Origin: Fistulifera solaris | Taxonomy: Eukaryota | Reading direction: 5' to 3' | Length of the DNA: 64,000 nt | Assembly: GCA_030295235.1 (NCBI GenBank) | Contig: AP026145.1 | Coordinates: forward strand, 248,001 to 312,000 | Shown: positions 1-64,000 of the stretch, in pieces | How the letters are laid out: each line of letters begins with the position of its first letter | Position numbering within the stretch: position 1 is the stretch's first letter | Position numbers and translations under genes: made by a program | Notes under the pieces: generated by a model | Told to the model about the DNA's origin: nothing | Database searches by the model: none | What the model saw: the letters and a program-made list of their open reading frames with translations, nothing else

Positions 1-3000
1 ACACTCGGAGTTTCGCTGCCGTCTGTCTCGTTTGTAAAAACCAGGATGTTACTTTCCGCCAGCTTACTCAGATTTCCGGTGTCGTCGTCGGTGATGTCAA
101 ACACCAAGTCGTCTTTTCCGTTTGAGCCAAATGACCAAGCTTCCGCTTTCCAATTGTGAACAAATTCCTTCACAATGAGAACGTGGTTAGGCTTCAAGTC
201 TTCGGTTCGCAAGGGTCCGTATACTCCCAAGTCGAGGAGTTCTCCCTCTTCGAAAACAAGAGAAGCTTCACGGCAAAGCGAATTGATAGCAGCGAGGGGT
301 CTAGCTGTTACGAAAAGACCTAGACCTCCATTTGGTACTTTGGATGTTTTGGCCTTAAGTTGCAGATGGTGCCCCTTACGACCAAATCAATCACTCGCTG
401 TTGTGGACAAGCATGAATCGTCGCAGGTAGAATGTAGTGGCGGTAAAATGGCTTTTCCTTGAGAAAACACGCACTTGGCCCTATATATTGCTTGGCCTCA
501 TTTCGCGCTGTATAGGCAAGGTAGCCTGCCCATGCATCTGATTCTTCAACATTGCACATACGTGGATTGGGTGCTTCGTTTCGAACCCCAAAAGCAAACC
601 ACTGTCCAATACTAAGGTCTAAGATCACGTTGAACGTAATCGGACCTTCCTCCGCACAAGTACAAGACTCTATTTTCCCATAAACAGCTTTCGTCCGACC
701 GTCTCGACTTATCCATTCGCGATAGTATCCTTTGTTTACGAGAAAATGCGCGATCTTGTCCTTGTTACATTTGGCCGCGTCAGCGCCCTCGTTGCTTCAG
801 AGAATGCCGAGTTGTTACCACGGCCGTGTCACTTAGCACTTTATCAGCAATTTGATTTTCTGATACAGAAAGATCGTTCACATTTGACTCTTCTAGTCCT
901 TCTAAAGGCACAAATTCATCGTCTGGGACGGCGTTGCGCTTGTCTCCGTCATCAAAAATAATATCGACGAAGTCGCCTCGTTTAGCGACAACCGTCCCAT
1001 TGTACCATTGCTAAAAACGCAAACGTGAGAAACATAATAGGACCTTATGAAGAAGCAAAAGTTTAATACTCACGTCATTCTTAGGCCATCTTGCAAATAC
1101 CCGGGTTCCAATCGTTATTTCTTCTTCCGCTTTAATCTTTGTTGAATTTGCGCCATAAAGTTCTTCGAAGCGTGACTTAAGACTTTTGTTCGAATAAAGT
1201 GCTTGTCGAGCATATCCCTTGTAATTCGACATCGTCCTCTTCTTGTAGGCATAGGTCTTGCAAAGATTAAAGACGCATCGCTTCCCTGCCTTACAGTGGA
1301 CACAGCTTTTGCAGAAGAACGGTGAGCAGCAGGCAGAACAGCCACAACTGTTCTTCGAGTGGGAATGAGGCTTCTCGGATTGTTTTGAACGCATCACCTC
1401 ACTCTCGTCCAGAACGGTAATGAGACCTTGCTTTCCGTACATTCGTTCGAATTGTTCCTCCAAATGAGGTTTCCCCGATTTTGCTTTCACTGTTCGTGCA
1501 TTTTGGATATAGGTATTGATTGTGGACTCTTTGTACTTGTAGTTTAAGCAGGGGTAGAACACACACCCTCCACCCCGAACGCCACGGCATGCCGGACACT
1601 TCTGGCACACCTCCTTGACTTTACACGAAGCGCAATATCCACATCGACATCTGACTTTCTTGTCGTGCTGGATTGGCGGCTCTGCCTTATCCTTTACTGT
1701 GCCGGAGAATACGCCTCCCGGTCCGTAGAGTTGCTCGAACTGTCTTTCAAGCACTTTATTTCCTTTCATAATTGACTTTGCTTGTTGCTTGGCATTGGCG
1801 AGCGTTGTTGCCTTGTACTTGTAGGCCAAACAAAGAGCAAAAACGCATCGTCCCTTCCGAGAATCTCGGCAATTGCTACACTTATCACATTCTATCGGAT
1901 TTGTGCACGATGCACAAATTTTACAGTGACCGCCAAAACCCCGCCCTGTTCTCGGAGTTTCTCCAGATAAGGATGATTCACTAATTAGCTTCACCTGAGC
2001 TGCAAGAAGTCCATCACTTCCAAATATTTCCTCAAACTTTTGCTCCAAACGTGGATTACCTGTTTTTACAGTTTTCGCCTGATTGACGAAAATGCTGAGA
2101 CCCGACAAAGTGTAGTTGAAGTCAAGACAAGGAAGAAAAGCACATCGTCCTTGCCGTTTACCGTGGCAGCTGTCACACTTTCCACAAATGTCTCGATCCA
2201 CGCACGTAGCACAAACACCGCAAACTCGTCCTCGTCTCTCACCGCACCGACTGTGGGTGGTGTCGGTGGCCGCTGCGTTGTCCGCAGGGGCTACCCGACT
2301 ATCTGGTGTCTTGCGTGTAATTACGCCGTTCTCTCCGTAAACCTTTTCAAACTCTGATTCAAGTCGATCATCTTCAGCAGCCATAGAAAGTGCTTGTTCC
2401 TTGTAAAGGCGTAGAGTGGAATCGGTGATGCCGTAGTTGCAACAGGGAGAAAAGACGCAACGTAGTTCATATGCACACCGAGAGCACTTGCCGCAGACAA
2501 ACGGATCCGCGCACGTTTCGCAGAAGCCGCAACAGGAACCATTTGCGGCGAAAGGACTTTGCGAGGAATGTTCTCCGGGTTGGTCGGCTTCCGGAAATGA
2601 ATGCCGACCACCGTTGCTATCAACATCTTCCAGATCGTCGCACGACGGAGCAGCTGTGTCTTCCTCGATACGAGCACGTCGTGCGGCAGGTTTTTCGTCG
2701 TCTTCATAGCTCTCGCGCGGTCGCTTAGCGGTGCGGTAGTCTTCCGGCGATGCTGTCTCTGAAACATCGTCGTCGCTGTACATGTCATTGCCGTTTGCTT
2801 GGGCCATAGTAATCATGTTCTCGGCCCCAGATGATGTAGAAGAGTCGGATCGAACATATGGCTCGTCGTCTGGAGCTTTCTCGTTCTCGGGAGAAAATCG
2901 ATTCGCACCAAAATCTGCTAGACCCGCTGGAGAAGACGGAGTTTCGTGCGGCGTTTGATTCTGCTCCACAAAAGTCTCGGGTGTTTCCTTTGCAGCATCT

Positions 3001-3146
3001 CTCGATGCATGCAGCGACTCACCATGTACGCAGATCGGAGACTTCAAGGGCAAAGCCGCCGAACCGACTTCTTTGGGCCCGCAGAGAGCGGCATTCTCTG
3101 CATTTCGAGCGAGCAACCCGTCGGGTGCAATCTTCGAGGAACTCAT
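1..3146 (-). CDS. Chromatin protein with five zf-CXXC-like repeats, a Tudor domain and a SET-like C-terminal region (runs off the window start)
   Basis: ORF 1011-3146 has five CxxCxxC-x5-CxxCxxC-xn-C-x4-C units. Removing the GT-AG intron 1011-1073 joins IGTRVFARWPKND to QWYNGTVVAKRGDFVDIIFDDGDK (Tudor-like). My translation of about 380-1 is open and reads TSKVPNGGLGLFVT...GELLDLGVYGP...FDITDDDTG...NILVFTNE (SET-like). Frameshifts lie between these parts. Confidence 0.75.
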
Positions 3147-4107
3147 GAATCAATGTAATTTGCGGCGGCGTCTTGCTTCAATCACCAATTAAGCGATATA
3201 TCGATTTATTAAGCGATTCTTCTAATGAGAATGACGAATAATAGAGGCGACAATAGTATATTTTTGACCTCATTCACTGCTCACTGCTTTTGTCTTTTGT
3301 CTTTGGTCCCAAACTTCAGCTGTCGTCGCGTGTGTCCGCGCAAAACGCAATGCGATGATCGATGATGATGATGCGTGAGAAGTCAACAGTCCCGCCAGTT
3401 TCAGTCACGCCCCAAACGTTCCAAAATATATATTGGGATATCATCGGGGAGGAGCCGCCAGGCTTTTCGACATCACACATAGGCATAGTGGTGTGCACTG
3501 CAATGATTTGAATAGTATTGACCATTGCAGCTTTTTCACTAGGAGAGCGACCGAAGGTTGGTAGCAACTGTGAAACATAATGTTTTTAGGTAGCAATCTG
3601 CTTCGAGAAATCATTATTCATGATTGAAATGCAGTCGTGGCGAAAACGGACAACACTTTGGGCCTACAGTAAATAAAGAAGACATCGCAATCCGTACGCT
3701 TTTCGACAAATTCCAACATGGAGTCTACTGAAAATGCTTCAGATAGTATTTCTAGCACTACAAGGAAAATTGTGGCTACTTTCACAGGAAAACGACCACA
3801 AATTTCGGTTGCATTCTAGCCCGAAAATGTGTTGCTTCGTGACTGAACTACAGTCGTGGATAAGGTCGTCTACACTTGGTTTGATAGTAAACACAAAAGT
3901 CAACGACACAAAAATTTTCGATGTCGAGCATCGTTGCGTGTGATGCAAATGCTTCGGGAGGTATTTGTATTGTGCTAAAGACAAATAGGACTTTAGATCG
4001 ATCATTAAGATAAAAGTAAAGAAAACCGGGCTTTTACGCATCATTTAGGTCGACACGTCGACGTCCCGCCCGTTTCATGAAATTCTTGGAAATATTAAAC
4101 CCGGAGT

Positions 4108-5475
4108 CTACTCCTGCCAATAGAGAGGCTTGCGCTCCAACTTGCCGTGCTTCAAACGAACATCCATCATAACTTCTTCAAAGGGGATAGGCTTAATGCT
4201 CCTCCATGTATTCACTAGATCGTTTGCCTGTTCAAAGTTCTTGCGCTCAAGTGCAGCTACATCTGACACGGCATGTGTGGTGATACAGTAACCAGTTTGC
4301 GTATCTAGAACAGCCAAAGCCGGAGTTTCAATGATTTTCAAGTTCTTGGCGAGCTCGTTTTTGAATGAACTGGTGCCGGTTGGCATAGCAGGCCACGGCA
4401 TTGTGGCAAAGATCTCTTTGAAATCGGCCAGCGAGCGGTCGTGAGATACGTAGACGATTTCCAAGTTCTGAGACAGTGCAATGGTGCAGTAAAAGTCCTT
4501 TAATGCTGGATAGAATTCTTTGCACTCGCGGTTCCATTTGGATGCAAAGTAGAGTAACGTGAGGTCACGATCCTTTGTGCATGCCAAAACGGACCTTCTG
4601 ATTAGTCGGCTTTCCGCAAACAAGTCAGGCCCCAAAATGAGTTCCATGGGTGTTTCTTGACCAGGAGCGGATGCAGGATCCTTTGCGTACGTCCTAGCTT
4701 TGAACGCTTGAGAACCCGTTGAAACCCCTTTACCAGCAGGTGCTTTTGCCTGTGCATTGCCATTCACTTGCGTCGTCGCTGGTGCAGTTTCGCTTTCTGT
4801 TGCGTTCGTTTTCTTTCCTAGTCCGAAAATCCGACGAACGCCTGCTTTTGGTTGAGAAGCAGGAACTGCGATAGGTGCAGGTGCAGGAGAGGGGACGGCT
4901 GTTGGCGTTTTGATTGCAGCCGCTGAAGGGCCAGTGGAACCTCCTACTCCGTTGATATACTTAGGTTTGCCTGTCAAATTTACTTTTCGCTTGACTACTT
5001 TCTTCAGCTGTCGAGGTGGGTCGGCTGCAGGAGTGGCAGGCGATGTCGTATTGACAGAAGGAGAAGCTGCTGGTCGGGTCACGGACGTAGTTGCTCGGAA
5101 AGGAGCAGCAAAGGGAGCTAATACCGACGATTTGCTAGACGGAGCTGGTGCAGCGCGAGCAACTGGTGCGACTGGGGCTGGCCTGGGAGCTGGAACAGGC
5201 TGTGCACTTTCTTCCTCCTCGTAGTACTCTTCTTGTACATCTTCTTCGACTTCGTATTCATCTCCTTCGTAGTACTCTTCCTCTTCGTAATAAACCTCTT
5301 CCTCGTACTCCTCGTCTATTTCCTCCTCATAATACTCCGACTCTTCCACATATTCATCGTCATCGGCCAACTGCGCTTTAAGAGATTGGATCTTTTCCTC
5401 CATCTTCTTGCGTTCCAGTTCTTCCTCGAGACGTTTCAGCTCGGCTGCGAGATCGGCTGGACCTTTGGCACTCAT
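4108..5475 (-). CDS. Protein with acidic and Pro/Ala-rich N-terminus and C-terminal nucleoredoxin/tryparedoxin-like thioredoxin domain
   Basis: LLYFASKWNRECKEFYPALKDFY...LEIVYVSHDRS...FATMPWPAMP matches the nucleoredoxin-type Trx fold. Confidence 0.8.
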   Translation of the reverse strand: MSAKGPADLAAELKRLEEELERKKMEEKIQSLKAQLADDDEYVEESEYYEEEIDEEYEEEVYYEEEEYYEGDEYEVEEDVQEEYYEEEESAQPVPAPRPAPVAPVARAAPAPSSKSSVLAPFAAPFRATTSVTRPAASPSVNTTSPATPAADPPRQLKKVVKRKVNLTGKPKYINGVGGSTGPSAAAIKTPTAVPSPAPAPIAVPASQPKAGVRRIFGLGKKTNATESETAPATTQVNGNAQAKAPAGKGVSTGSQAFKARTYAKDPASAPGQETPMELILGPDLFAESRLIRRSVLACTKDRDLTLLYFASKWNRECKEFYPALKDFYCTIALSQNLEIVYVSHDRSLADFKEIFATMPWPAMPTGTSSFKNELAKNLKIIETPALAVLDTQTGYCITTHAVSDVAALERKNFEQANDLVNTWRSIKPIPFEEVMMDVRLKHGKLERKPLYWQE

Positions 5476-5756
5476 CTCAAGAATAGGAAATCGTCTCTAG
5501 TGTCCAAGCAGCTCTGTTCACGATTGTTAATCTTGCCTTGTGATAATTTGTTTCAAGAAAATAGTCAATGAGTGAACTTGAATAATGACCGTCGGTGAAG
5601 GTCGAAGGTGGAAAATGACCGATACCCAGTCACGAATGAACTTCAATCACGGCAAAACTATCGTCACGTTATGTATAATTTTACAATCTAAAAACTCGAA
5701 AATTGCAGAAACAAATACTTATACCCCCAACTAATATCTTTGTTATCGCTTATATT

Positions 5757-8700
5757 CTACAATCGGTCTTTTAATTCCGAGGATTGAAAGAGTGACACAG
5801 CTCGATCAGACAATGAACCGGCCGCCATACTCAGGCAGTCTTTCCCTTGGCACGCAAAACTTGTCACGCCATCAAATTCAGTATCTAAAGTCTTGTAAAC
5901 CTGGATCCAATTATCCTTAGCTTCATCGTACTCATAGCGCTTGATGATTCCAGTTGCCGTCGCGACAACTAAGGAAAGGCCATTCTCGCTTGTGGACCCA
6001 TCGATGCTACTCTTGTCACCGATCCGTTCGCCGAAACTTCCAACGATATCATTTCCCACACGTTCATAACGATCCTCTTGATTAAGCCGATAAACAGCAA
6101 CTCGGCCCGAGTTCTCATTGAACGCTGGAGCCCCGACAGCAATTGTATCTCCACTCTCTGACAAGATCGAAACCGATGTCCCAAATTCTTCGTCCTGGTG
6201 CACGCCGGTCAGTGTAAATATTGGCACCCATTTGTCGCTCTCAGAGTATTTGTAGCCCAAAACATAGCCTGGCTCCTCATGCAATAAGCTACCCGGAGCA
6301 CCAGCAGTCAGAATGTTTCCGTCCTTTGATATTGCAACGGAGGATCCGAAACGATCACCAGTACGTAGCCCATTCAGCGCATTCTCCTCAATTTTGTTCC
6401 AGTCTCCTCCTGTTGCTACGCTTCGTTCAAAGGTGTAAATGCGACCCACATCATACAAATATTGAAGGCTGCTACGAGGAGCCCCGATAGCTACGCGTAA
6501 CGTATCATTGAGGAGAGTAGCCCCCATCGCTGATCCAAAATTTTCTCTTTCCGCAAACGTATCTTCGTCTCCGCGAATTGTGGGTCCAAACTGTCTCCAA
6601 GTACCAGACGAATCTTCGTATTCAAATACATACGCTCCCCCCACACTTCGGGTTGACGCAAACGCGTTAAGGAATGGCGCGCCGATCGCCATGAAAGTGG
6701 AAGACGCGACTACCGTGCTCCATCCGAAACCGCTTCCACTCTGTTCCCCTTGAACTGTACCTAGAAGATCCACGCGCCCGCTTTTCGCAGTGAATGTTCG
6801 AACAGTGTCCACGACGGGCATACCGATGAGAAGAAGTCCACTATCGTAGCCTAGGCTGCTTCCGAAACCGGTGTTTCCATCTGGCCACACAGCCTGATGG
6901 GAAAATACGTATTGGGGATATTGTTCTGATGGTGATGTTTCCTGTGGTCGAAAGTATATACGGTGAGATTTAGCTTGAGATATAATGAAGTATACATTCA
7001 ATACAACATACCGGGGATTTTGTTGGAGCAGGAGCTGGTTGCGTAGGAGAGAGCGTAGGAGCTATGTTGCTAGCCAGTGGAGCGTTTTCATCGTCCTTGG
7101 AAGTCAACGTAATTGGCAGGACAACCACTAAAAGGATGAGGAAAATGCAAGCGATTGAGCCGATAAAATAGTCCCTTGCTGACGTTGGATACACGTAATC
7201 TTGTGCGACTTTGATGAAGCTCGAATCTTTGCTTTTGTTGGCCTTCTCGCTGGAGTGGGAAGCATCAGAAGCGGCATCGAAATCATCTATTCTGTCCAGT
7301 TTTTGAGATGGCTCGTCAGTTTCTGGTTTGAAGCGTTCTGACGAGACGGACATCGACGCCTTCTGCTTTACGGCCATTGTTGAGGACGTAGCTAAGCGCG
7401 CAGCCTGGTTGTTCCCTAGACCTAGTTCTTCGCGTGCTTGTGTCGCGATACTGAAATATGACCCACTAGGCAGCGATGACGAATTTGTGTAGGCGCATGA
7501 TACCGCATCTTGTGGGTCTTCACAGGCTGCCATGTAGAGTTGGGGATCATCTATGTTTTCAAGCTGATGAAGTCCTTCTTCCATGGAAATGAATCCATCG
7601 ACATCATCGGTAGGAGTAAAGCGAGTTTCGTCATGGATGCGACACAACTCTTCTGACTTTTCAATCGGAGACCCCACAAAGAATCCCAACTCGTCAACTT
7701 GGTCATAATTGACCGATGAAAACCTGTCTCCATTGAGTCCATTGCAATAGGATAATCCTTCACTGCGTTTCGAGGGTGTCACTTCACTCAAAAGTAGTCT
7801 CTTTTTCACGTTTTTGTCGTCGAGCTGGTAGTTGTTGGAAGTATCCGCAAGGGCTATCTCACTTTCGCAACTACCCTCGCTGATTTTCGAGTCCGGAGTT
7901 CCGAGAAGAATGTAGGATCGACATAAGGTTTCGTAATGGTCGCGCACCGAGTCGGATGAAAAGTCATCATTGACCTCGTCGCCGCTTTTCATGCCGTCCT
8001 TCAATGACAGGCGATCTTTGGCGAGTTTGCGGGATAGACGATCGCCATCTTTACCGCGTTTGCTCGAACGTTTACTCTCCTTCTTCGATTTACTGGACCG
8101 CGAGCCCACGGAGCTATTATGACTGTTTCTTCTCTCCTTTTTGCTTTTTGATGTCCGAACACTTTTACTTTCAACAGATGGATCAACGGAATGCCCCTGA
8201 CTGTCGTCATCCGTCTCGACTTTACGTCTACTCGAACGAGAATTAACCGAGCCAGTCCGACTACTGCGTCGCTCTTTCTTCTTGCTCTTTGACTTTTTGC
8301 TCGTTTTGCTGCTTGTTGAAACGCCACGACTGTTAACGGAAGCCGTTTCGCGGCTCAACACACTTGTATCATCCTGTTTTAAACTTGATTCGCCGTTCGC
8401 CAAATTCTCCTTGCTTTTCCAGTCTTCTTTGCCGAGTTCGCTCGTTCCCGCTTTTTGTCTTGTTCAGGATTCAAAGCATGTTTTTCTTCGATGGGACTCG
8501 AAAACTGAATTGGGGCGGTGTTTCCGCTCGGAGAGCCAACGAGGCAGTCATCAAAAATGTTACTTGTTTGAATCGTCTTTGCCCGAGAAGACTGCGACCC
8601 ATCTTGATTTTCAAAGAAATTGATGCTTTCCTTCACTTTTAACGTCTTTTCTTGATCTACATCATACCTGTTTCGGGCTTGCTTCCTGATGAAAGGAGAC

Positions 8701-9149
8701 TCGGGCTCTTTCGAACGAGTGCGCGGAAAGCCAGCCATTTCCTCATCACTCGCGGCATTGCTGCCATTTTCTGTATTAATATGGCGAAGAATGAAGCGAG
8801 GCTCGTCTTTCGCTTCGAGTTCGGGAGTCACCCGTGCAGTTTGCTTCGTCCGACTGGGCGGAATGTCCATGCTTTTCTGCGGTGTAAACTTGCTAATGTC
8901 GAGTAATGTTTCATCTCCTGGGGAAGACGTGCGGTCCGTAGACTTTTCAAACGAAATGTAATGTGATTTGTCGTCAATTGAAGAATCCTCGACACTGTAA
9001 GAGCCAAAGAATGCCCCCACAAAGAGAGAGTGACTCGTAGGAACGGGCTCGGGGACATCAAATGCATCGAACAGACGATCCATCTGCTCTGTTGTGGTGG
9101 TTTTGTCTTTATTCTCTGTTTCACTCATTGTGGTTGTTTGTTGCTCCAT
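5757..9149 (-). CDS. Single-pass membrane protein with C-terminal FG-GAP (integrin-alpha-like) beta-propeller
   Basis: ORFs 8379-9149, 6970-8403 and 5757-7001 are joined by a probable frameshift near 8400 and intron 6942-7011 (KSP|ETSP in frame). Contains TM segment IACIFLILLVVVLPITL, an APTLSPT stalk, and repeated FG...GAP motifs. Confidence 0.8.
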
Positions 9150-9526
9150 TTTTTAAAATGCTGATGCTGAAAAAGCTAGAGTAGCAACAAAGAATGAACA
9201 AGTGTTCCTCGATTGCCCTTGTCATTGCCATTATTTCGCAAAGCAGTTTGACATGCATGTGGTTGCGGGTTGCGGTCGAGGTGCGTGACGCGACGGTGCA
9301 ATGAGCAATGATGGGGCAAAGAACGCCGGCAGCTCCACAATCACCTAAGTAGAATTCTCCGCCGCTATTCAAAATAGAAGATACTATGGCGCGCGTTGGT
9401 AGTTGACATTTTGAGTACTAAATTTGAAAAAGTCAGGGACGACAGGCGCGGCGCGGATCCGATTGGTGGCAGGTTTGAATATCGATTATAACTCGTTCCC
9501 TAAGCAATTTAGATTTACTTTCATCG

Positions 9527-11683
9527 TCAGCTTCGAAAACTGCGAAAAATAGCGATCGTATTGCTATCGACGGATCCAACTGCGAGCTGTCCACCGTCGC
9601 CTGTTGATGCGAGACTGGAAATTCGTTGCAAGTCTGTTGATAAAGTATCGTACAAATCATCCCATTCATTCGAGCTCGGGGAATAGTCGTAGCGCCTCAC
9701 CACACCCGACGCCGTGGCAACCAGTACGAAGGGCTGTCCGTTTTCGTTGATACCACCCGTCACCGTATTGAGTTCTCCGATTCTGTCTCCACTCTCACCT
9801 AATATATCAGCTCCTAGCTGCTGGTAAAGACCCGTTCCTCCTCTTTGATAAACAAGTACTCGTCCAGAGTTCTGGTCGAATCCTGGAGCTCCAACGGCGA
9901 TAACGTTCCCGTTGTCGGATAAAACAGCAACCGATGCCCCGAATTCTTCGTTGGGCTGATCACCTCGCACGGCAAATACAAGGCTCCAAGGATCGTCAAA
10001 TTGTGGTTTGTATTCATGAGCCACGGCATATCCAGGGATAGTAGCGAATTCACTTCCCGGTGCTCCAGTGAGAAATACAGAACCATCTTTGCTAATCCCC
10101 ACTGATTTTCCGAATTGAACACCGTCTCTGTCCCCAATGATTGGCGTTTGTTCCATTGTATTCCAAAGTAATTCGCCAGATACTGGATCGATTTCTCTTT
10201 CAAATGTGTAAACACGACCAGTGCTAGTAGACCACTCGTAACTGTTGTAAGGAGCCCCCACAATAACTCGAAGCTTGCCATTTCCTACATGTGAAACAGC
10301 AACCGCACTCCCAAACTCTTCATTTGCCGCAAACAAATCTTCGTCGCCTCTTAGTACAGGTCCGACAAATTCCCATTCACCTCCTGGTTCATATCGATAC
10401 ACGTACACTCCGCCGACGCTCGTGTTGGTCCCTTCGGCGCGAAGGAATGGAGCTCCAGTAGCCAAGTAACGCGAGTCTGCCAAATCGACCGACCAGCCCA
10501 ATCCACTGCTACTGTCAGTCTCTTCGAGCAATTCAGTTTCAGCAGTTTCCGAATACGACCAAAATACAGCGCTGCTGCCAGGAACTCCTGCAACAAGAAG
10601 ACTTTCATCGAAGGCGACACTTTGGCCTAATATCGAACTGATTTGCCCTTTAATTACACCATCCGGTACTGGTTCGTAGCGGAAGAAATTCGTGGGTGGT
10701 GTCGGAGTCGGAATGCTATCGATTGTTGGGGCCGCGGTGGGGGCAAATGACGGCTCCGGCATAGCGGGTGTCAAATCATCCTTTCTCAGCCAAAGTAGCA
10801 AGGCCATACCCAGCATCACAATGAGGAATATTGTTAACAAAATAAAAACCCTATGCTTGTAAGCCAAGGTAGATTCAGTGGGGTGCGCTGCAAGACTACG
10901 TCGCTTCTTCTTTCCGCGGTGAGATGGGCTGGGTTGTTCCGGATCGATTTCCAAGTCGTCACCGTGCGATACCTTGGTGTAGAGTGACTGCTCTTTCGTC
11001 AAATCGACCATGTCATTCGATTCAAGCAAGCTCTCATCTACTGAGTCGACTAAAATGGCGTTATCTGGGTCCTCGACATCTGTGAAAACTTCGCTTGATT
11101 GCATCTCCCGGTGTAGCGGTGAATGAACAGGGACATAATGTCCATCAGATTCTGGCTGGTCCTCGGGCCGCGTTATGTCCTCTACAACTTCTATCTCGTC
11201 TTCTTCTTCAATCTCAAATTCTGCATCGCCATATTCAGAAACATCAACGTTGGTGGAATGCCCCCAAACTTCATTATCACCTTCGAACAGCAGGCGATGA
11301 ACATCATTCGACGACTCTTTCTCATCAGGAGTTATTCGGTCTATACCAAAAATTTTTACTACTTTTTTGCTGCCTCTTGTGTTGCTACTAGAGTAGCTCG
11401 CGCCAGGTGAATCTGGATTCTCCGGAATCGTAGGCATGATATCTACTTTCGGCCCGCTCGAATCATCGCTGCTGCTGGAGGAAGAAGAGTCATCGTCATC
11501 AGCTTGTTTTTCTTCCGTGTCGGCCCCGCTTTTCACGGTTTCTTCTTCTTCCTCATATTCAGCATCCGAGTCGTTAACGGACTCATCGGTAAATTCATCG
11601 TCGTAATCATCGTCGATGATCTCTATCAGAGTTGTGGTAGGCATATTAAGACTTTCATCGTCCGAAACAACAACCACGCTCAT
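9527..11683 (-). CDS. Paralogous single-pass membrane protein with C-terminal FG-GAP beta-propeller
   Basis: Intact 718-aa ORF with acidic N-terminus, TM VFILLTIFLIVMLGMALLLWL, APTAAPT stalk and FG-GAP repeats. Clearly alignable to the adjacent gene (RGDEDLFAANEEFGSAV vs RGDEDTFAERENFGSAM). Confidence 0.85.
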   Translation of the reverse strand: MSVVVVSDDESLNMPTTTLIEIIDDDYDDEFTDESVNDSDAEYEEEEETVKSGADTEEKQADDDDSSSSSSSDDSSGPKVDIMPTIPENPDSPGASYSSSNTRGSKKVVKIFGIDRITPDEKESSNDVHRLLFEGDNEVWGHSTNVDVSEYGDAEFEIEEEDEIEVVEDITRPEDQPESDGHYVPVHSPLHREMQSSEVFTDVEDPDNAILVDSVDESLLESNDMVDLTKEQSLYTKVSHGDDLEIDPEQPSPSHRGKKKRRSLAAHPTESTLAYKHRVFILLTIFLIVMLGMALLLWLRKDDLTPAMPEPSFAPTAAPTIDSIPTPTPPTNFFRYEPVPDGVIKGQISSILGQSVAFDESLLVAGVPGSSAVFWSYSETAETELLEETDSSSGLGWSVDLADSRYLATGAPFLRAEGTNTSVGGVYVYRYEPGGEWEFVGPVLRGDEDLFAANEEFGSAVAVSHVGNGKLRVIVGAPYNSYEWSTSTGRVYTFEREIDPVSGELLWNTMEQTPIIGDRDGVQFGKSVGISKDGSVFLTGAPGSEFATIPGYAVAHEYKPQFDDPWSLVFAVRGDQPNEEFGASVAVLSDNGNVIAVGAPGFDQNSGRVLVYQRGGTGLYQQLGADILGESGDRIGELNTVTGGINENGQPFVLVATASGVVRRYDYSPSSNEWDDLYDTLSTDLQRISSLASTGDGGQLAVGSVDSNTIAIFRSFRS

Positions 11684-12020
11684 TGTTGACGAGAGCCGCC
11701 AAATCGATCAAGCCAGCTATTGTCTCCGTGCTTTAAGCAATCGTGAAGGATGTTATCATTATGATCGCTCTCTATATTCTATTTTGAATAACCAATCTTG
11801 CTTTATAGTTTGCATATCATTATTAGACTACACCTGTTATTATTTGTTGTTGTGCGGAAAGCGATCACAGTCATCATGCATGCGCGTATTCAACGTGTGA
11901 GGAGTGAATTTTAGTCGTGTATACCTACAGAATGAGTGATAGTCCCATATCTAAGGAAAAACTAAGCTGGGGGCATGTAGGCAAAGGCAAAACAGGTTTC
12001 GTTACAACCGTCTTTCATGG

Positions 12021-13818
12021 TTAAGAAACAGGATTATCTCGCATACGTCGAACTAGCCGCTCAATGATATCTCCCTTTTCAATGCAATCTAAAACATGAA
12101 TCTGCCGTTCACGAGCTACGGCTCGAAGCTGAGGTACGGTGAGCTGAGCCAAAGGGGCTAACGTTTGAAAGTAATTGGCGACATGGGGACGTGCTATTGC
12201 GGTAGCATTCAGCATATTGATCATTTCGTCGCGACTTTGACAGTTGGATAAGTCGACCTCCGACAGTGCAGCAAGAGCACGGATTTCAGAAATGCCCCAA
12301 TTGTCCAGCGGATGAGAAAGAACTTGTCGACTAGCATCGCTCCTACTAGATGATGATTGCGGAGTTTCGTCAAGATGCAATTTTTCGGTCAGACGACATA
12401 TAATTTCGGTACGTTCCAAACAACCCGATAAGTCGATAGAATGAGCCCGTGCTAAAGCTTTGAGTTGTGATATGTTTTGACGGTCCAGGTCGAAAACACT
12501 ATGGGAACTAGACGACTGTTCTCCACTACGTATCGTCTCATCCCGTTCATTTCCGCCTTCACTGGATGTCCTATTGTTGTTCGTCGACTCCGATTCGGTG
12601 ACACTTGATTCGACTCGCTCAGCAGCACTATTCACACGAGTCCAGCTTCCCTCTGAAGACGTCTCCGTTGTCACAACAAAGGGTCAATCTCATCATCAGT
12701 CGTATCACTTGACGATACGCAATTTCCGATTTCTCCAACTTCTACAGGTACGTCCTCAGCGAGAACGGCATCAGCGCTTTCATGTCGCCGTCGCTTGCGA
12801 CGAAAGGGTCGATCGCTAGCCAAGCAATAGCGCTCCAGAAACTCGTCCGTAGTACCTTCCGAGACCTCGTCATTATCGTTTGGACAAGCCGACCCGCTAG
12901 CCAATGAAGAGCGCTCCAATAACTCATCCGTAGTACCTTCCGAGACCTCATCATTATCTTTTGGACAAATCGATGCCGACGATACACTATCCGCATCTTC
13001 CGTTTGTTGTGCCTCTGCCAAATGTGTGTTTCTATGCACATAGTTCACATTTTCTTCCATCAAAGAGATGTATCCTCCCGTTCGTCCACCAAATGTTCGC
13101 GTGAATCCTCCAAATCGACAGTCTCGACCATTGGACGAGCGGCAGGTTTGCGATCTTCTTCCGGCTCTTCTAATAGTTGCAAACGCCCACTTGCTACAAA
13201 GATGTGAATCATATCCGACTTTTCAACGACTTCCTTAGCATCAAAAAACACACCCGCATCATTCATGGTGGCTTTGAGTCGCGAGATCGACATGGCTCGT
13301 AATTCACTCAAGCGATGTCGAACAGGTTCCGGAGTCGCGACAACATCAATGACTCCTGATTGGATTAAACACTCGACCAGTTCCCGCCGCTCCGCGAACC
13401 GCCGTGTTGTTCGTTGGGATTGTGGAAGTAGCTGTTTGAGTTGCGCAATAGAAAGACGGTCCAGTTCGTGCTGAGCAAAACGCGGTTTCCGACAGCGCAT
13501 TCGTTCTTGACGGCCTCGTTCGTATTCAGGATTATTATCGACGGGCAGTTCGTAGCGACAAACGGGGCAAGTATTTCCATGATTCGTCAACCATTGCTGA
13601 ATACAAGGAGGATGATAGACATGCGCACACGGCAAGCGTAACACGGAATGACCCAAATGGATGCCTTCCAAACAGATACAGCATTCTCGGTTACAGGGAT
13701 CCATCAAATCTTCTCGAGATACTTTGACTGTGGGCAACTGGCGAATGGCTTGATGAGACGCCGCGACGGGTTGCGGGGGTTGCGATTGCTGCGTTGAAGC
13801 TCGCAAAGCGGCGGCCAT
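12021..13818 (-). CDS. RING-H2 E3 ubiquitin ligase with repeated SAP/HeH-like helical motifs
   Basis: CCICLE...LPCAHVYHPPCIQQWL...TCPVCRYELP is a RING-H2. Repeated ISQLKALA...CLERTEI-type motifs follow. Three ORFs with 4-nt overlaps are joined by probable frameshifts, and there is an internal 26-aa duplication (about 12820-12975). Confidence 0.8.
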
Positions 13819-14204
13819 GTCACTTTGAAAGATTTGATCTTGTAAATGGTTTGCGAACGAAAAACCGAAATTCGGAAAGTTTTGGAAGAATCCTGGAAAG
13901 AAAAAGACGAATCATCATTGTTTTCTGCAGCACGGTTGCGCTGAAATTGATTCATGTTCATGATGGGTTGCACGAAAGTCCTTGATTGAACGAATACTTT
14001 CGCGTCTCGATGTCACGCGAAGCTTCTCGCGATAAAAACAGATCGATCCAGATACGAAGTCACCGCTAATTGCACAAGCCACTAATCTATTCGTTGCATT
14101 CGTATAATTGCTTCTATGTTCTTTCGTGGTGATATTTATCACTTCTCGCTTCTCGTACCATCAAACGCCGAGGTGCACGCAATGCGAAAACAGGTTCGTA
14201 TGTC

Positions 14205-14985
14205 TGCAGACAAGTATTACTGTAGGCCAAAGTGTTGGTTTACGGAAATTACGCCTACATTATTCCTGTCATAAATTTTTTTTTAATAATCACAACACAA
14301 GCCTGCGCGCACGGATTTTCGTCCTTTTGGTTAAGGAATATCTGTTGTTAGACCTTCATCACAAAAGGATTAACGTGAAGCAGCATTTGCAGTGCAGAGC
14401 TCTTTTATTAACGCGTTATAATAGCTTGTGGATCGCTTCTCGCATATTTACTATAGGCCCAAAGTGATAGTTCAAGGAAACCACGACTGCATTATTTGAG
14501 TCATGAACGTTTTTCATTATCAAAACACAAGCCTGTGCGCACGGATTTTGTCTTTTTGCTAGCGTCTTACCAGGTAGGCCTGATGGCAACAAGATGAACG
14601 TGAAGGAGCAGTTTCTGTACAGAGTTCGTAATCACTCGTTATAGATGCTTGCAGATGGCTTGTCGCATATTTACTATAGACCAAAGTGTTAATTCAAGGA
14701 AACCACGACTGCATTATTTCAGTCGTAAACATTTTCACAATAGAAACAAGAATCCATGCTCACGAATTTCGTTCTCTTGTTAGCTGTGTAGGCCTCATCA
14801 ACAACAATATCATTAGCGTGAAGCAGCATTTGCAGTGCAGAGCTCGTATTCACGCGTTGTAGATGCTTGCGGATCGCTTCTCGCATATTCCAAAGGGTGG
14901 GTTTCAAGGAAACCACGACTGCACTACTTCAGTCATGAACATTTTCTCGTGCGCACGGATTTCGTCCTTTTGTTAGCTTCTTCGG
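14205..14985. repeat. Degenerate tandem repeat, about 210-230 bp unit, about 3.5 copies
   Basis: Recurring CAAGGAAACCACGACTGCA, GCGCACGGATTT and CGTGAAGCAGCATTTGCAGTGCAGAGC blocks. Anchor AAAG(T/G)G recurs near 14229, 14461, 14683 and 14892. Confidence 0.85.
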
Positions 14986-15345
14986 TCTCATTCACAATTA
15001 ATAAACGGAACAGAGCTTTCTTGCAGAGTCCGTAGACTAGTCCGTGTTTAATTCGACCTAAATGCTGGACGCAAGTCGATATAGGGTCATTAACTCGATG
15101 TGTCACGCTACGACAAGCAATACATTTTTTAAATACATTGGGGTCATTGTGCGACATATGACTGTCGAATCTTTTTTGGGTAACCTTTTCGCGTTTGCCT
15201 AGAAAAAATACGGCTGGCGTTTGCAACAAAATAGACTAATGAAAAAATCTTTTCTTCATCACTGAAAGGTCACGTTACACTTATTGACGAGGAAATGCAA
15301 GTCTTTATCACTTTTCATCAACCTCTACTTCCAGCGGTGAAAAGG

Positions 15346-16840
15346 ATGACAATTAATGTATACCTGCTGCTACTGCTTATTCTATCGCAGGTGCGATATT
15401 GTCTCGCAGCTACAGCTGAAGAATCATCGTCATCGTCTTCCGCGACGTGTTTACCACACTCGTTGCGGGTGCCTTCGACAGTAATACATCGGCCTCATCA
15501 ATTAGTTATCGCACATCGCGGAGCCTCGTACCATTTACCCGAGCATACAACGGCGGCGTATCGATTGGCTTTAGAATTAGGTGCCGACTGGATTGAAACC
15601 GACGTGGTGGCTTCGTCCGACGGTGTCTTATATTGTCTCCATAGTGTCGATTTGGCGGTCACTTCCAATGTCGAAGAAATCTTTCCCGATCAGATATGGT
15701 ACAGTCCAACATTCAATCGAACCGGATACTGGATATTCAATTTCACGGCCGACCAAATCGATAAACTGACGGTCCAACAACGACTTTCCGAAAGTCGCAG
15801 CACCGCGTTTGATCGTACGATGTATATACCGCGACTCGAAGATGCGTTGCGCGTATTGAAGGACTGGAACATAGATGACTTACTCCAGCGATTACCGCCA
15901 CATGTTGAAGACAATAATACAACAACGACGAGCGCACGTAAACCTTCCTCAATCGATCTGGCGCGATCCGGAATGTATTTAGAATTCAAGGATTACATTC
16001 TACAAAAGAGGAAGCCGGCATCGACTTGGTCGATTTATTGTACGATCACATGGAACAATATGCAGACTTATGGAAGCCACTTCTGGAAGATCAGTGCTAT
16101 ACTGTGATGCGATTTGATGAGTACGTCGTGCCCGGTTTGGTGTTGCAGTCGTTTGATGTTGATGCCTTGTCGCGATTCCATGAACGGTGGCCTTTGTACT
16201 TTTCCGACAAGATGAACGAAAGCAACAGTTCCTTACGCATTGCCCCCGAACCTCCTCATGTTCTTCTTTTGAATTATCATGGCTGTACGGGAGAATTGGC
16301 GGAAGAATTTTGGTTTCATATTGGTGATTCGTGGAGATCCTTTTGAGTGGTATTGGTTGTGATAAGCAATGTCTATTTGACAATGATGAATTCGGGCACA
16401 AAGCAGAAAGTTTTAAGCTCGTCTTGCATCCTTGGACCGAACGACCTGAGCAGACCTTCTTGGTCGATCCCAAGAGGTTTCCGACTGTGTTGGAGGAAAC
16501 TCGTCATTTGCTGTGTAATGTTCCGGCGGTACACGGTATCTTTAGTGAGTCTGTGTCTATTGCCTTGGCAGTGGCTCAATTGGGATGTCAAGACAGCGAA
16601 CTTATTGGCGGAAAAGGTGATCCGATGTCGGATACGACGAAGGAATCAAGTACATGTTACGGTAGCAGTCAGCAGTCGGCTATCTACACTGGATTACTTT
16701 CATTCGCTTTGGGAACTATAATGGCTGTATTGATCAGCTCATGCGTCCATCGACGGAAAATGTCGCGGCACTACACCGATCGCACCACCCTGACTTCTAG
16801 CGACGACGAGGATTGTGGAAACGACGCGGAACTTACATGA
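15346..16840 (+). CDS. Glycerophosphodiester phosphodiesterase (GDPD), signal peptide and C-terminal TM anchor
   Basis: VIAHRGASYHLPEHT...GADWIETDVV..SDG, LVLQSFD, LHPWT and GIFSE motifs spread over three frameshifted ORFs. Confidence 0.9.
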
Positions 16841-17030
16841 CCATTAGAAATTGTCGAAAGCTAAATCCGTTCATGGCGACGCCAAAAGTTAGGAGGTTAG
16901 GTATGTCATTAAGTCATAGATCAACGACCGACATGGATTACATAAGTCGTACAGTAGGACGCTCCAGCTTCGTTTGGTTTTGCGCGCCAAATAAATTTTG
17001 TGTCAGCCTAATTTAGCCAACCTGTGTCTT

Positions 17031-17123
17031 GTCCACTTGGTCTAGTGGTATGATTCCTCGTTCGGGATGGGATAGCCCTAACGCTAGTCGAGGAGGTCGC
17101 GAGTTCGATTCTCGCAGTGGACC
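17031..17123 (+). tRNA. trnP-CGG: tRNA-Pro(CGG) with 21-nt intron (17067-17087)
   Basis: Acceptor GTCCACT/AGTGGAC plus C73, A-box TGGTCTAGTGG, anticodon stem CCTCG/CGAGG with loop TT-CGG-G^T, T arm GCGAG-TTCGATT-CTCGC. Intron is at the canonical 37/38 position. Confidence 0.93.
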
Positions 17124-17150
17124 TTTCTTTTCTCTTTTGCTTTTGCAAAA
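17124..17150 (+). terminator. Pol III oligo-T terminator region of tRNA-Pro(CGG)
   Basis: TTTCTTTTCTCTTTTGCTTTTGCAAAA directly follows the tRNA. A near-identical trailer follows the tRNA at 41225. Confidence 0.7.
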
Positions 17151-18310
17151 TCTCGTGGTGGATCTTTCTTTTCCTTCCTTGTCACGATTTTTTCATAAAC
17201 TTCGTCTTAACGGTACCCATTATGATTTTTGCTCCTGTATGAAAACATGATATACGACATTGAAATCTGACACAACCCGGTATTCGACTTGCACCTTTTC
17301 ACGAAGGATTTTTGCCGCATAGCGCAAGCAAGCGCGGCCGACCAAGGATGCGGCCGACGCCCGCATTTGTTGGCCTGCTCAACACGAGTGCCCAAGAAGG
17401 AAGAAGGGATGGATCGTTCAAGCGCAATGCCCGCTCGCTAGCAAAAGGGTTCTAATGGAACTCCTTTTCCCTAATATCGTTGTGCTTTCCCATGAATCGG
17501 CTTTTGTGGATGCGCCGGGTACATTTGCGCATCCGAAATTCGCGACGTCTCCAGGAATGCTGCGTGTCGCGTGCCCGCTTCAATGAACACTGTAAGATTG
17601 CAGGTCTGATAATACAGCATTTCGGCCTTTGAGCTCAAAGTTCACAAACAGCTCCATTTTGGGTGCGAAGAACGACGGAGCACGGCAGTTGAGGGAGCCA
17701 GCTAAAATGACTTCAGCTTCTATCAGACAAGTGGCTTCGTCTTCAACCACGGATAATTGTAAAGAGTCTGATCGGCGTTTGTGAACAAAAATGAGCCAAG
17801 CTCAGCGGGGTTACAGTAAGTTCCAAATACTGTATCGGTAACCGCTTCCGACGAGTGATCTTTACAATATCTTTACAATACAAAGCAAGGAGCTGCATGG
17901 TGCATAGAGGTGACAATCCTTTTGCTCATTTCGGGACACTTCGGTGAACAGTAAATTGACTTTAAATGTCGGTAGCGAGCTTGAATCTTTTTTCGACCCG
18001 ATTTCGCCGTGATTCAAAATGAATAATTAATGGCGCTGGTTGGGCCTCTTTCAGAAGAACAAAGCATGGGCAAACGATGTAATCATGTAATCGCTTAACG
18101 CATGTTCGATCATAATCATCGCCTCGGGTTACGTCGCATTCATAGACATTCCTTCGGCAAAACCAATCGACAACTTACTTGGAGATGCCACTGCACATGT
18201 CGAGGACGGACACATCTTGAATAGCGCAAATGACGGTCTTCGCGAAGTACGAGAGGACTTGGAGCTAGAAAGACGAACTGCATTCTAGTTTCGTTAGCTT
18301 CTACGCGGTT

Positions 18311-21300
18311 TTACTCGGACTTTTTATGGTATTTAGGTGGTACGACATCAACATGATAATTCATACCCTTGTTCGAGGCATGTTCCATGCGCCAGTCGAT
18401 CGCCATCTGCAATGCACCTTGTTCCCCAAAAGTCTTGGTCGAGAACTGGTCCGATATCCCTCGAGAACCGGTGGGGCCATCAGGAGTATACTCAGAAGCC
18501 GTTGCCACCCAATAAGACTCTACATTGAGATCTTTGCTCTTTCGGTAAACGCCCAACACTGACCCATCTTCGCGAGGCTCCTTCTTTTTGTGTTGGGTTT
18601 GGTTGTTGTTTTGAGAAATAACATCTCGTGGAAGGAGATTTCCGGGGCGATTGTTCTCTCTATTCTGATCGGCGTGGTCTACGGTCAAAGTGTCGTCCAA
18701 CTCCTCGCCAATATGCGCCTCCAAAACAAAACGGCAGAAGTTTCGAGTGTGGCTTTTTCTCGTCATCCAAAAAGGTGATACGAACGTGATTTTGCCGTCG
18801 ATGGTACTTATGCGCTTCTGAATAGGAATGTACTTTCCTCGGCGAGTGTCGTAGACATGGGTGCCGTCTTCACTGACAAGAAGAAACTTGAACAAAGGGT
18901 GCTCCCACCAACTGTGTTTTTTGCTGCTGAAGTAGGAGAGGATAATTTCCAGAGTGGACAATGTGAAGAGTTTTCTGTGGATAAGCCCAGCCGGACAGCA
19001 ATGGATGAGTTAGTTCATATCGCCACCTTCAATCAACAACAAAGCGAGATACTGGTTCTTACCGGACGTTTCTATTCAGATTTTCCAATCGGCTATTGTC
19101 GGCAATAGATATCCAAGCTAAGACCACCACTCGATTGTCTTTGACGTTGCCGAATATATGATGGCCGACAATGCCCTCCGGTCGCCTGCCTCTGAAGGTG
19201 ATCAAGACGAGGTGGTGAACGTGAGAAATTCTTCTTTGTTTTATTGCAGAGATTGCTGTATAGGGTCACTCTCAGGTATCCATCGCTAGTTGTTTCGGTG
19301 CTCAAAACCTGAAACTTTCTGGTCAGAACATGATCTTTTTGACGAGAAGGATCTGTGTCGAGTCCTATGACTTCTTCGAATTTGTTATCGAATTTCAACC
19401 CTGAAATTTCTCGCCAACCCAAGTCACAGCTCACGATGAAGCCATTTTCATGGCAGAAGTAAATAGTTGGACAGCGGTAGCGAATCGCTTGATGACCTCC
19501 CTTTTCTCGTGCAATCACCATGGTGATTCGTCCATGCTCATCAGCGGTCATCAGTTTGCTTGCCAGGTTCCAGGTCATCCGGCCTGTTCGGGTAACCGGC
19601 GAAGCCACTTTGGTGCCCCACTAGAAACTCCTCACAATCCATGTTGCACAGAAAGGCATCATCGTTTTCGGTCTTGCCTTATCTTTAGACTTTCGCTTCC
19701 CCTTGCCTTTTCCTTTGGCTTTGCCATTAGATTTCACGCTTGCCTTTGCGTTTGCCTTTTGCGCTCAGCATCTCTGTCGCGACCGTTGAGCGAAAACATT
19801 GGAGGGAATCATTCGTAACTGGTCTGTCAGTAGCCAATAATTGATGATTCCTATGGGGATGGGCTCGCCCGATACAGGTTTGAAAGCCTCTGCTTCCGCC
19901 GGTGTTGCAATTTCAACCTTGAAATCAATCTTCACGGACCCCGAGTAAGGCTCAATGCGTTGGCGTCTGAGGCGTAGATTGTTAAAACAGCAAAACTATG
20001 TAAGTGCACACGCTCTGCAATCGCTCATTATTTAACCAATCAACTTACTCCTTTTGTTGATCGAGCCAAGTCTTGAGCTCAGCTACATCAGCGTGGACTG
20101 TCTGGGAGTCGTAAATTTTGCATTTGTTCAATCTTAAGGTAAGTTTTGCTTCGGCATATCGAAGGGATTCGCTTGGTTCAATGCTCGCACCTTTCACCTC
20201 GGATGACTGCCTCTTCAAATTGGCTTCAGATGCAACGGAGTCGTCATCTTTAGAAGGAACCTCTGGTTCAAAGGGCTTGGCTTTGGTAGTAAACAATTCG
20301 ACTTGAGCAAATGATTCAACAGAAGGGCCTTTGGTGGTTAGAACTTTAGTTTCAGTAGGTGTGGACTTTGGACTGTTCTCGTTGTCTTCAAGAAGCGATT
20401 TGCCATTTTTGCGTTTGGCCATATCGGCCTTCAGATTCTGAAGACCACGCTGCGTCTTCAAAGGGTCCTTGACGAATTCGCGAATTGCTCCGAGTTCGAC
20501 GTTGGACAACGGATGACTGGTCTGATTGTGACACAGTTTCCTTAGAAACAGAAGTGGAATCGGCGGGGCTAGAGTTGGACTTTTTAGTCGTCGCTTTGAC
20601 TGCAGGAGCATCGTTGGAAGCGAAGGTAGAGGCGGAGGGCTTCGCTTTGGACTGTTGAGTCGTTGCTTTGGCTGCAGGAGCATTGTTGGAAGCGAAGATA
20701 GAAGCGACGGGTTTCGCTTTGGACTTTTGAGTCGTCGTCACTTTGACTGCAGGAGGATCGTTGGAAGCGAAAGTAGAGGCGGCGGGTTTCGCATTGGACT
20801 GTTGAGTCGTCGCTTTGGCTGCAGGAGCATCGTTGGAAGCGAAGATAGAAGCGACGGATTTCGCTTTGGACTTTTGAGTCGTCATCACTTTGACTGCAGG
20901 AGGATCGTTGGAAGCGAAGGTAGAAGCGGCGGATTTCGCTTTAGACTTTTGAGTCATCGCTTTGGCTGCAGGAGCATCGACGGAAGCGAAAGTAGAGGCC
21001 ACGGATTTCGCTTTGGACTTTTGAGTCGTCGTCACTTTGACTGCAGGAGGATCGTTGGAAAGCGAAGGTAGAAGCGTGATTTCGCTTTAGACTTTTGAGT
21101 CGTCGCTTTGGCTGCAGGAGCATCGACGGAAGCGAAAGTAGAGGCGACGGATTTCGCTTTGGACTTTTGAGTCGTCGTCACTTTGACTGCAGGAGGATCG
21201 TTGGAAGCGAAGGTAGAAGCTGACGGATTTCGCTTTGGACTTTTGAGTCGTCGCTTTGGCTGCAGGAGCATCGATGGAAGCGAAAGTAGAGGCGGCGGGT

Positions 21301-21443
21301 TTCGCTTTGGACTTTTGAGTCGTCGCTTTGGCTGCAGGAGCATCGTTGGAAGCGAAGATAGAGGCGGGTTTGGATTCGCCACCCGAGTCGCGGTATTCGT
21401 TGGAAACAGCTTTCCCGTCCGAGTTAGCGGGAGAAGCGTTCAT
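18311..21443 (-). CDS. Spliced gene: repetitive N-terminus + two HNH endonuclease domains + AP2-like domain (copy 1)
   Basis: Exon 1 (21443-20049) is followed by intron 19967-20048 (GTAAG..CAG), then SGSVKIDFKVEIATPAEA. HNH1 is DGYLRVTLY...HVHHLVLITFRGRRPEGIVGHHIFGNVKDNR..LAW; HNH2 is CRFVLEAHIGEEL...TVDHADQNRENNRPGNL...QNNN; the AP2-like part is GVYRK...YWVAT...FSTKTFGEQGALQMAIDWR. Several frameshifts. Confidence 0.8.
20575..21370 (-). repeat. Coding minisatellite, 72-75 bp (24-25 aa) unit, about 11 copies, in exon 1 of HNH gene copy 1
   Basis: Repeated TTQKSKAKSVASTFASNDAPAAKA / ...SNDPPAVKV units. Confidence 0.9.
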
Positions 21444-22956
21444 GACAGCGAGGAGAGAAAGTTGCGAAACGAGAAAGCGAGTTATGTTTCACAGCTAGTT
21501 GTCTGGAATGATATCAATCGGGTGAGAAGTCGAACATCCAAGGAATGATTTCTCAGCGGGTTCAAAGATGACGGACGTTCGGCTCGCAGTCTCGTCAAAG
21601 CTCAAACAGAAGTTACTTTGATGGAAATAAACATGATAAACAAGCAATCTTACCAGAATATAATGATCTTGATTATTGTTTGCAATAGGACGACACTCGT
21701 TCTTGTTGATCTAAACGAATTTTATGAGCGGAAGACGTCGAGAAAAGCTTGAAAAACGTTTCGGTTTCTAGTGACCTGCAGTAGAAATTCTACGTGGTTT
21801 TCGATTTTCCAACCATAAACCAGTTTGTCTTGGCGAGCCCGGCGCGCTGAGATGCATTGATGAAACCGTCGACGCGTCGGTTTGAGGTAGAGCGCTTTTC
21901 GCAGTATTGGCACTCGCGTCTGACCGAAACTCTTTCCCTTGATGGTGGGAGTTTTTGCCACTGCGCCGCCATCATCCATCGTGCACCTGGTTATTGGTAA
22001 TTGATAGCATTATATTGACAGCAATGGCTGATAAGCCGATACCAAAGTAACAAGCGATAAAATGTAAGAGTTTTCTGGAATCGTCGAGCGTCGTGTCGAG
22101 CCAGTATCATCATACCCCCTGTTCAAGCATAGTGGTGGGCGCCGTTTAATGCGAGCTGATTTTTTTGTGTGTTGTGCCGTCCTACGTTTCGTGCATAGCA
22201 ATGCTGTTTCAGAAATAGCCGAACAGTGGTATTTCCACCTGACTGAGTGTTACGGTCTCACAGCGCTACTTGCACACATTGAGCTGGAAAGATGACGGCG
22301 TCGATTTTTCTTTTGACTTGTCTCGTCCGACGGCGTCGGCCTGCTGCCGAGCCACGACAACAACACAAGGAGCGAAGTTAATACAAAGTAGTTGGCGGTT
22401 AGAGAATGAACAAATCTGCATATAAAAGACGACATGATACCCTTTATATTAGCCTCTTGAGCGGCTCCATTTGACTGAAACAGCGTTTATACAAGCTGCA
22501 TTGTTCCTTGACCCAGGGTTTTTCGCTAATCTGAGATTTCCGCCACTTTAAGGGCTTAAACTCAAGAACTAGGACTCTTTTAATGCCAAGTATATCGGCG
22601 AAGCTCTCCTGGATATAGCCTTCGGTTGGTAACGAGAAAATGATAGGCTCATCTTGGTAGAGAATGGATTTTGTAGCTGTTGACGACGAAAAGAGGGAGA
22701 GAATTGCCCCTCCCCAAACATGCTTTGCCGCCAAAAACCACTTGCCAACTACACGTTTATGGTGAATGCTTCGCTTTTCTTGCTATCCTTTCATGACTTT
22801 GATTGTTATGAAATAGACAAAACATCTCTCTTTCGCAGCTTGCGATCTGTTGAAATCAGGGCTTAATTGATTACCGCCAATCCGCCGTTACAATCAAATT
22901 CTCGAATAAAGACCTTCAGTTGAAGTTGCCGTGATTTGGAAGAAAATTCGTGTGCC

Positions 22957-23008
22957 GACTAGACTAGACTAGACTAGACTAGACTAGACTAGACTAGACT
23001 CTAGACTA
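22957..23008. repeat. (GACTA)n pentanucleotide microsatellite, about 9-10 copies
   Basis: gactagactagactagact... read directly from the sequence. Confidence 0.95.
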
Positions 23009-23424
23009 CCACTGTATGATAAAAACGGAAGATACTTTTCTGTTGCCGACGAAAAATCAAAATGTCATTCGGAGGATATAAGGAGTTCGACGGTCGAATT
23101 GTTGGTTTGTTGAGATCATAAAGGCTCCGACCGTTTGATTTGAAAAAGGGTTTTGTAGACCATGGTGACATAGTTTGTCTTTTCACAGAGCCAAATGAAG
23201 AAAAATCGTGACGAAGAGAAGACGACTTTAATCGAAACTGTTGTCCGGCATGGACCTAGGACCTTATCGGATTGCGCAGATGGCAATGCGTCCAGCAAAG
23301 ACGAACTGCGTTAACTTTGAGAGTCAAAGTGACGAATATTAGGAGGACGGCAACTAAAGTATCTATATTTCTTTCGAAAACAAAAGTCCCAGTAGGGATG
23401 ACAAATAATTCAAAAATCTCGTGT

Positions 23425-25096
23425 TCAGTTCTCCATTGACGAACGCAATCGTTTAGGCGAGTTTTCCGATATATTGCAATGAAGCGAGACAGGCAGCTCG
23501 TGTTCCTCCAAAGCATAAAAATACTCAAGATTCATATCTTGAATGAACTCGCACAACACATCCATGTGCTGTGATAAAAGCACTTGGTTGCGCTTGTATT
23601 TTTCCAACGCCCTCTGTATCAACAATGTAGCTACCAACTTAGGTCGCGAACGATACAGACTCACGCAACAGAGTCCGTGAATCAATGTAACACTTGTTCA
23701 ACAGGTACAGCCTATCGATACTTGACCCGTCTGTGCACTTGTTGCCAGATCGATCTAGCACCGTGATGTACACGCTATGAGACAACAACAGCCTCAACCA
23801 CGAATAGTCTGGATCGTTCGGGGGTATTGCTCAACAACCAGTGTACGAAGTCCCGGGTGCTCCTCAACTGCTTCAAAGATTTGCTGCAAGTGGGGGCCAA
23901 ATCGAACGGCCAGTACCAACCAGTCAAATCAAGATGCACCAAACTTGGATTGGCCTTTATCGTGTCGATCAGTACTCTTGTGATCGCTTCTTCTTGTTCA
24001 GGGACAACATCCTGCATGATCGAGAATGAGATATTCAATCTTGTAAAGTGGCCCAACTCAGCCAATCGACGTAAAAAAGATATTAAACGCCTTTCCCAAG
24101 CGTTGTCGGAGTCCTCGTCGTCACCTTGTGCATCGGAAACAGACATCAATGTCGAGATCTTGGCGCCACAATGTTCAGTGAAGCTAGATCCGTTGCCTTG
24201 TAAACGCCGTTTGCTTCAAACCCGCATTGCGAGAGCCTTTGTCTTTGCCTCAAGCGGAAGAAGGGCATCTTGACCGTCCACATAAGAAATCTCAAGCCTC
24301 TCAAAGTATGTATCAAGATTACAGAGACGTTTGAAATTTTCTGAATTTAAAGGAATATATTCTTGGTCATACTCAAGGCATAATGAGCCAAAACGAGGAC
24401 TGTCGTTTCTCGAGCTTCAACGAATGCAGTTCCTCCATCTTGGAATGTAAAATAGATCCAGTTCGGAGAAGAGACGGCAAGTTTCAAGTCTAAAGCATAC
24501 GGTCGCGTCGCTAGAACGACGGACTGTTCAGCATCCCATTCTCCTGCTGCAAACTTGATCTGTTGTTTCGAACTTGCATCGAGTAAGAAAGCGATCTCCT
24601 CTGGATCGAGGTGTTCAGCGAAGTCAAAGTCGCCATCATTCGCCTCCAAGTGTTCCCAATCGATTTCGAAACGTACTTTGCTTGCTTGACAATGTTGATA
24701 CGGCGCATAAAAGTCCAAGAATGTTTCAACTGCGTCTAATGCTTCTCCGTAGATGCTGCATATTGCGCCGCTCAATTGATACTTTCCGACATGAATGGTA
24801 AAGGAGATTTTCCAGCTAAAGTATCTATGATTCTCAGGTTTGCATAACAAAATAAAGAGTCCATCTTTCAGCCAAATAGCAATGTCACGGTATGATTCCC
24901 ATTCGAAGTCTTCAAGGCTTTTCGGTTCCCGTGTCATCTTGTAAATTGGTAAGGAGGCTTCGCGGCGCCAGTGACCTCGGCATTGCTTTTGCTGAAACGT
25001 CAATTGCTCCTCTGGGATGAGGACTAAGAAAGATTCGATCATCTCTTGCTGTTTCATGTTTAAAACGAGTCGAAAAGAAGCACACAACTGCTTCAT
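23425..25096 (-). CDS. Expanded lineage-specific RNI/LRR-like family protein, copy A (fragmented)
   Basis: LIPEEQLT...LPIYKMTREPKSLEDFEW, W..EQSVVLATRPY, FQDGGTAFVEA, IKANPSLVHLDL and LLSQHMDVLCEFIQ are shared with copies B-D. Function unknown. Confidence 0.7.
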
Positions 25097-25380
25097 TAAT
25101 ATACTTTTTCCCTCTTATTGCGGTTGTCGAAAGTCGAAACAGAAAAGCACGAAAACAAACAAAACAAAAGCGGGTGCATTCCTTTTCCTACGTAGTATCG
25201 CAGGGAGAGTGGGAAAAAATAACACGGTGCGACAATTCCTTATAGACTTTTGAGCGTGGATCAGCACAGGAGCGAGTCGTGAGCGTTCTACCTGGTAGCG
25301 AAAAGCATAACGCGACATTTTTCAAATGAGCGCAAATATTAGACTTTTATGAATTATTGTTCAAACACCTAGTGCTTTAC

Positions 25381-26975
25381 CTAGTACTCCAATGACGAAC
25401 GCCAATCTTTTATGAGCTCTTTGCGACGAATTCGCGACGGCCAGGAAGGGAACTCAGATTCCTCAGGAGCAGAAACCAAAGCAACATTATCCTCGTGATT
25501 TATAGCTTGAATGAACTCGCACAACACATCCATCTGCTGTGACAAAAGCACTTGGTTGCGCTTGTATTTCTCCGAAGCACCCTGTATCAACAATTTAGCA
25601 ACCAAACTAGGTCGCTAGCGATGCAGACTCTCGCAACAGAGTGCTTGAATCAATGTAACACTTGTTCAACAGGTACAGCCTATCGATACTCGACCCGTCT
25701 GTGCATTTGTTGCCAGATCGATCTAGCACCGTGATGTACAGGTTGCGAGACAGCAACAGCCTCAACCACGAATAGTTTGGATCGTTCGGGGGTATTTCTC
25801 AACAACAAGTGTACGCAGTCCCGGGTGTTCCGCAGCTGCTTCAAAAATATGCTGCACTTGGGGGTTCCAATCGAACGACCATTTAGAATTACTCAAATCA
25901 AGATGCACCAGCCTGGGATTGGCTTTGATTGCACTGACAAGTGCATTTGTGACAGCTTCCACTTTCTCAGACACAAATTGGTGCCAAGAGATGATCGCTA
26001 TGTTCAATTTCTCGAAGTGGCCCAGTTCTGTCACTCGATTCAAAAATGAAATCGAAAAGTCATCCCAGTTGTCGCCATCGTCATCACCGCCAACGTAAAT
26101 TTTCAAACTGAGATCTTTGGGTGGAATATCCAAAGACTTGAAATCATCTGGCTCAATGCTGTTCGAGTCAATACTGTACTCCAAAGCATTGGTATTCGCT
26201 GAGAACGGAAGAAGCACGCATTCCGCCGAAAGTCATCGTGAGAACGTGGGAAGCGCGAGCTTTTCAAAATAACAGTCCAAACGTAACAGTCGTTTCAAGT
26301 TTCGCGACACTAAACGGCATTTCGTATTCTTCACGGTCGATAAGGGAAAGTGAGCCAAATGACGACTGCCGCGTCTCGAGAGCCTCTACGAATGCAGTTC
26401 CAAGGTCACTGAATTCAATACCACTGTGTGCCGCAGCTATCTCACCCAAATCTAATTCAATAGGATACGGTCGTGTCGCCAAAACGACGGAATGTTCTTC
26501 CGACCATTCTCCTATAGAAAATGCAAATCGTCGCGTCGGGCTTGCATCCATGATGCGAGCAAGTTCCTCTGGATCAAACTTCTCAGCAAAGTTCTTGTCC
26601 GGCATGAAGTTGCTCATATCAATTTCAATACGTACATCTCCTTCATCAGAATTGTTAAGAGAAGCGAGGAGTGCCGCCGTCCTGAAAAAGTCGCCTCGTG
26701 AGATTACGCCGCTCAGTAGATATTTGCCCGCGTGAACGGAAAAGGGAACCTTGATGTCAAAAATACGCGTGATGATCCTCTTTGCACATCCAAAGTACTG
26801 AACCATTACATCTGATTATAATGTCATAATAAGATTCTAACTCAAATTCATTTAAGCTTGCCGGCTTCCGCAACAGCTTGTAGATGGGCAAATGCTCGTG
26901 CTTGTACGGTCGACAACATCTTTGATTACGCGTCAATCGCTCCTCTGGAATGTGCTCTAACAAAGGACCCCTCAT
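25381..26975 (-). CDS. Expanded RNI/LRR-like family protein, copy B (fragmented)
   Basis: MRGPLLEHIPEERLT...LPIYKLLRKP, WSEEHSVVLATRPY, LGTAFVEALETRQSSFGSL, IKANPRLVHLDLS. Confidence 0.72.
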
Positions 26976-27440
26976 CTGGTGTCGACCTTTCCGTGAAATG
27001 CTTATAACGAAAGAGATTGTAATACCAGGTAAGTACTATAGCTGAATGATTGATTATGTTTGGTGATTTCTTCGTATGCAATGGCGCCTATCTTGCTGCG
27101 TTTTTTTTTTTGCGGGAAAAGAAAGATGCGCATGAGCCGCTCTATAGCTCGAGGCTCGAGGCGGAAACGTTTGTCACCAGTAAGGCTAGCGTTAACATAG
27201 GAAACGGTAAGACAATTTTTCGTACATTCTATTATACTGTACTCAGAATTAACGCAGATTACGGATTGTGTAAAACGGACGCAGATCACGGCGCGAGGCG
27301 CGAGCACCTCGGAAAAATAATACTCCGGGTACACCGGAGTAATACGGTACGGCAGCGAGCACGACGACCATGACATTCCCAAAATGACAGCACCGTCATT
27401 TCTTTTCGTTGCTGTTCCGTGAAATTGTTAACGTAAAATC

Positions 27441-30400
27441 ATGTCTTCACTGTATAATTCATTACGCTCGGCTGAAAACCAGCAGCTCACGCGCGTCGAG
27501 GTAAATCAACGCGCCTTAATCGACAAGATTTTAGCACGCTACGCGAGTGAGAACGCGATTTTTCGTGAATTGTTGCAAAATTCGAACGATGCGGATGCGA
27601 CGGAAGCAGTAATTGAGTTTACAACAAATGAGCAGAATCTTGTTGAGCAAGCAGTGTACAAAAACAATGGAATGGTATTTCGTGAGCAAGACTGGAGTCG
27701 TTTGCAAAAGATTGCGGAAGGGAACCCATCACCTGAGAAAGTTGGGGCCTTCGGTGTCGGAGCATATACGATGTTTTCAATTTGCGAAGAACCAGTGGTT
27801 GTGAGTGGCGACTCTTCGTGCTGTTTTGTATGGAAAGGCGACGCATTGTGGTGTAAATCAGCAAAGCTTCCTGAAGGAGAATACCATTCTTGGACGACAT
27901 TTATTTTACCAAGTCGTGATCTATATCCTTTGCCGGTATGGAAAGACTTCTGCAGCTTTTTGAAGGCGAGTTTGACGTTCACCGCGAGTTTGAAACACGT
28001 GAGAGTCATGCTGAATGATAAGGAGTATTTGAGTATCACCAAGACCCTCGTACAAGAACCTCGCTTGATTCAAATACCGAAATCCAAGGGAACTTGGTGG
28101 ACCACCTTCAATGCAAGCAACAGCAACAGCGAAGGAGTTACAACAACGACTCCCAAGGGTGTTTTTAGCTTGATGGGTCCTAAGAGTAATACGATCAGTG
28201 CTCTTCTAACAGCATCCAAATCGGGTCCTACGAGCAATAGTATTCCAGCTATTTACGAGTCCGTGCAACGCATTTCTGTCATGCTCGACAATGCTTTGAC
28301 TTTTCAAGACGCCCGTTGCGTGTCAGCGCTAGCGCATACAAACATTCCGTCGGATATGGCCCGGCGCATGCAGCGAGTGACGAAGAAAGACCCACCAAAA
28401 ACAGTCAAAGTGGAGCTCTTCTTTGCACACGACGGAGGCAGAATTTTCATCGGATTCCGAACGAGTCAAAGTACTGGCTTATCTGTTCATGTGAGTGCTC
28501 CTTTCATTCCTACAGTGGAACGAGAAGCTATGGATTTACAGGATACCGCATTGCGCTTGTATAATATGGAGTTATTGGAAATGGCTGGAATGTTGTTGCG
28601 GTTGACTTTGGAACAAGCGATGTATGTGCTAAGGGATGATTGGAGCGCTGGAGCAGAATCGCGCCAAATTTTAGAGCAAAAGCTACTCAAAGAGAGAGAG
28701 TTGTCCAGAGAAAAGCGGAAGCTGGTTCCGCGCGATACGAAAGAGAACAGCAAAGAAGACGAGCCGGAGGGCGACGATGACGGCAAATCAACAAAGGGTG
28801 GCTTCGTGGGCTTCGCTCGCTTCATGGCTCTCGGGGTGAAGAAAAAAATTGTACAGGTGGTAGGAAGCGTGGAGGAAATGTTGGATGTCGACAACGACTT
28901 ACTGAATCCGAATGATCTTCGTCCATTGGACACTATTGAAGAACAAGCTATTGAGTTGATGCAGTCGTTTTGTCCAGTACCGTCGACTCCAGACCCGTTG
29001 GTAGGCACTTGTTTAGCTCAGGGTTTTGCGCGCTGCTTGCCTTCTGTGGCACCTCCGGTTTTAACGCGCACAAGTGTGGTTCCGGCCGATCAAGCTCGGC
29101 TGCCGCATGCAGGCATGCAATCTTTTGTGACTCAGATCAAGTCATTCGACAAGTTGTGTACGACAATGCTACTGAGTATCACAATGTTATCGCGCAATGT
29201 CGTCGACTGAACTTCCAAGACTTGCTGCTGACTTTGCAAGAGAAGGTGTTGTCAGAAAAAGAGCTACTACACCTTCTACAATGGTTAGTTCAGTATCAAC
29301 AACGTTATGGGGTCGAGGGAACGGCCATGCATCGACTCAAAGATGCAATCACTTTTCGACAGGAAAGTACTCACGAGGTTGTGAGGCTATCCGATCTTTT
29401 ATTTCTTGTTGAAAAGATTCGATCTTGTCAAATCATGAGTCAATGCCGTTACCCGAAACTGTGTTCCCCATGCGCTTACAGCATGAAATCAAACATCTTA
29501 ATCGCTTACCATGGTTTCCAAGCCTTAGATGACGACATTTGGGTTTCGTTCATTGCCGAGCACAATGCTATGACGGAGGGAAAGCAGCTTGGTCACAAAA
29601 CCCGTTTAGAAGTATTTCAGGTCATATGCGAGATGTATCAAAAGAAACGATCGCAAAAAGAAGCATTTGGACGACTGTGTGCCAATTTGCTGTCGCAAAA
29701 ACCGTGTCTACCAGTAGAAGGTCGAGAAACCCCGGAGCGGCCCGTGGATTTGTATCTGGATTCAGATGATCTCAAATTATTCGAAACGCTTGGCACTTTC
29801 GATAAAGTGTCATCCGCCTTAAATATGACAGAGGAATTTCTTCTAATCTTGGGTGTACGAAAATGTGTTTCAATTGACTTTCTACTGACACATTTGGATA
29901 CATTGAATTGGTCACAAAATCCCCGCCCATTAATCGAGTACTTACGAAAAGTGCCGTTGACCCCCACGGATTTGCAGAAACTGAAGTCGACACGATACTT
30001 ACCTTCGAAAGACTCCGTTGGCTTGTTTGCGCCGTCGGAGCTATATCTACCGAACGCGCATCTTGAATGTTTTTCATTCTGCCGAATGCTTCAATGGGAA
30101 ACAACTGCGTTGTCGGAACAATCTGACGCCGGGCTATTTCTAATTAAATTAGGAATGAAACTGCTGCCGCCGCTGGCGGAGGTTCTGCAGTACATGACTC
30201 GGCCCGACTTGGCACCCTCATTAAGAAACCAGTGCTTAGAGTTTCTTGCCGACCGCTTAGCGCCGCGAGGGCACTACCACGCCGAGTACACGAAAATGAT
30301 GCAGCGGCAGTTCCCTTACAAATTCCTCCCTTGTACGGTGTTAGATCCGCTGCATGAAAGTAACAGTTCTTTGAGCGACGTTTTGCTGTTATCGCCTCAA

Positions 30401-32818
30401 TCATGTTACACAGAGAAAGAATGTGCGATAATGGGCTTTCCGATATTGCAAGCCACCGACACGCAGCTTTACGGAAACTTGTTTTGTTGTCGTTCACAGC
30501 CTTCAAGTGAAGGAGCGTTGCGTCAATTCCAATTGATAGTTGATCAATGCAAAAAAGCCCCTGTGGAAGATCGAAGGATATTTGCCTTATTCGAGAAAAA
30601 GTTGTTCCCATACTTGTCACATCATGCCAATCTAGAGCCGAGCCATCTGAGACCTTTGCAAGCAATCAAATTCATTCCGCTTCTAAATTCGGATGGGAAG
30701 CTTCAATGGTATCGACCAGATCAAGTGTTTTTTCACTCCACCGACAACATATTTCCAATCGTTCCCTACTACTCGCCTTTCTTGGCATCGATTGGAGTCC
30801 AACAAGAAGTCTCTACGAAGGAGATTTTTTTGAAAATGCTCGACCAACCAGCACAGCTTTTAGAGCAACTAGGCCCCACGCAGTACCGTGTGTTACTTCG
30901 TCGGATTGCTGCCAACCCTCCTTTCGATTGGACTTTGAATCGTCGTCGCTGGAATGATGTTGCATTCTTACTGACGGATGCTGAGCAGCCGGTACTTCGT
31001 AAGGCCTCCGACATTTATGTCATGGATAATTCTTTTTTGGGTCGGCTGTTCCCCACCATAAACAAGGCACCCCACGAGACAGATCTGGAAGCTTTGTACA
31101 CTCAGTTGGGATCTCTTCTTCTTTCCCAAAGCGTGGAGCGGAGATTTGAATATGCTGGTCAATCTCAAACGAAAACTGCAACGTGTAGCTTGCTTCATGA
31201 TCGATGTAAGGAAAGAAGTCCTCTTTTGCTTTCAGTGATGACCCGACCGCTGGTAGCGAAGGCGGCGAAGCTATTGCAGGAAATACAGTTTTATGAGGCA
31301 CAGCATCTTTTAGCTGTCTATTCATTAGAAGGGACGACCAAGCGCCACGCCACAACTGCATTTTTAAGCACGAGCAAGTCAGGCAACGCTGTCATCTACG
31401 TCACAACGCCTTTTGACTGGTTTGATGTAGGAAATGCAATCGGCGATCTGATTCTGAAAGGTCGCTGTCGGTTGGAAGATGCGTTTTTTCTGAGCAGTTT
31501 ACTGGAAGCGCCGCTAGAGCAGTTGCGATCTCGGGGGTTTCCAGTTGATCGTATTGTCGCCATAGAGCCTCCCAAGATAGACTCAATTAATAATCAACAA
31601 CAAAGTGTTGAGCTTACTGGAAAAACGAAACTCAATAGCTCTACAGACTCTCCAGTGCCCGAAACTGCACGGTCTTCCGAGTCATCGTCACCCGGTCGGA
31701 TAGAAACAAGGACAGAATCGAGGGCTGAAACATCTCCGATGACGGTACCAAATAACTCCACTCCCCCGCCCGAGCCTGATATTGATTCGACCAAAGCGAT
31801 TGAGTCAAATCCCATTAATCCGCCGGATGATGGCGCGCTTGCTCGCATTGTCATGGAAATGTTTCCTGACGCAGATCCTGAATTTGTAAATTCGGCATTG
31901 GGTGCACATCCATCACTGGAAGACGTGCAAAATCTCACTAATCAACTGTCCTGCGGCGCTTACCCTAAAGTCGGGGAGTTGAACAACTTTTCGTCTACTG
32001 ACAAATCAAAGAAAGGTTTGCGAGGTCGAATCGGTCGGGCTTTAGGCGGAGGACGCAAAGGAAGCAAGACCACTCCACCTTTGACTACTGATACTCCACA
32101 TACTGTGCCATCTCCCGTCCTGCCGACGTTCAACTTACCTCAAGTACGACCTCATCCAACGAACCGGGGATCTAAATTATCACCTAAACCCAATCATGTA
32201 CACGAAAACGCCAACCCAGTACCCCCGATTCACGATTGTTCCAATCATCAAGGATTGGAACGTTTATTGCAGCAAACAGTCCGGCAATCCAACCAAGTTT
32301 CTTCGCATGGGATCGAGTCAGCGCCGACAACATTAACGAGCAGCTTACCGGAAGGCCTAGATCGAGGCGACACTTGCGATGTAATCCCTGGCCAACGTCT
32401 ACAGGCCTTTGGTTCTACAAGAAATGGCCTCCGTGTTTTCTCTTGGAAAGATTTAGCGAGCTCGACTCAATTCCTGGCACAAAACCAAAACGTCTTGGAC
32501 CAATTTTCAATTGTGTTGGAACGTTTGGCGGGAGTTTACGATTTGCCCCTCAAAAGCATAGCCATCTTCCACGATCCCATGGGTCAAACTATTGCCTTCA
32601 ACGCGAATCGCTCACTTCACTTCAACATTCGGTTCTTCCACTCACTGCATGCTGCACAACCCTTCTCGGTGGCTTGTTACTCTTACTGGTACGTGACGAT
32701 CGCCCACGAATTGGCACACCACTTGGTATCGGCACACAACAAGGAACACGGATTTTACACCGAAAGCTATACTTCTCTTTACCTTCCAAGGTTGACTGAC
32801 TTGCTGAAAGGTCTGTAA
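27441..32818 (+). CDS. Large sacsin-like HATPase_c protein (fungal DUF3684-like architecture) with CUE-like domain and C-terminal HExxH motif
   Basis: VEVNQRALIDKILARY...FRELLQNSNDA, NNG..F, GAFGVGAY are GHKL motifs. ARIVMEMFPDAD is CUE-like, and YWYVTIAHELAHHLV carries the HExxH. Two ORFs are joined by a frameshift near 29130. Confidence 0.82.
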
Positions 32819-33591
32819 GCGAACGACACGCTAAATTGAGGGATTCAGATAGACGAGGTAATCGTAATTGCTCGCCGCCACCTTGTGCGTCCCAAATTAG
32901 TCCGACTGATGCAGCATGCGGCTAATGTCAAATAAGATCGATTTTTAAAGTTAATGAGCCACAAGGAGAATGTAGCGGCCTGATTTTCCGAGATGGTTTT
33001 CTGATACTGTTTCGAGTAGGTATGTAGCTAATGATGTCAATAAATCAATCGTGTCTCATGACTGAAATGCAGTCGCGGCAAATAACACCTTACAATATTG
33101 AAACTACAATAACTTATCGGGTACGATGCGGGTAAATGTCCGAAATTTTATAACCCAAAAAGCATTGAATCACAGTGAAGTCTGGCTTTTTTATTTGAAG
33201 GAAAGGGGCATTACGGACGTAATAAACACCAAAAGATAAAAGGGTCTATCTCATGACTCATGACTAAAATCCAGTCATTACAAAAGGTCGCATACACTTG
33301 ATGACATAGTCGAAACAAAGATCTGTGCAAGCCTTAACCTTACACGATGAAACTGGTTTTTCTACGGGGGAGAGTTTTTTGCGACGGCAACCGGCAACCG
33401 CATCACAACTTGCCCGACACTTTCAACTTTCAATTGCCGCATTTGCAAAAGGATCTTGTATTCACACATCAAAATGACTCTTTCATATACCAAGATCAAT
33501 CTGCGGTCATTCAAATCATGAAAAGGCTCACAAATTACGCTATTCGCCGCAGTCTATCATCGTCTTCGACACAGCGAGACCGGCAAAGAAG

Positions 33592-35194
33592 ATGAACGGT
33601 CCTCTCCTCGAACTTATTCCCAAGGAGCAAATGACGCCGCGGCAACAGGCGCTCCTCCCAGCTATCTACGGAGGTAGGCTTCCCATGTACAAGTTGTTGC
33701 GGGAGCCTTCTCACCTGGATGATTTTGACTGGGAGAAGAACCAAAACGCGATTGTTTGGTTCGAAAACGAAACGATGTTTTGCTTCTACAAGGCAGGTTC
33801 CTTTTTCGAAGAGCACAATTTTTGCTTTGTGATCTCTCATAGTGATGATCTCAAAAGTATTTCCTCGAAAGCGCGGTTCATGGTGAATCGCAAACCAATA
33901 TTCTAGAAACGATTACCTTCCTTTGGTCTCTCCCGCAACTGAAAGGAAGTAAGACGATTTTAGCCACTTCGGAGCATTCGATTGACGATGTGGATTACGG
34001 CTTTGACTTTGCTTCGCTGCAACCAGAGCAGATCGCTCGCATACTTGACGCGAATCCCTCGCGACGTTTCTTTTTCGAAAGAGGAGTCTGGAGCTCTGCA
34101 CAAGCTGTCGTGCTAGCGTCGCGTCTGGATACTACGGACTTGCATTTGACGGACGCATTCGCATTTGAAGACCACGGGACAGCTTTTGTGAGCTAGAAAG
34201 ACGAGAATTGCCCTTTGGTTCTCTTAGCTTCGACGTCGACGAATCCACAATTCCTTTCAGTCAGCAAACTTTGAACGTCTCTTTGAACTCGACGTACTTG
34301 ACAAGCTCGAACTTGATGCTCTCGGCAGAAAATTTCTCCCGCTCCCATTCTCCGCAAAAGCAAAAGCGGTGCACTATAAGATCACTTCCGACACTTTGAA
34401 GCCCGAAGATTTCGAAACACTTGAGATTGTACCGAAGGATCTACAAATCAAAGTCTACGTGGACGTGTCGCAAAAAGAATGGGAGAAGCTTCCGGTTGCA
34501 TTTCTGAATCGAGCGGCTGCGCTGGGCGACTTAAAGAAGCTGTCTTTCCTGATTTTTCGCGAGGCGAATGGATCGACAGCCATTTCAAGCCAAGAAAGTT
34601 GCGCGCGTTGCGAATGCATTGCTTCGCACCATCAAGGCCAATATCTGAAGTTGCAATATCTGAATGTAGGCGCGACCATTTATGACAACTCTGACAATTG
34701 CCTCAATTGGGACTCCCATTTGCATAAGTTTTTCGGAAGCTGTGGCAGGGCATCAGGGGCTTCGAACGTTTGTCATGGGAAACTATCCTTCGAAGGATGA
34801 CCCAGAAAACTATTCTTTGATCGAACAACTGCTAGCCAGCAACCGGAACATTACAGTCCTTGATTGTAAAGGCAACAAGATTTCGAACGGAACTACTGTC
34901 GACAAGCTGTACGCATTAAACGCCTTGTACCAGGGATCGACTGAGCTTGTAAAGGAGTCGGCCTCCGTGCGCCCGTCGCTAGTCGCTACTGCAATCTTGG
35001 CACGCGTATTGGGAAGCTTCCAATATATTTCTTTGCTATTGTCGCAGCATGATGATATTCTTTGCGATTTGATCCAAGGCTTGAATCTAGAGGATATTAT
35101 TTATTCGCAAACTATGTCGGAGGAGGAGTCTGTGGTGTTTGCACACTCGACAGAAAGCGAAACCAAAAAGTTAAAGCACATCAAAAGAGATTGA
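33592..35194 (+). CDS. Expanded RNI/LRR-like family protein, copy C (fragmented)
   Basis: MNGPLLELIPKEQMT...LPMYKLLREPSHLDDFDW, LDANPSRRF, FEDHGTAFV, HQGLRTFVM, LLLSQHDDILCDLIQ. Confidence 0.72.
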
Positions 35195-35380
35195 ATAGAC
35201 TTACTAGAAGCGTCAATTACATGCCATTACTTGCTTTACCGTGAGATAAAGTTGTCGTCTTTTCCTTTGTTACTAGACTAGTCTAAATTAACCTGCTTTC
35301 TTGTTTCTTGATGTCGCAACATAAGAACTCGTGTTAGTGACAGAGCAATATTCCTTTTCTCCGCTGCGAAGATCCCCATA

Positions 35381-36875
35381 TACAGACATTCTGTTTGATT
35401 GGTCCTTAAATTCTGGACCGGGTGTTTTCTTCTCGCAGAGGTTCTGTGCTGGTTCGAGAAAAAATATACACGGTGTAATGGATAATACCAGATTAGGTGA
35501 TGCTGTATTACTTCGAAAAATGAGACGCTGGTTTCGACAAACAGCTTTTGTGTGATTTCCAGATTATCTGGAAAAAGCATTCCGTCGTACAGAAATTCTG
35601 TTTCTTTGGTCCTTAAATTCTGGACCAGGTGTTTTCTTCTCGCAGAGGTTCTGTGCTGGTTCGAGAAAATATATACACGGTGTAATGGATAATACCAGAT
35701 TAGGTGATGCTGTATTACTTCGAAAAATGGGACGCTGGTTTCGACAAGCAGCTTTTGTGGGATTTCCAGATTATCTGGAAAAAGCATTCCGTCGTACAGA
35801 AATTCTGTTTCTTTGGTCCTTAAATTCTGGACCGAGTGTTTTCTTCTCGCAGAGGTTCTGTGCTGGTTCGAGAAAAAATATACACGGTGTAATGGATAAT
35901 ACCAGATTAGGTGATGCTGTATTACTTCGAAAAATGAGACGCTGGTTTCGACAAACAGCTTTTGTGTGATTTCCAGATTATCTGGAAAAAGCATTCCGTC
36001 GTACAGAAATTCTGTTTCTTTGGTCCTTAAATTCTGGACCAGGTGTTTTCTTCTCGCAGAGGTTCTGTGCTGGTTCGAGAAAATATATACACGGTGTAAT
36101 GGATAATACCAGATTAGGTGATGCTATATTACTTCGAAAAATGGGACGCTGGTTTCGACAAGCAGCTTTTGTGGGATTTCCAGATTATCTGGAAAAGCAT
36201 TCCGTCGTACAGAAATTCTGTTTCTTTGGTCCTTAATTTCTGGACCGAGTGTTTTCTTCTCGCAGAGGCTCTGTGCTGGTTCCAGAAACTCTGGATAGGG
36301 TGTAATGGATCATACCAGATTGGGTGACGCTCTATTACTTCCAAAAATGAGACGATGGTTTCGACAAATAGCAAAAAGCTTTTGTGTGATTTCCAGATTA
36401 TCTGGAAACAACGACCCCGTCCTACAGAAATTCTGTTTGAATGGTCCAGAAATTCTGGACCGGGTGTTTTCTTCTCGCAGAGGCTCTGTGCTGGTTCCAG
36501 ATATTCTATACAAGGTGTAATGGATCATACCAGATTGTGTGACGCTCTATTACTTCCAAAAATGAGACGATGGTTTCGACAAACAGCATTTGTGTGATTT
36601 CCCGATTATCTGGAAACAGCGATCCCGCCATACAGAAATTCTGTTTGAATGGTCCAGAAATTCTGGACCAGGTGTTTTCTTCTCGCAGAGGCTATGTGCT
36701 GGTTCCAGAAACTCTGAATAGGGTGTAATCAGGTGTAATGGATCATACCTGGTACTGGTACGGATTGTGGGATGCTGTACGCTGTACCTGGTACAACGTC
36801 TTCGAAAAAATGAGACGGTGGTTTCGACAAACAGCTTTTGTGTGATTTCCAGATTATCTGGAAGCAGCGATCCCA
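35381..36875. repeat. Tandem satellite, about 207-bp unit, 7 copies, palindrome-rich
   Basis: Units start at 35381, 35588, 35795, 36002, 36208, 36423 and 36631 (TACAGAAATTCTGT anchor; TACAGACATTCTGT in unit 1). Confidence 0.95.
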
Positions 36876-37065
36876 TTACGATTACGTGGCCGTGTACCAG
36901 TACCTGGTACAGTACGAAACGCAACACTCCTTGCGACGATAACGAAAAGATCATTACCAGGTATTTACCGCAACATGTATTGCAACTACAATAATTCTTT
37001 GCTGCATACTTCCTTTGTATCACATAACACGCCAAGCTCCGCTGATTTGAAGCTATTACTCAACA

Positions 37066-38603
37066 ATGGCTTGTTGGTTCAGAGATCTTCCTGCCAGCGA
37101 GATGAACGACGACAGGTCGACGCTCATGACGCAACTTCGCGCGACTAAACGGAGTTCGAAGATGCAGTTCTACCACGCAGTCCACCATCCTTGTAACATG
37201 AAATGTCTAATAGAGGATTTAGAAGGGCATCAGCTTGTGTGGCTTGATGCCGAAAGCTTCATCGTAACCAAAAAACTACCAAAATCTGTTCCTTACTCCT
37301 CCAAGTTTCGGAAAGGGACTGCATGCATTGAATTCACATACATGACGATCTACATCTACGGGACATCAAGTCGAGTTGTAGCCCTTGTTACAGAACGCTT
37401 TCTTCTTCTGAAAGATCCTTGCTACTCTATTTGTATTGGAGCTAATTATAATGGTACGGGCGATAAGCTGACTCCCACTACTTTTCTGGACACGCGGTTC
37501 CTTCAAGAACTCTTCGAAGTCAATCCGCATCGCCTGCTCGTCCTAGGACGTGGATGTTATCTTTCGAAACAGCAATCAGTTGCACTCGCATCGCACCCAA
37601 AGCCCTTGAAACTGGAAGTTGATTGCATGTTTGAAGATTACGGGCGCGCGTTTGTTGAAACGCTTTCGCAACGAACCACCGACTTTGGCGTACTTTCGCT
37701 TTGGACGCGCAGCTGTTTTGATAAGAGGTACACTGAAAAGTCATCCTATGGGTTCCATTCCGAGATCATGAGCGCCCTTTCCCATGTTTCGCTGCGAACG
37801 ACGAGCCAGATTTGGAAAGGGTCGCAGTGCATTATACCTCTGTCTTCTTCGGCGCTGCGACTTGAATACACAATCCCGAATTCGAGTGAAATCGCGGAAG
37901 TCGAAATACTTACAGTGGCTCCCAAGAAGTCAAATTAGTGTTCGAGTCGTCGATACCCTCCCCCTTTTCATACTCATTTCTTTGAGAAGAGTGGAAATTT
38001 ACAAGAACTGGGGATCATTTATAATTTCTACCACGCACCTTCTGCGGAACAACAGCAAGAACTTTTACAGGCGATTGCAACGAGTCAGAATTTAAAACGG
38101 CTTGAGCTCGGTTGTCTTTCCATTTTGAATGAGTTTTGGTGCGAGCTAATAGCGGTTCTTCAACAGCACAAAAGTCTTCGGATAGTAGTTTTCCGGGTGC
38201 AAACGAAACCGAAGTTGAATCAGGTGAATACGCTGGCTACTCTCATGCAAAGAAACAGTTTCTTAGATGTTTCGTTCGATTACATAATGATGAATTTTGC
38301 CGATAAACTTGAGGTGGAAGCCAAAATTGGGCCGATACGTCTTCAAAATCGTATCAGCGCTCTGACGCGCGATTCCAACTATGATCGATCATCTCTATTC
38401 GGTGCGGCGCTGATGCATTGGGGAAATGGTTACTTTGGTGCGATGGGTTTTTGTTGAGCCCGAATGTTGATGTTCTCTGTTCTTTACTTGGTCAGCCCCC
38501 ATGTGATGCAGCCAGAAGTGAAACGCGCGCGGAAACTAGTCACCAAATAGATCTTTCTCCCCGCTTGAAGAAACAAAAGACGGATTTACAGGAAGAAGTC
38601 TGA
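37066..38603 (+). CDS. Divergent RNI/LRR-like family protein, copy D (fragmented)
   Basis: LFEVNPHRLL...LSKQQSVALASHP...FEDYGRAFVETLSQRTTDFGVLSL, HKSLRIVVF and LLSPNVDVLCSL correspond to motifs in copies A-C. Confidence 0.62.
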
Positions 38604-39146
38604 CACAATCGCGTGTATTTCAAACAAATCTGCTGAAGTTTGTGATGTCCTAAGTAAACCTCGCATCAAGCCTAATACTTATTGCTTTATCCACGTAATT
38701 TCATCGGTCAACGGTAATGAATCATAATTTCTCTTTTGATCAAGATAATCCTTTCTGCTGCAAGTAGGGGCCAAGGTTATAACGGACGCTTTTCTTTGTT
38801 TTCTGTTGCTTTTTATCCTTTCGCATATCCATCGGTTTCCTGTCGCTCCGTTTAAAGCGCGCCGATTAGTTGCAAATTTATTGTATCCAGCAGCGAGGAT
38901 CAAATGACAACCAAGCATTCATTCAATATAAGAAAATGAGTCTAAACGGACGTTCTTGATTAGGTCTAGACTATTCGGGTTTCTATAACATTTTAGGTCT
39001 AACCTTTTCCACGACTGCATTTCAGCAATTCGTGTTAAATACAGAGCGGTACCCCTTCTCCTCCGCCGCAAAAAAGAATAAACGCATCGCAATCGCTAAA
39101 GGTCGTCGATTATGCTTATTGTATTTCTTTGACACTTGCATTCAAT

Positions 39147-40208
39147 ATGATGAAATCACATTATTGTACAAATCTTGTGCTACTGTTGCTGATTCCATGT
39201 CCACCAATTTGGGGATTCGTCATTACGCGGAACGGATTGCCAGCGAAAAGTCTCCGTAAAATGGTCTGCCAGTCCCCCAATTTGGTGTTTCCACATCGAC
39301 GAAGGAAGGATTTACTCAAACGAAATGCTCTGATACCGCTTACAGTCCCTGAAACGCAAAATTTGCTGTCAACCGGTCCACCTACGGGTGCACAATACTC
39401 CGTATACATTGGCCGAACGCCTCGCGAACGGTTTGGCCGACTGATCGAGTCGTCGATTGTCGGGTTCTTGGGTGTTTTCTTCAGCTATTTTCTCTCTTTT
39501 GTCATTGGTGGATTTTTCGCAACATTGTTAGGGTGTATTTTCTTCTTCTGGGGTATTTTATCACCAGAGTTTCAAGCATATCAAAGGAACTGGGAATTTT
39601 TAGGAGGTCGACCACTGGTTGATATGGAAGATACTACCGCGAAGAAAGATCCAGACAAAGCTGGTCTGTACAGTGCTCTCTTTGTTGGTCATCTTGCGGA
39701 TTTAGCTGTTGTGGAAGATGCTATTTCGGATGTGGAGTACGATTTAGACGATTTTCGCGATTACACAATGGACGGCGACGAGCTGGAAAAGTTGACCGGT
39801 CGACCGTATTTGCTTCGCGTTTTAGCCCGCGATCGAACAGGACGCGAACTTCAAATACACACGAGGATGAGCGAAGAGTATGTCGACGGTGCATTGGAAA
39901 CAGGGTTGCCCGTGACAGCAATCTTGCTCAGTACACAGAGAAATTTTTCACGCTTAGCCGGCATCACCGACCTATACGTTCCGGATGCCAACTTGTGGCT
40001 AGGAGACTACCCATATCTTGACAGGGAACACATGGAAGCCATGCTAGCGGAAGACGATGATATTTGGGATGCGCTGCAAGCCGAAGCTATCGATTACGAC
40101 TTGATGGAGGATGTTTATCAAGATAGCAAAGGGGACAACGATGGAAATGATGACTTCAATTCCATAACTGACAATCGCATTCCTCTCCGACGGCGAAGAA
40201 AAAGATAG
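39147..40208 (+). CDS. Conserved hypothetical membrane protein, probably plastid-targeted
   Basis: Intact ORF with a signal peptide ending IWG-F followed by a basic transit-like segment, and two hydrophobic helices. LIPLT...PTGAQY recalls a cyanobacterial/plant membrane family (from memory, unverified). Confidence 0.7.
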   Translation: MMKSHYCTNLVLLLLIPCPPIWGFVITRNGLPAKSLRKMVCQSPNLVFPHRRRKDLLKRNALIPLTVPETQNLLSTGPPTGAQYSVYIGRTPRERFGRLIESSIVGFLGVFFSYFLSFVIGGFFATLLGCIFFFWGILSPEFQAYQRNWEFLGGRPLVDMEDTTAKKDPDKAGLYSALFVGHLADLAVVEDAISDVEYDLDDFRDYTMDGDELEKLTGRPYLLRVLARDRTGRELQIHTRMSEEYVDGALETGLPVTAILLSTQRNFSRLAGITDLYVPDANLWLGDYPYLDREHMEAMLAEDDDIWDALQAEAIDYDLMEDVYQDSKGDNDGNDDFNSITDNRIPLRRRRKR

Positions 40209-41086
40209 TTCCCAATGGTTGTTTGCGGCTTGCGGCTTCCTGATGTGAATTTTATAATGTTTTGCTATTGGATATTAATGTCGTGTGGCATTCGTGCAAA
40301 CTGGTTAACACTTCATTTGCTCGAAGAATTAGCTGTGGTTGGCAGGCGATGCTAATGCTAAGTCATTATTAATTATCAGGTAATCAATGTCGTGTAACTT
40401 GTGAAGAAGAAGAAAAATGAGCTCTGCAGATTCTCTAGAGAGATGATAGAGATACGCTCGTAACGTGAGTTAGCTTTGACGTCATAGCGGCACTGCATTG
40501 GTACTTCTCATTTGTCATCTATTGGTTGATCATGTTTGAACTATAGGCTTCTAATACCGGGTCAAGGTCAATCGGCACTCGGCTGTAAGCGCGCGTCCTT
40601 AGTAGCAGTACTGTACCATGTCCTGGACATGTTGCGTCCAGTGCTTGATGAAATTTTGACAAACTAAAAACGCGGCGCAATATTAGATAAAATAATGTAG
40701 CATGTAATCTCATAGAATTTTGAATTTGACAGGTAAGTTGAAGCACGGCAATGTCATGTTTCTAAGGTACGCATGGCGCCGTTTGTGATCCGCTCTGACA
40801 ATTGCGTCCGTTGCTTACGCATTATTGAAACAATTTAGAGCGGAATCTCTGCTTACAAAGCAAGCAAGCTGCATGACATTACCAGGTAAATTTGGCGACG
40901 AATCTGAACAAACAGAGCCCTGAATTCATTAACAAAGTTCATTGCTCGCTTAGTACTCGTCACTCGTCATTGGTAGGAGAAACATAGTTTCTCAAATCTC
41001 AAGCCCAAATATAAAAATGAAAAGCGACAAAGACTATAAAAACAAAAAGAGAAGATAGATAGCATTAGGCAGACGATGGCGTCAAA

Positions 41087-41122
41087 GTCGGCATGGTCTA
41101 GAGGCATGATACTCGCTTTGGG
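41087..41122 (+). pseudogene. Orphan 5' half of a tRNA-Pro(TGG)
   Basis: GTCGGCA-TG-GTCTAGAGGCATGAT-A-CTCGC-TT-TGG-G, ending at position 37. No matching GCGAG or T arm follows. Confidence 0.8.
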
Positions 41123-41224
41123 ACTCAACCCCCAACCAATGAAAGTGGCAAAGACTGACTCAACTAACTTGGCAATTCTAGGTTGCAATTCAATAACCCT
41201 AGCTACTGTTGCACGTGTGATGGA

Positions 41225-41313
41225 GTCGGCATGGTCTAGTGGTATGATCCCTGCTTTGGGGCTCGGGAATGAGCGGTTGCAGGGGGTCCCGAGTTCAAAC
41301 CTCGGTGTCGACC
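41225..41313 (+). tRNA. trnP-TGG: tRNA-Pro(TGG) with 17-nt intron (41261-41277)
   Basis: Acceptor GTCGGCA/TGTCGAC plus C73, anticodon stem CCTGC/GCAGG with loop TT-TGG-G^T, T arm CCGAG-TTCAAAC-CTCGG, followed by an oligo-T trailer. Confidence 0.93.
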
Positions 41314-41590
41314 TTCTTTTGTCTTTTGCTTTTGCAAAAGGTTGTCCTCGGGCGTTTTTCCATGCGTTGGATGTTGGATCCAAAAAATGGCAAGGTTGCA
41401 ATCATACGTTTGGCTGTCACCCGTCTCCATAATTTTTGCCTATGTGTTCAGTACCGTTTCTGAGATAAGGACACTGAGGCTACTAAAACTGCAATACCAA
41501 TATTTCATCGTCTACTTATTATTTGAGATTAAGCACATTACTGTATGCATTAATGTTGTGCGGAGCTGTTCTTCGTTCTTCGCGCAAGTG
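41292..41590 (+). repeat. Left diverged direct repeat (tRNA 3' end + trailer)
   Basis: Shares TGTCGACCTTCTTTT, GTTGGATCCAAAAAATGGC, GTCACCCGTCT, TTTCTGA..AGGACAC and GGAGCTGTTCTTCG with 46794-47075. Confidence 0.85.
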
Positions 41591-42339
41591 CTTGCTTTCT
41601 TGCTTCTTGCTTGCTCCTAGGCTCGCATAAGGTTAGGGTTACTGGTAGCGCCGTTTCCATTTTTCACGCTTTTGACGCACGCAACAACACAAACCACAAC
41701 CAGCCATTCCATGCGTTTGCAACCATTCGAGTTCATAAAAAATAGTTCGTAGTTTTGTTGTCGACTGAGATGAGAAAACGAGACAACCCTTTCGCCGTCG
41801 GTCTTTCGGCCGTGATCAGGCAATTTAACAAAAATTGGACAACAGATCGAGGAATTTTGGAAGGAATTCTCCTTCCATCGAATGCCATTAAGTCGAAACT
41901 GTGCCTTGCCGTTCATTTGCGGTGACGAATGGCGATGTGAACAGAAAGACCCGGGTGTTTTTGAGATGAAAAGCTCTAAAAATCCGTCGTTGTTTAGTGA
42001 AAACCATTCTGGCAAAGTGATCTTGGCGCCCGTCTTCATGATTTCTCCGAAAGACCTGCGATGAACTTCCGTTTGGAATTCGTTTTGGAATTGGGAGCCA
42101 CACTCCGACGACACAATCGCGACGTTTTTACGACAATAGCTGAACGGTGTTCAAGTACCCTTCAATTCTTCTTACCAGGTACCTGGTAAACGAAAAGCAC
42201 GCAACATCGCTTTTCTTTTCAAGATACGAACAGCTCCAATTAAACTTGAACGGGTATTCAATTGACAACCGAATCGTGATCCTACTAATTGATATGATTT
42301 TTCTCAATTAAGTTTTTTTTGACGAGCGGCGATTTCACA

Positions 42340-42690
42340 ATAGATGTTGAATGAGAGACATTTGCCACTTGTTGGGACGTTCGATGAAGATTGAGTCGAT
42401 TTTAGATGTCGGTATTGGGTCTGCCTCTTTTTCCATTGTCGTCACTCAACGATGGCAAAAGCTGCTGCGATTGCTTAACATCTATTCGATCACGAGAAAT
42501 TTGTTCGGTCGACATCCGACAGCATGATTTGTAATCTTGAAAGAGACGAACTACATGACTAGAGCTTCCTTAGATACTACAGCGATTGTGCCAGTCGATC
42601 GCCATCTGCAAATGCACTCTGTTATCCATAGTCCGAAATTCCTCGCGTATCGGCAGGCCCACCAGCTGTATCCTCATTTTGTTTACGGAT
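42340..42690 (-). pseudogene. Relic third copy of the HNH-AP2 gene 3' end and its downstream region
   Basis: CCAGTCGATCGCCATCTGCAA matches 18392 and GTCCGAAATTCCTCG matches 43450. Translation TAGGPADTRGISD parallels TPDGPTGSRGISD, and 42360-42420 parallels 42970-43030. Confidence 0.65.
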
Positions 42691-43311
42691 AGGTCTACGC
42701 AGCTCACAAAATTGATAAATTTTTAGGTGACCGTGGAAGAACTGTTTGAAGAGGATCGAAGACAAGATTTGGGCCACATTCGACATCTCTATACAATGCG
42801 ACGATTTTTCATGAACGAAAAGCAAGCAACACTGTGCTGCGCTACAAGTTACGAATTGCTCCGTTCAACCACTACCCGAACAAACGTTTGAAACAGATCA
42901 CGCATTGCATTGTCATTTGCCGTTGGTTCTCAATCATGTACTTGACGAGCGATCTTCACAAGCGATATCTAATTTGCCGATTGGGGACGATCTGCTGAAG
43001 ACTGAGTCGAATCTAGCCGTTGGTAGCCTACCGTTTGCTTGTCCAAACCAAATTTCGTCACGATCGACTACGACAAGCTTTTTGACGCTTATACAACAGA
43101 CCAATCGGAGCTCTTTTCAATTCACTTGGTCGATATGATATTTCCTGCATGTTCGATAAAAATCGCCATGGCGTGCGTCGCATCCACTTGTTTTCGACAA
43201 GATCATTCAAAGATGGACGGTCGTGGAACCAACGTTCGAAACCAGAATACGAGACTCAGATCTAGGAAGAAACGAACTGCATTACTAGTTTCGTTAGCTT
43301 CTCACGCAAGT

Positions 43312-46085
43312 CTACTCGGTCTTCTTTGGGTATGTAGGAGGAACGACATCAACGTGATAGTTCATACCCTTGTTCGAGGAATGTAGCATACGCCAATCGT
43401 TCGCCATCTGCAATGCACCTTTCTCCCCGTATGTCTTGGTCGAGAACTTGTCCGAAATTCCTCGAAGCGGTAGGGCCAACAGGAGTATACTCGCTGGCTG
43501 TTGCCTTCCAATAAGAATCTACGCTAAGATCCTTATTATCGCGGAAGACGTAAGAGTGAACCATCTTCGCGCCGGTCCCTTCTGACGGTGTTGGGTTTGG
43601 TTGTTGTTTTGAAAGATTACACCTCGGTCAAGGAGGTTTCCGACGGCATTGTCCTCTCGATTTTGATTGGCGTGGTCGACGGTCAGCTTCTCGCTCAATT
43701 CCTTGCCAATATGCGCTTCCAAGACAAAGCGGCAGAAGTTTCGGGTTCGAGTCACTTTCTGAAGTCCGTGAAAGTGATGCGGAACGTGATCTTGCCGTCG
43801 ATGGTACTGATGCGCTTCTGGATAGGAATGTATCTTTTTCGGCCTAGGTGGTAGACATGGGTGCCGTCTCCACTGACAAGAATATCCTTGAAGAAAGGGT
43901 GCTCCCACCAGTCGTGCTCTCCGCTCCTCCAATAGGTTGAAATGATCTCTAAAGTGGACAGAGTCCAAAATTTTCTCGCGAGCAAGAAAAAGTGGCGACA
44001 AGGGTGAGTGTGCGATCGTCGCCTCATTCTTGTCTAACACGGTGAAACTTACTTGCGGTCCCTGAAAAGATTTGCCAGCATACTATTTTCAGCAAGCAAG
44101 ATCCAAGCTAAGTTCACCAAGCGATTGTCTTGTACGTCGCTGTTTCCGTGATGACTGACACATCCCTCTGGTCGTCTGCCTCTGAAGGTGATCAGCACAA
44201 GGTGGTGGACGTGAAATTTCTTTTTGGTATGGTTGCAGAGGTCGCTGTAAAGATCCACTCTCAGGTACCCGTCGGAATCCATTTGAGTTTTCAACACTCT
44301 ATAGAATCTGGTCAGAATATGGCGACCCCCGCCCTAGTTTGAGGTCTCTTCCGACGACTTCCTCATACTTTGAATTAAAATTTCCCATGACCTTCGGGCT
44401 GTATTCTCGCCAACTTTGTCTGCGACCGATGATGAAGCCATTCTCGTGGCAAAAGTAAACCAACGGGTAAAAGGGGAAAGTCTTTAGTGTCCCATCCTTC
44501 ATCTGAATTCTTGCAACCACCGCACAAAGTTGCCCATTTTCATCGTAGGACGTTTCTTCGCTTTCCAGCCTCTATCCCCTGCTCCTCCGGGTATGGGAAA
44601 TAGCCCGTGTAGGGGCCAATGCGAAAGTCCTCATAATCCATGTCAAGAAGAAATGGATCGTCCTCGTCTTTGGTCTTGACTCCCCCTTCGGTTTGGTGGT
44701 TACTTTGACCTTCGGGTTCAGCATCTTTGGCGCTCAGCATCTCGGTTCGCCCATTGAGGTCAAAGACATTGTACGGAATCGCTCGCAACTGATCTGTCAA
44801 TAGCCAATCATTGATGATCCCAATTGGAATTGGCTTGTTGGGCTTCTTGGGGTCGTTGTTTATATAGTCTTTTATGTTGAATGCCTAGGCTTCCGCTGGT
44901 GTCGCGATCTCAACTTTGAAATCAAACCTCACGGATCCCGAAGAAGGTTCAGCGCGTCTGTGTTATAAGAGCAGAAAAACTTGTGAGTACCGTACGTCCA
45001 GTGAACGCTGGCAAAGCAGAAGATAATGTGACCTACCTGCCCCTTCGCCTTCGGCGATCGATCAACATCGCAAGCTCCGCTACGTTACGAGGACCTTCTG
45101 GGAGTCGTTGAGTTTCCATATCTTGAATCTTTTGGCGCATTCTCTCGACAGCGTTTTCCAGCAATTCACACCGTGGAACTCTTGCCCCGCCATCAACTGG
45201 AGGTTGCTGCGCGGCGTCAGCTTCGGGAACAACGGAGTCATCGTCGGCAATGGAGTCGTCATCGTTGACACCGAGAACTTCAATGTCGTTGGTGGATGCG
45301 TTGGGATCATCCGCTTGCATCGGGGCGAAGTTCGACTTCCACGGAATCGTCGTCGACTGTAATGACTTGCACTGTAGAGGCAATGGGAGCGTTGGTGTCG
45401 AGAAGCGACTGGCCACGTTCACGCTTTGCCATGTCGTCCTTCAACTTCGCGAAGGGCACGCGTTAGCGTCTTGTTTGGTTTCGAACGAGGGCGGCGGGTT
45501 TGGACGTGGTGATCTGCGATCCAGCAAGCAGAGCATCTTCAACATCGGTATCGGTGTCCGACTCAAAGACGTCACGGAGAAAAGTCTTTGCCCAAGCCAG
45601 AAACACAATGGCAGGCGTCAGCGGCTGCTACAGCGGGTTTGGGGGTGCGGGTAGCATGTCGTGTCTTCTTAGAGCCTGAGCGAGCGACAGCGGCGGGTTT
45701 GGGGGTACGGGTCTTCCACTTAGGTCCAGCAAGCAGAGCACCTTCGACATCAGTATCGCTGTCGGACTCAAGGAGGAAGAGAGGATCTTGTTTGCCCGAA
45801 CCGGAAACCCAAGGAACGGCGGCGGGTTTGGAATCGAAATCGTCGTCCTCGCCGTCATCGTAAAGAGTAGCCGCGAGGGCCGCAAATCGGTTCGAGACAG
45901 CGACAGGAGCGGGCTTCTTGTCTTGAGACGGATCAACCTTCTTGTCTTCGACAGATCGGTCTTGTTCCGCTTCGTCGAAGCCTCGTTCAGTATCCGAAGG
46001 GTTCTTTGAGACGCGACGTTTCTTGTTGTTGACGATGGTATAGCCAGAGTCGGTGGTAGACGAAGTCGGTGGAAGAAGAGTCCAT
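43312..46085 (-). CDS. Spliced gene: low-complexity N-terminus + two HNH domains + AP2-like domain (copy 2, possibly inactivated)
   Basis: The ATG at 46085 has a 5' region homologous to that of copy 1, and intron 44958-45036 has the same position and phase. HNH1 is DGYLRVDLY...VHHLVLITFRGRRPEGCVSHHGNSDVQDNRLVNLAW; HNH2 is TVDHANQNREDNAVGNL; the end is VVPPTYPKKTE*. In-frame TAG at 44885-44887, plus frameshifts. Confidence 0.78.
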
Positions 46086-46793
46086 GGTAGTTTCGAGAGA
46101 AAGATTGCGAGATTGCAAAGAGAAAGTGAAAGTGATGTTTCACCAAAAATTGTGTTTTTGTGTGCTTGGTGCGGTGTTTCATTTTACAGAGCTTTGCTTT
46201 TGTTGATCATAGCCGTCAGCACAAACGGCGGGACCAGACTTGTCTCGTGAATGAAGATCATTGCCCTTTGTCTATGCCCCTCAATAAAGTATCGAGATAG
46301 ATTCAATGACAATTCCATTGGATCTTTGTAGAAATAGGACTTCTTTGAGTGCTGCTGCGAGAAGAATTGTACTCCCATCTTTTTTGGTGTTCATCGAAGT
46401 TATTTTTGAAGCATCGAATTTAAGTTTAGCACAAGACTCTGTTCTTATCGAAGGACAAGTAATGCTTCGATGGAATTATACTAAAAGAACCTCGAATGGT
46501 TGAAGCTGCATGAAGCTTACATTTATCATTAGTTGTTGCTCTTTTCACGAACGGCTTTCAGATAGTACGTGGGGAAATTGTTTGAAAAGAATGAATAATT
46601 TGCTTTTGTGTGAAGCACTAGCATACGACTCGTGACCAGCTTTTTGTTCTATAGAGTAACGTGTACACTGGCCGTCGTCCTTAACCTCAACCAAGACCTA
46701 CAAGTAACTGTGGAAAGGAACAACGAGTATACGAGTACCGGATCAAATATCTGCGAAACGTAAACTCAGATCGCAGTGATATTCAACTAAGCT

Positions 46794-47075
46794 AGTTCGA
46801 TTCCCGCTGTCGACCTTCTTTTCTCTTTTGAAGTCTTCGGGCGTCTTCCCAAGCGTTGGATCCAAAAAATGGCGAATGGCGAAGTTGCGTCCATCCGTTT
46901 GACCGTCACCCGTCTAAATGAATTTAGTCTAAGTATTCAGTACAAGTACCATTTCTGAAAAGAGGACACACATTGTACTAAACTTGCCATACCAAATTTC
47001 ACTACATACTTGTTATACTATATGAAACAATGTAGTGTAGGGATTAATCTAGTATGGAGCTGTTCTTCGCGCAGG
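46794..47075 (+). repeat. Right diverged direct repeat beginning with an orphan tRNA-Pro 3' end (46795-46815)
   Basis: GTTCGATTCCCGC-TGTCGAC-C-TTCTTTTCTCTTTTG gives the T loop, T stem 3' strand, acceptor 3' strand and terminator. No A-box or anticodon arm upstream. Confidence 0.85.
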
Positions 47076-47205
47076 CCCTTTCTTCTTCGAACTTCGCGCG
47101 TATTTCCGCTTTTTTTTGCTTTTGATGATCTCGATCGTCGTCGACGAGCAAAACGAACGAAAGAGCTATAAAGCAAAGCACCACCAAGCATCTTGCTTCT
47201 CCGTC

Positions 47206-49108
47206 ATGAAGAATCATCTTTACGTATACATTTTGCTCCAATTCAAAGCGATCTTATGCGTGGGACTTTTTGTGCCGCTTTCGTCTCATCCTCCCCCTTG
47301 TAAGGACCGTCTTCGAAGATTCAGAGCAAACGGGTCTGTCTCCTATCCAACAAATTCACCAATAAAGAAATCGTTTTTGTTTTCGTCTGCTCCCGACGAT
47401 ACCGTAACTGATACAGACTCACTTCAACACTCGCGAAGGGAGAGGCTCCGGCAAAAGATATCGCGGGGATTGCAATTTGTCAAGCAAAAGACGACCGCGG
47501 CAAAAAATGAGGCGCGGAAAAAATTGAAATCCTATAAAAACGACTATCCTTTTCTGACCGGAAAAATAAACAAAGCATGGACGCCTGTTCTTGTTGCTTT
47601 GATACTAGGCTATCGATTCGGAGCACGCACGCGCAAAATTGTAACCGACACCTCTGGAACAGTCATTCGACGACGGCCTTTCGTTTCGCAAATTGCCTTG
47701 ACAATCTTCGTTGTTCGAGAAATGTGGCGTGCCATTCCACCTTGGTTGAAGAAGCAACTCCCAATCGTTCGTAAACAAAGCGCGGTACCCGGATTGGAAT
47801 CCGTTGTCGACGAGAGCGATCTTTCCTCAATCCCCGTCCTCATGGGTCGACTTCAAACACTTTTAAAGGCCAGTACCGCCAAATTATCGTCACCGTTATC
47901 CGCGGGTGAAATTCAAACGTCGTTTCTGACCCTACTTCGACTCAGTGCACAAATGAAAGTCCAAGATCCTTACGAACGCGACATGGTCTACGAGGAATCT
48001 GGAACGCTACTGACTGCCGACGAACGGGCACAATTCACCGACATTGAGGAGACCTTTGAGTTAGCAGATATTGCGTACAACGAACTTCCATTCGATCAAG
48101 AATTGCGAGATGTGCTGGGAGCTCGTAATTATAGTTTAGTGAGACACGAGCCTCTATCATTGCCGGGAAGTGCAGCTCATTTTGTGGCGTTGTCGAACAA
48201 GCAAAAGGTGATTGTAATAGGGGTCAAGGGCACTTCCAACTTTGAAGATTTCTTGACAGATGCGTGTGGTAATGTAGTGAATCACACGTTGTCCGCTCCG
48301 TTCATCAATGGCGGCCCCGTTGAAATACGCTGTCACGAAGGAGTCTTCGTGGCTGCCTCGCGTCTGTTAAATGATCTCGAACGTCTCGTCGAAGCATTAT
48401 TCATCCCGACCGGCTACAAGATAATGGTGACGGGTCACAGTCTAGGGGCTGGTGTTGCTTCGTTACTGGCAATTTTGCTACGGTCGCGGTTTCCTGAGCT
48501 CCGAGCAGAGGGTCGACTGAAGGTGGTTGCCATTGCACCGCCTCCTATATTGGATCTCGACGCTTCACTTGCATGTCAGCCATTCACGACAACGATTGTC
48601 AACAACGCTGACATCATTCCACGGACTTCTCTATCGAACCTGATTATTACTATGGAGTTTCTGAAGCTAGTCAACAATAAGCTCGATAAGTCCGGTCTCA
48701 AACCAGCCGGGTTGAACGCCACGGCGGCGTTTTTAAAAAAGTTTTACGGAAGGCATAAACGGTACAATGATAATGTCGCCTCAAGAAATCAAAAATGGAT
48801 GGAAAACGTCGATAGAATTGGTGGGTCTTGATGATCCGGATCATCTGTTTGTTCCTGGGCGTGTCCTTCACATGTATGATTTATGGTCCAAGCCGGGCTA
48901 TGGGCTCACCCACAACAGCTCTCTCCCCGAACCGGCGGATGGACTTCTCCTTGATTCTATCATCCATCCGGCGGAACGCGTTTTAGTAACAGATGGCACA
49001 TCACCTGTGCTAAGAACAATTGAAATGGACGGACGAATGCTTTCCGACCACATGGCTCCGGCCTACCGAAGTAGTATTCGCACGCTGTTTGGTGCAAAGT
49101 CTGACTGA
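47206..49108 (+). CDS. Class 3 lipase (DAG-lipase-like), N-terminal signal peptide
   Basis: VIGVKGTSNFEDFLTD, CHEGVF, VTGHSLGAG, VNNADIIPR, and C-terminal MLSDHM after a frameshift near 48750. Confidence 0.88.
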
Positions 49109-49454
49109 AAAGGAATATTAATGATGCTGCTTATAATTTACTAATTTTTTGTTTTCGTTATTGAGTAGGCCTCTTTCCTGGATTTTGTTCGATTTGTCTA
49201 GCTTTTGCCTTCGAAACCCGAAACATTAGTTTTCGCACGAGTACCGGTACGAACGATGTGGTACCCATTCACCGTGCGCCTGTCGCTCCGCGCGCGCTAG
49301 CAAACGAGACCAAAAGTGCGCCGCACTGCCAAGCTGGCGCGGGAAAGTGAGCGCAAAGTCGTCCGGCTGCAAAAACGGCAGCACTCATTCATTCGTTGTG
49401 ATTGATTATCAATAATATTATCACTTGTCATTGCGTGCAAGTCCTTTCGATAGA

Positions 49455-52400
49455 ATGGGGAGAAACTCTAAACGACTCTCTTCGACTTCGGTCGATGAGG
49501 AAGAAGAGCAGCGATCTTCTAAGCGTCAAAGCATTGAGCACGACGAGCCGTCGGATGAAGATCAGAGCAATGCTGCTTCCGACGACAACTATGGAGATGA
49601 GAATGCCGACCCGGAAGCCGAGGATGAAGAAGACGAACAGTCACCCACTCCAACGGACCGCGAACGTAGCGATCCCGCCATCAATGCTGGAATCATCAAG
49701 AAGGTGTACGTCGAAAACTTTATGTGTCATCGTAAGTTCACTGTCGATTTCTGCCGCAACGTGAACTTCATTACCGGTCAAAACGGCTCCGGAAAGTCCG
49801 CCATTCTTGCTGCGCTCCAGATTTGCTTGGGAGCTGGTGCCAGAAACACGCATCGCGCTGGTAACCTCAAAGATTTGATTCGAAAGGACGGAGCTGCGAA
49901 TCAACCCACGGAAGCGATCATCCGCGTTTCGCTCATGAATGAAGGCTCGGATGCCTACGAGCCTGAGAGATACGGCAAGACGATTACCGTGGAGCGCACC
50001 ATTACGAAGAATGGAGGATTCAACGGTTTCAAGTTGCTGGACGAAAAAAGCACCGAAGTTAGTAGAAAGAAGAAAGATCTCCTCACGATGCTCGACTACC
50101 TGTAAGTAAAGACGTATTCTGCGTTGTGAGCGTGTGTACTGGTTCTCACTTACATTCTACCTGTATCGTTTCGCAGAAACATTCAAGTCGAGAACCCCGT
50201 GGCTGTGCTTGATCAGGAGAACGCAAAGAAATTTCTTTGCGGAAGCGGGGAGGAGAAATTTCTGTTCTTCAAGAAAGCAACCGACTTGGCGCGTATCGAT
50301 GCGACCTACGCGGCGACGCAGGAGAAACTGGAAGAATTGACCCTGAGCGTAGAACGAATGAACAGTACTTTGAGCCAAAAGAAATTAGTAGTTGACGAAG
50401 CCAGGCAGAAGGTCAAGCAGCATAAAGAAATCGACGAGCTCAAAGCGAAGCTTCAGGGAATCGAAATGATGTATGCGTGGTCGTTTCACAAGGTTGCTGC
50501 AAAGGAGCATTGGGACGCGGAACAAGTTGTTGCGAAATATGAAGCTAAAGTCAAGGAACGTGAAGATGAATTAGCAGAGTTTGAAAAGGCGTTTAGCCAG
50601 GATTCAACGACCGATGAAGAAACCAAGCGCAGACGGGTAATGGATGACTTGATTCAACAAGTTCAAGAGCTCACAGACAAGAAGCAGCAGCTCGAATCTC
50701 AGTTCAGGCAACAAATGGTTCCGATTAAACAACTTGAAAAGGAGAAACAAATGCTTCGAAAAGATCGGAAGGAAATTGAGCAGCAGTTACACCGTGCCCA
50801 ACAACGTCTCAATGAAATGCGCAAACAAATTAGTGAAAGAAGCGGATCGAAAGAGGCAGAGCACTTGAAAGCTTTGAATGAAGCTGAAAACGAACTGCAA
50901 CAGTTGAAGAAGGAAAACCCGGAAATCAAGCAAGCTGTGTCCACTTCCTTGCGAGCCTATGAGGAGCTCACAAATCATGTCCGCGACGCAAGTTCCAGAG
51001 TCGACACTATTCAACGTCAATTAGGCGGTATAGGCGGTCGTATTCGTAACTTGCAAGCCGCGTCGGCAGACTCGCTTTCGATGTTGGGTCCGAATGTCAA
51101 GAAAGTCCATGATGCGGTAAGAACATTCAAGTCAGACCCTGGTCAATCATTCCCTCTCTCACTTTGTTTTAAATGTTATAGATTCAGCGACATGTTTCGT
51201 CGGGAAAATTCAGAGGTCCGGTGATCGGTCCTATTGCCCATTATATCAAGGTGGCTGCTGGAAAGAGAAGTATGCCGCCATCGCCGAGAAAGCGTTGGGT
51301 CGCGGCATGCTAGATCGTTTCATCGCAACCACGGATGAAGATCGTCGAATTCTTCAGAACATTCGAAAAGATGCCGGCTGCAAATCTGATTGCGGTATCG
51401 TTCAAACGAAGAACACTGCGAGGTTTAGTGTCATGCCATTTGATATCGAAGGTGTTGAACGAGTTTGTTCTGTGCTGAATGTGGAAGATGATCTGGTGTT
51501 CAACACACTTGTTGACAACGCAAACATTGACCGAGTTGCTCTCTGTGACGATAAAGCTTCCAGCGAGAACCTTTTGTACTACGTGCAAGATGGACGCGAC
51601 GCGATTCGTGGTCCAATTCAAGAAGTGTTTTATCTTCCTAATGGAGGCAAATGGACTGTAAAAGGAGGAAACAAGGCTGATATCCTAGACGGTCAGGCTT
51701 TGCGTCAGACACTTGGCGTAGACAAAGTGAGCTTGTCGCCCAAGCTCGAGAGGAAGAAATGCAGCTCAAGAAAGAGCTTCAAGAGGCTCGTGCTGAACAC
51801 AACAAGCTTGAGCATGAGCACACCGAGCTGCAGCGTCAGTGGAACCAACACAAGCGTCATCTCCGAACCAACACTGAAAACTCGGAGAGGTTGATGAACG
51901 AAATCAGTGAGCTCAAAGATCAAATTGAAGCTTCAGCCAACGTCGAGATAGATACGAATGACCAGGAACAAGAAATCCAGGAGCTGGAGCGCGAAATTGA
52001 AGAGCTCGATCTCAAAGACGGAAAGTTCAAAGAAGAGATCAGAAACCTCATGCAAGGTGTCGAATATGTCAAAGCCAGTATTAACGAATGTTCTGAACGC
52101 ATCGACACTGTTCTCGAGGAAAGCAAGGCAGCAGAAGAGCATTTGACGCAATTTTTGCAAAATAGAACTCAGCACGAAGATCAGCTCGAGAGAAAGAGAC
52201 AAAAACTGGACAAATATCGGGCCGCTGTTGACACAAGTCGTGAGAAAATGGAATCGCTCAAGAAAGACACTCTCGCGGCTCTACGTCAGGCTAGGCTTCT
52301 TGCCTTTCAGCATCAAAGAGCTAGTCAAAACTTAGAGGACATGGCTGAGGGTGAAGTGGATATCTCAGACGAACCATCGGAAGACGATCTTGAATCCATT

Positions 52401-53203
52401 GAGCCTCCCGATGAGAGCGATATTAGAGAACCCTCCCATTACGAAGCTAAGATGAACAAGATGCGGTCTAGGATTGAAAAGGAAAAACAGAAGCGAAACA
52501 TTTCGCGAGACGACCGAGCGACAGCCTACGAGAAGTACCAACGTGCATTAGAAGACTTTCTCAACCAACAGCAACTCGTGGATGAGGTTGAATCTAAGAT
52601 CAAGGTTCTAAATAAAGATTTGAGACGACGCATTTACGCAAGGGGCGACATGCAAGAATTTCTGGAGAAGTTCACCGACTTGAAGTTCAAGGAGCTTTTG
52701 CTTTTAAACCATTTCCACGGAGGCGTCACATTCGATCACGAGAAGGAGTCGCTTGACTTGCAAGTAAGCAAGAGTTCTGATAAGAAGGCTGCAAGCAAGG
52801 ACGTGAAGAACTTGAGGTACGTAAATCTTGGTCGCGTTGGAAGTTCAATTTTCGAAGCTCGTCTGATTTTTTCTCTTATCTTCGTATAGTGGTGGTGAAA
52901 AGAGTTACACTCAAATGTGCCTCATCTTGGCTTTGGGTGAGAAGCTGGAAACGCCCTTCCGTGTTCTGGATGAGTTTGATGTCTTCCTCGATGCACCGAC
53001 GAGGAAGCTTACCATCAAAATGCTAATTCATTTGGCACTCGAGAAAATGTCCCATCGTCAGTTTATCTTCATCACTCCCCAGGATATCTCGGACATTGCC
53101 AGCGATCCACGGCTCAAGATTCTGCGCATGCTTCCCCCCTAAACGCCATGGTATCGTCGGCGGTCCATCGCAGCAAACTCTTAACTTTTCTCAAGCCTCC
53201 TAA
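49455..53203 (+). CDS. SMC6: Structural maintenance of chromosomes protein 6
   Basis: GIIKKVYVENFMCH, Walker A GQNGSGKS, coiled coils and hinge, LSGGEKSY (formed across intron 52817-52889), PFRVLDEFDVFLD and QFIFITPQ. Other introns at 50102-50176 and about 51117-51181. Frameshifts present; 3' end approximate. Confidence 0.92.
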
Positions 53204-53409
53204 TTTCGCTGAAAGGTCAATGGTACTTGATGTAATTCGAAGTCACACTTCATGATTTCAGGGCTAATTGAGCCTATAATCCTCATCGTTTCTAGTCATT
53301 TCGTGAATTCATCGATTTCTCTACAGTATTTATTTGGTCTACTCCTCTGCCTCGCCGTAGGCCCTACGTAGAAACTTGTACTGAGAGGCAGAATTTTAAC
53401 GTCCTTTCA

Positions 53410-53680
53410 TTCTGGACATTAGACCTATTACCTGCAAAAACCGCACCCACGGATTATCCGGAAATGTGAAAATTTGCTGGAAAAGTGAAAATACAATAAC
53501 TAGTCCAGGTTTTCTGGAGATGTGTAAATTCCAAATATCCAGTTTTTCTGTGAGTGCGAAAATACAACCGCTCCAGATTTTCTGGACAAGTGATACCACT
53601 CACCCAGATTTCTTGGGAACGTGAAAATAAAACTGGTCCAGATTTTCTGGACTGCGGTGGAAAACATCACACGCCCAGAT
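53410..53680. repeat. Degenerate array of CCAGA-Nx-TCTGG palindromes
   Basis: GTCCAGGTTTTCTGGA, TCCAGATTTTCTGGA, CCCAGATTTCTTGGG and GTCCAGATTTTCTGGAC, interleaved with GAAAATA motifs. Confidence 0.65.
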
Positions 53681-53736
53681 TCATTCATCGATACAAAGTG
53701 CTCCGTATCTATGAATATCAATCATAGGAGGATAAT

Positions 53737-54709
53737 ATGTTGAATCATTACAATAGGAGGTCGTCGGGGCAAACTGCTTGGTATTTCTATTGGACTCGTC
53801 CGATCGGGGCAACCGAACATCACTTTCGATTGTCGTTAACGACGCATCCGCTTTGGGGATGCAAGCATTTTGACGTAGCTTCTCTGTCTTCCGAAATTGC
53901 CGCTAGTCGACCTTGTCAGAAACTCGAGGTGATTATTGCTTGCGATGTGAAAAGCCAGCTCCCTCATTTCGTAGCAGAGAACGAATGGGACATGATCTGT
54001 ACGACACTAGGTACTTATCATGGGTCGAGCATTGCATCACTTCGCTTCGTAGGTGTAGCGCAAGACAAGATGATGCGATTAATCGATTCTTGTAAAGCGA
54101 GAAAAGAAGAGGGGCTTCAACGTATCGACATTGTTCTTTCGAAAGAATTTCCGGGGCAAATGCTACAATATTTAAGCCGACACGTTTCCTATCTGCAAGA
54201 GCTCCATCTGCTTGATCCTGGTAGAAATGTTCTTCTATTGAGACTCTCGGAGCTGAGCGATTTCATGGAAAGCGCGCAACATATAAAGCTGCTTGTGGTC
54301 GAGCCGCGAATAGTTGTAGCAGCATCGGATGATCTCTCGGCTAATCGAGATCTCGATCGGCTGGTGTACACGATACAACAATGCGCTTCCTTGGAGCACG
54401 TGGTACTCTCATTCGCCTGCGCTGGTCAAAGACCATCGAAACCTATTGCAAAGCCGAAATGGTTGGCTGACTTACTCAAAGAACCACAAAGTGTCACGAG
54501 GAAAAAAAGAAACTGTGAGTGAAGTTTCTCGTCAAGATGTGATTTGCCCAAAGATCCTTTCCGTCAGCAAAGACAAGCTTCAATTTGCTCTCGATTGCAA
54601 CGCCTTTTGTCTTGAGTTGACGAAATGCACAAGAAAAACAGAGGCTATACTAGAAGCTGGTCTACGTGTATTGAAGGACTGGATGAATCAAAACGGATAC
54701 AAGGATTAA
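53737..54709 (+). CDS. Hypothetical protein (weakly LRR-like), frameshifted near 54500
   Basis: 261-aa ORF plus an overlapping continuation. LQELHL / LEHVVLSF-type motifs only. Confidence 0.5.
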
Positions 54710-54740
54710 CTAATGATGCAGCAATAGTGTTGTACTAGGC

Positions 54741-57049
54741 TTAGGGTGCAGCTGAGTTGCAATCAGGGACCGGATCTTGCGCCTGTGTCACGATTTCTGC
54801 GGTGTTTTTGGTCGACGTGCCAAGCCACATAATCGCTTTTGCGATTGTTTGAAATCTATTTCGCTGCTCGCGAATATTGCGAACAGAGCCATCTAAATAC
54901 ACTTGAGAAAGCGTTTCCGGTTCTTGCTTGAGCCATTCCGAACGCAAACATTCTTTGGCTGACCATCTTTCTTTCGGATTGACGACCAGCAACCCCTTCA
55001 CGAAATCTTTTGCTGGCTGAGAAACGTCTTTCCAATCCTCTTCGTTGAAATCCAATTTGCCATTTCGAATCATTTCAAACAAAACCGACTGATCGTTATC
55101 TATAAATGGGGGATAGCCGACTAGTAGGACAAATGTGACGACTCCAATACTCCACAGGTCGACTCGAGTGTCGTGCGGTATGTTTTTCAGTACCTGATAG
55201 ACGGATGAAGAATGAGCAACCAATTAGAAGACGTTAACACTGTATTTGCATTCGATCATGAACTCAATACCACGTTTAGGCTGCATAGACGTACCTCTGG
55301 TGCTACGTACGAAGGCGTGCCGACTCTTGAAGTGAGACTTTCTGGTGTGTGCACTCGACGAGCAAATCCGAAATCGCCTATTTTCACGTTGGCATTGTTA
55401 GCAAAGCTCTTCAATAAAAGATTTTGTGGCTTTATGTCTCTGTGCGCTATTCCAATTTCGTGCATACTAGAGACCGCTTTTAGCAAAACAATGACAAGAT
55501 CGCGCGCATCCTTTTCGGTGTACCGTTTCATCGAAATGATACGATCGAAGACGTCTCCGCCGGTCATGTTTTCCATGACGAGATAGAAGGCGTCTTTTTC
55601 TTCAATAAAATCATAAAGTTGAACCACGTACTTGTTTCCAGTTAAACTGAGCATCATACTGACTTCGTTCAAGATCGTTTCGTCTTCTTTGGGATCAAGT
55701 TCCTTGCGTGCAATTATTTTGACAGCGTATTCTTCTCCGGTTTCTTTGTGAATGCACTCCCACACCGTCGCGTATGATCCTTTTCGAAGCTTTCGTTTAA
55801 GTTCATAGAGGTCGAGAAATTTCAGTGTCCGTTTCGGTTTAGCCTTATCGGCGTCAGGTGATGCAGACTCTTCCCCTGAAACCATCGGTTGGGCTTCGTC
55901 GTCACTTTCGTCTTCGAGTAAATCTTGCAATTTTGATTGGAAGCCCACTGCATCGGGATCCCAAAAAGGAGCTGCAGTGGCAACACGAACCGCGTGTATG
56001 GCAGCTTTCCACTTCGTTTTCGGAAGAAAAGCGCGAATGGCTTCCAAGTTCAAGGACAAATCTCGACTTCGCAACGACTCAGCGTCGCTTTTGACGAACC
56101 AGTCGCTCTGGAGTGCCTCCGCTGCACTGAGACGCGTGTCCGGATTCACGGCGAGAAGATGACTAATTAGTCTCTTGGATTCGACGCTTGCATTCTGCCA
56201 GTAAATCTCGTGGAAAATAAAATCAGCTGAGCGTATTTTTCGAAACAAATCCTTGAGATTTTTGCCCTGAAAGGGTGGATAGCCTCCGATCAACATGTAT
56301 AGAAGACATCCTATACTCCACAAATCGCATTTACAATCGTAGGGCGCACCAGTGATGACTTCGGGGGCAACGTACGCTGATCGTTGATCATTGAGAGGGA
56401 AGGGGGTCAGCTTTTGCTTCATTCTATTTCGTCCACAGCGACACTTTGCAAACGTCATTCCACTTACCTGGAGTGCCACATCTTGTCGTCAACCTTCCTT
56501 CTTCTGGGAGCATCCGTGCAAAGCCGAAATCAGCCAGTAAGATCTCACAGTCGTCAAACGTATTTGCCAGAAGCAAGTTCTCCGGCTTGAGATCTCGGTG
56601 TGCTATTTTTCGATCATGCAAAGCTTGAATTGTCTTGAGAAGACATTCGGCAAGATCTCGGGAATCTTTTTCATTGTACAGAGACCGCTGTGCGAGTCGG
56701 TCAAAGACGTCCCCCTCCAGCCGCAAATACTTGCACCATGTACAATTTCTCAGGCGAGGCAAAGAAATCAATCAATTGTACTACATTCGCGACACCCGCC
56801 AGTTCTTTCATGATGGCGACTTCCCGAAACACGCTTTCGTCGTCGTGTTTCTTGAGTTTGCTGCGATCCATTATTTTGACCGCGTATGTTTGCTCGGTAT
56901 TCCATTTGGGATGACATGTGTACACGACTCCGTAGGATCCGGAACGCAAGCGCTCATCGAGCTGATATTGATCTTCGAACGTCATGTTGAGACTGGCGGC
57001 GTCGCCGAGTAAAAACTCGTGGGGGAATGGGTGTCGGAGTCGATGTCAT
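54741..57049 (-). CDS. Ser/Thr kinase with two tandem CaMK-like catalytic domains
   Basis: Domain 1 has HRDLKPEN, DFG and APE; domain 2 has HRDIKPQN, DFG and APE. Introns at 56377-56467 and 55194-55294. Frameshifts near 56990 and 56720. Confidence 0.9.
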
Positions 57050-57662
57050 GATGAGACCGTTCGATACGGTAGAGCGCACTTGCAGAATTAATATCCTTCC
57101 TGTGCAATAATGATGCTTTATGAAAAGGCAAGGTATGTTGTGGAAGCTATTTTGTGCAGGAAATGATCTTTCGTTCGGAACCAGGCGGCCCGCTGGCATT
57201 TTTCATCCCTTCACGCAGCATCCCGTGAGAATGCGGATCGAGGTTGACGCGGGATACGATGACACAGCGTTTTCTGTTTGTATAGCGTTTTGTGTATGCG
57301 ATCCGTGATTATGCGTCAAGATTACGGATCGAGATAGACAGAAAGACAGTCTCAAAGAAGTCATTCTCGCAGCGCAAAGAATAAGAAATACTGACAAATG
57401 ACTATTTATCGGAATGTCTGCACCGTTTTGCCTCCAACATTGGCTTGGAGAGAAGATAGAGAAAGAAGTAATGCCACGGAGTATTTTTCCGTGCCTGGAG
57501 AGAGACAAGATAGTAATCGACTTGCACATCCGAAACAGAAACATTTCAGAGAGCTAGCGATCGGCAACGATTGTTCCTCCTGCAATTACGATCATTGATA
57601 CCTCATCGTCGTGATTCGGAGCACCTTTCAGATACCTTTCCAGACGATTCTTTTTCGAAATC

Positions 57663-58832
57663 ATGGGCCGAGAACCAGACCCCGACTTTGCGGACACGCA
57701 AGATAGTAGCTCGTTTTCTAATTTAAGCGACGCAGATTCGTTTGGGGGCGAGGATAGTGAACCGGAAGTCGCACCTGTACGAGTACCCACTACTAGCACC
57801 AAAAGCGAGCAACTGTCACTCTCGCTCGATCAAAGTGCTAGTCAGCATGGTCCTTCTTACAATTCCATGTTGGCTTGGAATAAACGAAGTGACTCGGCGG
57901 GTGTCGGGGATGATGATGACGACGATGAAGAGGAAGACGATGAGGAGCCGTCCAGCGACGCGGACTTGTCGGTTACGAAAAAACAAGCCCGATCACGAGA
58001 ACCCCCAACTGGTTCAAAGGAAAAAATACGATCATCGAGTGCTGAGCGAAGTCTAGTGCGCCGCTCGAATAGTTCCAGTAGTACGCGAAGCATGACCAAG
58101 TCGAGTAGCTCTCGTAAATTGAACACGAAGGACTCGGGTGATGAGCTGAGCTCGTCGATGCACAAAGGTGTTACCGACCGTCGCATCAAAAGACGTGATG
58201 GTACTGGTGGTGCTTCTGAATTAGCTAGCACCGTTCACGGAGACGAGATTCCGGGATATTCTCGTGCTCCGTCCCGACGACCGAATCGCGGAGCACCGAG
58301 CCGTGCCAAATCGGGTGATGGTGCCCCTCCCCCTTCTAGTCGGCGATCTTCCAAGGACGAGCTTGGAGCTGCAACATTGCACGGAAAGTCTTCTGTCAGT
58401 CGTATACGAAGCAAAGGTCGATCTACTTTGGATGAAGGTAAAACGAAAGAGAAAGAAAAGAGCAAACCCGATCGCCGATCGATGATGAAACGTGCTATGT
58501 CGACTACAAATGTAAAACGACCCGAAGAATACGGTCCCGACGGAAACGGCGCCTCCACTAATGGACTTCCCTTCGAATCTCCAACGCCACGCCGCGCGGG
58601 TCGTCGACCTCAAAGACCGCCTCGACGCCAGCTTTTGGATTTACTGCGCGAAAACAAGCCTGTAACGGAAAAGGACCTTGCGGATAAGGAAAATCGACAG
58701 TTGCTTCACCGTCTCGTGTACGAGCACAAGTTGGGTGTTTCGCTCAAGGATCTAGCGAAAAAGGTCAAAAAAGAGACCAAGAATGGGGTCGTCCCTCCGC
58801 CTCCGAAACCGCTTCTGTATGTTGAAGCATAA
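57663..58832 (+). CDS. Hypothetical Ser/Arg/Lys-rich low-complexity protein
   Basis: Intact 389-aa ORF with a short, likely helical C-terminus. Confidence 0.65.
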   Translation: MGREPDPDFADTQDSSSFSNLSDADSFGGEDSEPEVAPVRVPTTSTKSEQLSLSLDQSASQHGPSYNSMLAWNKRSDSAGVGDDDDDDEEEDDEEPSSDADLSVTKKQARSREPPTGSKEKIRSSSAERSLVRRSNSSSSTRSMTKSSSSRKLNTKDSGDELSSSMHKGVTDRRIKRRDGTGGASELASTVHGDEIPGYSRAPSRRPNRGAPSRAKSGDGAPPPSSRRSSKDELGAATLHGKSSVSRIRSKGRSTLDEGKTKEKEKSKPDRRSMMKRAMSTTNVKRPEEYGPDGNGASTNGLPFESPTPRRAGRRPQRPPRRQLLDLLRENKPVTEKDLADKENRQLLHRLVYEHKLGVSLKDLAKKVKKETKNGVVPPPPKPLLYVEA

Positions 58833-59149
58833 GCTGTGTATTTAGTCTGTGACTTTTTATCTTCTAAAGCAGTGTATAACTTATTTAGCTCCTCACAGAA
58901 CGAAAGCAGGTTAAATTAGTGTGATGGATCGCCAATATTGAAGTTCGTCGTGACTGGATAGGTTGGGTCCCTAGTTACTTCTTCGTTTCTTCGTCACACA
59001 CTGCAGCCTGCAGCGCACTTTTTGTTGCAACCGCACAATCAAAGTGTCTTGTGCTTACGTGCAATGCGACTGCTAACGACCACAACTGACAAGGGAAGCA
59101 AAAAATTACTCCGTACAAGTTTAAATTCGACTTCGCAACTCTGCAAGGC

Positions 59150-60109
59150 ATGTCATCTCGCATGGTCAGCAATCATTCCATCGCTAGTCGCGCTTGTCGT
59201 CAGCTGTCAAAGCAAGTGAATCGGCTTGGCGTCTTTCCATGTTTTCATTCTAGAAATGCGATATTTTGCGTTTCGTCAAGGTCGAAGAGTAGCAGTCGCG
59301 ATGCTCAAAAGGCTGCTTACGAATACTATCGAAAGCAGCAGGAATCGACCTTGTGGTATAAGATATTTGGAAGTCGCACGAAAAAACGACCACAAATGTC
59401 GGCAGCGGAACGAAATGTAGCGTTGGCGTGGTATGCCGCAGCGGTGGTGATAGGATCTTTAGGGGCTACCTACGCAGCGGTTCCTTTGTACAAAGTATTC
59501 TGTCAAACAACCGGTTTTGGTGGCACAACGCAAAGGGTTCGGATTGAAGGCGATGGGTCGTCCCAGCCGGTTGTGATTGAATCATTCTTGGAATCGGTTG
59601 CTGGCAGGCTACCTATTACTACAGCACGCGTACACACATGGACAGATGAAGAAGCAGCGGCCAAACTGGCTTCATTGAAACCTGTGGCTAACGCTGACAT
59701 GATGACGGTTCGATTTGACACGACCGTCTCAGATATACTTCCATGGTCGTTCGTCCCTGTGCAACTCGATGTGAAAGTAGTTCCTGGCGAAACAGCTCTC
59801 AGTTTCTTTCGTGTCACAAATCATTCTGATAAGGCAATTACTGGTGTAGCCACGTATAACGTGCATCCACCAAAAGTGGGACTCTATTTCCAAAAGATTC
59901 AGTGCTTTTGTTTCGAAGAACAACGTCTTCTGCCAGGGGAAAGCGTGGACATGCCAGTGTTCTTCTTTATTGATCCGGAGATTTTGGATGATCCGCAGGT
60001 ATCCTACATTCGCTCTATCACTCTATCGTACACATTTTTTCAAACGGACGAAGATGACGATGATGAAGACGACGATAAAAACAGCGAGAAGAAGAAGAGC
60101 GTCGCATAG
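59150..60109 (+). CDS. COX11: Cytochrome c oxidase copper chaperone Cox11
   Basis: YAAVPLYKVFCQTTGFGG, VVPGETAL, YFQKIQCFCFEEQRL, DMPVFFFIDP, ITLSYTFF. Confidence 0.97.
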   Translation: MSSRMVSNHSIASRACRQLSKQVNRLGVFPCFHSRNAIFCVSSRSKSSSRDAQKAAYEYYRKQQESTLWYKIFGSRTKKRPQMSAAERNVALAWYAAAVVIGSLGATYAAVPLYKVFCQTTGFGGTTQRVRIEGDGSSQPVVIESFLESVAGRLPITTARVHTWTDEEAAAKLASLKPVANADMMTVRFDTTVSDILPWSFVPVQLDVKVVPGETALSFFRVTNHSDKAITGVATYNVHPPKVGLYFQKIQCFCFEEQRLLPGESVDMPVFFFIDPEILDDPQVSYIRSITLSYTFFQTDEDDDDEDDDKNSEKKKSVA

Positions 60110-60268
60110 TAACGGTGGTATCAGGCTTGGCGATTCAATGTAAAGTGTTTTTTAAGATACATGTTTGGTGACAAGAATGATGTGTAGCATCGAAGTGTTC
60201 AAGCGATAACGAATAACTGGATTTGATTCACCCCATGAAGATCTCTTTCTAGAAATTTTTACCCCTAC

Positions 60269-60619
60269 TTATTCTTCTACCTTCTTGCGCATGTCTGCGT
60301 TGTTGCTTTCGATGGCTTTCTCGTGTTCTGTAATCTGTCTTTTCAGATTCTCGATATCGAAAATGGCCTCGTTGATGCACGCCTGTAACGCTTCTTCTCC
60401 GGCTTGCTGGTCGAGCTTCAGCGTGAGGTAGTCTGCACCAAACTTCTTCTTGCGATTATCGATATCAAACTCGAGCTTTTTGATTAACGCTACTTCTTTT
60501 GCGTTCACCGAGCCCGTCTTGGTAGCTACCCACGCTTTTAAGACATTTTCTTGCACGTTCTTCCATAACTTGAGAACGGCGTTCTCATCGCCATCGGTGG
60601 TAGTGATCGCTGTACTCAT
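60269..60619 (-). CDS. Small coiled-coil hypothetical protein
   Basis: 116-aa helical ORF (IKKLEFDIDNRKKKFGADY). Confidence 0.6.
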   Translation of the reverse strand: MSTAITTTDGDENAVLKLWKNVQENVLKAWVATKTGSVNAKEVALIKKLEFDIDNRKKKFGADYLTLKLDQQAGEEALQACINEAIFDIENLKRQITEHEKAIESNNADMRKKVEE

Positions 60620-61391
60620 ATCTAGTAGTTCCGATTCGAATGTGGGTTCTATGCGTTGTACCTTATCTGCTGATATGTTTGTGATGATACACGGACTGAT
60701 TATTGCGTACCAGGTATTGCAACTTGCAACGACTATTATTAGGTTTTTTTATTTTTCTCGCCGAAGAACTTCGTGCCCGTGGGTCTTGTGAAACAAAAAC
60801 AGAACGTAAAAAAAGTAATCTACTACTTATATTTATAGTGCTTCGTGTCGTAGAAGACGTGAAATGCTACACTAACAAACAGACTAAAGTCATTTTTGAC
60901 GGATGAAGTACAGACCGTGTTGAAATGCCGAAGATGAAAAAAGCGAACGAAAATCCATCCACGTCATCGAAACAATCGCATCGGTATTTGCCTATTAAAT
61001 GAAAACAGACAAGACTACAACATCTCATAGAGTAAGAAAATACAGTCAAATAAAATGTAGCTTGGACCGTCCCTACGTCCTGAAAGACCGCAGCACGCAT
61101 CATTCACACGTCAACAAAAAGGGGGATTGTATTTGACTGTAATTCATTGCTTGGTAAGTCGCTCTCATCATGTATTTGGATAATGAAATTCACTTGAATA
61201 CATAGGTTACTTTATCGAAGAAAACGACGCTTGGCGGCGCCAGATTTGCGCAAATCGATCGGTATCTCCAATTTTGCCGCTCATTTCGTCTGTCTGCTAG
61301 TCGGCTTTTGTTGTTTTGATGACTGCTTAATCGTTGTGATTTACACTTTGGCTAATATTGAACTTTATTTCCAGATTGTTAATCGAATAAG

Positions 61392-62018
61392 ATGCAGAGG
61401 GCCCAGCCATTTGTTCAGCGTGTCTCTGTGAGCGTGGCAAAGCGCTCCTTCTCCACTCCTGCGGAGCACAAACCGTTGATTACTTTGCACGGAATCCATG
61501 CCCGTTACGCCAATGCGACCTACGTTGCCGCTTCCAAAGCCGGAAAGTTAGACAATGTGGAAGCTGAATTGAAGGGTTTGGCTGCTGCGGCCGGTAAGCC
61601 CGGTGCCTGGAAGACTCTTTTGGAGAACCCTTTAATTGCCCGCCAAGCGAAAGTGGATGCTTGCGCGAAATTGGATGACAAGCTCTCCCCGGTAACTCGT
61701 AATCTTTTGGTGACCATGGCTGGAAATGCTCGTTTGGCTGATCTTCCGAAAGTCGTCTCTACGTTTGAGCAGTTGATGAAAGCCAAGCGCGGAGAAGTCG
61801 ATGCGAAGATTATCAGTGCTGAGCCTTTGAGTGCCGCACAACTAAAGGCCGTCGAAAAGGCAATGGCTTCACAAGTTCCCAAGGGAAAGAAAGTCGTGAT
61901 CCAAGCTGTCACGGACCCTTCGATTGTTGGCGGTCTTCAGGTGCAAATTGGTGACCAATTCTTGGATCTTTCGGTAAAGAGCCGCATTGAAGAGATCTCC
62001 ACCATGAGCGTAGATTAA
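61392..62018 (+). CDS. ATP5O: Mitochondrial ATP synthase OSCP (delta) subunit
   Basis: GIHARYANATY, LENPLI, KRGEV...SAEPL, DPSIVGGLQVQIGDQFLDLS, with an N-terminal presequence. Confidence 0.96.
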   Translation: MQRAQPFVQRVSVSVAKRSFSTPAEHKPLITLHGIHARYANATYVAASKAGKLDNVEAELKGLAAAAGKPGAWKTLLENPLIARQAKVDACAKLDDKLSPVTRNLLVTMAGNARLADLPKVVSTFEQLMKAKRGEVDAKIISAEPLSAAQLKAVEKAMASQVPKGKKVVIQAVTDPSIVGGLQVQIGDQFLDLSVKSRIEEISTMSVD

Positions 62019-62522
62019 AGCAACGTTAGTCTGCGGTCATCTTCCATAAGCTTTAAGGATACTTAAAAAAAGTGTTGCGTACTTTATTATTCTAGAGACG
62101 ATGAATAGCTTTGGCCTTAGCTAAAGTCATCGTTTAGATACGTACACGCCCATAGTTTGGAAACAAGATAACAGGAAGTGATGGTTAGCAAGTCTAGAGG
62201 ACTTAAAATCTTCCCAGGGGCTGTTTCCATGCGGACCCCGAAACTTCATTTTGTACGTATGTGTTGAAGTTGAAAGTCCTAGTTCTCTCCTCTCTAGTCT
62301 AGGCTTATTCGTGGTTTTAACTAGGATGAAATCACGACTGGACTGGATGTAGTTGTGTACACTTCTTGTCCATAGTGTGGGCGCGAAGCGGCGTCAGCCT
62401 TCCATTTTTGCGCGTGTACCGAACTCCGTGTCCTCTCGCCACTGAATCAGTACACATTCTCTTAGTTGACGTTTGATGTCTTTTGGCACTCAATCCAGCG
62501 GGCGCGTGAAGATTTCGATACT

Positions 62523-64000
62523 ATGGATTCCGTCTTCGACAAAGGCTATCTTTACTTAAGGAACTCACATGTTGATTCCCTAAGTATGGCTGTAGACTTA
62601 GGAACGCGCGCCAGCACGTCGTCGCGCAAGACTGTTTTGAAAACGTTCCCCAGAATTTTCCGTGAGTGATTTGATCGAAGGTCATCTCTTGTTAGGCGTA
62701 GTTGGATTGTTCTTAATGAAAATTTCGATTTTTGTTGTATCACTAATCAAAAGACCATCAACAAAGAGGGAGAGAACGTCCCATGTCACTTTTTGAGTCG
62801 GCGGAGAGAGAAAGGTCGTGAGAGATCGAACTGTAACTTGCTTGTGATTCTTCCCGCGCACTCGAGAGCTATCACAAAAGTCGGGTCGCTTTGTGAGCAG
62901 CTAGAGATCCTGCAGCGTTTATTGAGTGACAGCGTGACTATCAGCGCTTGTGAAAGAATGAACGACAGTGATTCTCAAAAGTTGGATATGCAGTATTCTT
63001 CGCCGTCTTCATCTTCGAACACTGCTCCAGCAGTGTCTACGCCCAGTCACCCGCATAAGTATCCAATGACGAGCTCAAGCAATCCTCCGGATCCTTCGCT
63101 GCATCATCGATATTGTCTCGTGATTCATCGGCAGCCGTTTCATGTGTTCTCTGGGGAGTCTTTTGAATTTGAGTTTGGGCTTGCGCGTGCTGATCTTGAA
63201 ACAATAACAAGGAATGCAGAAGATAGCAATAGTCCTCCTTCTGTTATTGATATTACCGCTCTTCTTGAATGCCATGTCACGGAAGGTGCTTCCAGTGATC
63301 CGTCATTACCAGATGAAACGACCTTTGAGGTACTTCAGGAGCCACGGATTTCACCTCGACGACAAACAGGGAAACTGGTTGCCCGTATACATCACAACGT
63401 TCAGAAGGAGAGAAACGCATTTGTGATTCGACTCGATGCTAAAGGAGATGTACAGGGAACTCAGTCGGCAGTCATTTACGTTGTACGCGCAAAATTGAAC
63501 ATAACGACTCCTTCTGACTGGCCTGACCCAGTTTGGTATAAAGATGAAGGTGGTCGAGACAAATGCATGGAGGTCACTGTCACCATTACCGATAAGGATT
63601 CGCAACGCCTGCATGAATCCGTACCTCTTCGTATCGAACTATTCTACGAAGCAAAGCCATCTGGGAGACCTACGGCTGTTTTGAACCAGGATATCTTGAG
63701 ATTGCTGGGTTCGTCGAGAATTCTTGAGCTTGATACAAGTGGGCAAACTAAGTTGCGGTTTCGGGTCGAGGACGTATCTAAGAATCACCAGGGTCAGAAT
63801 TTCGTGCTGAAAATTCAACCGAAAGCTGAAATCGTGGACATTGCTCCAGCATGGACTCCTGCTGTAGCTATTCGATCGAAACGAAACAAGCGACAACGAT
63901 CGCACACAACAAACCCTACCGAGGACTTTCCTTCTCCCTTAGCTACCGCTCCCCAACCACCACATCACAATGAACGTCTTCGAGAAGCTGTGAATGGCAT
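62523..64000 (+). CDS. Partial gene for a conserved hypothetical protein, possible Ig-fold transcription factor (runs off the window end; start uncertain)
   Basis: Open frame from about 63510 reads VWYKDEGGRDKCME...LRFRVEDVSKNHQGQNFVL...PAVAIRSKRNKRQR. Possible GTGAGT donor at 62662. Confidence 0.6.

Follow-up and report, generated by a model that had tools for sequence, protein, structure and literature searches.

Paired tRNA-Pro and HNH-HNH-AP2 genes at two loci of a Fistulifera solaris chromosome, one with a cassette-free second haplotype: candidate tRNA-linked homing-endonuclease genes

The window analysed here is a 64-kb stretch of DNA from Fistulifera solaris, an allodiploid diatom. ARAGORN, run also in intron mode, resulted in two tRNA genes in the whole window, both tRNA-Pro. 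The first (tRNA1; 17031..17123, + strand) is a tRNA-Pro(CGG) and the sole match of the Rfam tRNA model in the window (49 bits); at gathering filters, Rfam gave zero matches there. It probably contains an intron of about 21 nt after position 37, a hand reading of the CCTCG/CGAGG stem, whereas the ARAGORN drawing shows a long extra arm there. The second (tRNA2; 41225..41313, + strand) is a tRNA-Pro(UGG), in which intron mode places a 17-nt intron at the canonical position; before that mode was used it was labelled 'tRNA-???', and it was absent from the Rfam tRNA model matches at E up to 5. Both are followed by a T-rich trailer (17124..17150, + strand, matching 41314-41339), identical at 25 of 26 positions (E 5e-7), and tRNA and trailer together share 75.7% identity (17038-17150 versus 41232-41339). 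Each of the two tRNA genes (2/2) adjoins a copy of a convergent HNH-HNH-AP2 gene, whose 3' end lies 1.2-2 kb from the tRNA at both loci. Predicted tRNA genes are few in F. solaris, with 37 and 39 per subgenome and one Pro(CGG) tRNA in each, as given in section 6 and Table S3 of PMC5935921.

The locus 1 gene lies on the - strand and starts at an ATG at 21443. Its upstream coding part (19622..21443, - strand) carries a conserved block, a basic run and 24-aa tandem repeats (20539-21367), and its putative exon structure follows the public model P0056 (GAX20792.1, FisN_7Hu104). The next exon (19063..19621, - strand) encodes a conserved N-terminal domain and the first HNH module, HNH1. Protein P0066 (186 aa; sources NCBI and Logan) reads through this exon in a single open frame, whereas the window needs three frames. 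HNH1 scored 23.6 bits against HNH_3, just below the Pfam cut-off of 24.8, matched PHROG HNH families down to 4e-13, and does not keep the consensus at two Asn positions. A spliceosomal GT..AG intron of 88 nt in phase 2 (18975..19062, - strand) was read from the sequence, and the spliced product aligned without gaps to the paralog P0061. The last exon (18311..18974, - strand) encodes an I-HmuI-like N-terminal sheet, HNH2 (HNH_3, 29.9 bits), an AP2-like domain (AP2, 19.2 bits) and the stop; P0001 and P0056 match it at 95%, and around 18760-18790 the window sequence contains indel errors that compensate each other. Because the independent protein records P0066 and P0001 (195 aa) show the HNH1 and HNH2-AP2 exons intact, the locus 1 frameshifts are errors of this assembly.

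The locus 2 gene (43312..46085, - strand) has its GT..AG intron (43975..44052, - strand) at the same place and in the same phase as locus 1 (19062-18975 and 44052-43975). Its frame is broken in the window, an in-frame TAG (44887-44885) occupies the position of a GAG in locus 1, and its ORF product was not found among 5.8 billion protein clusters; the gene is probably a pseudogene. Between the loci, 18256-19285 and 43253-44274 are 74.6% identical over 1041 nt, 19756-19960 matches 44725-44957, 20076-20135 matches 45073-45131, and 21422-21492 matches 46064-46143 around the ATG, while the two spacers show a weak match (z = 10). Sequence outside the two cassettes showed no likeness between loci. 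The original prediction had paired each tRNA-Pro gene with a convergent HNH-HNH-AP2 gene and had described a common trailer, UTRs and intron position between unrelated flanks. These statements were borne out by ARAGORN, by the HNH_3 and AP2 profile matches and by the alignments between loci. A local segmental duplication including the host flanks, raised there as a counter-explanation, was looked for and is not the case, as the homologous stretch begins at the tRNA and ends about 50 nt 5' of the ATG. Because dN/dS between the loci is 0.20-0.39 (dS 0.56-1.4), both copies were subject to purifying selection over most of the time in which they diverged.

HNH_3 matches were obtained in three of the seven ORFs scanned (29.9, 22.7 and 33.9 bits; cut-off 24.8), and an AP2 match in one of the seven (19.2 bits, under the cut-off of 33.3). 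The model of family member P0023 superimposed on I-HmuI (1u3e) with Z 10.7 and an rmsd of 2.8 over 96 residues, and its C-terminus on apicomplexan AP2 domains with Z 7.3-7.5. The HNH His and Asn columns are almost invariant in alignments of 23 and 28 members. The architecture is two tandem I-HmuI-like HNH_3 modules followed by a predicted AP2-like DNA-binding domain. As in I-HmuI and the phage NUMOD4-HNH_3-AP2 homing endonucleases, the modelled protein has the catalytic fold, the N-terminal sheet and a putative AP2-type C-terminal DNA-binding domain. Unlike that group, however, the diatom protein has two HNH modules per chain, with no likeness between HNH1 and HNH2 detectable by BLASTP, and its gene is nuclear, is interrupted by a spliceosomal intron, encodes a long N-terminus rich in repeats, and stands free beside a tRNA gene instead of within a group I intron. 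I-HmuI is a nicking enzyme according to excerpts of PMC12220804; the tandem-HNH form may make a double-strand cut. The family is rare, with 55 matches at E <= 1e-3 among 1.84 billion representatives, and among large protein clusters the nearest consist of phage AP2/HNH endonucleases. F. solaris names stand on three of the 20 clusters looked up (chromosomes 7H, 1L and 6H), and the species has at least three further family members, including FisN_1Lu663 and FisN_6Hu206. Relatives carry varied extensions. The genes are part of a small, patchy family of nuclear phage-type endonuclease genes.

At locus 2, the cassette has remnants of an older tRNA-Pro(UGG) on either side, a 5' half and a 3' fragment, and is flanked by a direct repeat of about 300 bp. 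The 5' half of the older tRNA (41087..41131, + strand) comprises the acceptor, D arm, anticodon stem-loop and first three intron bases, with 85% identity to 41224-41264. The repeat copy DR1 (41292..41597, + strand) comprises the tRNA T arm, the trailer and about 280 bp, and matches DR2 at 46794-47084. This second stretch (46794..47084, + strand) consists of a tRNA-Pro 3' fragment (T loop and acceptor 3' strand, to 46816), the trailer and DR2 up to the lipase gene. BLAST aligned DR1 and DR2 at 68% over 297 nt, with blocks of 70-86% (z = 50 versus shuffles). The 3' fragment (46794-46816) is a mosaic: its T loop is that of tRNA1, its acceptor strand that of tRNA2. DR1 is like the downstream DNA of the recipient site itself (68-77%) and unlike anything at locus 1. 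Part of the spacer (41598..43311, no strand assigned) is duplicated internally in tandem; the spacer also holds a stray piece from the 3' end of the gene (42587-42623), and its ORF at 41617-42114 has no Pfam family. Within the insert, the region upstream of the gene (46086..46793, no strand assigned) resembles locus 1 only in its first ~60 nt. No terminal inverted repeats were found. A class 3 lipase gene (47116..48831, + strand; Lipase_3, 1.1e-18) is the flanking host gene outside the cassette. The tRNA fragments and the direct repeat are additional to what the original prediction had described.

Second-haplotype contigs from two runs join the tRNA 5' part straight to the DNA before the lipase gene, with 5755 or 5614 nt of the window left out. 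The X1 contig (1267 nt, depth 16.1) joins 40201 to 41085, 41126 to 46882, 46943 to 47086 and 47113 to 47200, and then enters the lipase gene; its piece at 41085-41126 aligns to the older tRNA 5' half. The X2 contig (depth 11.1) joins 41260 to 46875. The second-haplotype pieces 46882-46943 and 47086-47113 fit DR2 and not DR1, and identity to the window in the lipase gene is 87%, with 55 differences in 438 nt (12.6%). The host genes are covered by two contigs and the cassette by one (the 7479-nt X1 contig, collinear with the window). The window chromosome belongs to subgenome H, going by the public gene name, and the second haplotype (L) is probably the homeologous chromosome. A comparison of homeologous loci had been proposed as a check, and the cassette-free second haplotype, present in contigs of two runs, is an empty site for the locus 2 cassette. 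That the arrangement is wholly an assembly artefact is extremely improbable. The many small indel errors in the window, concentrated in the cassettes, would fit such an artefact; however, independent contigs are collinear with the window (X1, 7479 nt over 40157-47637; X2, 3467 nt and 3977 nt), and the locus 1 exons are present as proteins from NCBI and Logan. The long-range structure of the window is reproduced by independent contigs from two runs.

Our main reading, to which we assign a probability of roughly 40%, is that these are free-standing homing-endonuclease genes, a kind already known, with past or present activity and a target in tRNA-Pro gene DNA. The enzyme would act on a tRNA-Pro gene that lacks the cassette; the break would fall in the stretch from the anticodon-loop intron to the T stem, with one strand nicked by each HNH module. 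The break would be mended by copying or capturing a segment of a cassette-bearing locus; the tRNA sequence would be the only homology, so that end joining would close the far side. The incoming segment would bring a whole tRNA-Pro that replaces the destroyed gene, so the host would survive. The direction of change would be insertion in H and not loss in L. The original prediction of a mobile cassette specialised on tRNA-Pro is in part supported, because there are an empty site and a split older tRNA, and the host flanks are not duplicated. Rarity, the multi-copy state in F. solaris and at least one decayed copy form the pattern expected of selfish endonuclease genes, and the data suggest, but do not prove, a selfish gene spreading via the cutting of tRNA genes. 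The age of the copies, the decay of one, the spliceosomal intron and the N-terminal low-complexity repeats fit long residence or domestication as well as mobility. The number of independent events is one or two; the two cassettes are homologous, and therefore their tRNA linkage may count once. Additionally, the likeness of DR1 to the recipient's downstream DNA is not predicted by simple copying from locus 1. The sub-threshold score of HNH1 and its two deviating Asn positions, the lack of detectable likeness between HNH1 and HNH2 and the probable death of the locus 2 gene also weigh against the main reading.

The 24-kb spacing of old copies on one chromosome is as from local duplication, and a homology-driven segmental duplication, with the endonuclease uninvolved and its gene a passenger, is a serious though unlikely alternative. 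It would start when the old tRNA-Pro(UGG) suffered a spontaneous break or an error in replication, followed by ectopic repair from the tRNA-Pro locus 24 kb off or from a lost third copy; its premise is that tRNA genes are prone to breakage and supply short homologies dispersed over the genome. The same orientation of both copies on one chromosome, 24 kb apart, the tRNA 3' ends that are mosaics of each other, as left by gene conversion, and the further local tandem duplication in the locus 2 spacer agree with it. So do the absence of terminal inverted repeats and the lack of a Pfam family in the scanned insert ORFs, where no recombinase was thus found. However, it leaves unexplained why a phage-type endonuclease gene with conserved catalytic residues is the passenger at both tRNA-Pro genes, and both locus 2 junctions lie inside the tRNA body and not at its edges. 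The long purifying selection on both copies also shows that the gene mattered at both sites.

The direct repeat bears on another real alternative, though a rather improbable one in our view, in which the gene pair is an ancient resident, older than the split between the parental species, and L lost the locus 2 cassette by DR1-DR2 recombination. The protein would then serve the host as a domesticated nuclease or DNA-binding factor, and the tRNA fragments would be left over from tandem tRNA duplications. Direct repeats of 300 bp classically serve as deletion substrates, through which the cassette could have been lost from the homeolog. The dS between copies (0.56-1.4) equals or exceeds the raw divergence of H and L in the lipase gene (12.6%). 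DR1 and DR2, at 68-77% identity, have diverged about as far as H and L have over the same region, and the repeat may therefore predate the species split. The gene also has eukaryotic features (intron, low-complexity repeats, basic run), and its spliceosomal intron and 24-aa repeats, together with the varied extensions of relatives, fit a domesticated host protein. A DR1-DR2 deletion, however, predicts the 5' half and a whole tRNA in L, whereas the X1 contig has, among its aligned pieces, a single 42-nt tRNA piece before DR2-like DNA, and the L contigs fit DR2 alone. Moreover, the protein-cluster searches returned no intact L ortholog of the locus 1 gene, and the family is therefore hemizygous more than once.

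Integrase-type islands occupy tRNA 3' ends in prokaryotes, and the tRNA-targeting retroelements Ty3 and Dictyostelium TRE insert beside, not within, tRNA genes. Locus 2 shares with such islands the tRNA link and a layout in which one end has a complete tRNA and the other a displaced 3' piece, but differs in its 300-bp diverged repeat and its insertion inside the tRNA body; neither integrase nor reverse transcriptase was found in the scanned ORFs. The same integrase-like layout would fit remnants of a larger viral or polinton-like element with tRNA and HNH-AP2 genes, integrated at tRNA-Pro by a since-lost recombinase, which we consider very unlikely. The nearest large clusters are viral, and a NUMOD4-HNH_3-AP2 gene, with the same domain set and in an alga-associated element, is known from a Symbiodinium polinton-like virus (excerpts of PMC12220804). 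That gene, however, belongs to a viral element that has a recombinase, and no integrase, capsid or other viral gene occurs among the scanned ORFs in or beside either cassette; the other neighbours scanned are host families (GDPD, lipase) or have no family. The repeat is 300 bp and diverged, unlike a short exact att core. In cryptophytes, the same excerpts of PMC12220804 describe polinton-like virus integration sites with no tRNA genes near. Also against a viral origin, tblastn against 50,697 phage records gave no match at E 1e-3, and scans of viral contigs found nothing.

HNH-AP2 proteins have been cited as the origin of plant AP2/ERF, and Tetrahymena has germline-limited HNH-AP2 genes. Compared by description only, the latter are, as here, eukaryotic nuclear genes with HNH and AP2 tied to mobile DNA, but they reside in germline-limited ciliate elements; we know of no tRNA linkage or tandem HNH among them. 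HNH enzymes occur in the T5 tRNA region. T4 SegB is, like the diatom genes with their putative cleavage, an endonuclease gene among tRNA genes; unlike them, it is GIY-YIG and not HNH, and acts in phage co-infection instead of a eukaryotic nucleus. Excerpts of PMC2330249 place it in a tRNA cluster and report that it cuts the tRNA-region DNA of a relative, is co-inherited with flanking tRNA genes and drives the inheritance of that region. A 2026 paper, in excerpts (PMC13096335), ties SegB to the segmental amplification of a locus.

ARAGORN found two tRNA genes in the 64-kb window, and both (2/2) are tRNA-Pro. The first, tRNA1, is a Pro(CGG) at 17031-17123 (+), which the Rfam tRNA model scored at 49 bits; the second, tRNA2, is a Pro(UGG) at 41225-41313 (+) with a 17-nt intron in the canonical place, and it was called 'tRNA-???' in the first ARAGORN run. 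In E-value mode, the Rfam tRNA model found tRNA1 alone and did not pick up tRNA2, and at gathering thresholds Rfam gave 0 matches in the window. A weak match to the C/D-box snoRNA family RF00317 at 40395-40472 (22.7 bits against a gathering threshold of 39, E 1.6) is probably due to chance.

On the opposite strand, 3' of each tRNA, lies a gene whose ORFs match Pfam HNH_3 twice and AP2 below threshold; HNH_3 was matched by three of the seven ORFs scanned and AP2 by one. Loci 1 and 2 have 74.6% identity over 1041 nt, spanning the 3' UTR and the HNH exons, with weaker common blocks further upstream. Additionally, they have in common the tRNA trailer (25/26 positions, E 5e-7), about 70 nt surrounding the ATG, a weak block in the spacer (z = 10), and a GT..AG intron at an identical place and phase (19062-18975 and 44052-43975). 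Beyond these blocks, the loci are unrelated in sequence. The original prediction had described a tRNA-Pro paired with a convergent HNH-HNH-AP2 gene, with a shared trailer, pre-ATG region, intron position, and 3' region between unrelated flanks. The tRNA calls, the HNH_3/AP2 matches, and the inter-locus alignments agree with the pairing, and alignment recovered all four shared features; since the shared blocks stand in unrelated surroundings, the observation is correct. The cassette is real.

F. solaris is described as an allodiploid with subgenomes H and L, and the text available for its genome study (PMC5935921, section 6, Table S3) reports 37 predicted tRNA genes in H and 39 in L. There, anticodons are mostly single copy, with one Pro(CGG) per subgenome, and Table S3 lists an L-subgenome tRNA-Pro(CGG) on a different scaffold; Pro(UGG) is missing from the list, which its authors call incomplete. 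With so few and mostly single-copy tRNA genes, two proline tRNAs within 24 kb, both beside this gene family, are unusual for the genome.

The protein family was searched by phmmer against 1.84 billion representatives, which resulted in 55 matches at E <= 1e-3, 14 at <= 1e-10, and 3 at <= 1e-30. Twenty clusters were looked up by exact sequence, and three of them carried F. solaris names. The named proteins are GAX20792.1 (FisN_7Hu104, 764 aa), which is the public model of locus 1, GAX19873.1 (FisN_1Lu663, 235 aa), which is 59% identical, and GAX20255.1 (FisN_6Hu206, 1013 aa). An unnamed 80-aa NCBI fragment, P0007, is closely like the C-terminus of FisN_1Lu663, a gene that probably has a partner on 1H. 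Another candidate, P0019, was dropped as spurious; it is a Bartonella YadA-like repeat protein matched via 11 short repeated stretches. A protein search with residues 440-764 of P0056, a public record of locus 1, returned nothing in the length range 420-1337, and its own cluster, with a 195-aa representative, falls outside that range. The closest large protein clusters are phage AP2/HNH proteins. Relatives were absent from metagenome contigs (scans with one alignment and one single protein) and viral contigs (two scans), and tblastn found none at 1e-3 among 50,697 phage records. The accessible text of the literature searched holds no description of the HNH-AP2 family or of its tRNA linkage.

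The C-terminal HNH module (HNH2) lies above the Pfam HNH_3 cut-off of 24.8 bits, with 29.9 for the window ORF and 30.1 for P0001, the record covering HNH2 and AP2 of locus 1. The N-terminal module (HNH1) of locus 2 reaches 33.9 bits against the same cut-off; that of locus 1, in the record P0066, reaches 23.6 bits, just below it, and PHROG HNH families match there at 4e-13. PHROG HNH families match both modules. H96, N104, and N108 (window ORF numbering) are invariant or at least 90% conserved among 23 members, and in a second alignment H434, N442, and N446 are likewise conserved among 28; these His/Asn columns align with the DH...NN...N of I-HmuI. By eye, HNH1 keeps the His and has D-N and V-L in place of the consensus N-N and N-L. 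BLASTP detected no likeness between HNH1 and HNH2, which rules out a recent internal duplication as the origin of the pair.

The structural model of P0023, a full-length relative, is confident in its C-terminal half (pLDDT mostly 80-98) and of low confidence in its N-terminal half, including HNH1. Residues 357-461 of the model align with I-HmuI 1u3e (Z 10.7, rmsd 2.8, 96 residues), and a Foldseek search with the whole model gave weak rows, with I-HmuI at the top at E 0.054. The Pfam cut-off for AP2, 33.3 bits, was reached neither by the eight family proteins scanned, six of which scored 13-28 bits, nor by the window ORF at 19.2; a profile search gave E 0.02-0.04. Residues 466-536 of the model align with Toxoplasma (apicomplexan) AP2-domain proteins at Z 7.3-7.5 (rmsd 2.4-3.3, about 60 residues), and the domain is called AP2-like because Z below 8 can reflect a common arrangement. 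From the HNH_3 and PHROG matches, the I-HmuI fold, and the AP2-like match, the predicted protein combines two I-HmuI-type modules in tandem with an AP2-like tail, all preceded by a long N-terminus of eukaryotic style. The N-terminus includes 24-aa tandem repeats. At locus 1, its coding region at 20539-21367 holds a 72-bp unit (24 residues, Ala/Ser/Lys-rich) repeated in tandem about 11 times; the repeats of locus 2 (45482-45831) differ from these and are shorter.

In the window, locus 1 is spread over several reading frames. P0066 (186 aa, NCBI and Logan) has a single open frame through the N-terminal domain and HNH1, where the window needs three frames, and both P0001 and P0056 carry RITFLDDEKKR opposite a doubly shifted stretch of the window. 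As the frame breaks are absent from P0066, P0001, and P0056, the possibility that locus 1 is a pseudogene was ruled out; judged against these records, its frame breaks are errors of this assembly. At 44887-44885, locus 2 has an in-frame TAG in place of the GAG of locus 1, and none of the listed differences between runs and window contradicts it. Two word-based searches of 5.8 billion protein clusters found no ORF product of locus 2; an intact one might be expected because two sequencing runs hold contigs carrying this locus. The frame breaks that the window itself shows at locus 2 are not trustworthy as signs of decay; on indirect evidence, the gene is probably a truly decayed pseudogene. Between the two copies, dN/dS is 0.20-0.39 at a dS of 0.56-1.4. 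Such low ratios at high dS show that each copy stayed under constraint during most of their long divergence.

Compared with independent contigs, the window shows small indel differences at about 10 times the density in the cassettes (40157-47637 and 18300-20200) as in host DNA (38000-39900 and 47165-49140). The cassettes gave 38 gaps in 7479 nt in run X1 and 28 in 3977 nt in run X2, against one gap each in 1405, 1879, and 1975 nt of host DNA. Every frame break located between window and protein lies in or beside a CpG, several of them in CGCG contexts, and CpG observed/expected is not depleted (0.9-1.4). Indel errors at methylated cytosines are a typical trace of long-read base-calling, and silenced mobile DNA is CpG-methylated. 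These CpG-linked, cassette-dense indels suggest that the cassettes may be CpG-methylated, like silenced mobile DNA. A nanopore-only assembly of F. solaris is described in the available text of a preprint (10.1101/2021.11.10.468027). Two further differences, in host DNA, look like single-base window errors: one surplus letter at 48735 in the lipase ORF, relative to X1, X2, and X4, and a T missing behind 38447, relative to X1 and X2.

Locus 2 begins with the 5' half of a tRNA-Pro(UGG) at 41087-41131, followed by 95 bp of other sequence, the whole tRNA2, and a direct repeat (DR1) reaching to 41597. A spacer with its own partial duplications leads to the HNH gene (-), and about 650 bp later come a tRNA-Pro 3' fragment at 46794-46816, which begins at the T loop, a trailer with the second direct repeat (DR2) up to 47084, and then a class 3 lipase gene. 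With their complementary acceptor strands, the 5' half and the 3' fragment can be read as one older tRNA gene split by about 5.66 kb. The cassette is tied to tRNA-Pro in two ways: it adjoins one and lies inside another. Landing inside a tRNA-Pro gene of about 75 nt needs a cause: targeted cleavage, or else homology to the tRNA that the cassette itself carries.

We favour a homing-endonuclease history of the cassette, at a rough probability of 0.4, due to three lines of evidence: the gene is a conserved phage-type homing nuclease, catalytically intact as judged by sequence; both locus-2 junctions lie within the tRNA body; and the family is rare, multi-copy, and partly decayed, as selfish nucleases are. 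One reason to keep other explanations in play is that the likeness of DR1 is to the flank of the recipient, not to locus 1; the two repeats span about 300 bp at 68-77% identity (z = 50). A duplication driven by tRNA homology, with the HNH gene as a passenger, is possible, if doubtful. Homology of the trailer running on past tRNA1 into DR-like DNA was ruled out (z -1.3 and -0.6), as was likeness among the flanks upstream of the three tRNA pieces (z -0.3 to 1.8).

Locus 2 differs from an integrase-mediated island at a tRNA site in that no recombinase family was found in the ORFs scanned and the short exact att repeat is absent, the repeat being about 300 bp long at 68-77% identity. It also differs from a cut-and-paste DNA transposon: of 35 inverted pairs, the 25 longest all lie away from the ends of the insert (~41131 and 46793), so terminal inverted repeats are lacking among these. 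That the loci are remnants of a larger integrated element is very improbable.

Logan contigs of four runs were aligned to window positions 38000-50000 at 80% likeness or more, covering the locus 2 region only. Cassette-bearing contigs collinear with the window occur in X1 (7479 nt, 40157-47637) and X2 (3467 and 3977 nt). The window does carry base-level errors in the cassettes; with these collinear contigs, an assembly artefact as the source of the arrangement is hardly credible. X1 and X2 each hold a second contig of equal depth without the cassette, which is the empty site that the original prediction had proposed to look for. In X1, this contig (1267 nt, depth 16.1) joins 40201 to 41085, 41126 to 46882, 46943 to 47086, and 47113 to 47200, and continues into the lipase gene, which it matches at 87% with 55 differences over 438 nt. 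In X2, it has a depth of 11.1 and joins 41260 to 46875. As a result, one site shows presence and absence of the cassette, with 5755 nt skipped in X1 and 5614 nt in X2, and host-gene depth in X1 is about twice the cassette depth. The cassette is polymorphic, probably between the two subgenomes.

In the simplest reading of the joined contig pieces, the homeologous chromosome would carry the upstream gene, one tRNA-Pro, and the lipase gene without the HNH cassette; the tRNA part of L may be a single clean gene or a 5' half together with a tRNA. The pieces of the second haplotype fit DR2, not DR1, and the difference arose either by insertion in H or by deletion in L via the direct repeats. Ancestral presence followed by loss in L, with a domesticated protein, is unlikely. 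Coverage by the X4 contigs is confined to the lipase gene and a short stretch at 49788-49942, with none on the cassette, and no RNA run was listed for locus 1; neither result bears on expression. In X2, whose label is wetland metagenome, the two haplotypes have comparable depth (~10-11). Its long collinear pieces show 0.4-0.8% divergence from the window (7 differences over 1879 nt and 33 over 3977 nt), so a near-identical allodiploid organism is present in that sample. One more X2 contig, at depth 10.9 and with 34 letters on its shorter side, connects 41465 in DR1 with 46312 upstream of the locus-2 gene and leaves out 4846 nt. A third arrangement, a different organism, or a short match by chance could each account for it.

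The fuller form of the homing reading, a natural nuclear system targeting low-copy tRNA-Pro genes and carrying a replacement tRNA-Pro, is tentative and rather improbable. The tandem-HNH/AP2 enzyme would break the resident tRNA gene, and the cassette, consisting of a resistant tRNA and the endonuclease gene, would be copied into the break. With the incoming tRNA taking over, the host would survive; the element may be silenced by CpG methylation. Phages and organelles are well-known homes of free-standing homing endonuclease genes; in the nuclear chromosomes of eukaryotes such genes are, to our knowledge, rare, and their mobility there is poorly documented. It is an old idea that AP2 transcription factors derived from HNH-AP2 endonucleases, and F. 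solaris is a diatom used in biotechnology, for which genome editing is reported (PMC13276009). In T4, according to the accessible text of PMC2330249, the SegB endonuclease gene lies among tRNA genes and drives the inheritance of that region, which by analogy may serve as a precedent for an endonuclease gene lodged in such a place. The available text of PMC12220804 reports a NUMOD4-HNH_3-AP2 gene in a Symbiodinium polinton-like virus and likens it to the nicking enzyme I-HmuI.

If true, the nuclear homing system would be the first nuclear tRNA-gene homing element and a natural 'cleave and rescue' style drive in diatoms. If the family cuts tRNA-Pro genes, it would show a route to nuclear life for such genes, in which the target is short, conserved, and essential and a spare copy is brought along. 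Biotechnology, which already uses this diatom, would gain a natural enzyme whose nuclear target is defined, and the family would stand as a living intermediate for the HNH-AP2 origin of AP2 transcription factors. If the gene is instead a passenger of a tRNA-mediated rearrangement, the locus would still illustrate cleanly how tRNA genes can serve as breakpoints between the subgenomes of an allodiploid.

The window also contains repeats unrelated to the cassette. A 500-bp segment occurs twice (23508-24007 and 25476-25976), its copies being 84% identical and about 2 kb from each other; a tandem array of roughly 207-bp period spans 35381-36874, and 14217-14982 holds another tandem repeat.

Follow-up and report, generated by a model that had tools for sequence, protein, structure and literature searches.

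A tRNA-Pro gene of the diatom Fistulifera solaris is represented by two fragments on either side of a 5,667-nt insert (41127-46793), and this insert brings with it an intact tRNA-Pro(UGG) gene and a gene for an HNH-AP2 endonuclease. The fragments and the boundaries of the insert (junctions 41126/41127 and 46793/46794) are read directly in the window, i.e. the whole 64,000-nt stretch of contig AP026145.1 that was analysed. Most probably, the resident tRNA-Pro gene was broken, and the repair of this break copied a paralogous unit into it. The coordinates of all features are given in Table 1.

Table 1. Features of the split tRNA-Pro locus and of the related unit upstream of it (positions in the window)
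Feature	Position	Strand	Remarks
tRNA-Pro(CGG) gene with intron	17031..17123	+	first element of paralogous unit A
HNH-AP2 gene copy A	18311..21443	-	nearest relative of copy B within the window
Orphan 5' half, resident tRNA-Pro(UGG)	41087..41126	+	exon 1 (41087-41122) and first 4 intron bases
Left leader of insert-borne tRNA	41127..41224	.	first 98 nt of insert; self-match only within the window
Intact tRNA-Pro(UGG) gene	41225..41313	+	exon 1 41225-41260, intron 41261-41277, exon 2 41278-41313
Flank F1, downstream of intact gene	41314..41600	+	paralogous to F2
Condensed remnant of a further HNH-AP2 gene 3' end (3'UTR and AP2 part)	42534..42676	-	orientation as main copy
HNH-AP2 gene copy B	43312..46085	-	start codon position approximate; two conserved spliceosomal introns
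Right end of insert, 5' flank of gene B	46086..46793	.	no match in the window except a weak 5'UTR one
Orphan 3' end, resident tRNA-Pro	46794..46815	+	2 nt of T stem, TTCGATT, CCCGC, TGTCGAC, discriminator C
Flank F2, resident, between broken tRNA gene and class-3 lipase gene	46816..47087	+	common to the uninterrupted second locus

Fragments of a tRNA-Pro gene on both sides of the insert

Exon 1 of the orphan 5' half comprises 36 nt and stops at the canonical intron site; its anticodon stem strand is CTCGC. It is identical to exon 1 of the intact gene in 31 of 36 positions, or in 34 of 40 if the comparison extends over the first four intron bases. A search with a degenerate pattern of 24 nt recovers the orphan 5' half with 0 mismatches and also the intact gene, where 0 hits were expected from 100 shuffles. 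On the other side, the string TTCGATT-CCCGC-TGTCGAC-C (46796-46815) has a single exact occurrence (0 expected by chance), and its sole near match, with 3 mismatches, lies where the tRNA-Pro(CGG) gene ends (17104-17123). The complete 3' piece shares 17 of 22 positions with the intact gene and 19 of 22 with the CGG gene, and is followed by a T-rich terminator. Both orphan pieces, which a sequence-only reading of this DNA had proposed, are thus present and not expected by chance, and the differences from the intact tRNA that it had listed for anticodon stem and T arm are real. The complementarity of the acceptor strands of the two halves can be confirmed as well, but it is not diagnostic, as the acceptor strands of the intact gene are identical.

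The two halves do not sum to a complete gene. Both lack most of the intron and the tRNA from position 38 to about 53; the absent part of exon 2 amounts to 14-16 nt (3' anticodon stem, variable loop, 5' T stem). When run with its intron option, aragorn called no tRNA in 46700-46900, and the orphan 5' piece with 53 nt downstream folds no better than shuffles (z +1.21). Because positions 38-53 are lacking, the pieces cannot rebuild a tRNA. They are relics rather than a functional split gene.

The locus in contigs of two runs

The locus was compared with contigs of two runs, X1 and X2, the latter being an independent metagenome run of another study. The whole of 40600-47400 lies on a single 7,479-nt contig of X1, which differs by 6 substitutions and 38 gaps, and X2 contigs bridge both junctions at 95-99% likeness. 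These contigs contradict the possibility, raised together with the original claim, that the halves are assembly artefacts. Mis-joins as the source of the halves or of the insert are exceedingly improbable, even if the many 1-nt extra letters of the window relative to both runs, reflected in the 38 gaps of the spanning contig, would be in line with them. These letters also indicate that the base-level quality of the window is imperfect. X2 differs at the locus by a 50-nt duplication and a replaced stretch. Among the X1 contigs, which show presence and not absence, only the locus itself matched long stretches of the insert at an identity of at least 85%, and no recent donor was found.

The same run X1 that contains the filled locus also contains a second locus without the insert. 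The corresponding contig (record 2; 1,267 nt) has a depth of 16.1, compared to 16.7 for the contig of the filled locus. It aligns to 41085-41126, i.e. to a 42-nt 5' half of the orphan type, with 2 mismatches, and then departs from the window. After 127 letters, the alignment resumes at 46882-46943 (8 differences in 62), followed by 47086-47113 and 47200-47400; the lipase-like part has 31 differences in 201. At about 85% identity, this copy is homeologue-like and not an allele, and it looks like an uninterrupted homeologous site. Record 6 of X2 has the same layout with 112 letters between the two parts; its 5' half found its match in the intact type of copy (41225-41260) and not in the orphan one. 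Of the 127-letter interval, 88 nt (46794-46881) are still present in the window, so that about 39 nt are missing from the split gene.

The fragments and the uninterrupted second locus at equal depth support the claimed disruption of a resident tRNA-Pro gene. The empty site that had been predicted is found in outline, as a tRNA, flank and lipase without the 5.7 kb in both X1 and X2; its upstream flank did not align, since the 363 nt upstream of the tRNA in record 2 of X1 gave no alignment to 40600-41084 at 85% identity or more. Orthology on the left side is therefore putative, and so is the resident rather than donor-derived origin of the orphan 5' half.

Contents of the insert

With the intron option (aragorn -i), a tRNA-Pro(tgg) of 72 nt is called at 41225-41313, interrupted at the canonical 37/38 site by an intron of 17 nt. 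By default, ARAGORN miscalls the gene as 'tggg'. In the fold of the pre-tRNA the acceptor, the T arm and the anticodon stem are all retained, and a TTTT of the T-rich terminator lies at most 8 nt past the gene. At the gathering score, Rfam matched neither of the two intron-bearing tRNA genes (UGG and CGG). By cloverleaf, UGG anticodon, intron site and terminator, the insert-borne tRNA-Pro(UGG) is, as far as can be predicted, structurally complete, and it is presumably expressed. It is the only intact tRNA-Pro(UGG) at the locus, which bears out the earlier proposal that the intervening DNA supplies a tRNA.

The flanks F1 and F2 are related over ~280 nt (E 1e-36): 41292-41575 aligns with 46794-47069, and 198 of the 259 aligned positions are identical. 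The lipase gene that follows F2 contains a Lipase_3 domain (1.2e-18). Given that F1 and F2 are paralogous, donor and recipient would have shared about 360 nt of tRNA plus flank.

The homology between the insert and the unit beside tRNA-Pro(CGG), 24 kb upstream, begins at nt 1 of the tRNA (41225-41369 versus 17031-17181, 70.6% over 153). It continues in collinear blocks, with 42352-42432, 43147-43186 and 43253-45444 corresponding to 17911-17992, 18100-18142 and 18256-20434. To judge from this collinearity, the insert is a copy of a unit consisting of a tRNA-Pro and an HNH-AP2 endonuclease gene. The 98-nt leader has no counterpart upstream of the CGG gene. Homology to the target is absent from this leader and also from the rightmost part of the insert (about 650 nt); the weak 5'UTR match relates 46117-46143 to 21468-21492 (E 0.13). 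The sequence-only reading had contained neither the flank duplication nor the HNH-AP2 gene of the insert nor the paralogous unit 17031-21443. The remnant at 42534-42676 matches three segments in collinear order, 43260-43302, 43392-43418 and 43450-43492 (E 7e-4 to 1e-4); it also matches 18388-18494 (E 1e-7). Taken together, the F1/F2 duplication and this remnant show that the locus was rearranged more than once, which makes a single-event history a simplification.

Copy B of the endonuclease gene encodes two HNH_3 domains (about 44082-44213 and 43633-43731), the former passing the Pfam cut-off (3.2e-8) and the latter narrowly missing it (9.1e-5), as well as an AP2-like C-terminus. HNH endonucleases of PHROGs match the gene with a best value of 6.9e-17. 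It is collinear with copy A and with the 764-aa protein P0112 (Fistulifera solaris FisN_7Hu104), and 1269 of 1714 aligned nucleotides are identical. Copy A matches P0112 and contains an HNH_3 domain (4.5e-7) and a weak AP2 match (0.0017, below the cut-off). Its first HNH domain has a frame break, which the public gene model P0112 skips. In copy B, an in-frame TAG is found at 44885-44887, where copy A reads GAG; the TAG is confirmed by the spanning X1 contig, none of whose substitutions falls there. Several frameshifts of copy B coincide with 1-nt extra letters of the window. The two spliceosomal introns conserved in both gene copies argue for copying at the DNA level.

A search of the PDB by sequence gave no match for the HNH-AP2 protein. 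With the modelled C-terminal half of the copy A product (P0001, pLDDT 84.8), the only PDB match below E 0.001 was I-HmuI (1u3e; E 9.7e-5), and the enzyme, as modelled, resembles I-HmuI. The nearest Atlas clusters are viral AP2/HNH proteins; no close relative was found on viral contigs. The columns of the H...N...N motif are retained in the family, which is small (109 representative clusters at E<=1e-3), and in the translation of copy B. The window has only two tRNA genes, both tRNA-Pro, and the two HNH-AP2 copies follow them 1.1-1.9 kb further downstream.

Origin of the split gene

For the proposed repair of a broken tRNA-Pro gene by copying a paralogous unit, we infer the following route. In the ancestral state, an intron-containing tRNA-Pro(UGG) would have stood directly upstream of F2 and the class-3 lipase gene. 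The next step would have been a double-strand break in the part from intron base 4 to the T loop. Some sequence (about 39 nt) would have been lost, and a paralogous unit of tRNA-Pro, flank and HNH-AP2 gene would have supplied, by copying or capture, the 5,667 nt that closed the gap. The choice of the donor may have been guided by the homology of tRNA-Pro and flank in donor and recipient. The junctions appear non-homologous or microhomologous, and target-site duplications, terminal repeats or terminal inverted repeats were not seen at the locus. Such junctions are more in keeping with end joining or microhomology-primed copying than with a clean gene conversion. The role of the broken gene would now be taken by the insert-borne tRNA-Pro(UGG).

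It is conceivable, though on the unlikely side, that the event was homing-like, as the sequence-only reading had suggested. The HNH-AP2 protein encoded by the cargo, acting as site-specific nuclease or nickase, would have cut a resident-type tRNA-Pro gene in the lost part (positions 38-53), and its gene would have been copied together with a linked tRNA that differs in this part and is not cut (stem CCTGC/GCAGG, arm CCGAG-TTCAAAC-CTCGG). The insert does encode a protein of the phage homing-endonuclease type, as indicated by two HNH_3 domains plus AP2, the PHROGs match, the I-HmuI fold as sole significant structural hit, the viral Atlas clusters and the retained motif columns. The proximity of both copies to tRNA-Pro genes and the apparently unequal occupancy of the two homeologue-like sites fit this picture, and it would take a targeted process, or one guided by homology, to place a tRNA-Pro cassette inside a tRNA-Pro gene. 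A precedent in phages is SegB, a free-standing nuclease gene tied to tRNA genes according to two reports (PMC2330249, PMC13096335). However, the junctions are unlike those of homing: they are not clean, about 39 nt were lost, fragments of the target were left and the flanks were not co-converted. The confirmed TAG of copy B and the frame break in copy A also speak against it, as do the two conserved introns and the long low-complexity N-terminus, which are features of long-resident host genes. Moreover, the two copies in one window may be one duplicated unit, which would reduce the association with tRNA genes to n=1.

A history without any single insertion, in which local duplication gave rise to several tRNA-Pro copies in tandem, each decaying on its own, and the HNH-AP2 gene was an ordinary neighbour, is improbable. 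It would account for three tRNA-Pro-derived pieces and two flank copies within 6 kb, and the remnant at 42534-42676 as well as the duplication and replaced stretch in X2 testify to further local duplication. In the second locus of X1 and X2, however, one tRNA precedes the F-like flank by 112-127 letters, which leaves no room for 5.7 kb. The collinearity with 17031-20434, from nt 1 of the tRNA into the HNH-AP2 gene, fits the import of a unit better than local decay.

An integrase-mediated island or a tRNA-targeting transposon inserted at the tRNA gene can practically be discounted: the 3' end of the tRNA is directly repeated on two sides of the inserted DNA (17 of 22 identical), but this repeat is no identical core, running about 280 nt into diverged flank at 76%, the resident 5' half was orphaned 98 nt upstream and not reused, and terminal inverted repeats were not found. 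None of the 82 six-frame ORFs of at least 45 aa in 41100-46830 matched an integrase, transposase or reverse transcriptase in Pfam, in a screen in which the 1-nt errors of the window break frames; the only two matches were both HNH_3. The suggestion of a tRNA-integrating island made in the sequence-only reading thus finds no support, also because what the insert carries is an entire tRNA together with the 98 nt upstream of it, and not a 3' part.

Relation to known systems

Bacterial islands and prophages likewise use tRNA genes as landing sites; they leave a partial 3' copy at one border and preserve an intact tRNA. In contrast, the diatom insert has no detected integrase and brings a complete diverged tRNA plus leader, whereas the resident 5' half was orphaned and about 39 nt were lost. 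Among compact eukaryotic genomes, the retrotransposons Ty3, TRE5 and DGLT-A of yeast and Dictyostelium target tRNA genes, as stated in PMC6101501. These elements integrate next to tRNA genes and bring a gene for reverse transcriptase or integrase, whereas the diatom insert lies inside a tRNA gene and neither enzyme was found in it. Split or permuted tRNA genes are described for Cyanidioschyzon merolae in PMC3728597. They share with the diatom locus the separated pieces and the break by the anticodon loop; the diatom pieces, however, do not include positions 38-53.

Further parallels concern the nuclease. I-HmuI-type HNH (HNH_3) homing endonucleases with AP2, known from phages and other viruses, have the same domains, PHROGs families and predicted fold, and a link of HNH_3 plus AP2 to I-HmuI is likewise reported for a Symbiodinium element in PMC12220804. 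Unlike these, the diatom genes are nuclear, contain two spliceosomal introns and encode two tandem HNH_3 domains behind a long N-terminus rich in repeats; P0112 has 764 aa in all. They do not reside inside an intron or a virus, and their nuclease activity is putative. SegB of T4/T6, a free-standing gene inside a tRNA cluster, is likewise a nuclease linked to tRNA genes, both moving or amplifying together, and its homologues are over-represented at distances of up to 1 kb from tRNA genes according to PMC13096335. SegB is a GIY-YIG enzyme that acts in phage co-infection with homologous repair, whereas the diatom case involves an HNH protein in a nuclear genome, non-homologous junctions and hypothetical cleavage of a tRNA gene. 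That diatom nuclei harbour a free-standing, intron-bearing, I-HmuI-like HNH-AP2 family which targets tRNA-Pro genes and travels with a diverged uncut tRNA-Pro seems doubtful at present. If true, phage nuclease/tRNA modules such as SegB would have a counterpart in eukaryotic nuclei, and 41087-46815 would be the fossil of one such invasion, mended by end joining and not by homologous recombination.

Two tRNA-Pro genes and the pieces of a third

The window shows eukaryotic traits, as introns interrupt both its protein genes (with GT..AG borders) and its tRNA genes. Among named proteins, the closest are those of the pennate diatom Fistulifera solaris. The ORF at 18311–19009 is 95% identical to P0001 and 59% identical to P0002; the 764-residue protein P0112 (FisN_7Hu104), which belongs to the 90%-identity cluster of P0001, could be aligned along 21443–18314. 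By means of ARAGORN, two tRNA genes were found in the 64 kb, and both encode tRNA-Pro. With default settings, the program misreads these intron-bearing genes, giving a four-base anticodon "tggg" for 41225–41313 and a 93-nt fold for 17031–17123. At gathering score, Rfam yielded no match in the window, the two tRNA-Pro genes included. Automated annotation of this genome may thus undercount such intron-bearing tRNA genes.

The sequence-only reading had described a further tRNA-Pro gene, split by an insertion that supplies a replacement. Both pieces are present (41087–41122 and 46796–46815), the shuffled sequences contained no match to either (0 in 100 shuffles), and the reported differences between the pieces and the intact tRNA are real. 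Of the 36 exon positions in the orphan 5' half, 31 agree with the intact gene; counting four intron bases as well gives 34 of 40. The orphan 3' end occurs exactly once in the window. Together, the two pieces do not make up a whole gene: they do not abut, and 14–16 nt of exon 2 as well as most of the intron are absent. The complementarity of their acceptor strands does not tie them together either, because the intact gene possesses the same strands.

Features of the split locus and of the related upstream unit
Feature	Position	Strand	Remarks
tRNA-Pro(CGG)	17031–17123		upstream unit; intron of about 21 nt; ARAGORN
HNH-AP2 gene, copy A	18311–21443	minus	upstream unit
Orphan 5' half	41087–41126		probably from the resident tRNA-Pro(UGG) gene
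Insert	41127–46793		5,667 nt
Unique leader	from 41127		first 98 nt of the insert
Intact tRNA-Pro(UGG)	41225–41313		72-nt tRNA plus 17-nt intron at the canonical site; ARAGORN, introns allowed
Flank F1	41314–41600		follows the intact tRNA gene
Remnant of HNH-AP2 gene 3' end	42534–42676		condensed; inside the spacer between F1 and copy B
HNH-AP2 gene, copy B	about 43312–46085	minus	full length
Unique sequence	to 46793		about 700 nt; right end of the insert
Orphan 3' end	46794–46815		resident tRNA-Pro(UGG) gene
Flank F2	46816–47087		resident flank before the lipase gene

In a sediment metagenome, a 151-nt contig of run X3 (record 11) carries an orphan-type 5' half that matches 41089–41110 with one mismatch and is followed by 70 letters, the first 18 nt of an F1-type flank (41317–41334) and then divergent sequence. 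It follows that intact orphan-type tRNA genes exist elsewhere. Scanning a metagenome for the 5' pattern of the tRNA gave five loci. Each is a tRNA-Pro(TGG) gene that lacks an intron and belongs to an unrelated, AT-rich organism, and none showed flank homology to the window or an HNH-AP2 match.

The insert is related to a unit located upstream

A unit 24 kb upstream, made up of the tRNA-Pro(CGG) gene, a 56-nt flank, patches of spacer and a paralogous HNH-AP2 gene, runs collinear with the insert from the first tRNA nucleotide on. Both HNH-AP2 genes are identical at 1,269 of 1,714 aligned nucleotides and have both intron positions in common; the conserved introns point to copying at the DNA level. 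Within the locus itself, F1 is paralogous to F2: along about 280 nt, 198 of 259 aligned positions agree.

In contigs of run X2, 164 nt of the spacer (41831–41996) are exchanged for 60 other letters, and a step back of 50 at 42101–42150 corresponds to a 50-nt tandem duplication. The spacer is structurally variable between close relatives. In other contigs of run X1 (records 3 and 4), an F-like piece occurs with a spacer-like one, and an HNH-AP2-like piece apart from them (46886–46919, 42985–43012 and 44428–44461); thus, outside the window the genome has additional copies of the unit, or parts of it. A tandem array of a 207-nt unit at 35381–36711 (6.4 copies, 92% matches) is unrelated to the split gene.

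Reliability of the assembled locus

One X1 contig of 7,479 nt covers the whole of 40600–47400 with six substitutions. Contigs of X2, a metagenome from a different study, extend across both insert junctions at 95–99% likeness. X1 may stem from the window's source organism, so that independent support is provided by X2 only. An assembly artefact is an exceedingly improbable account of the locus.

At the level of single bases, the window contains extra letters: the spanning X1 contig has 38 gaps. Compared to the X1 and X2 contigs, at least 12 such sites occur in 40600–47400 and 47 more were counted; X1 and X2 agree at 10 of the 12 listed, and the whole window is probably affected. Among the sites listed, both runs have one letter fewer at 43303, 43572, 43977, 44332 and 44548. 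Owing to these many extra letters, frameshifts of the window are unreliable as evidence for gene decay. Classifying copy B as a pseudogene by its frameshifts alone was ruled out, these being largely assembly errors. Apparent frameshifts or short ORFs anywhere in the window may likewise reflect assembly errors and not pseudogenes.

A second locus without the insert

X1 also has a second, roughly 85%-identical locus, in which one apparent tRNA-Pro gene lies directly before an F-type flank and a lipase gene, leaving no space for 5.7 kb in between. The corresponding contig (record 2; 1,267 nt) has a depth of 16.1, compared to 16.7 at the filled locus. Its alignment starts with 41085–41126 (two mismatches); 127 unaligned letters separate this 5' half from 46882–46943 (8 differences in 62), and the contig continues with 47086–47113 and 47200–47400 (31 differences in 201). 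A contig of X2 (record 6) is arranged alike, 112 letters being the spacing there; its 5' half was aligned to the intact-type copy and not to the orphan type.

This uninterrupted locus supports the proposal that a resident gene was split and that the insert brought the replacement tRNA. In outline, the empty site that had been predicted for the other haplotype or a sister species appears in X1 and X2; the 363 nt preceding the tRNA in the X1 contig gave no alignment to the window at ≥85%. The window keeps 88 nt of the interval that comprises 127 letters in this contig, which indicates that about 39 nt were lost.

The HNH-AP2 protein resembles I-HmuI

Pfam detected the HNH_3 domain twice in copy B (3.2e-8 and 9.1e-5) and, together with a weak AP2 match, in the last exon of copy A. 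In PHROGs, the copies fall among phage HNH endonucleases (best value 6.9e-17), and the closest Atlas clusters are viral AP2/HNH proteins. A search of the PDB by sequence gave no match. The AlphaFold model of P0001, based on an alignment of 32 sequences, reached a pLDDT of 84.8, and I-HmuI (1u3e) was its sole PDB match below E 0.001 (E 9.7e-5, probability 1.00). The TM-scores of 0.38 and 0.42 are low, as is to be expected for an elongated multi-domain protein. The family is small: its representative clusters number 109 at E≤1e-3, of which five reach E≤1e-30. A protein word search for longer relatives found none and a profile word search only four proteins; in viral contigs, the pattern of alignment A1 had 251 matches, none of them a relative. 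The HNH-AP2 protein belongs to the I-HmuI-like endonucleases of the HNH_3/AP2 kind; it is unusual in that its gene is nuclear and has introns, and in having two HNH domains.

Copy B contains an in-frame TAG at 44885–44887, where copy A has GAG. The stop codon is real, because none of the six substitutions of the spanning X1 contig lies there, and it is the only one of the decay signs of copy B that stands. In copy A, the first HNH domain holds an apparent frame break, in a stretch that is skipped in the public model P0112. Exon 1 of copy A includes a tandem repeat with a period of 72 or 147 nt (20575–21367; 10.8 or 5.4 copies), which encodes a repeat rich in Ala, Lys, Ser and Thr that is also present in P0112; the counterpart in copy B (45482–45831) is shorter and diverged.

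Origin of the split locus

Most probably, the resident tRNA-Pro(UGG) gene suffered a break, of whatever cause, between intron base 4 and the T loop; the gap would then have been filled with DNA copied from a paralogous unit of tRNA-Pro and HNH-AP2 genes. One-step homologous recombination predicts hybrid tRNAs, whether a circle entered by a single crossover or one of the broken ends invaded the homologous tRNA sequence. An orphan 5' half followed by a 98-nt foreign leader is not expected from it, yet both were found; on these grounds this model was rejected. As simple homologous routes do not predict the junctions, end joining or microhomology-primed copying may have joined the ends. It is very unlikely that a tRNA-Pro segment landed within a tRNA-Pro gene as a random event; it would require either a sequence-specific break or guidance by the homology that donor and recipient share over about 360 nt of tRNA plus flank.

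Intronless homing had been raised by the sequence-only reading; in such a version, the HNH-AP2 product of the insert itself would have introduced the sequence-specific break. The I-HmuI-like gene inside the insert argues for it, as does the precedent of phage SegB, a free-standing nuclease gene that is reported to be linked to tRNA genes and to move or amplify them (PMC2330249; PMC13096335). However, the junctions are untidy, copy B has a stop codon and the gene structure is host-like, which leaves this version rather unlikely. Two tRNA-Pro pieces next to an intact gene could also be read as tandem copies that decayed separately; considering the single tRNA-Pro gene of the second locus, this is improbable. 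An integrase-type island or a transposon can be dismissed almost completely: of 82 six-frame ORFs of ≥45 residues in 41100–46830, two match Pfam, both HNH_3, with integrase, transposase and reverse transcriptase absent, and at 41127 and 46793 neither a convincing target-site duplication nor, among 20 inverted pairs, a convincing terminal inverted repeat was seen.

Significance and comparison with known systems

If the nuclease link is true, the locus would be a rare eukaryotic nuclear example of mobility of the homing-endonuclease type, in which an essential tRNA gene is the target and the element brings along a substitute for it. A sequence-specific nuclease of natural origin, open to testing, would then be at hand as well. 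Should the link not hold, the locus is still a cleanly dated turnover of a tRNA gene, with the resident copy destroyed and a paralogue imported. Moreover, the locus tells apart the two homeologous chromosome sets of this allopolyploid-like diatom.

In literature listings that covered a minority of subscription journals, no report of HNH-AP2 genes adjoining nuclear tRNA genes in diatoms was found. One report describes a Symbiodinium element with HNH_3 plus AP2 and detected no tRNA genes close to where polinton-like viruses had integrated (PMC12220804). In contrast to tRNA-integrating islands, the insert has no integrase and no identical att core, and the resident 5' half is not reused. It differs from tRNA-targeting retrotransposons in lacking a reverse transcriptase and in lying inside the gene instead of beside it, and from functional split tRNA genes in that positions 38–53 are absent from the pieces. 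With free-standing homing endonuclease genes it shares a nuclease of a homing-endonuclease family. The second locus, roughly 85% identical and without the insert, resembles in part the unoccupied site known from such genes; clean junctions are not among the features that they have in common.
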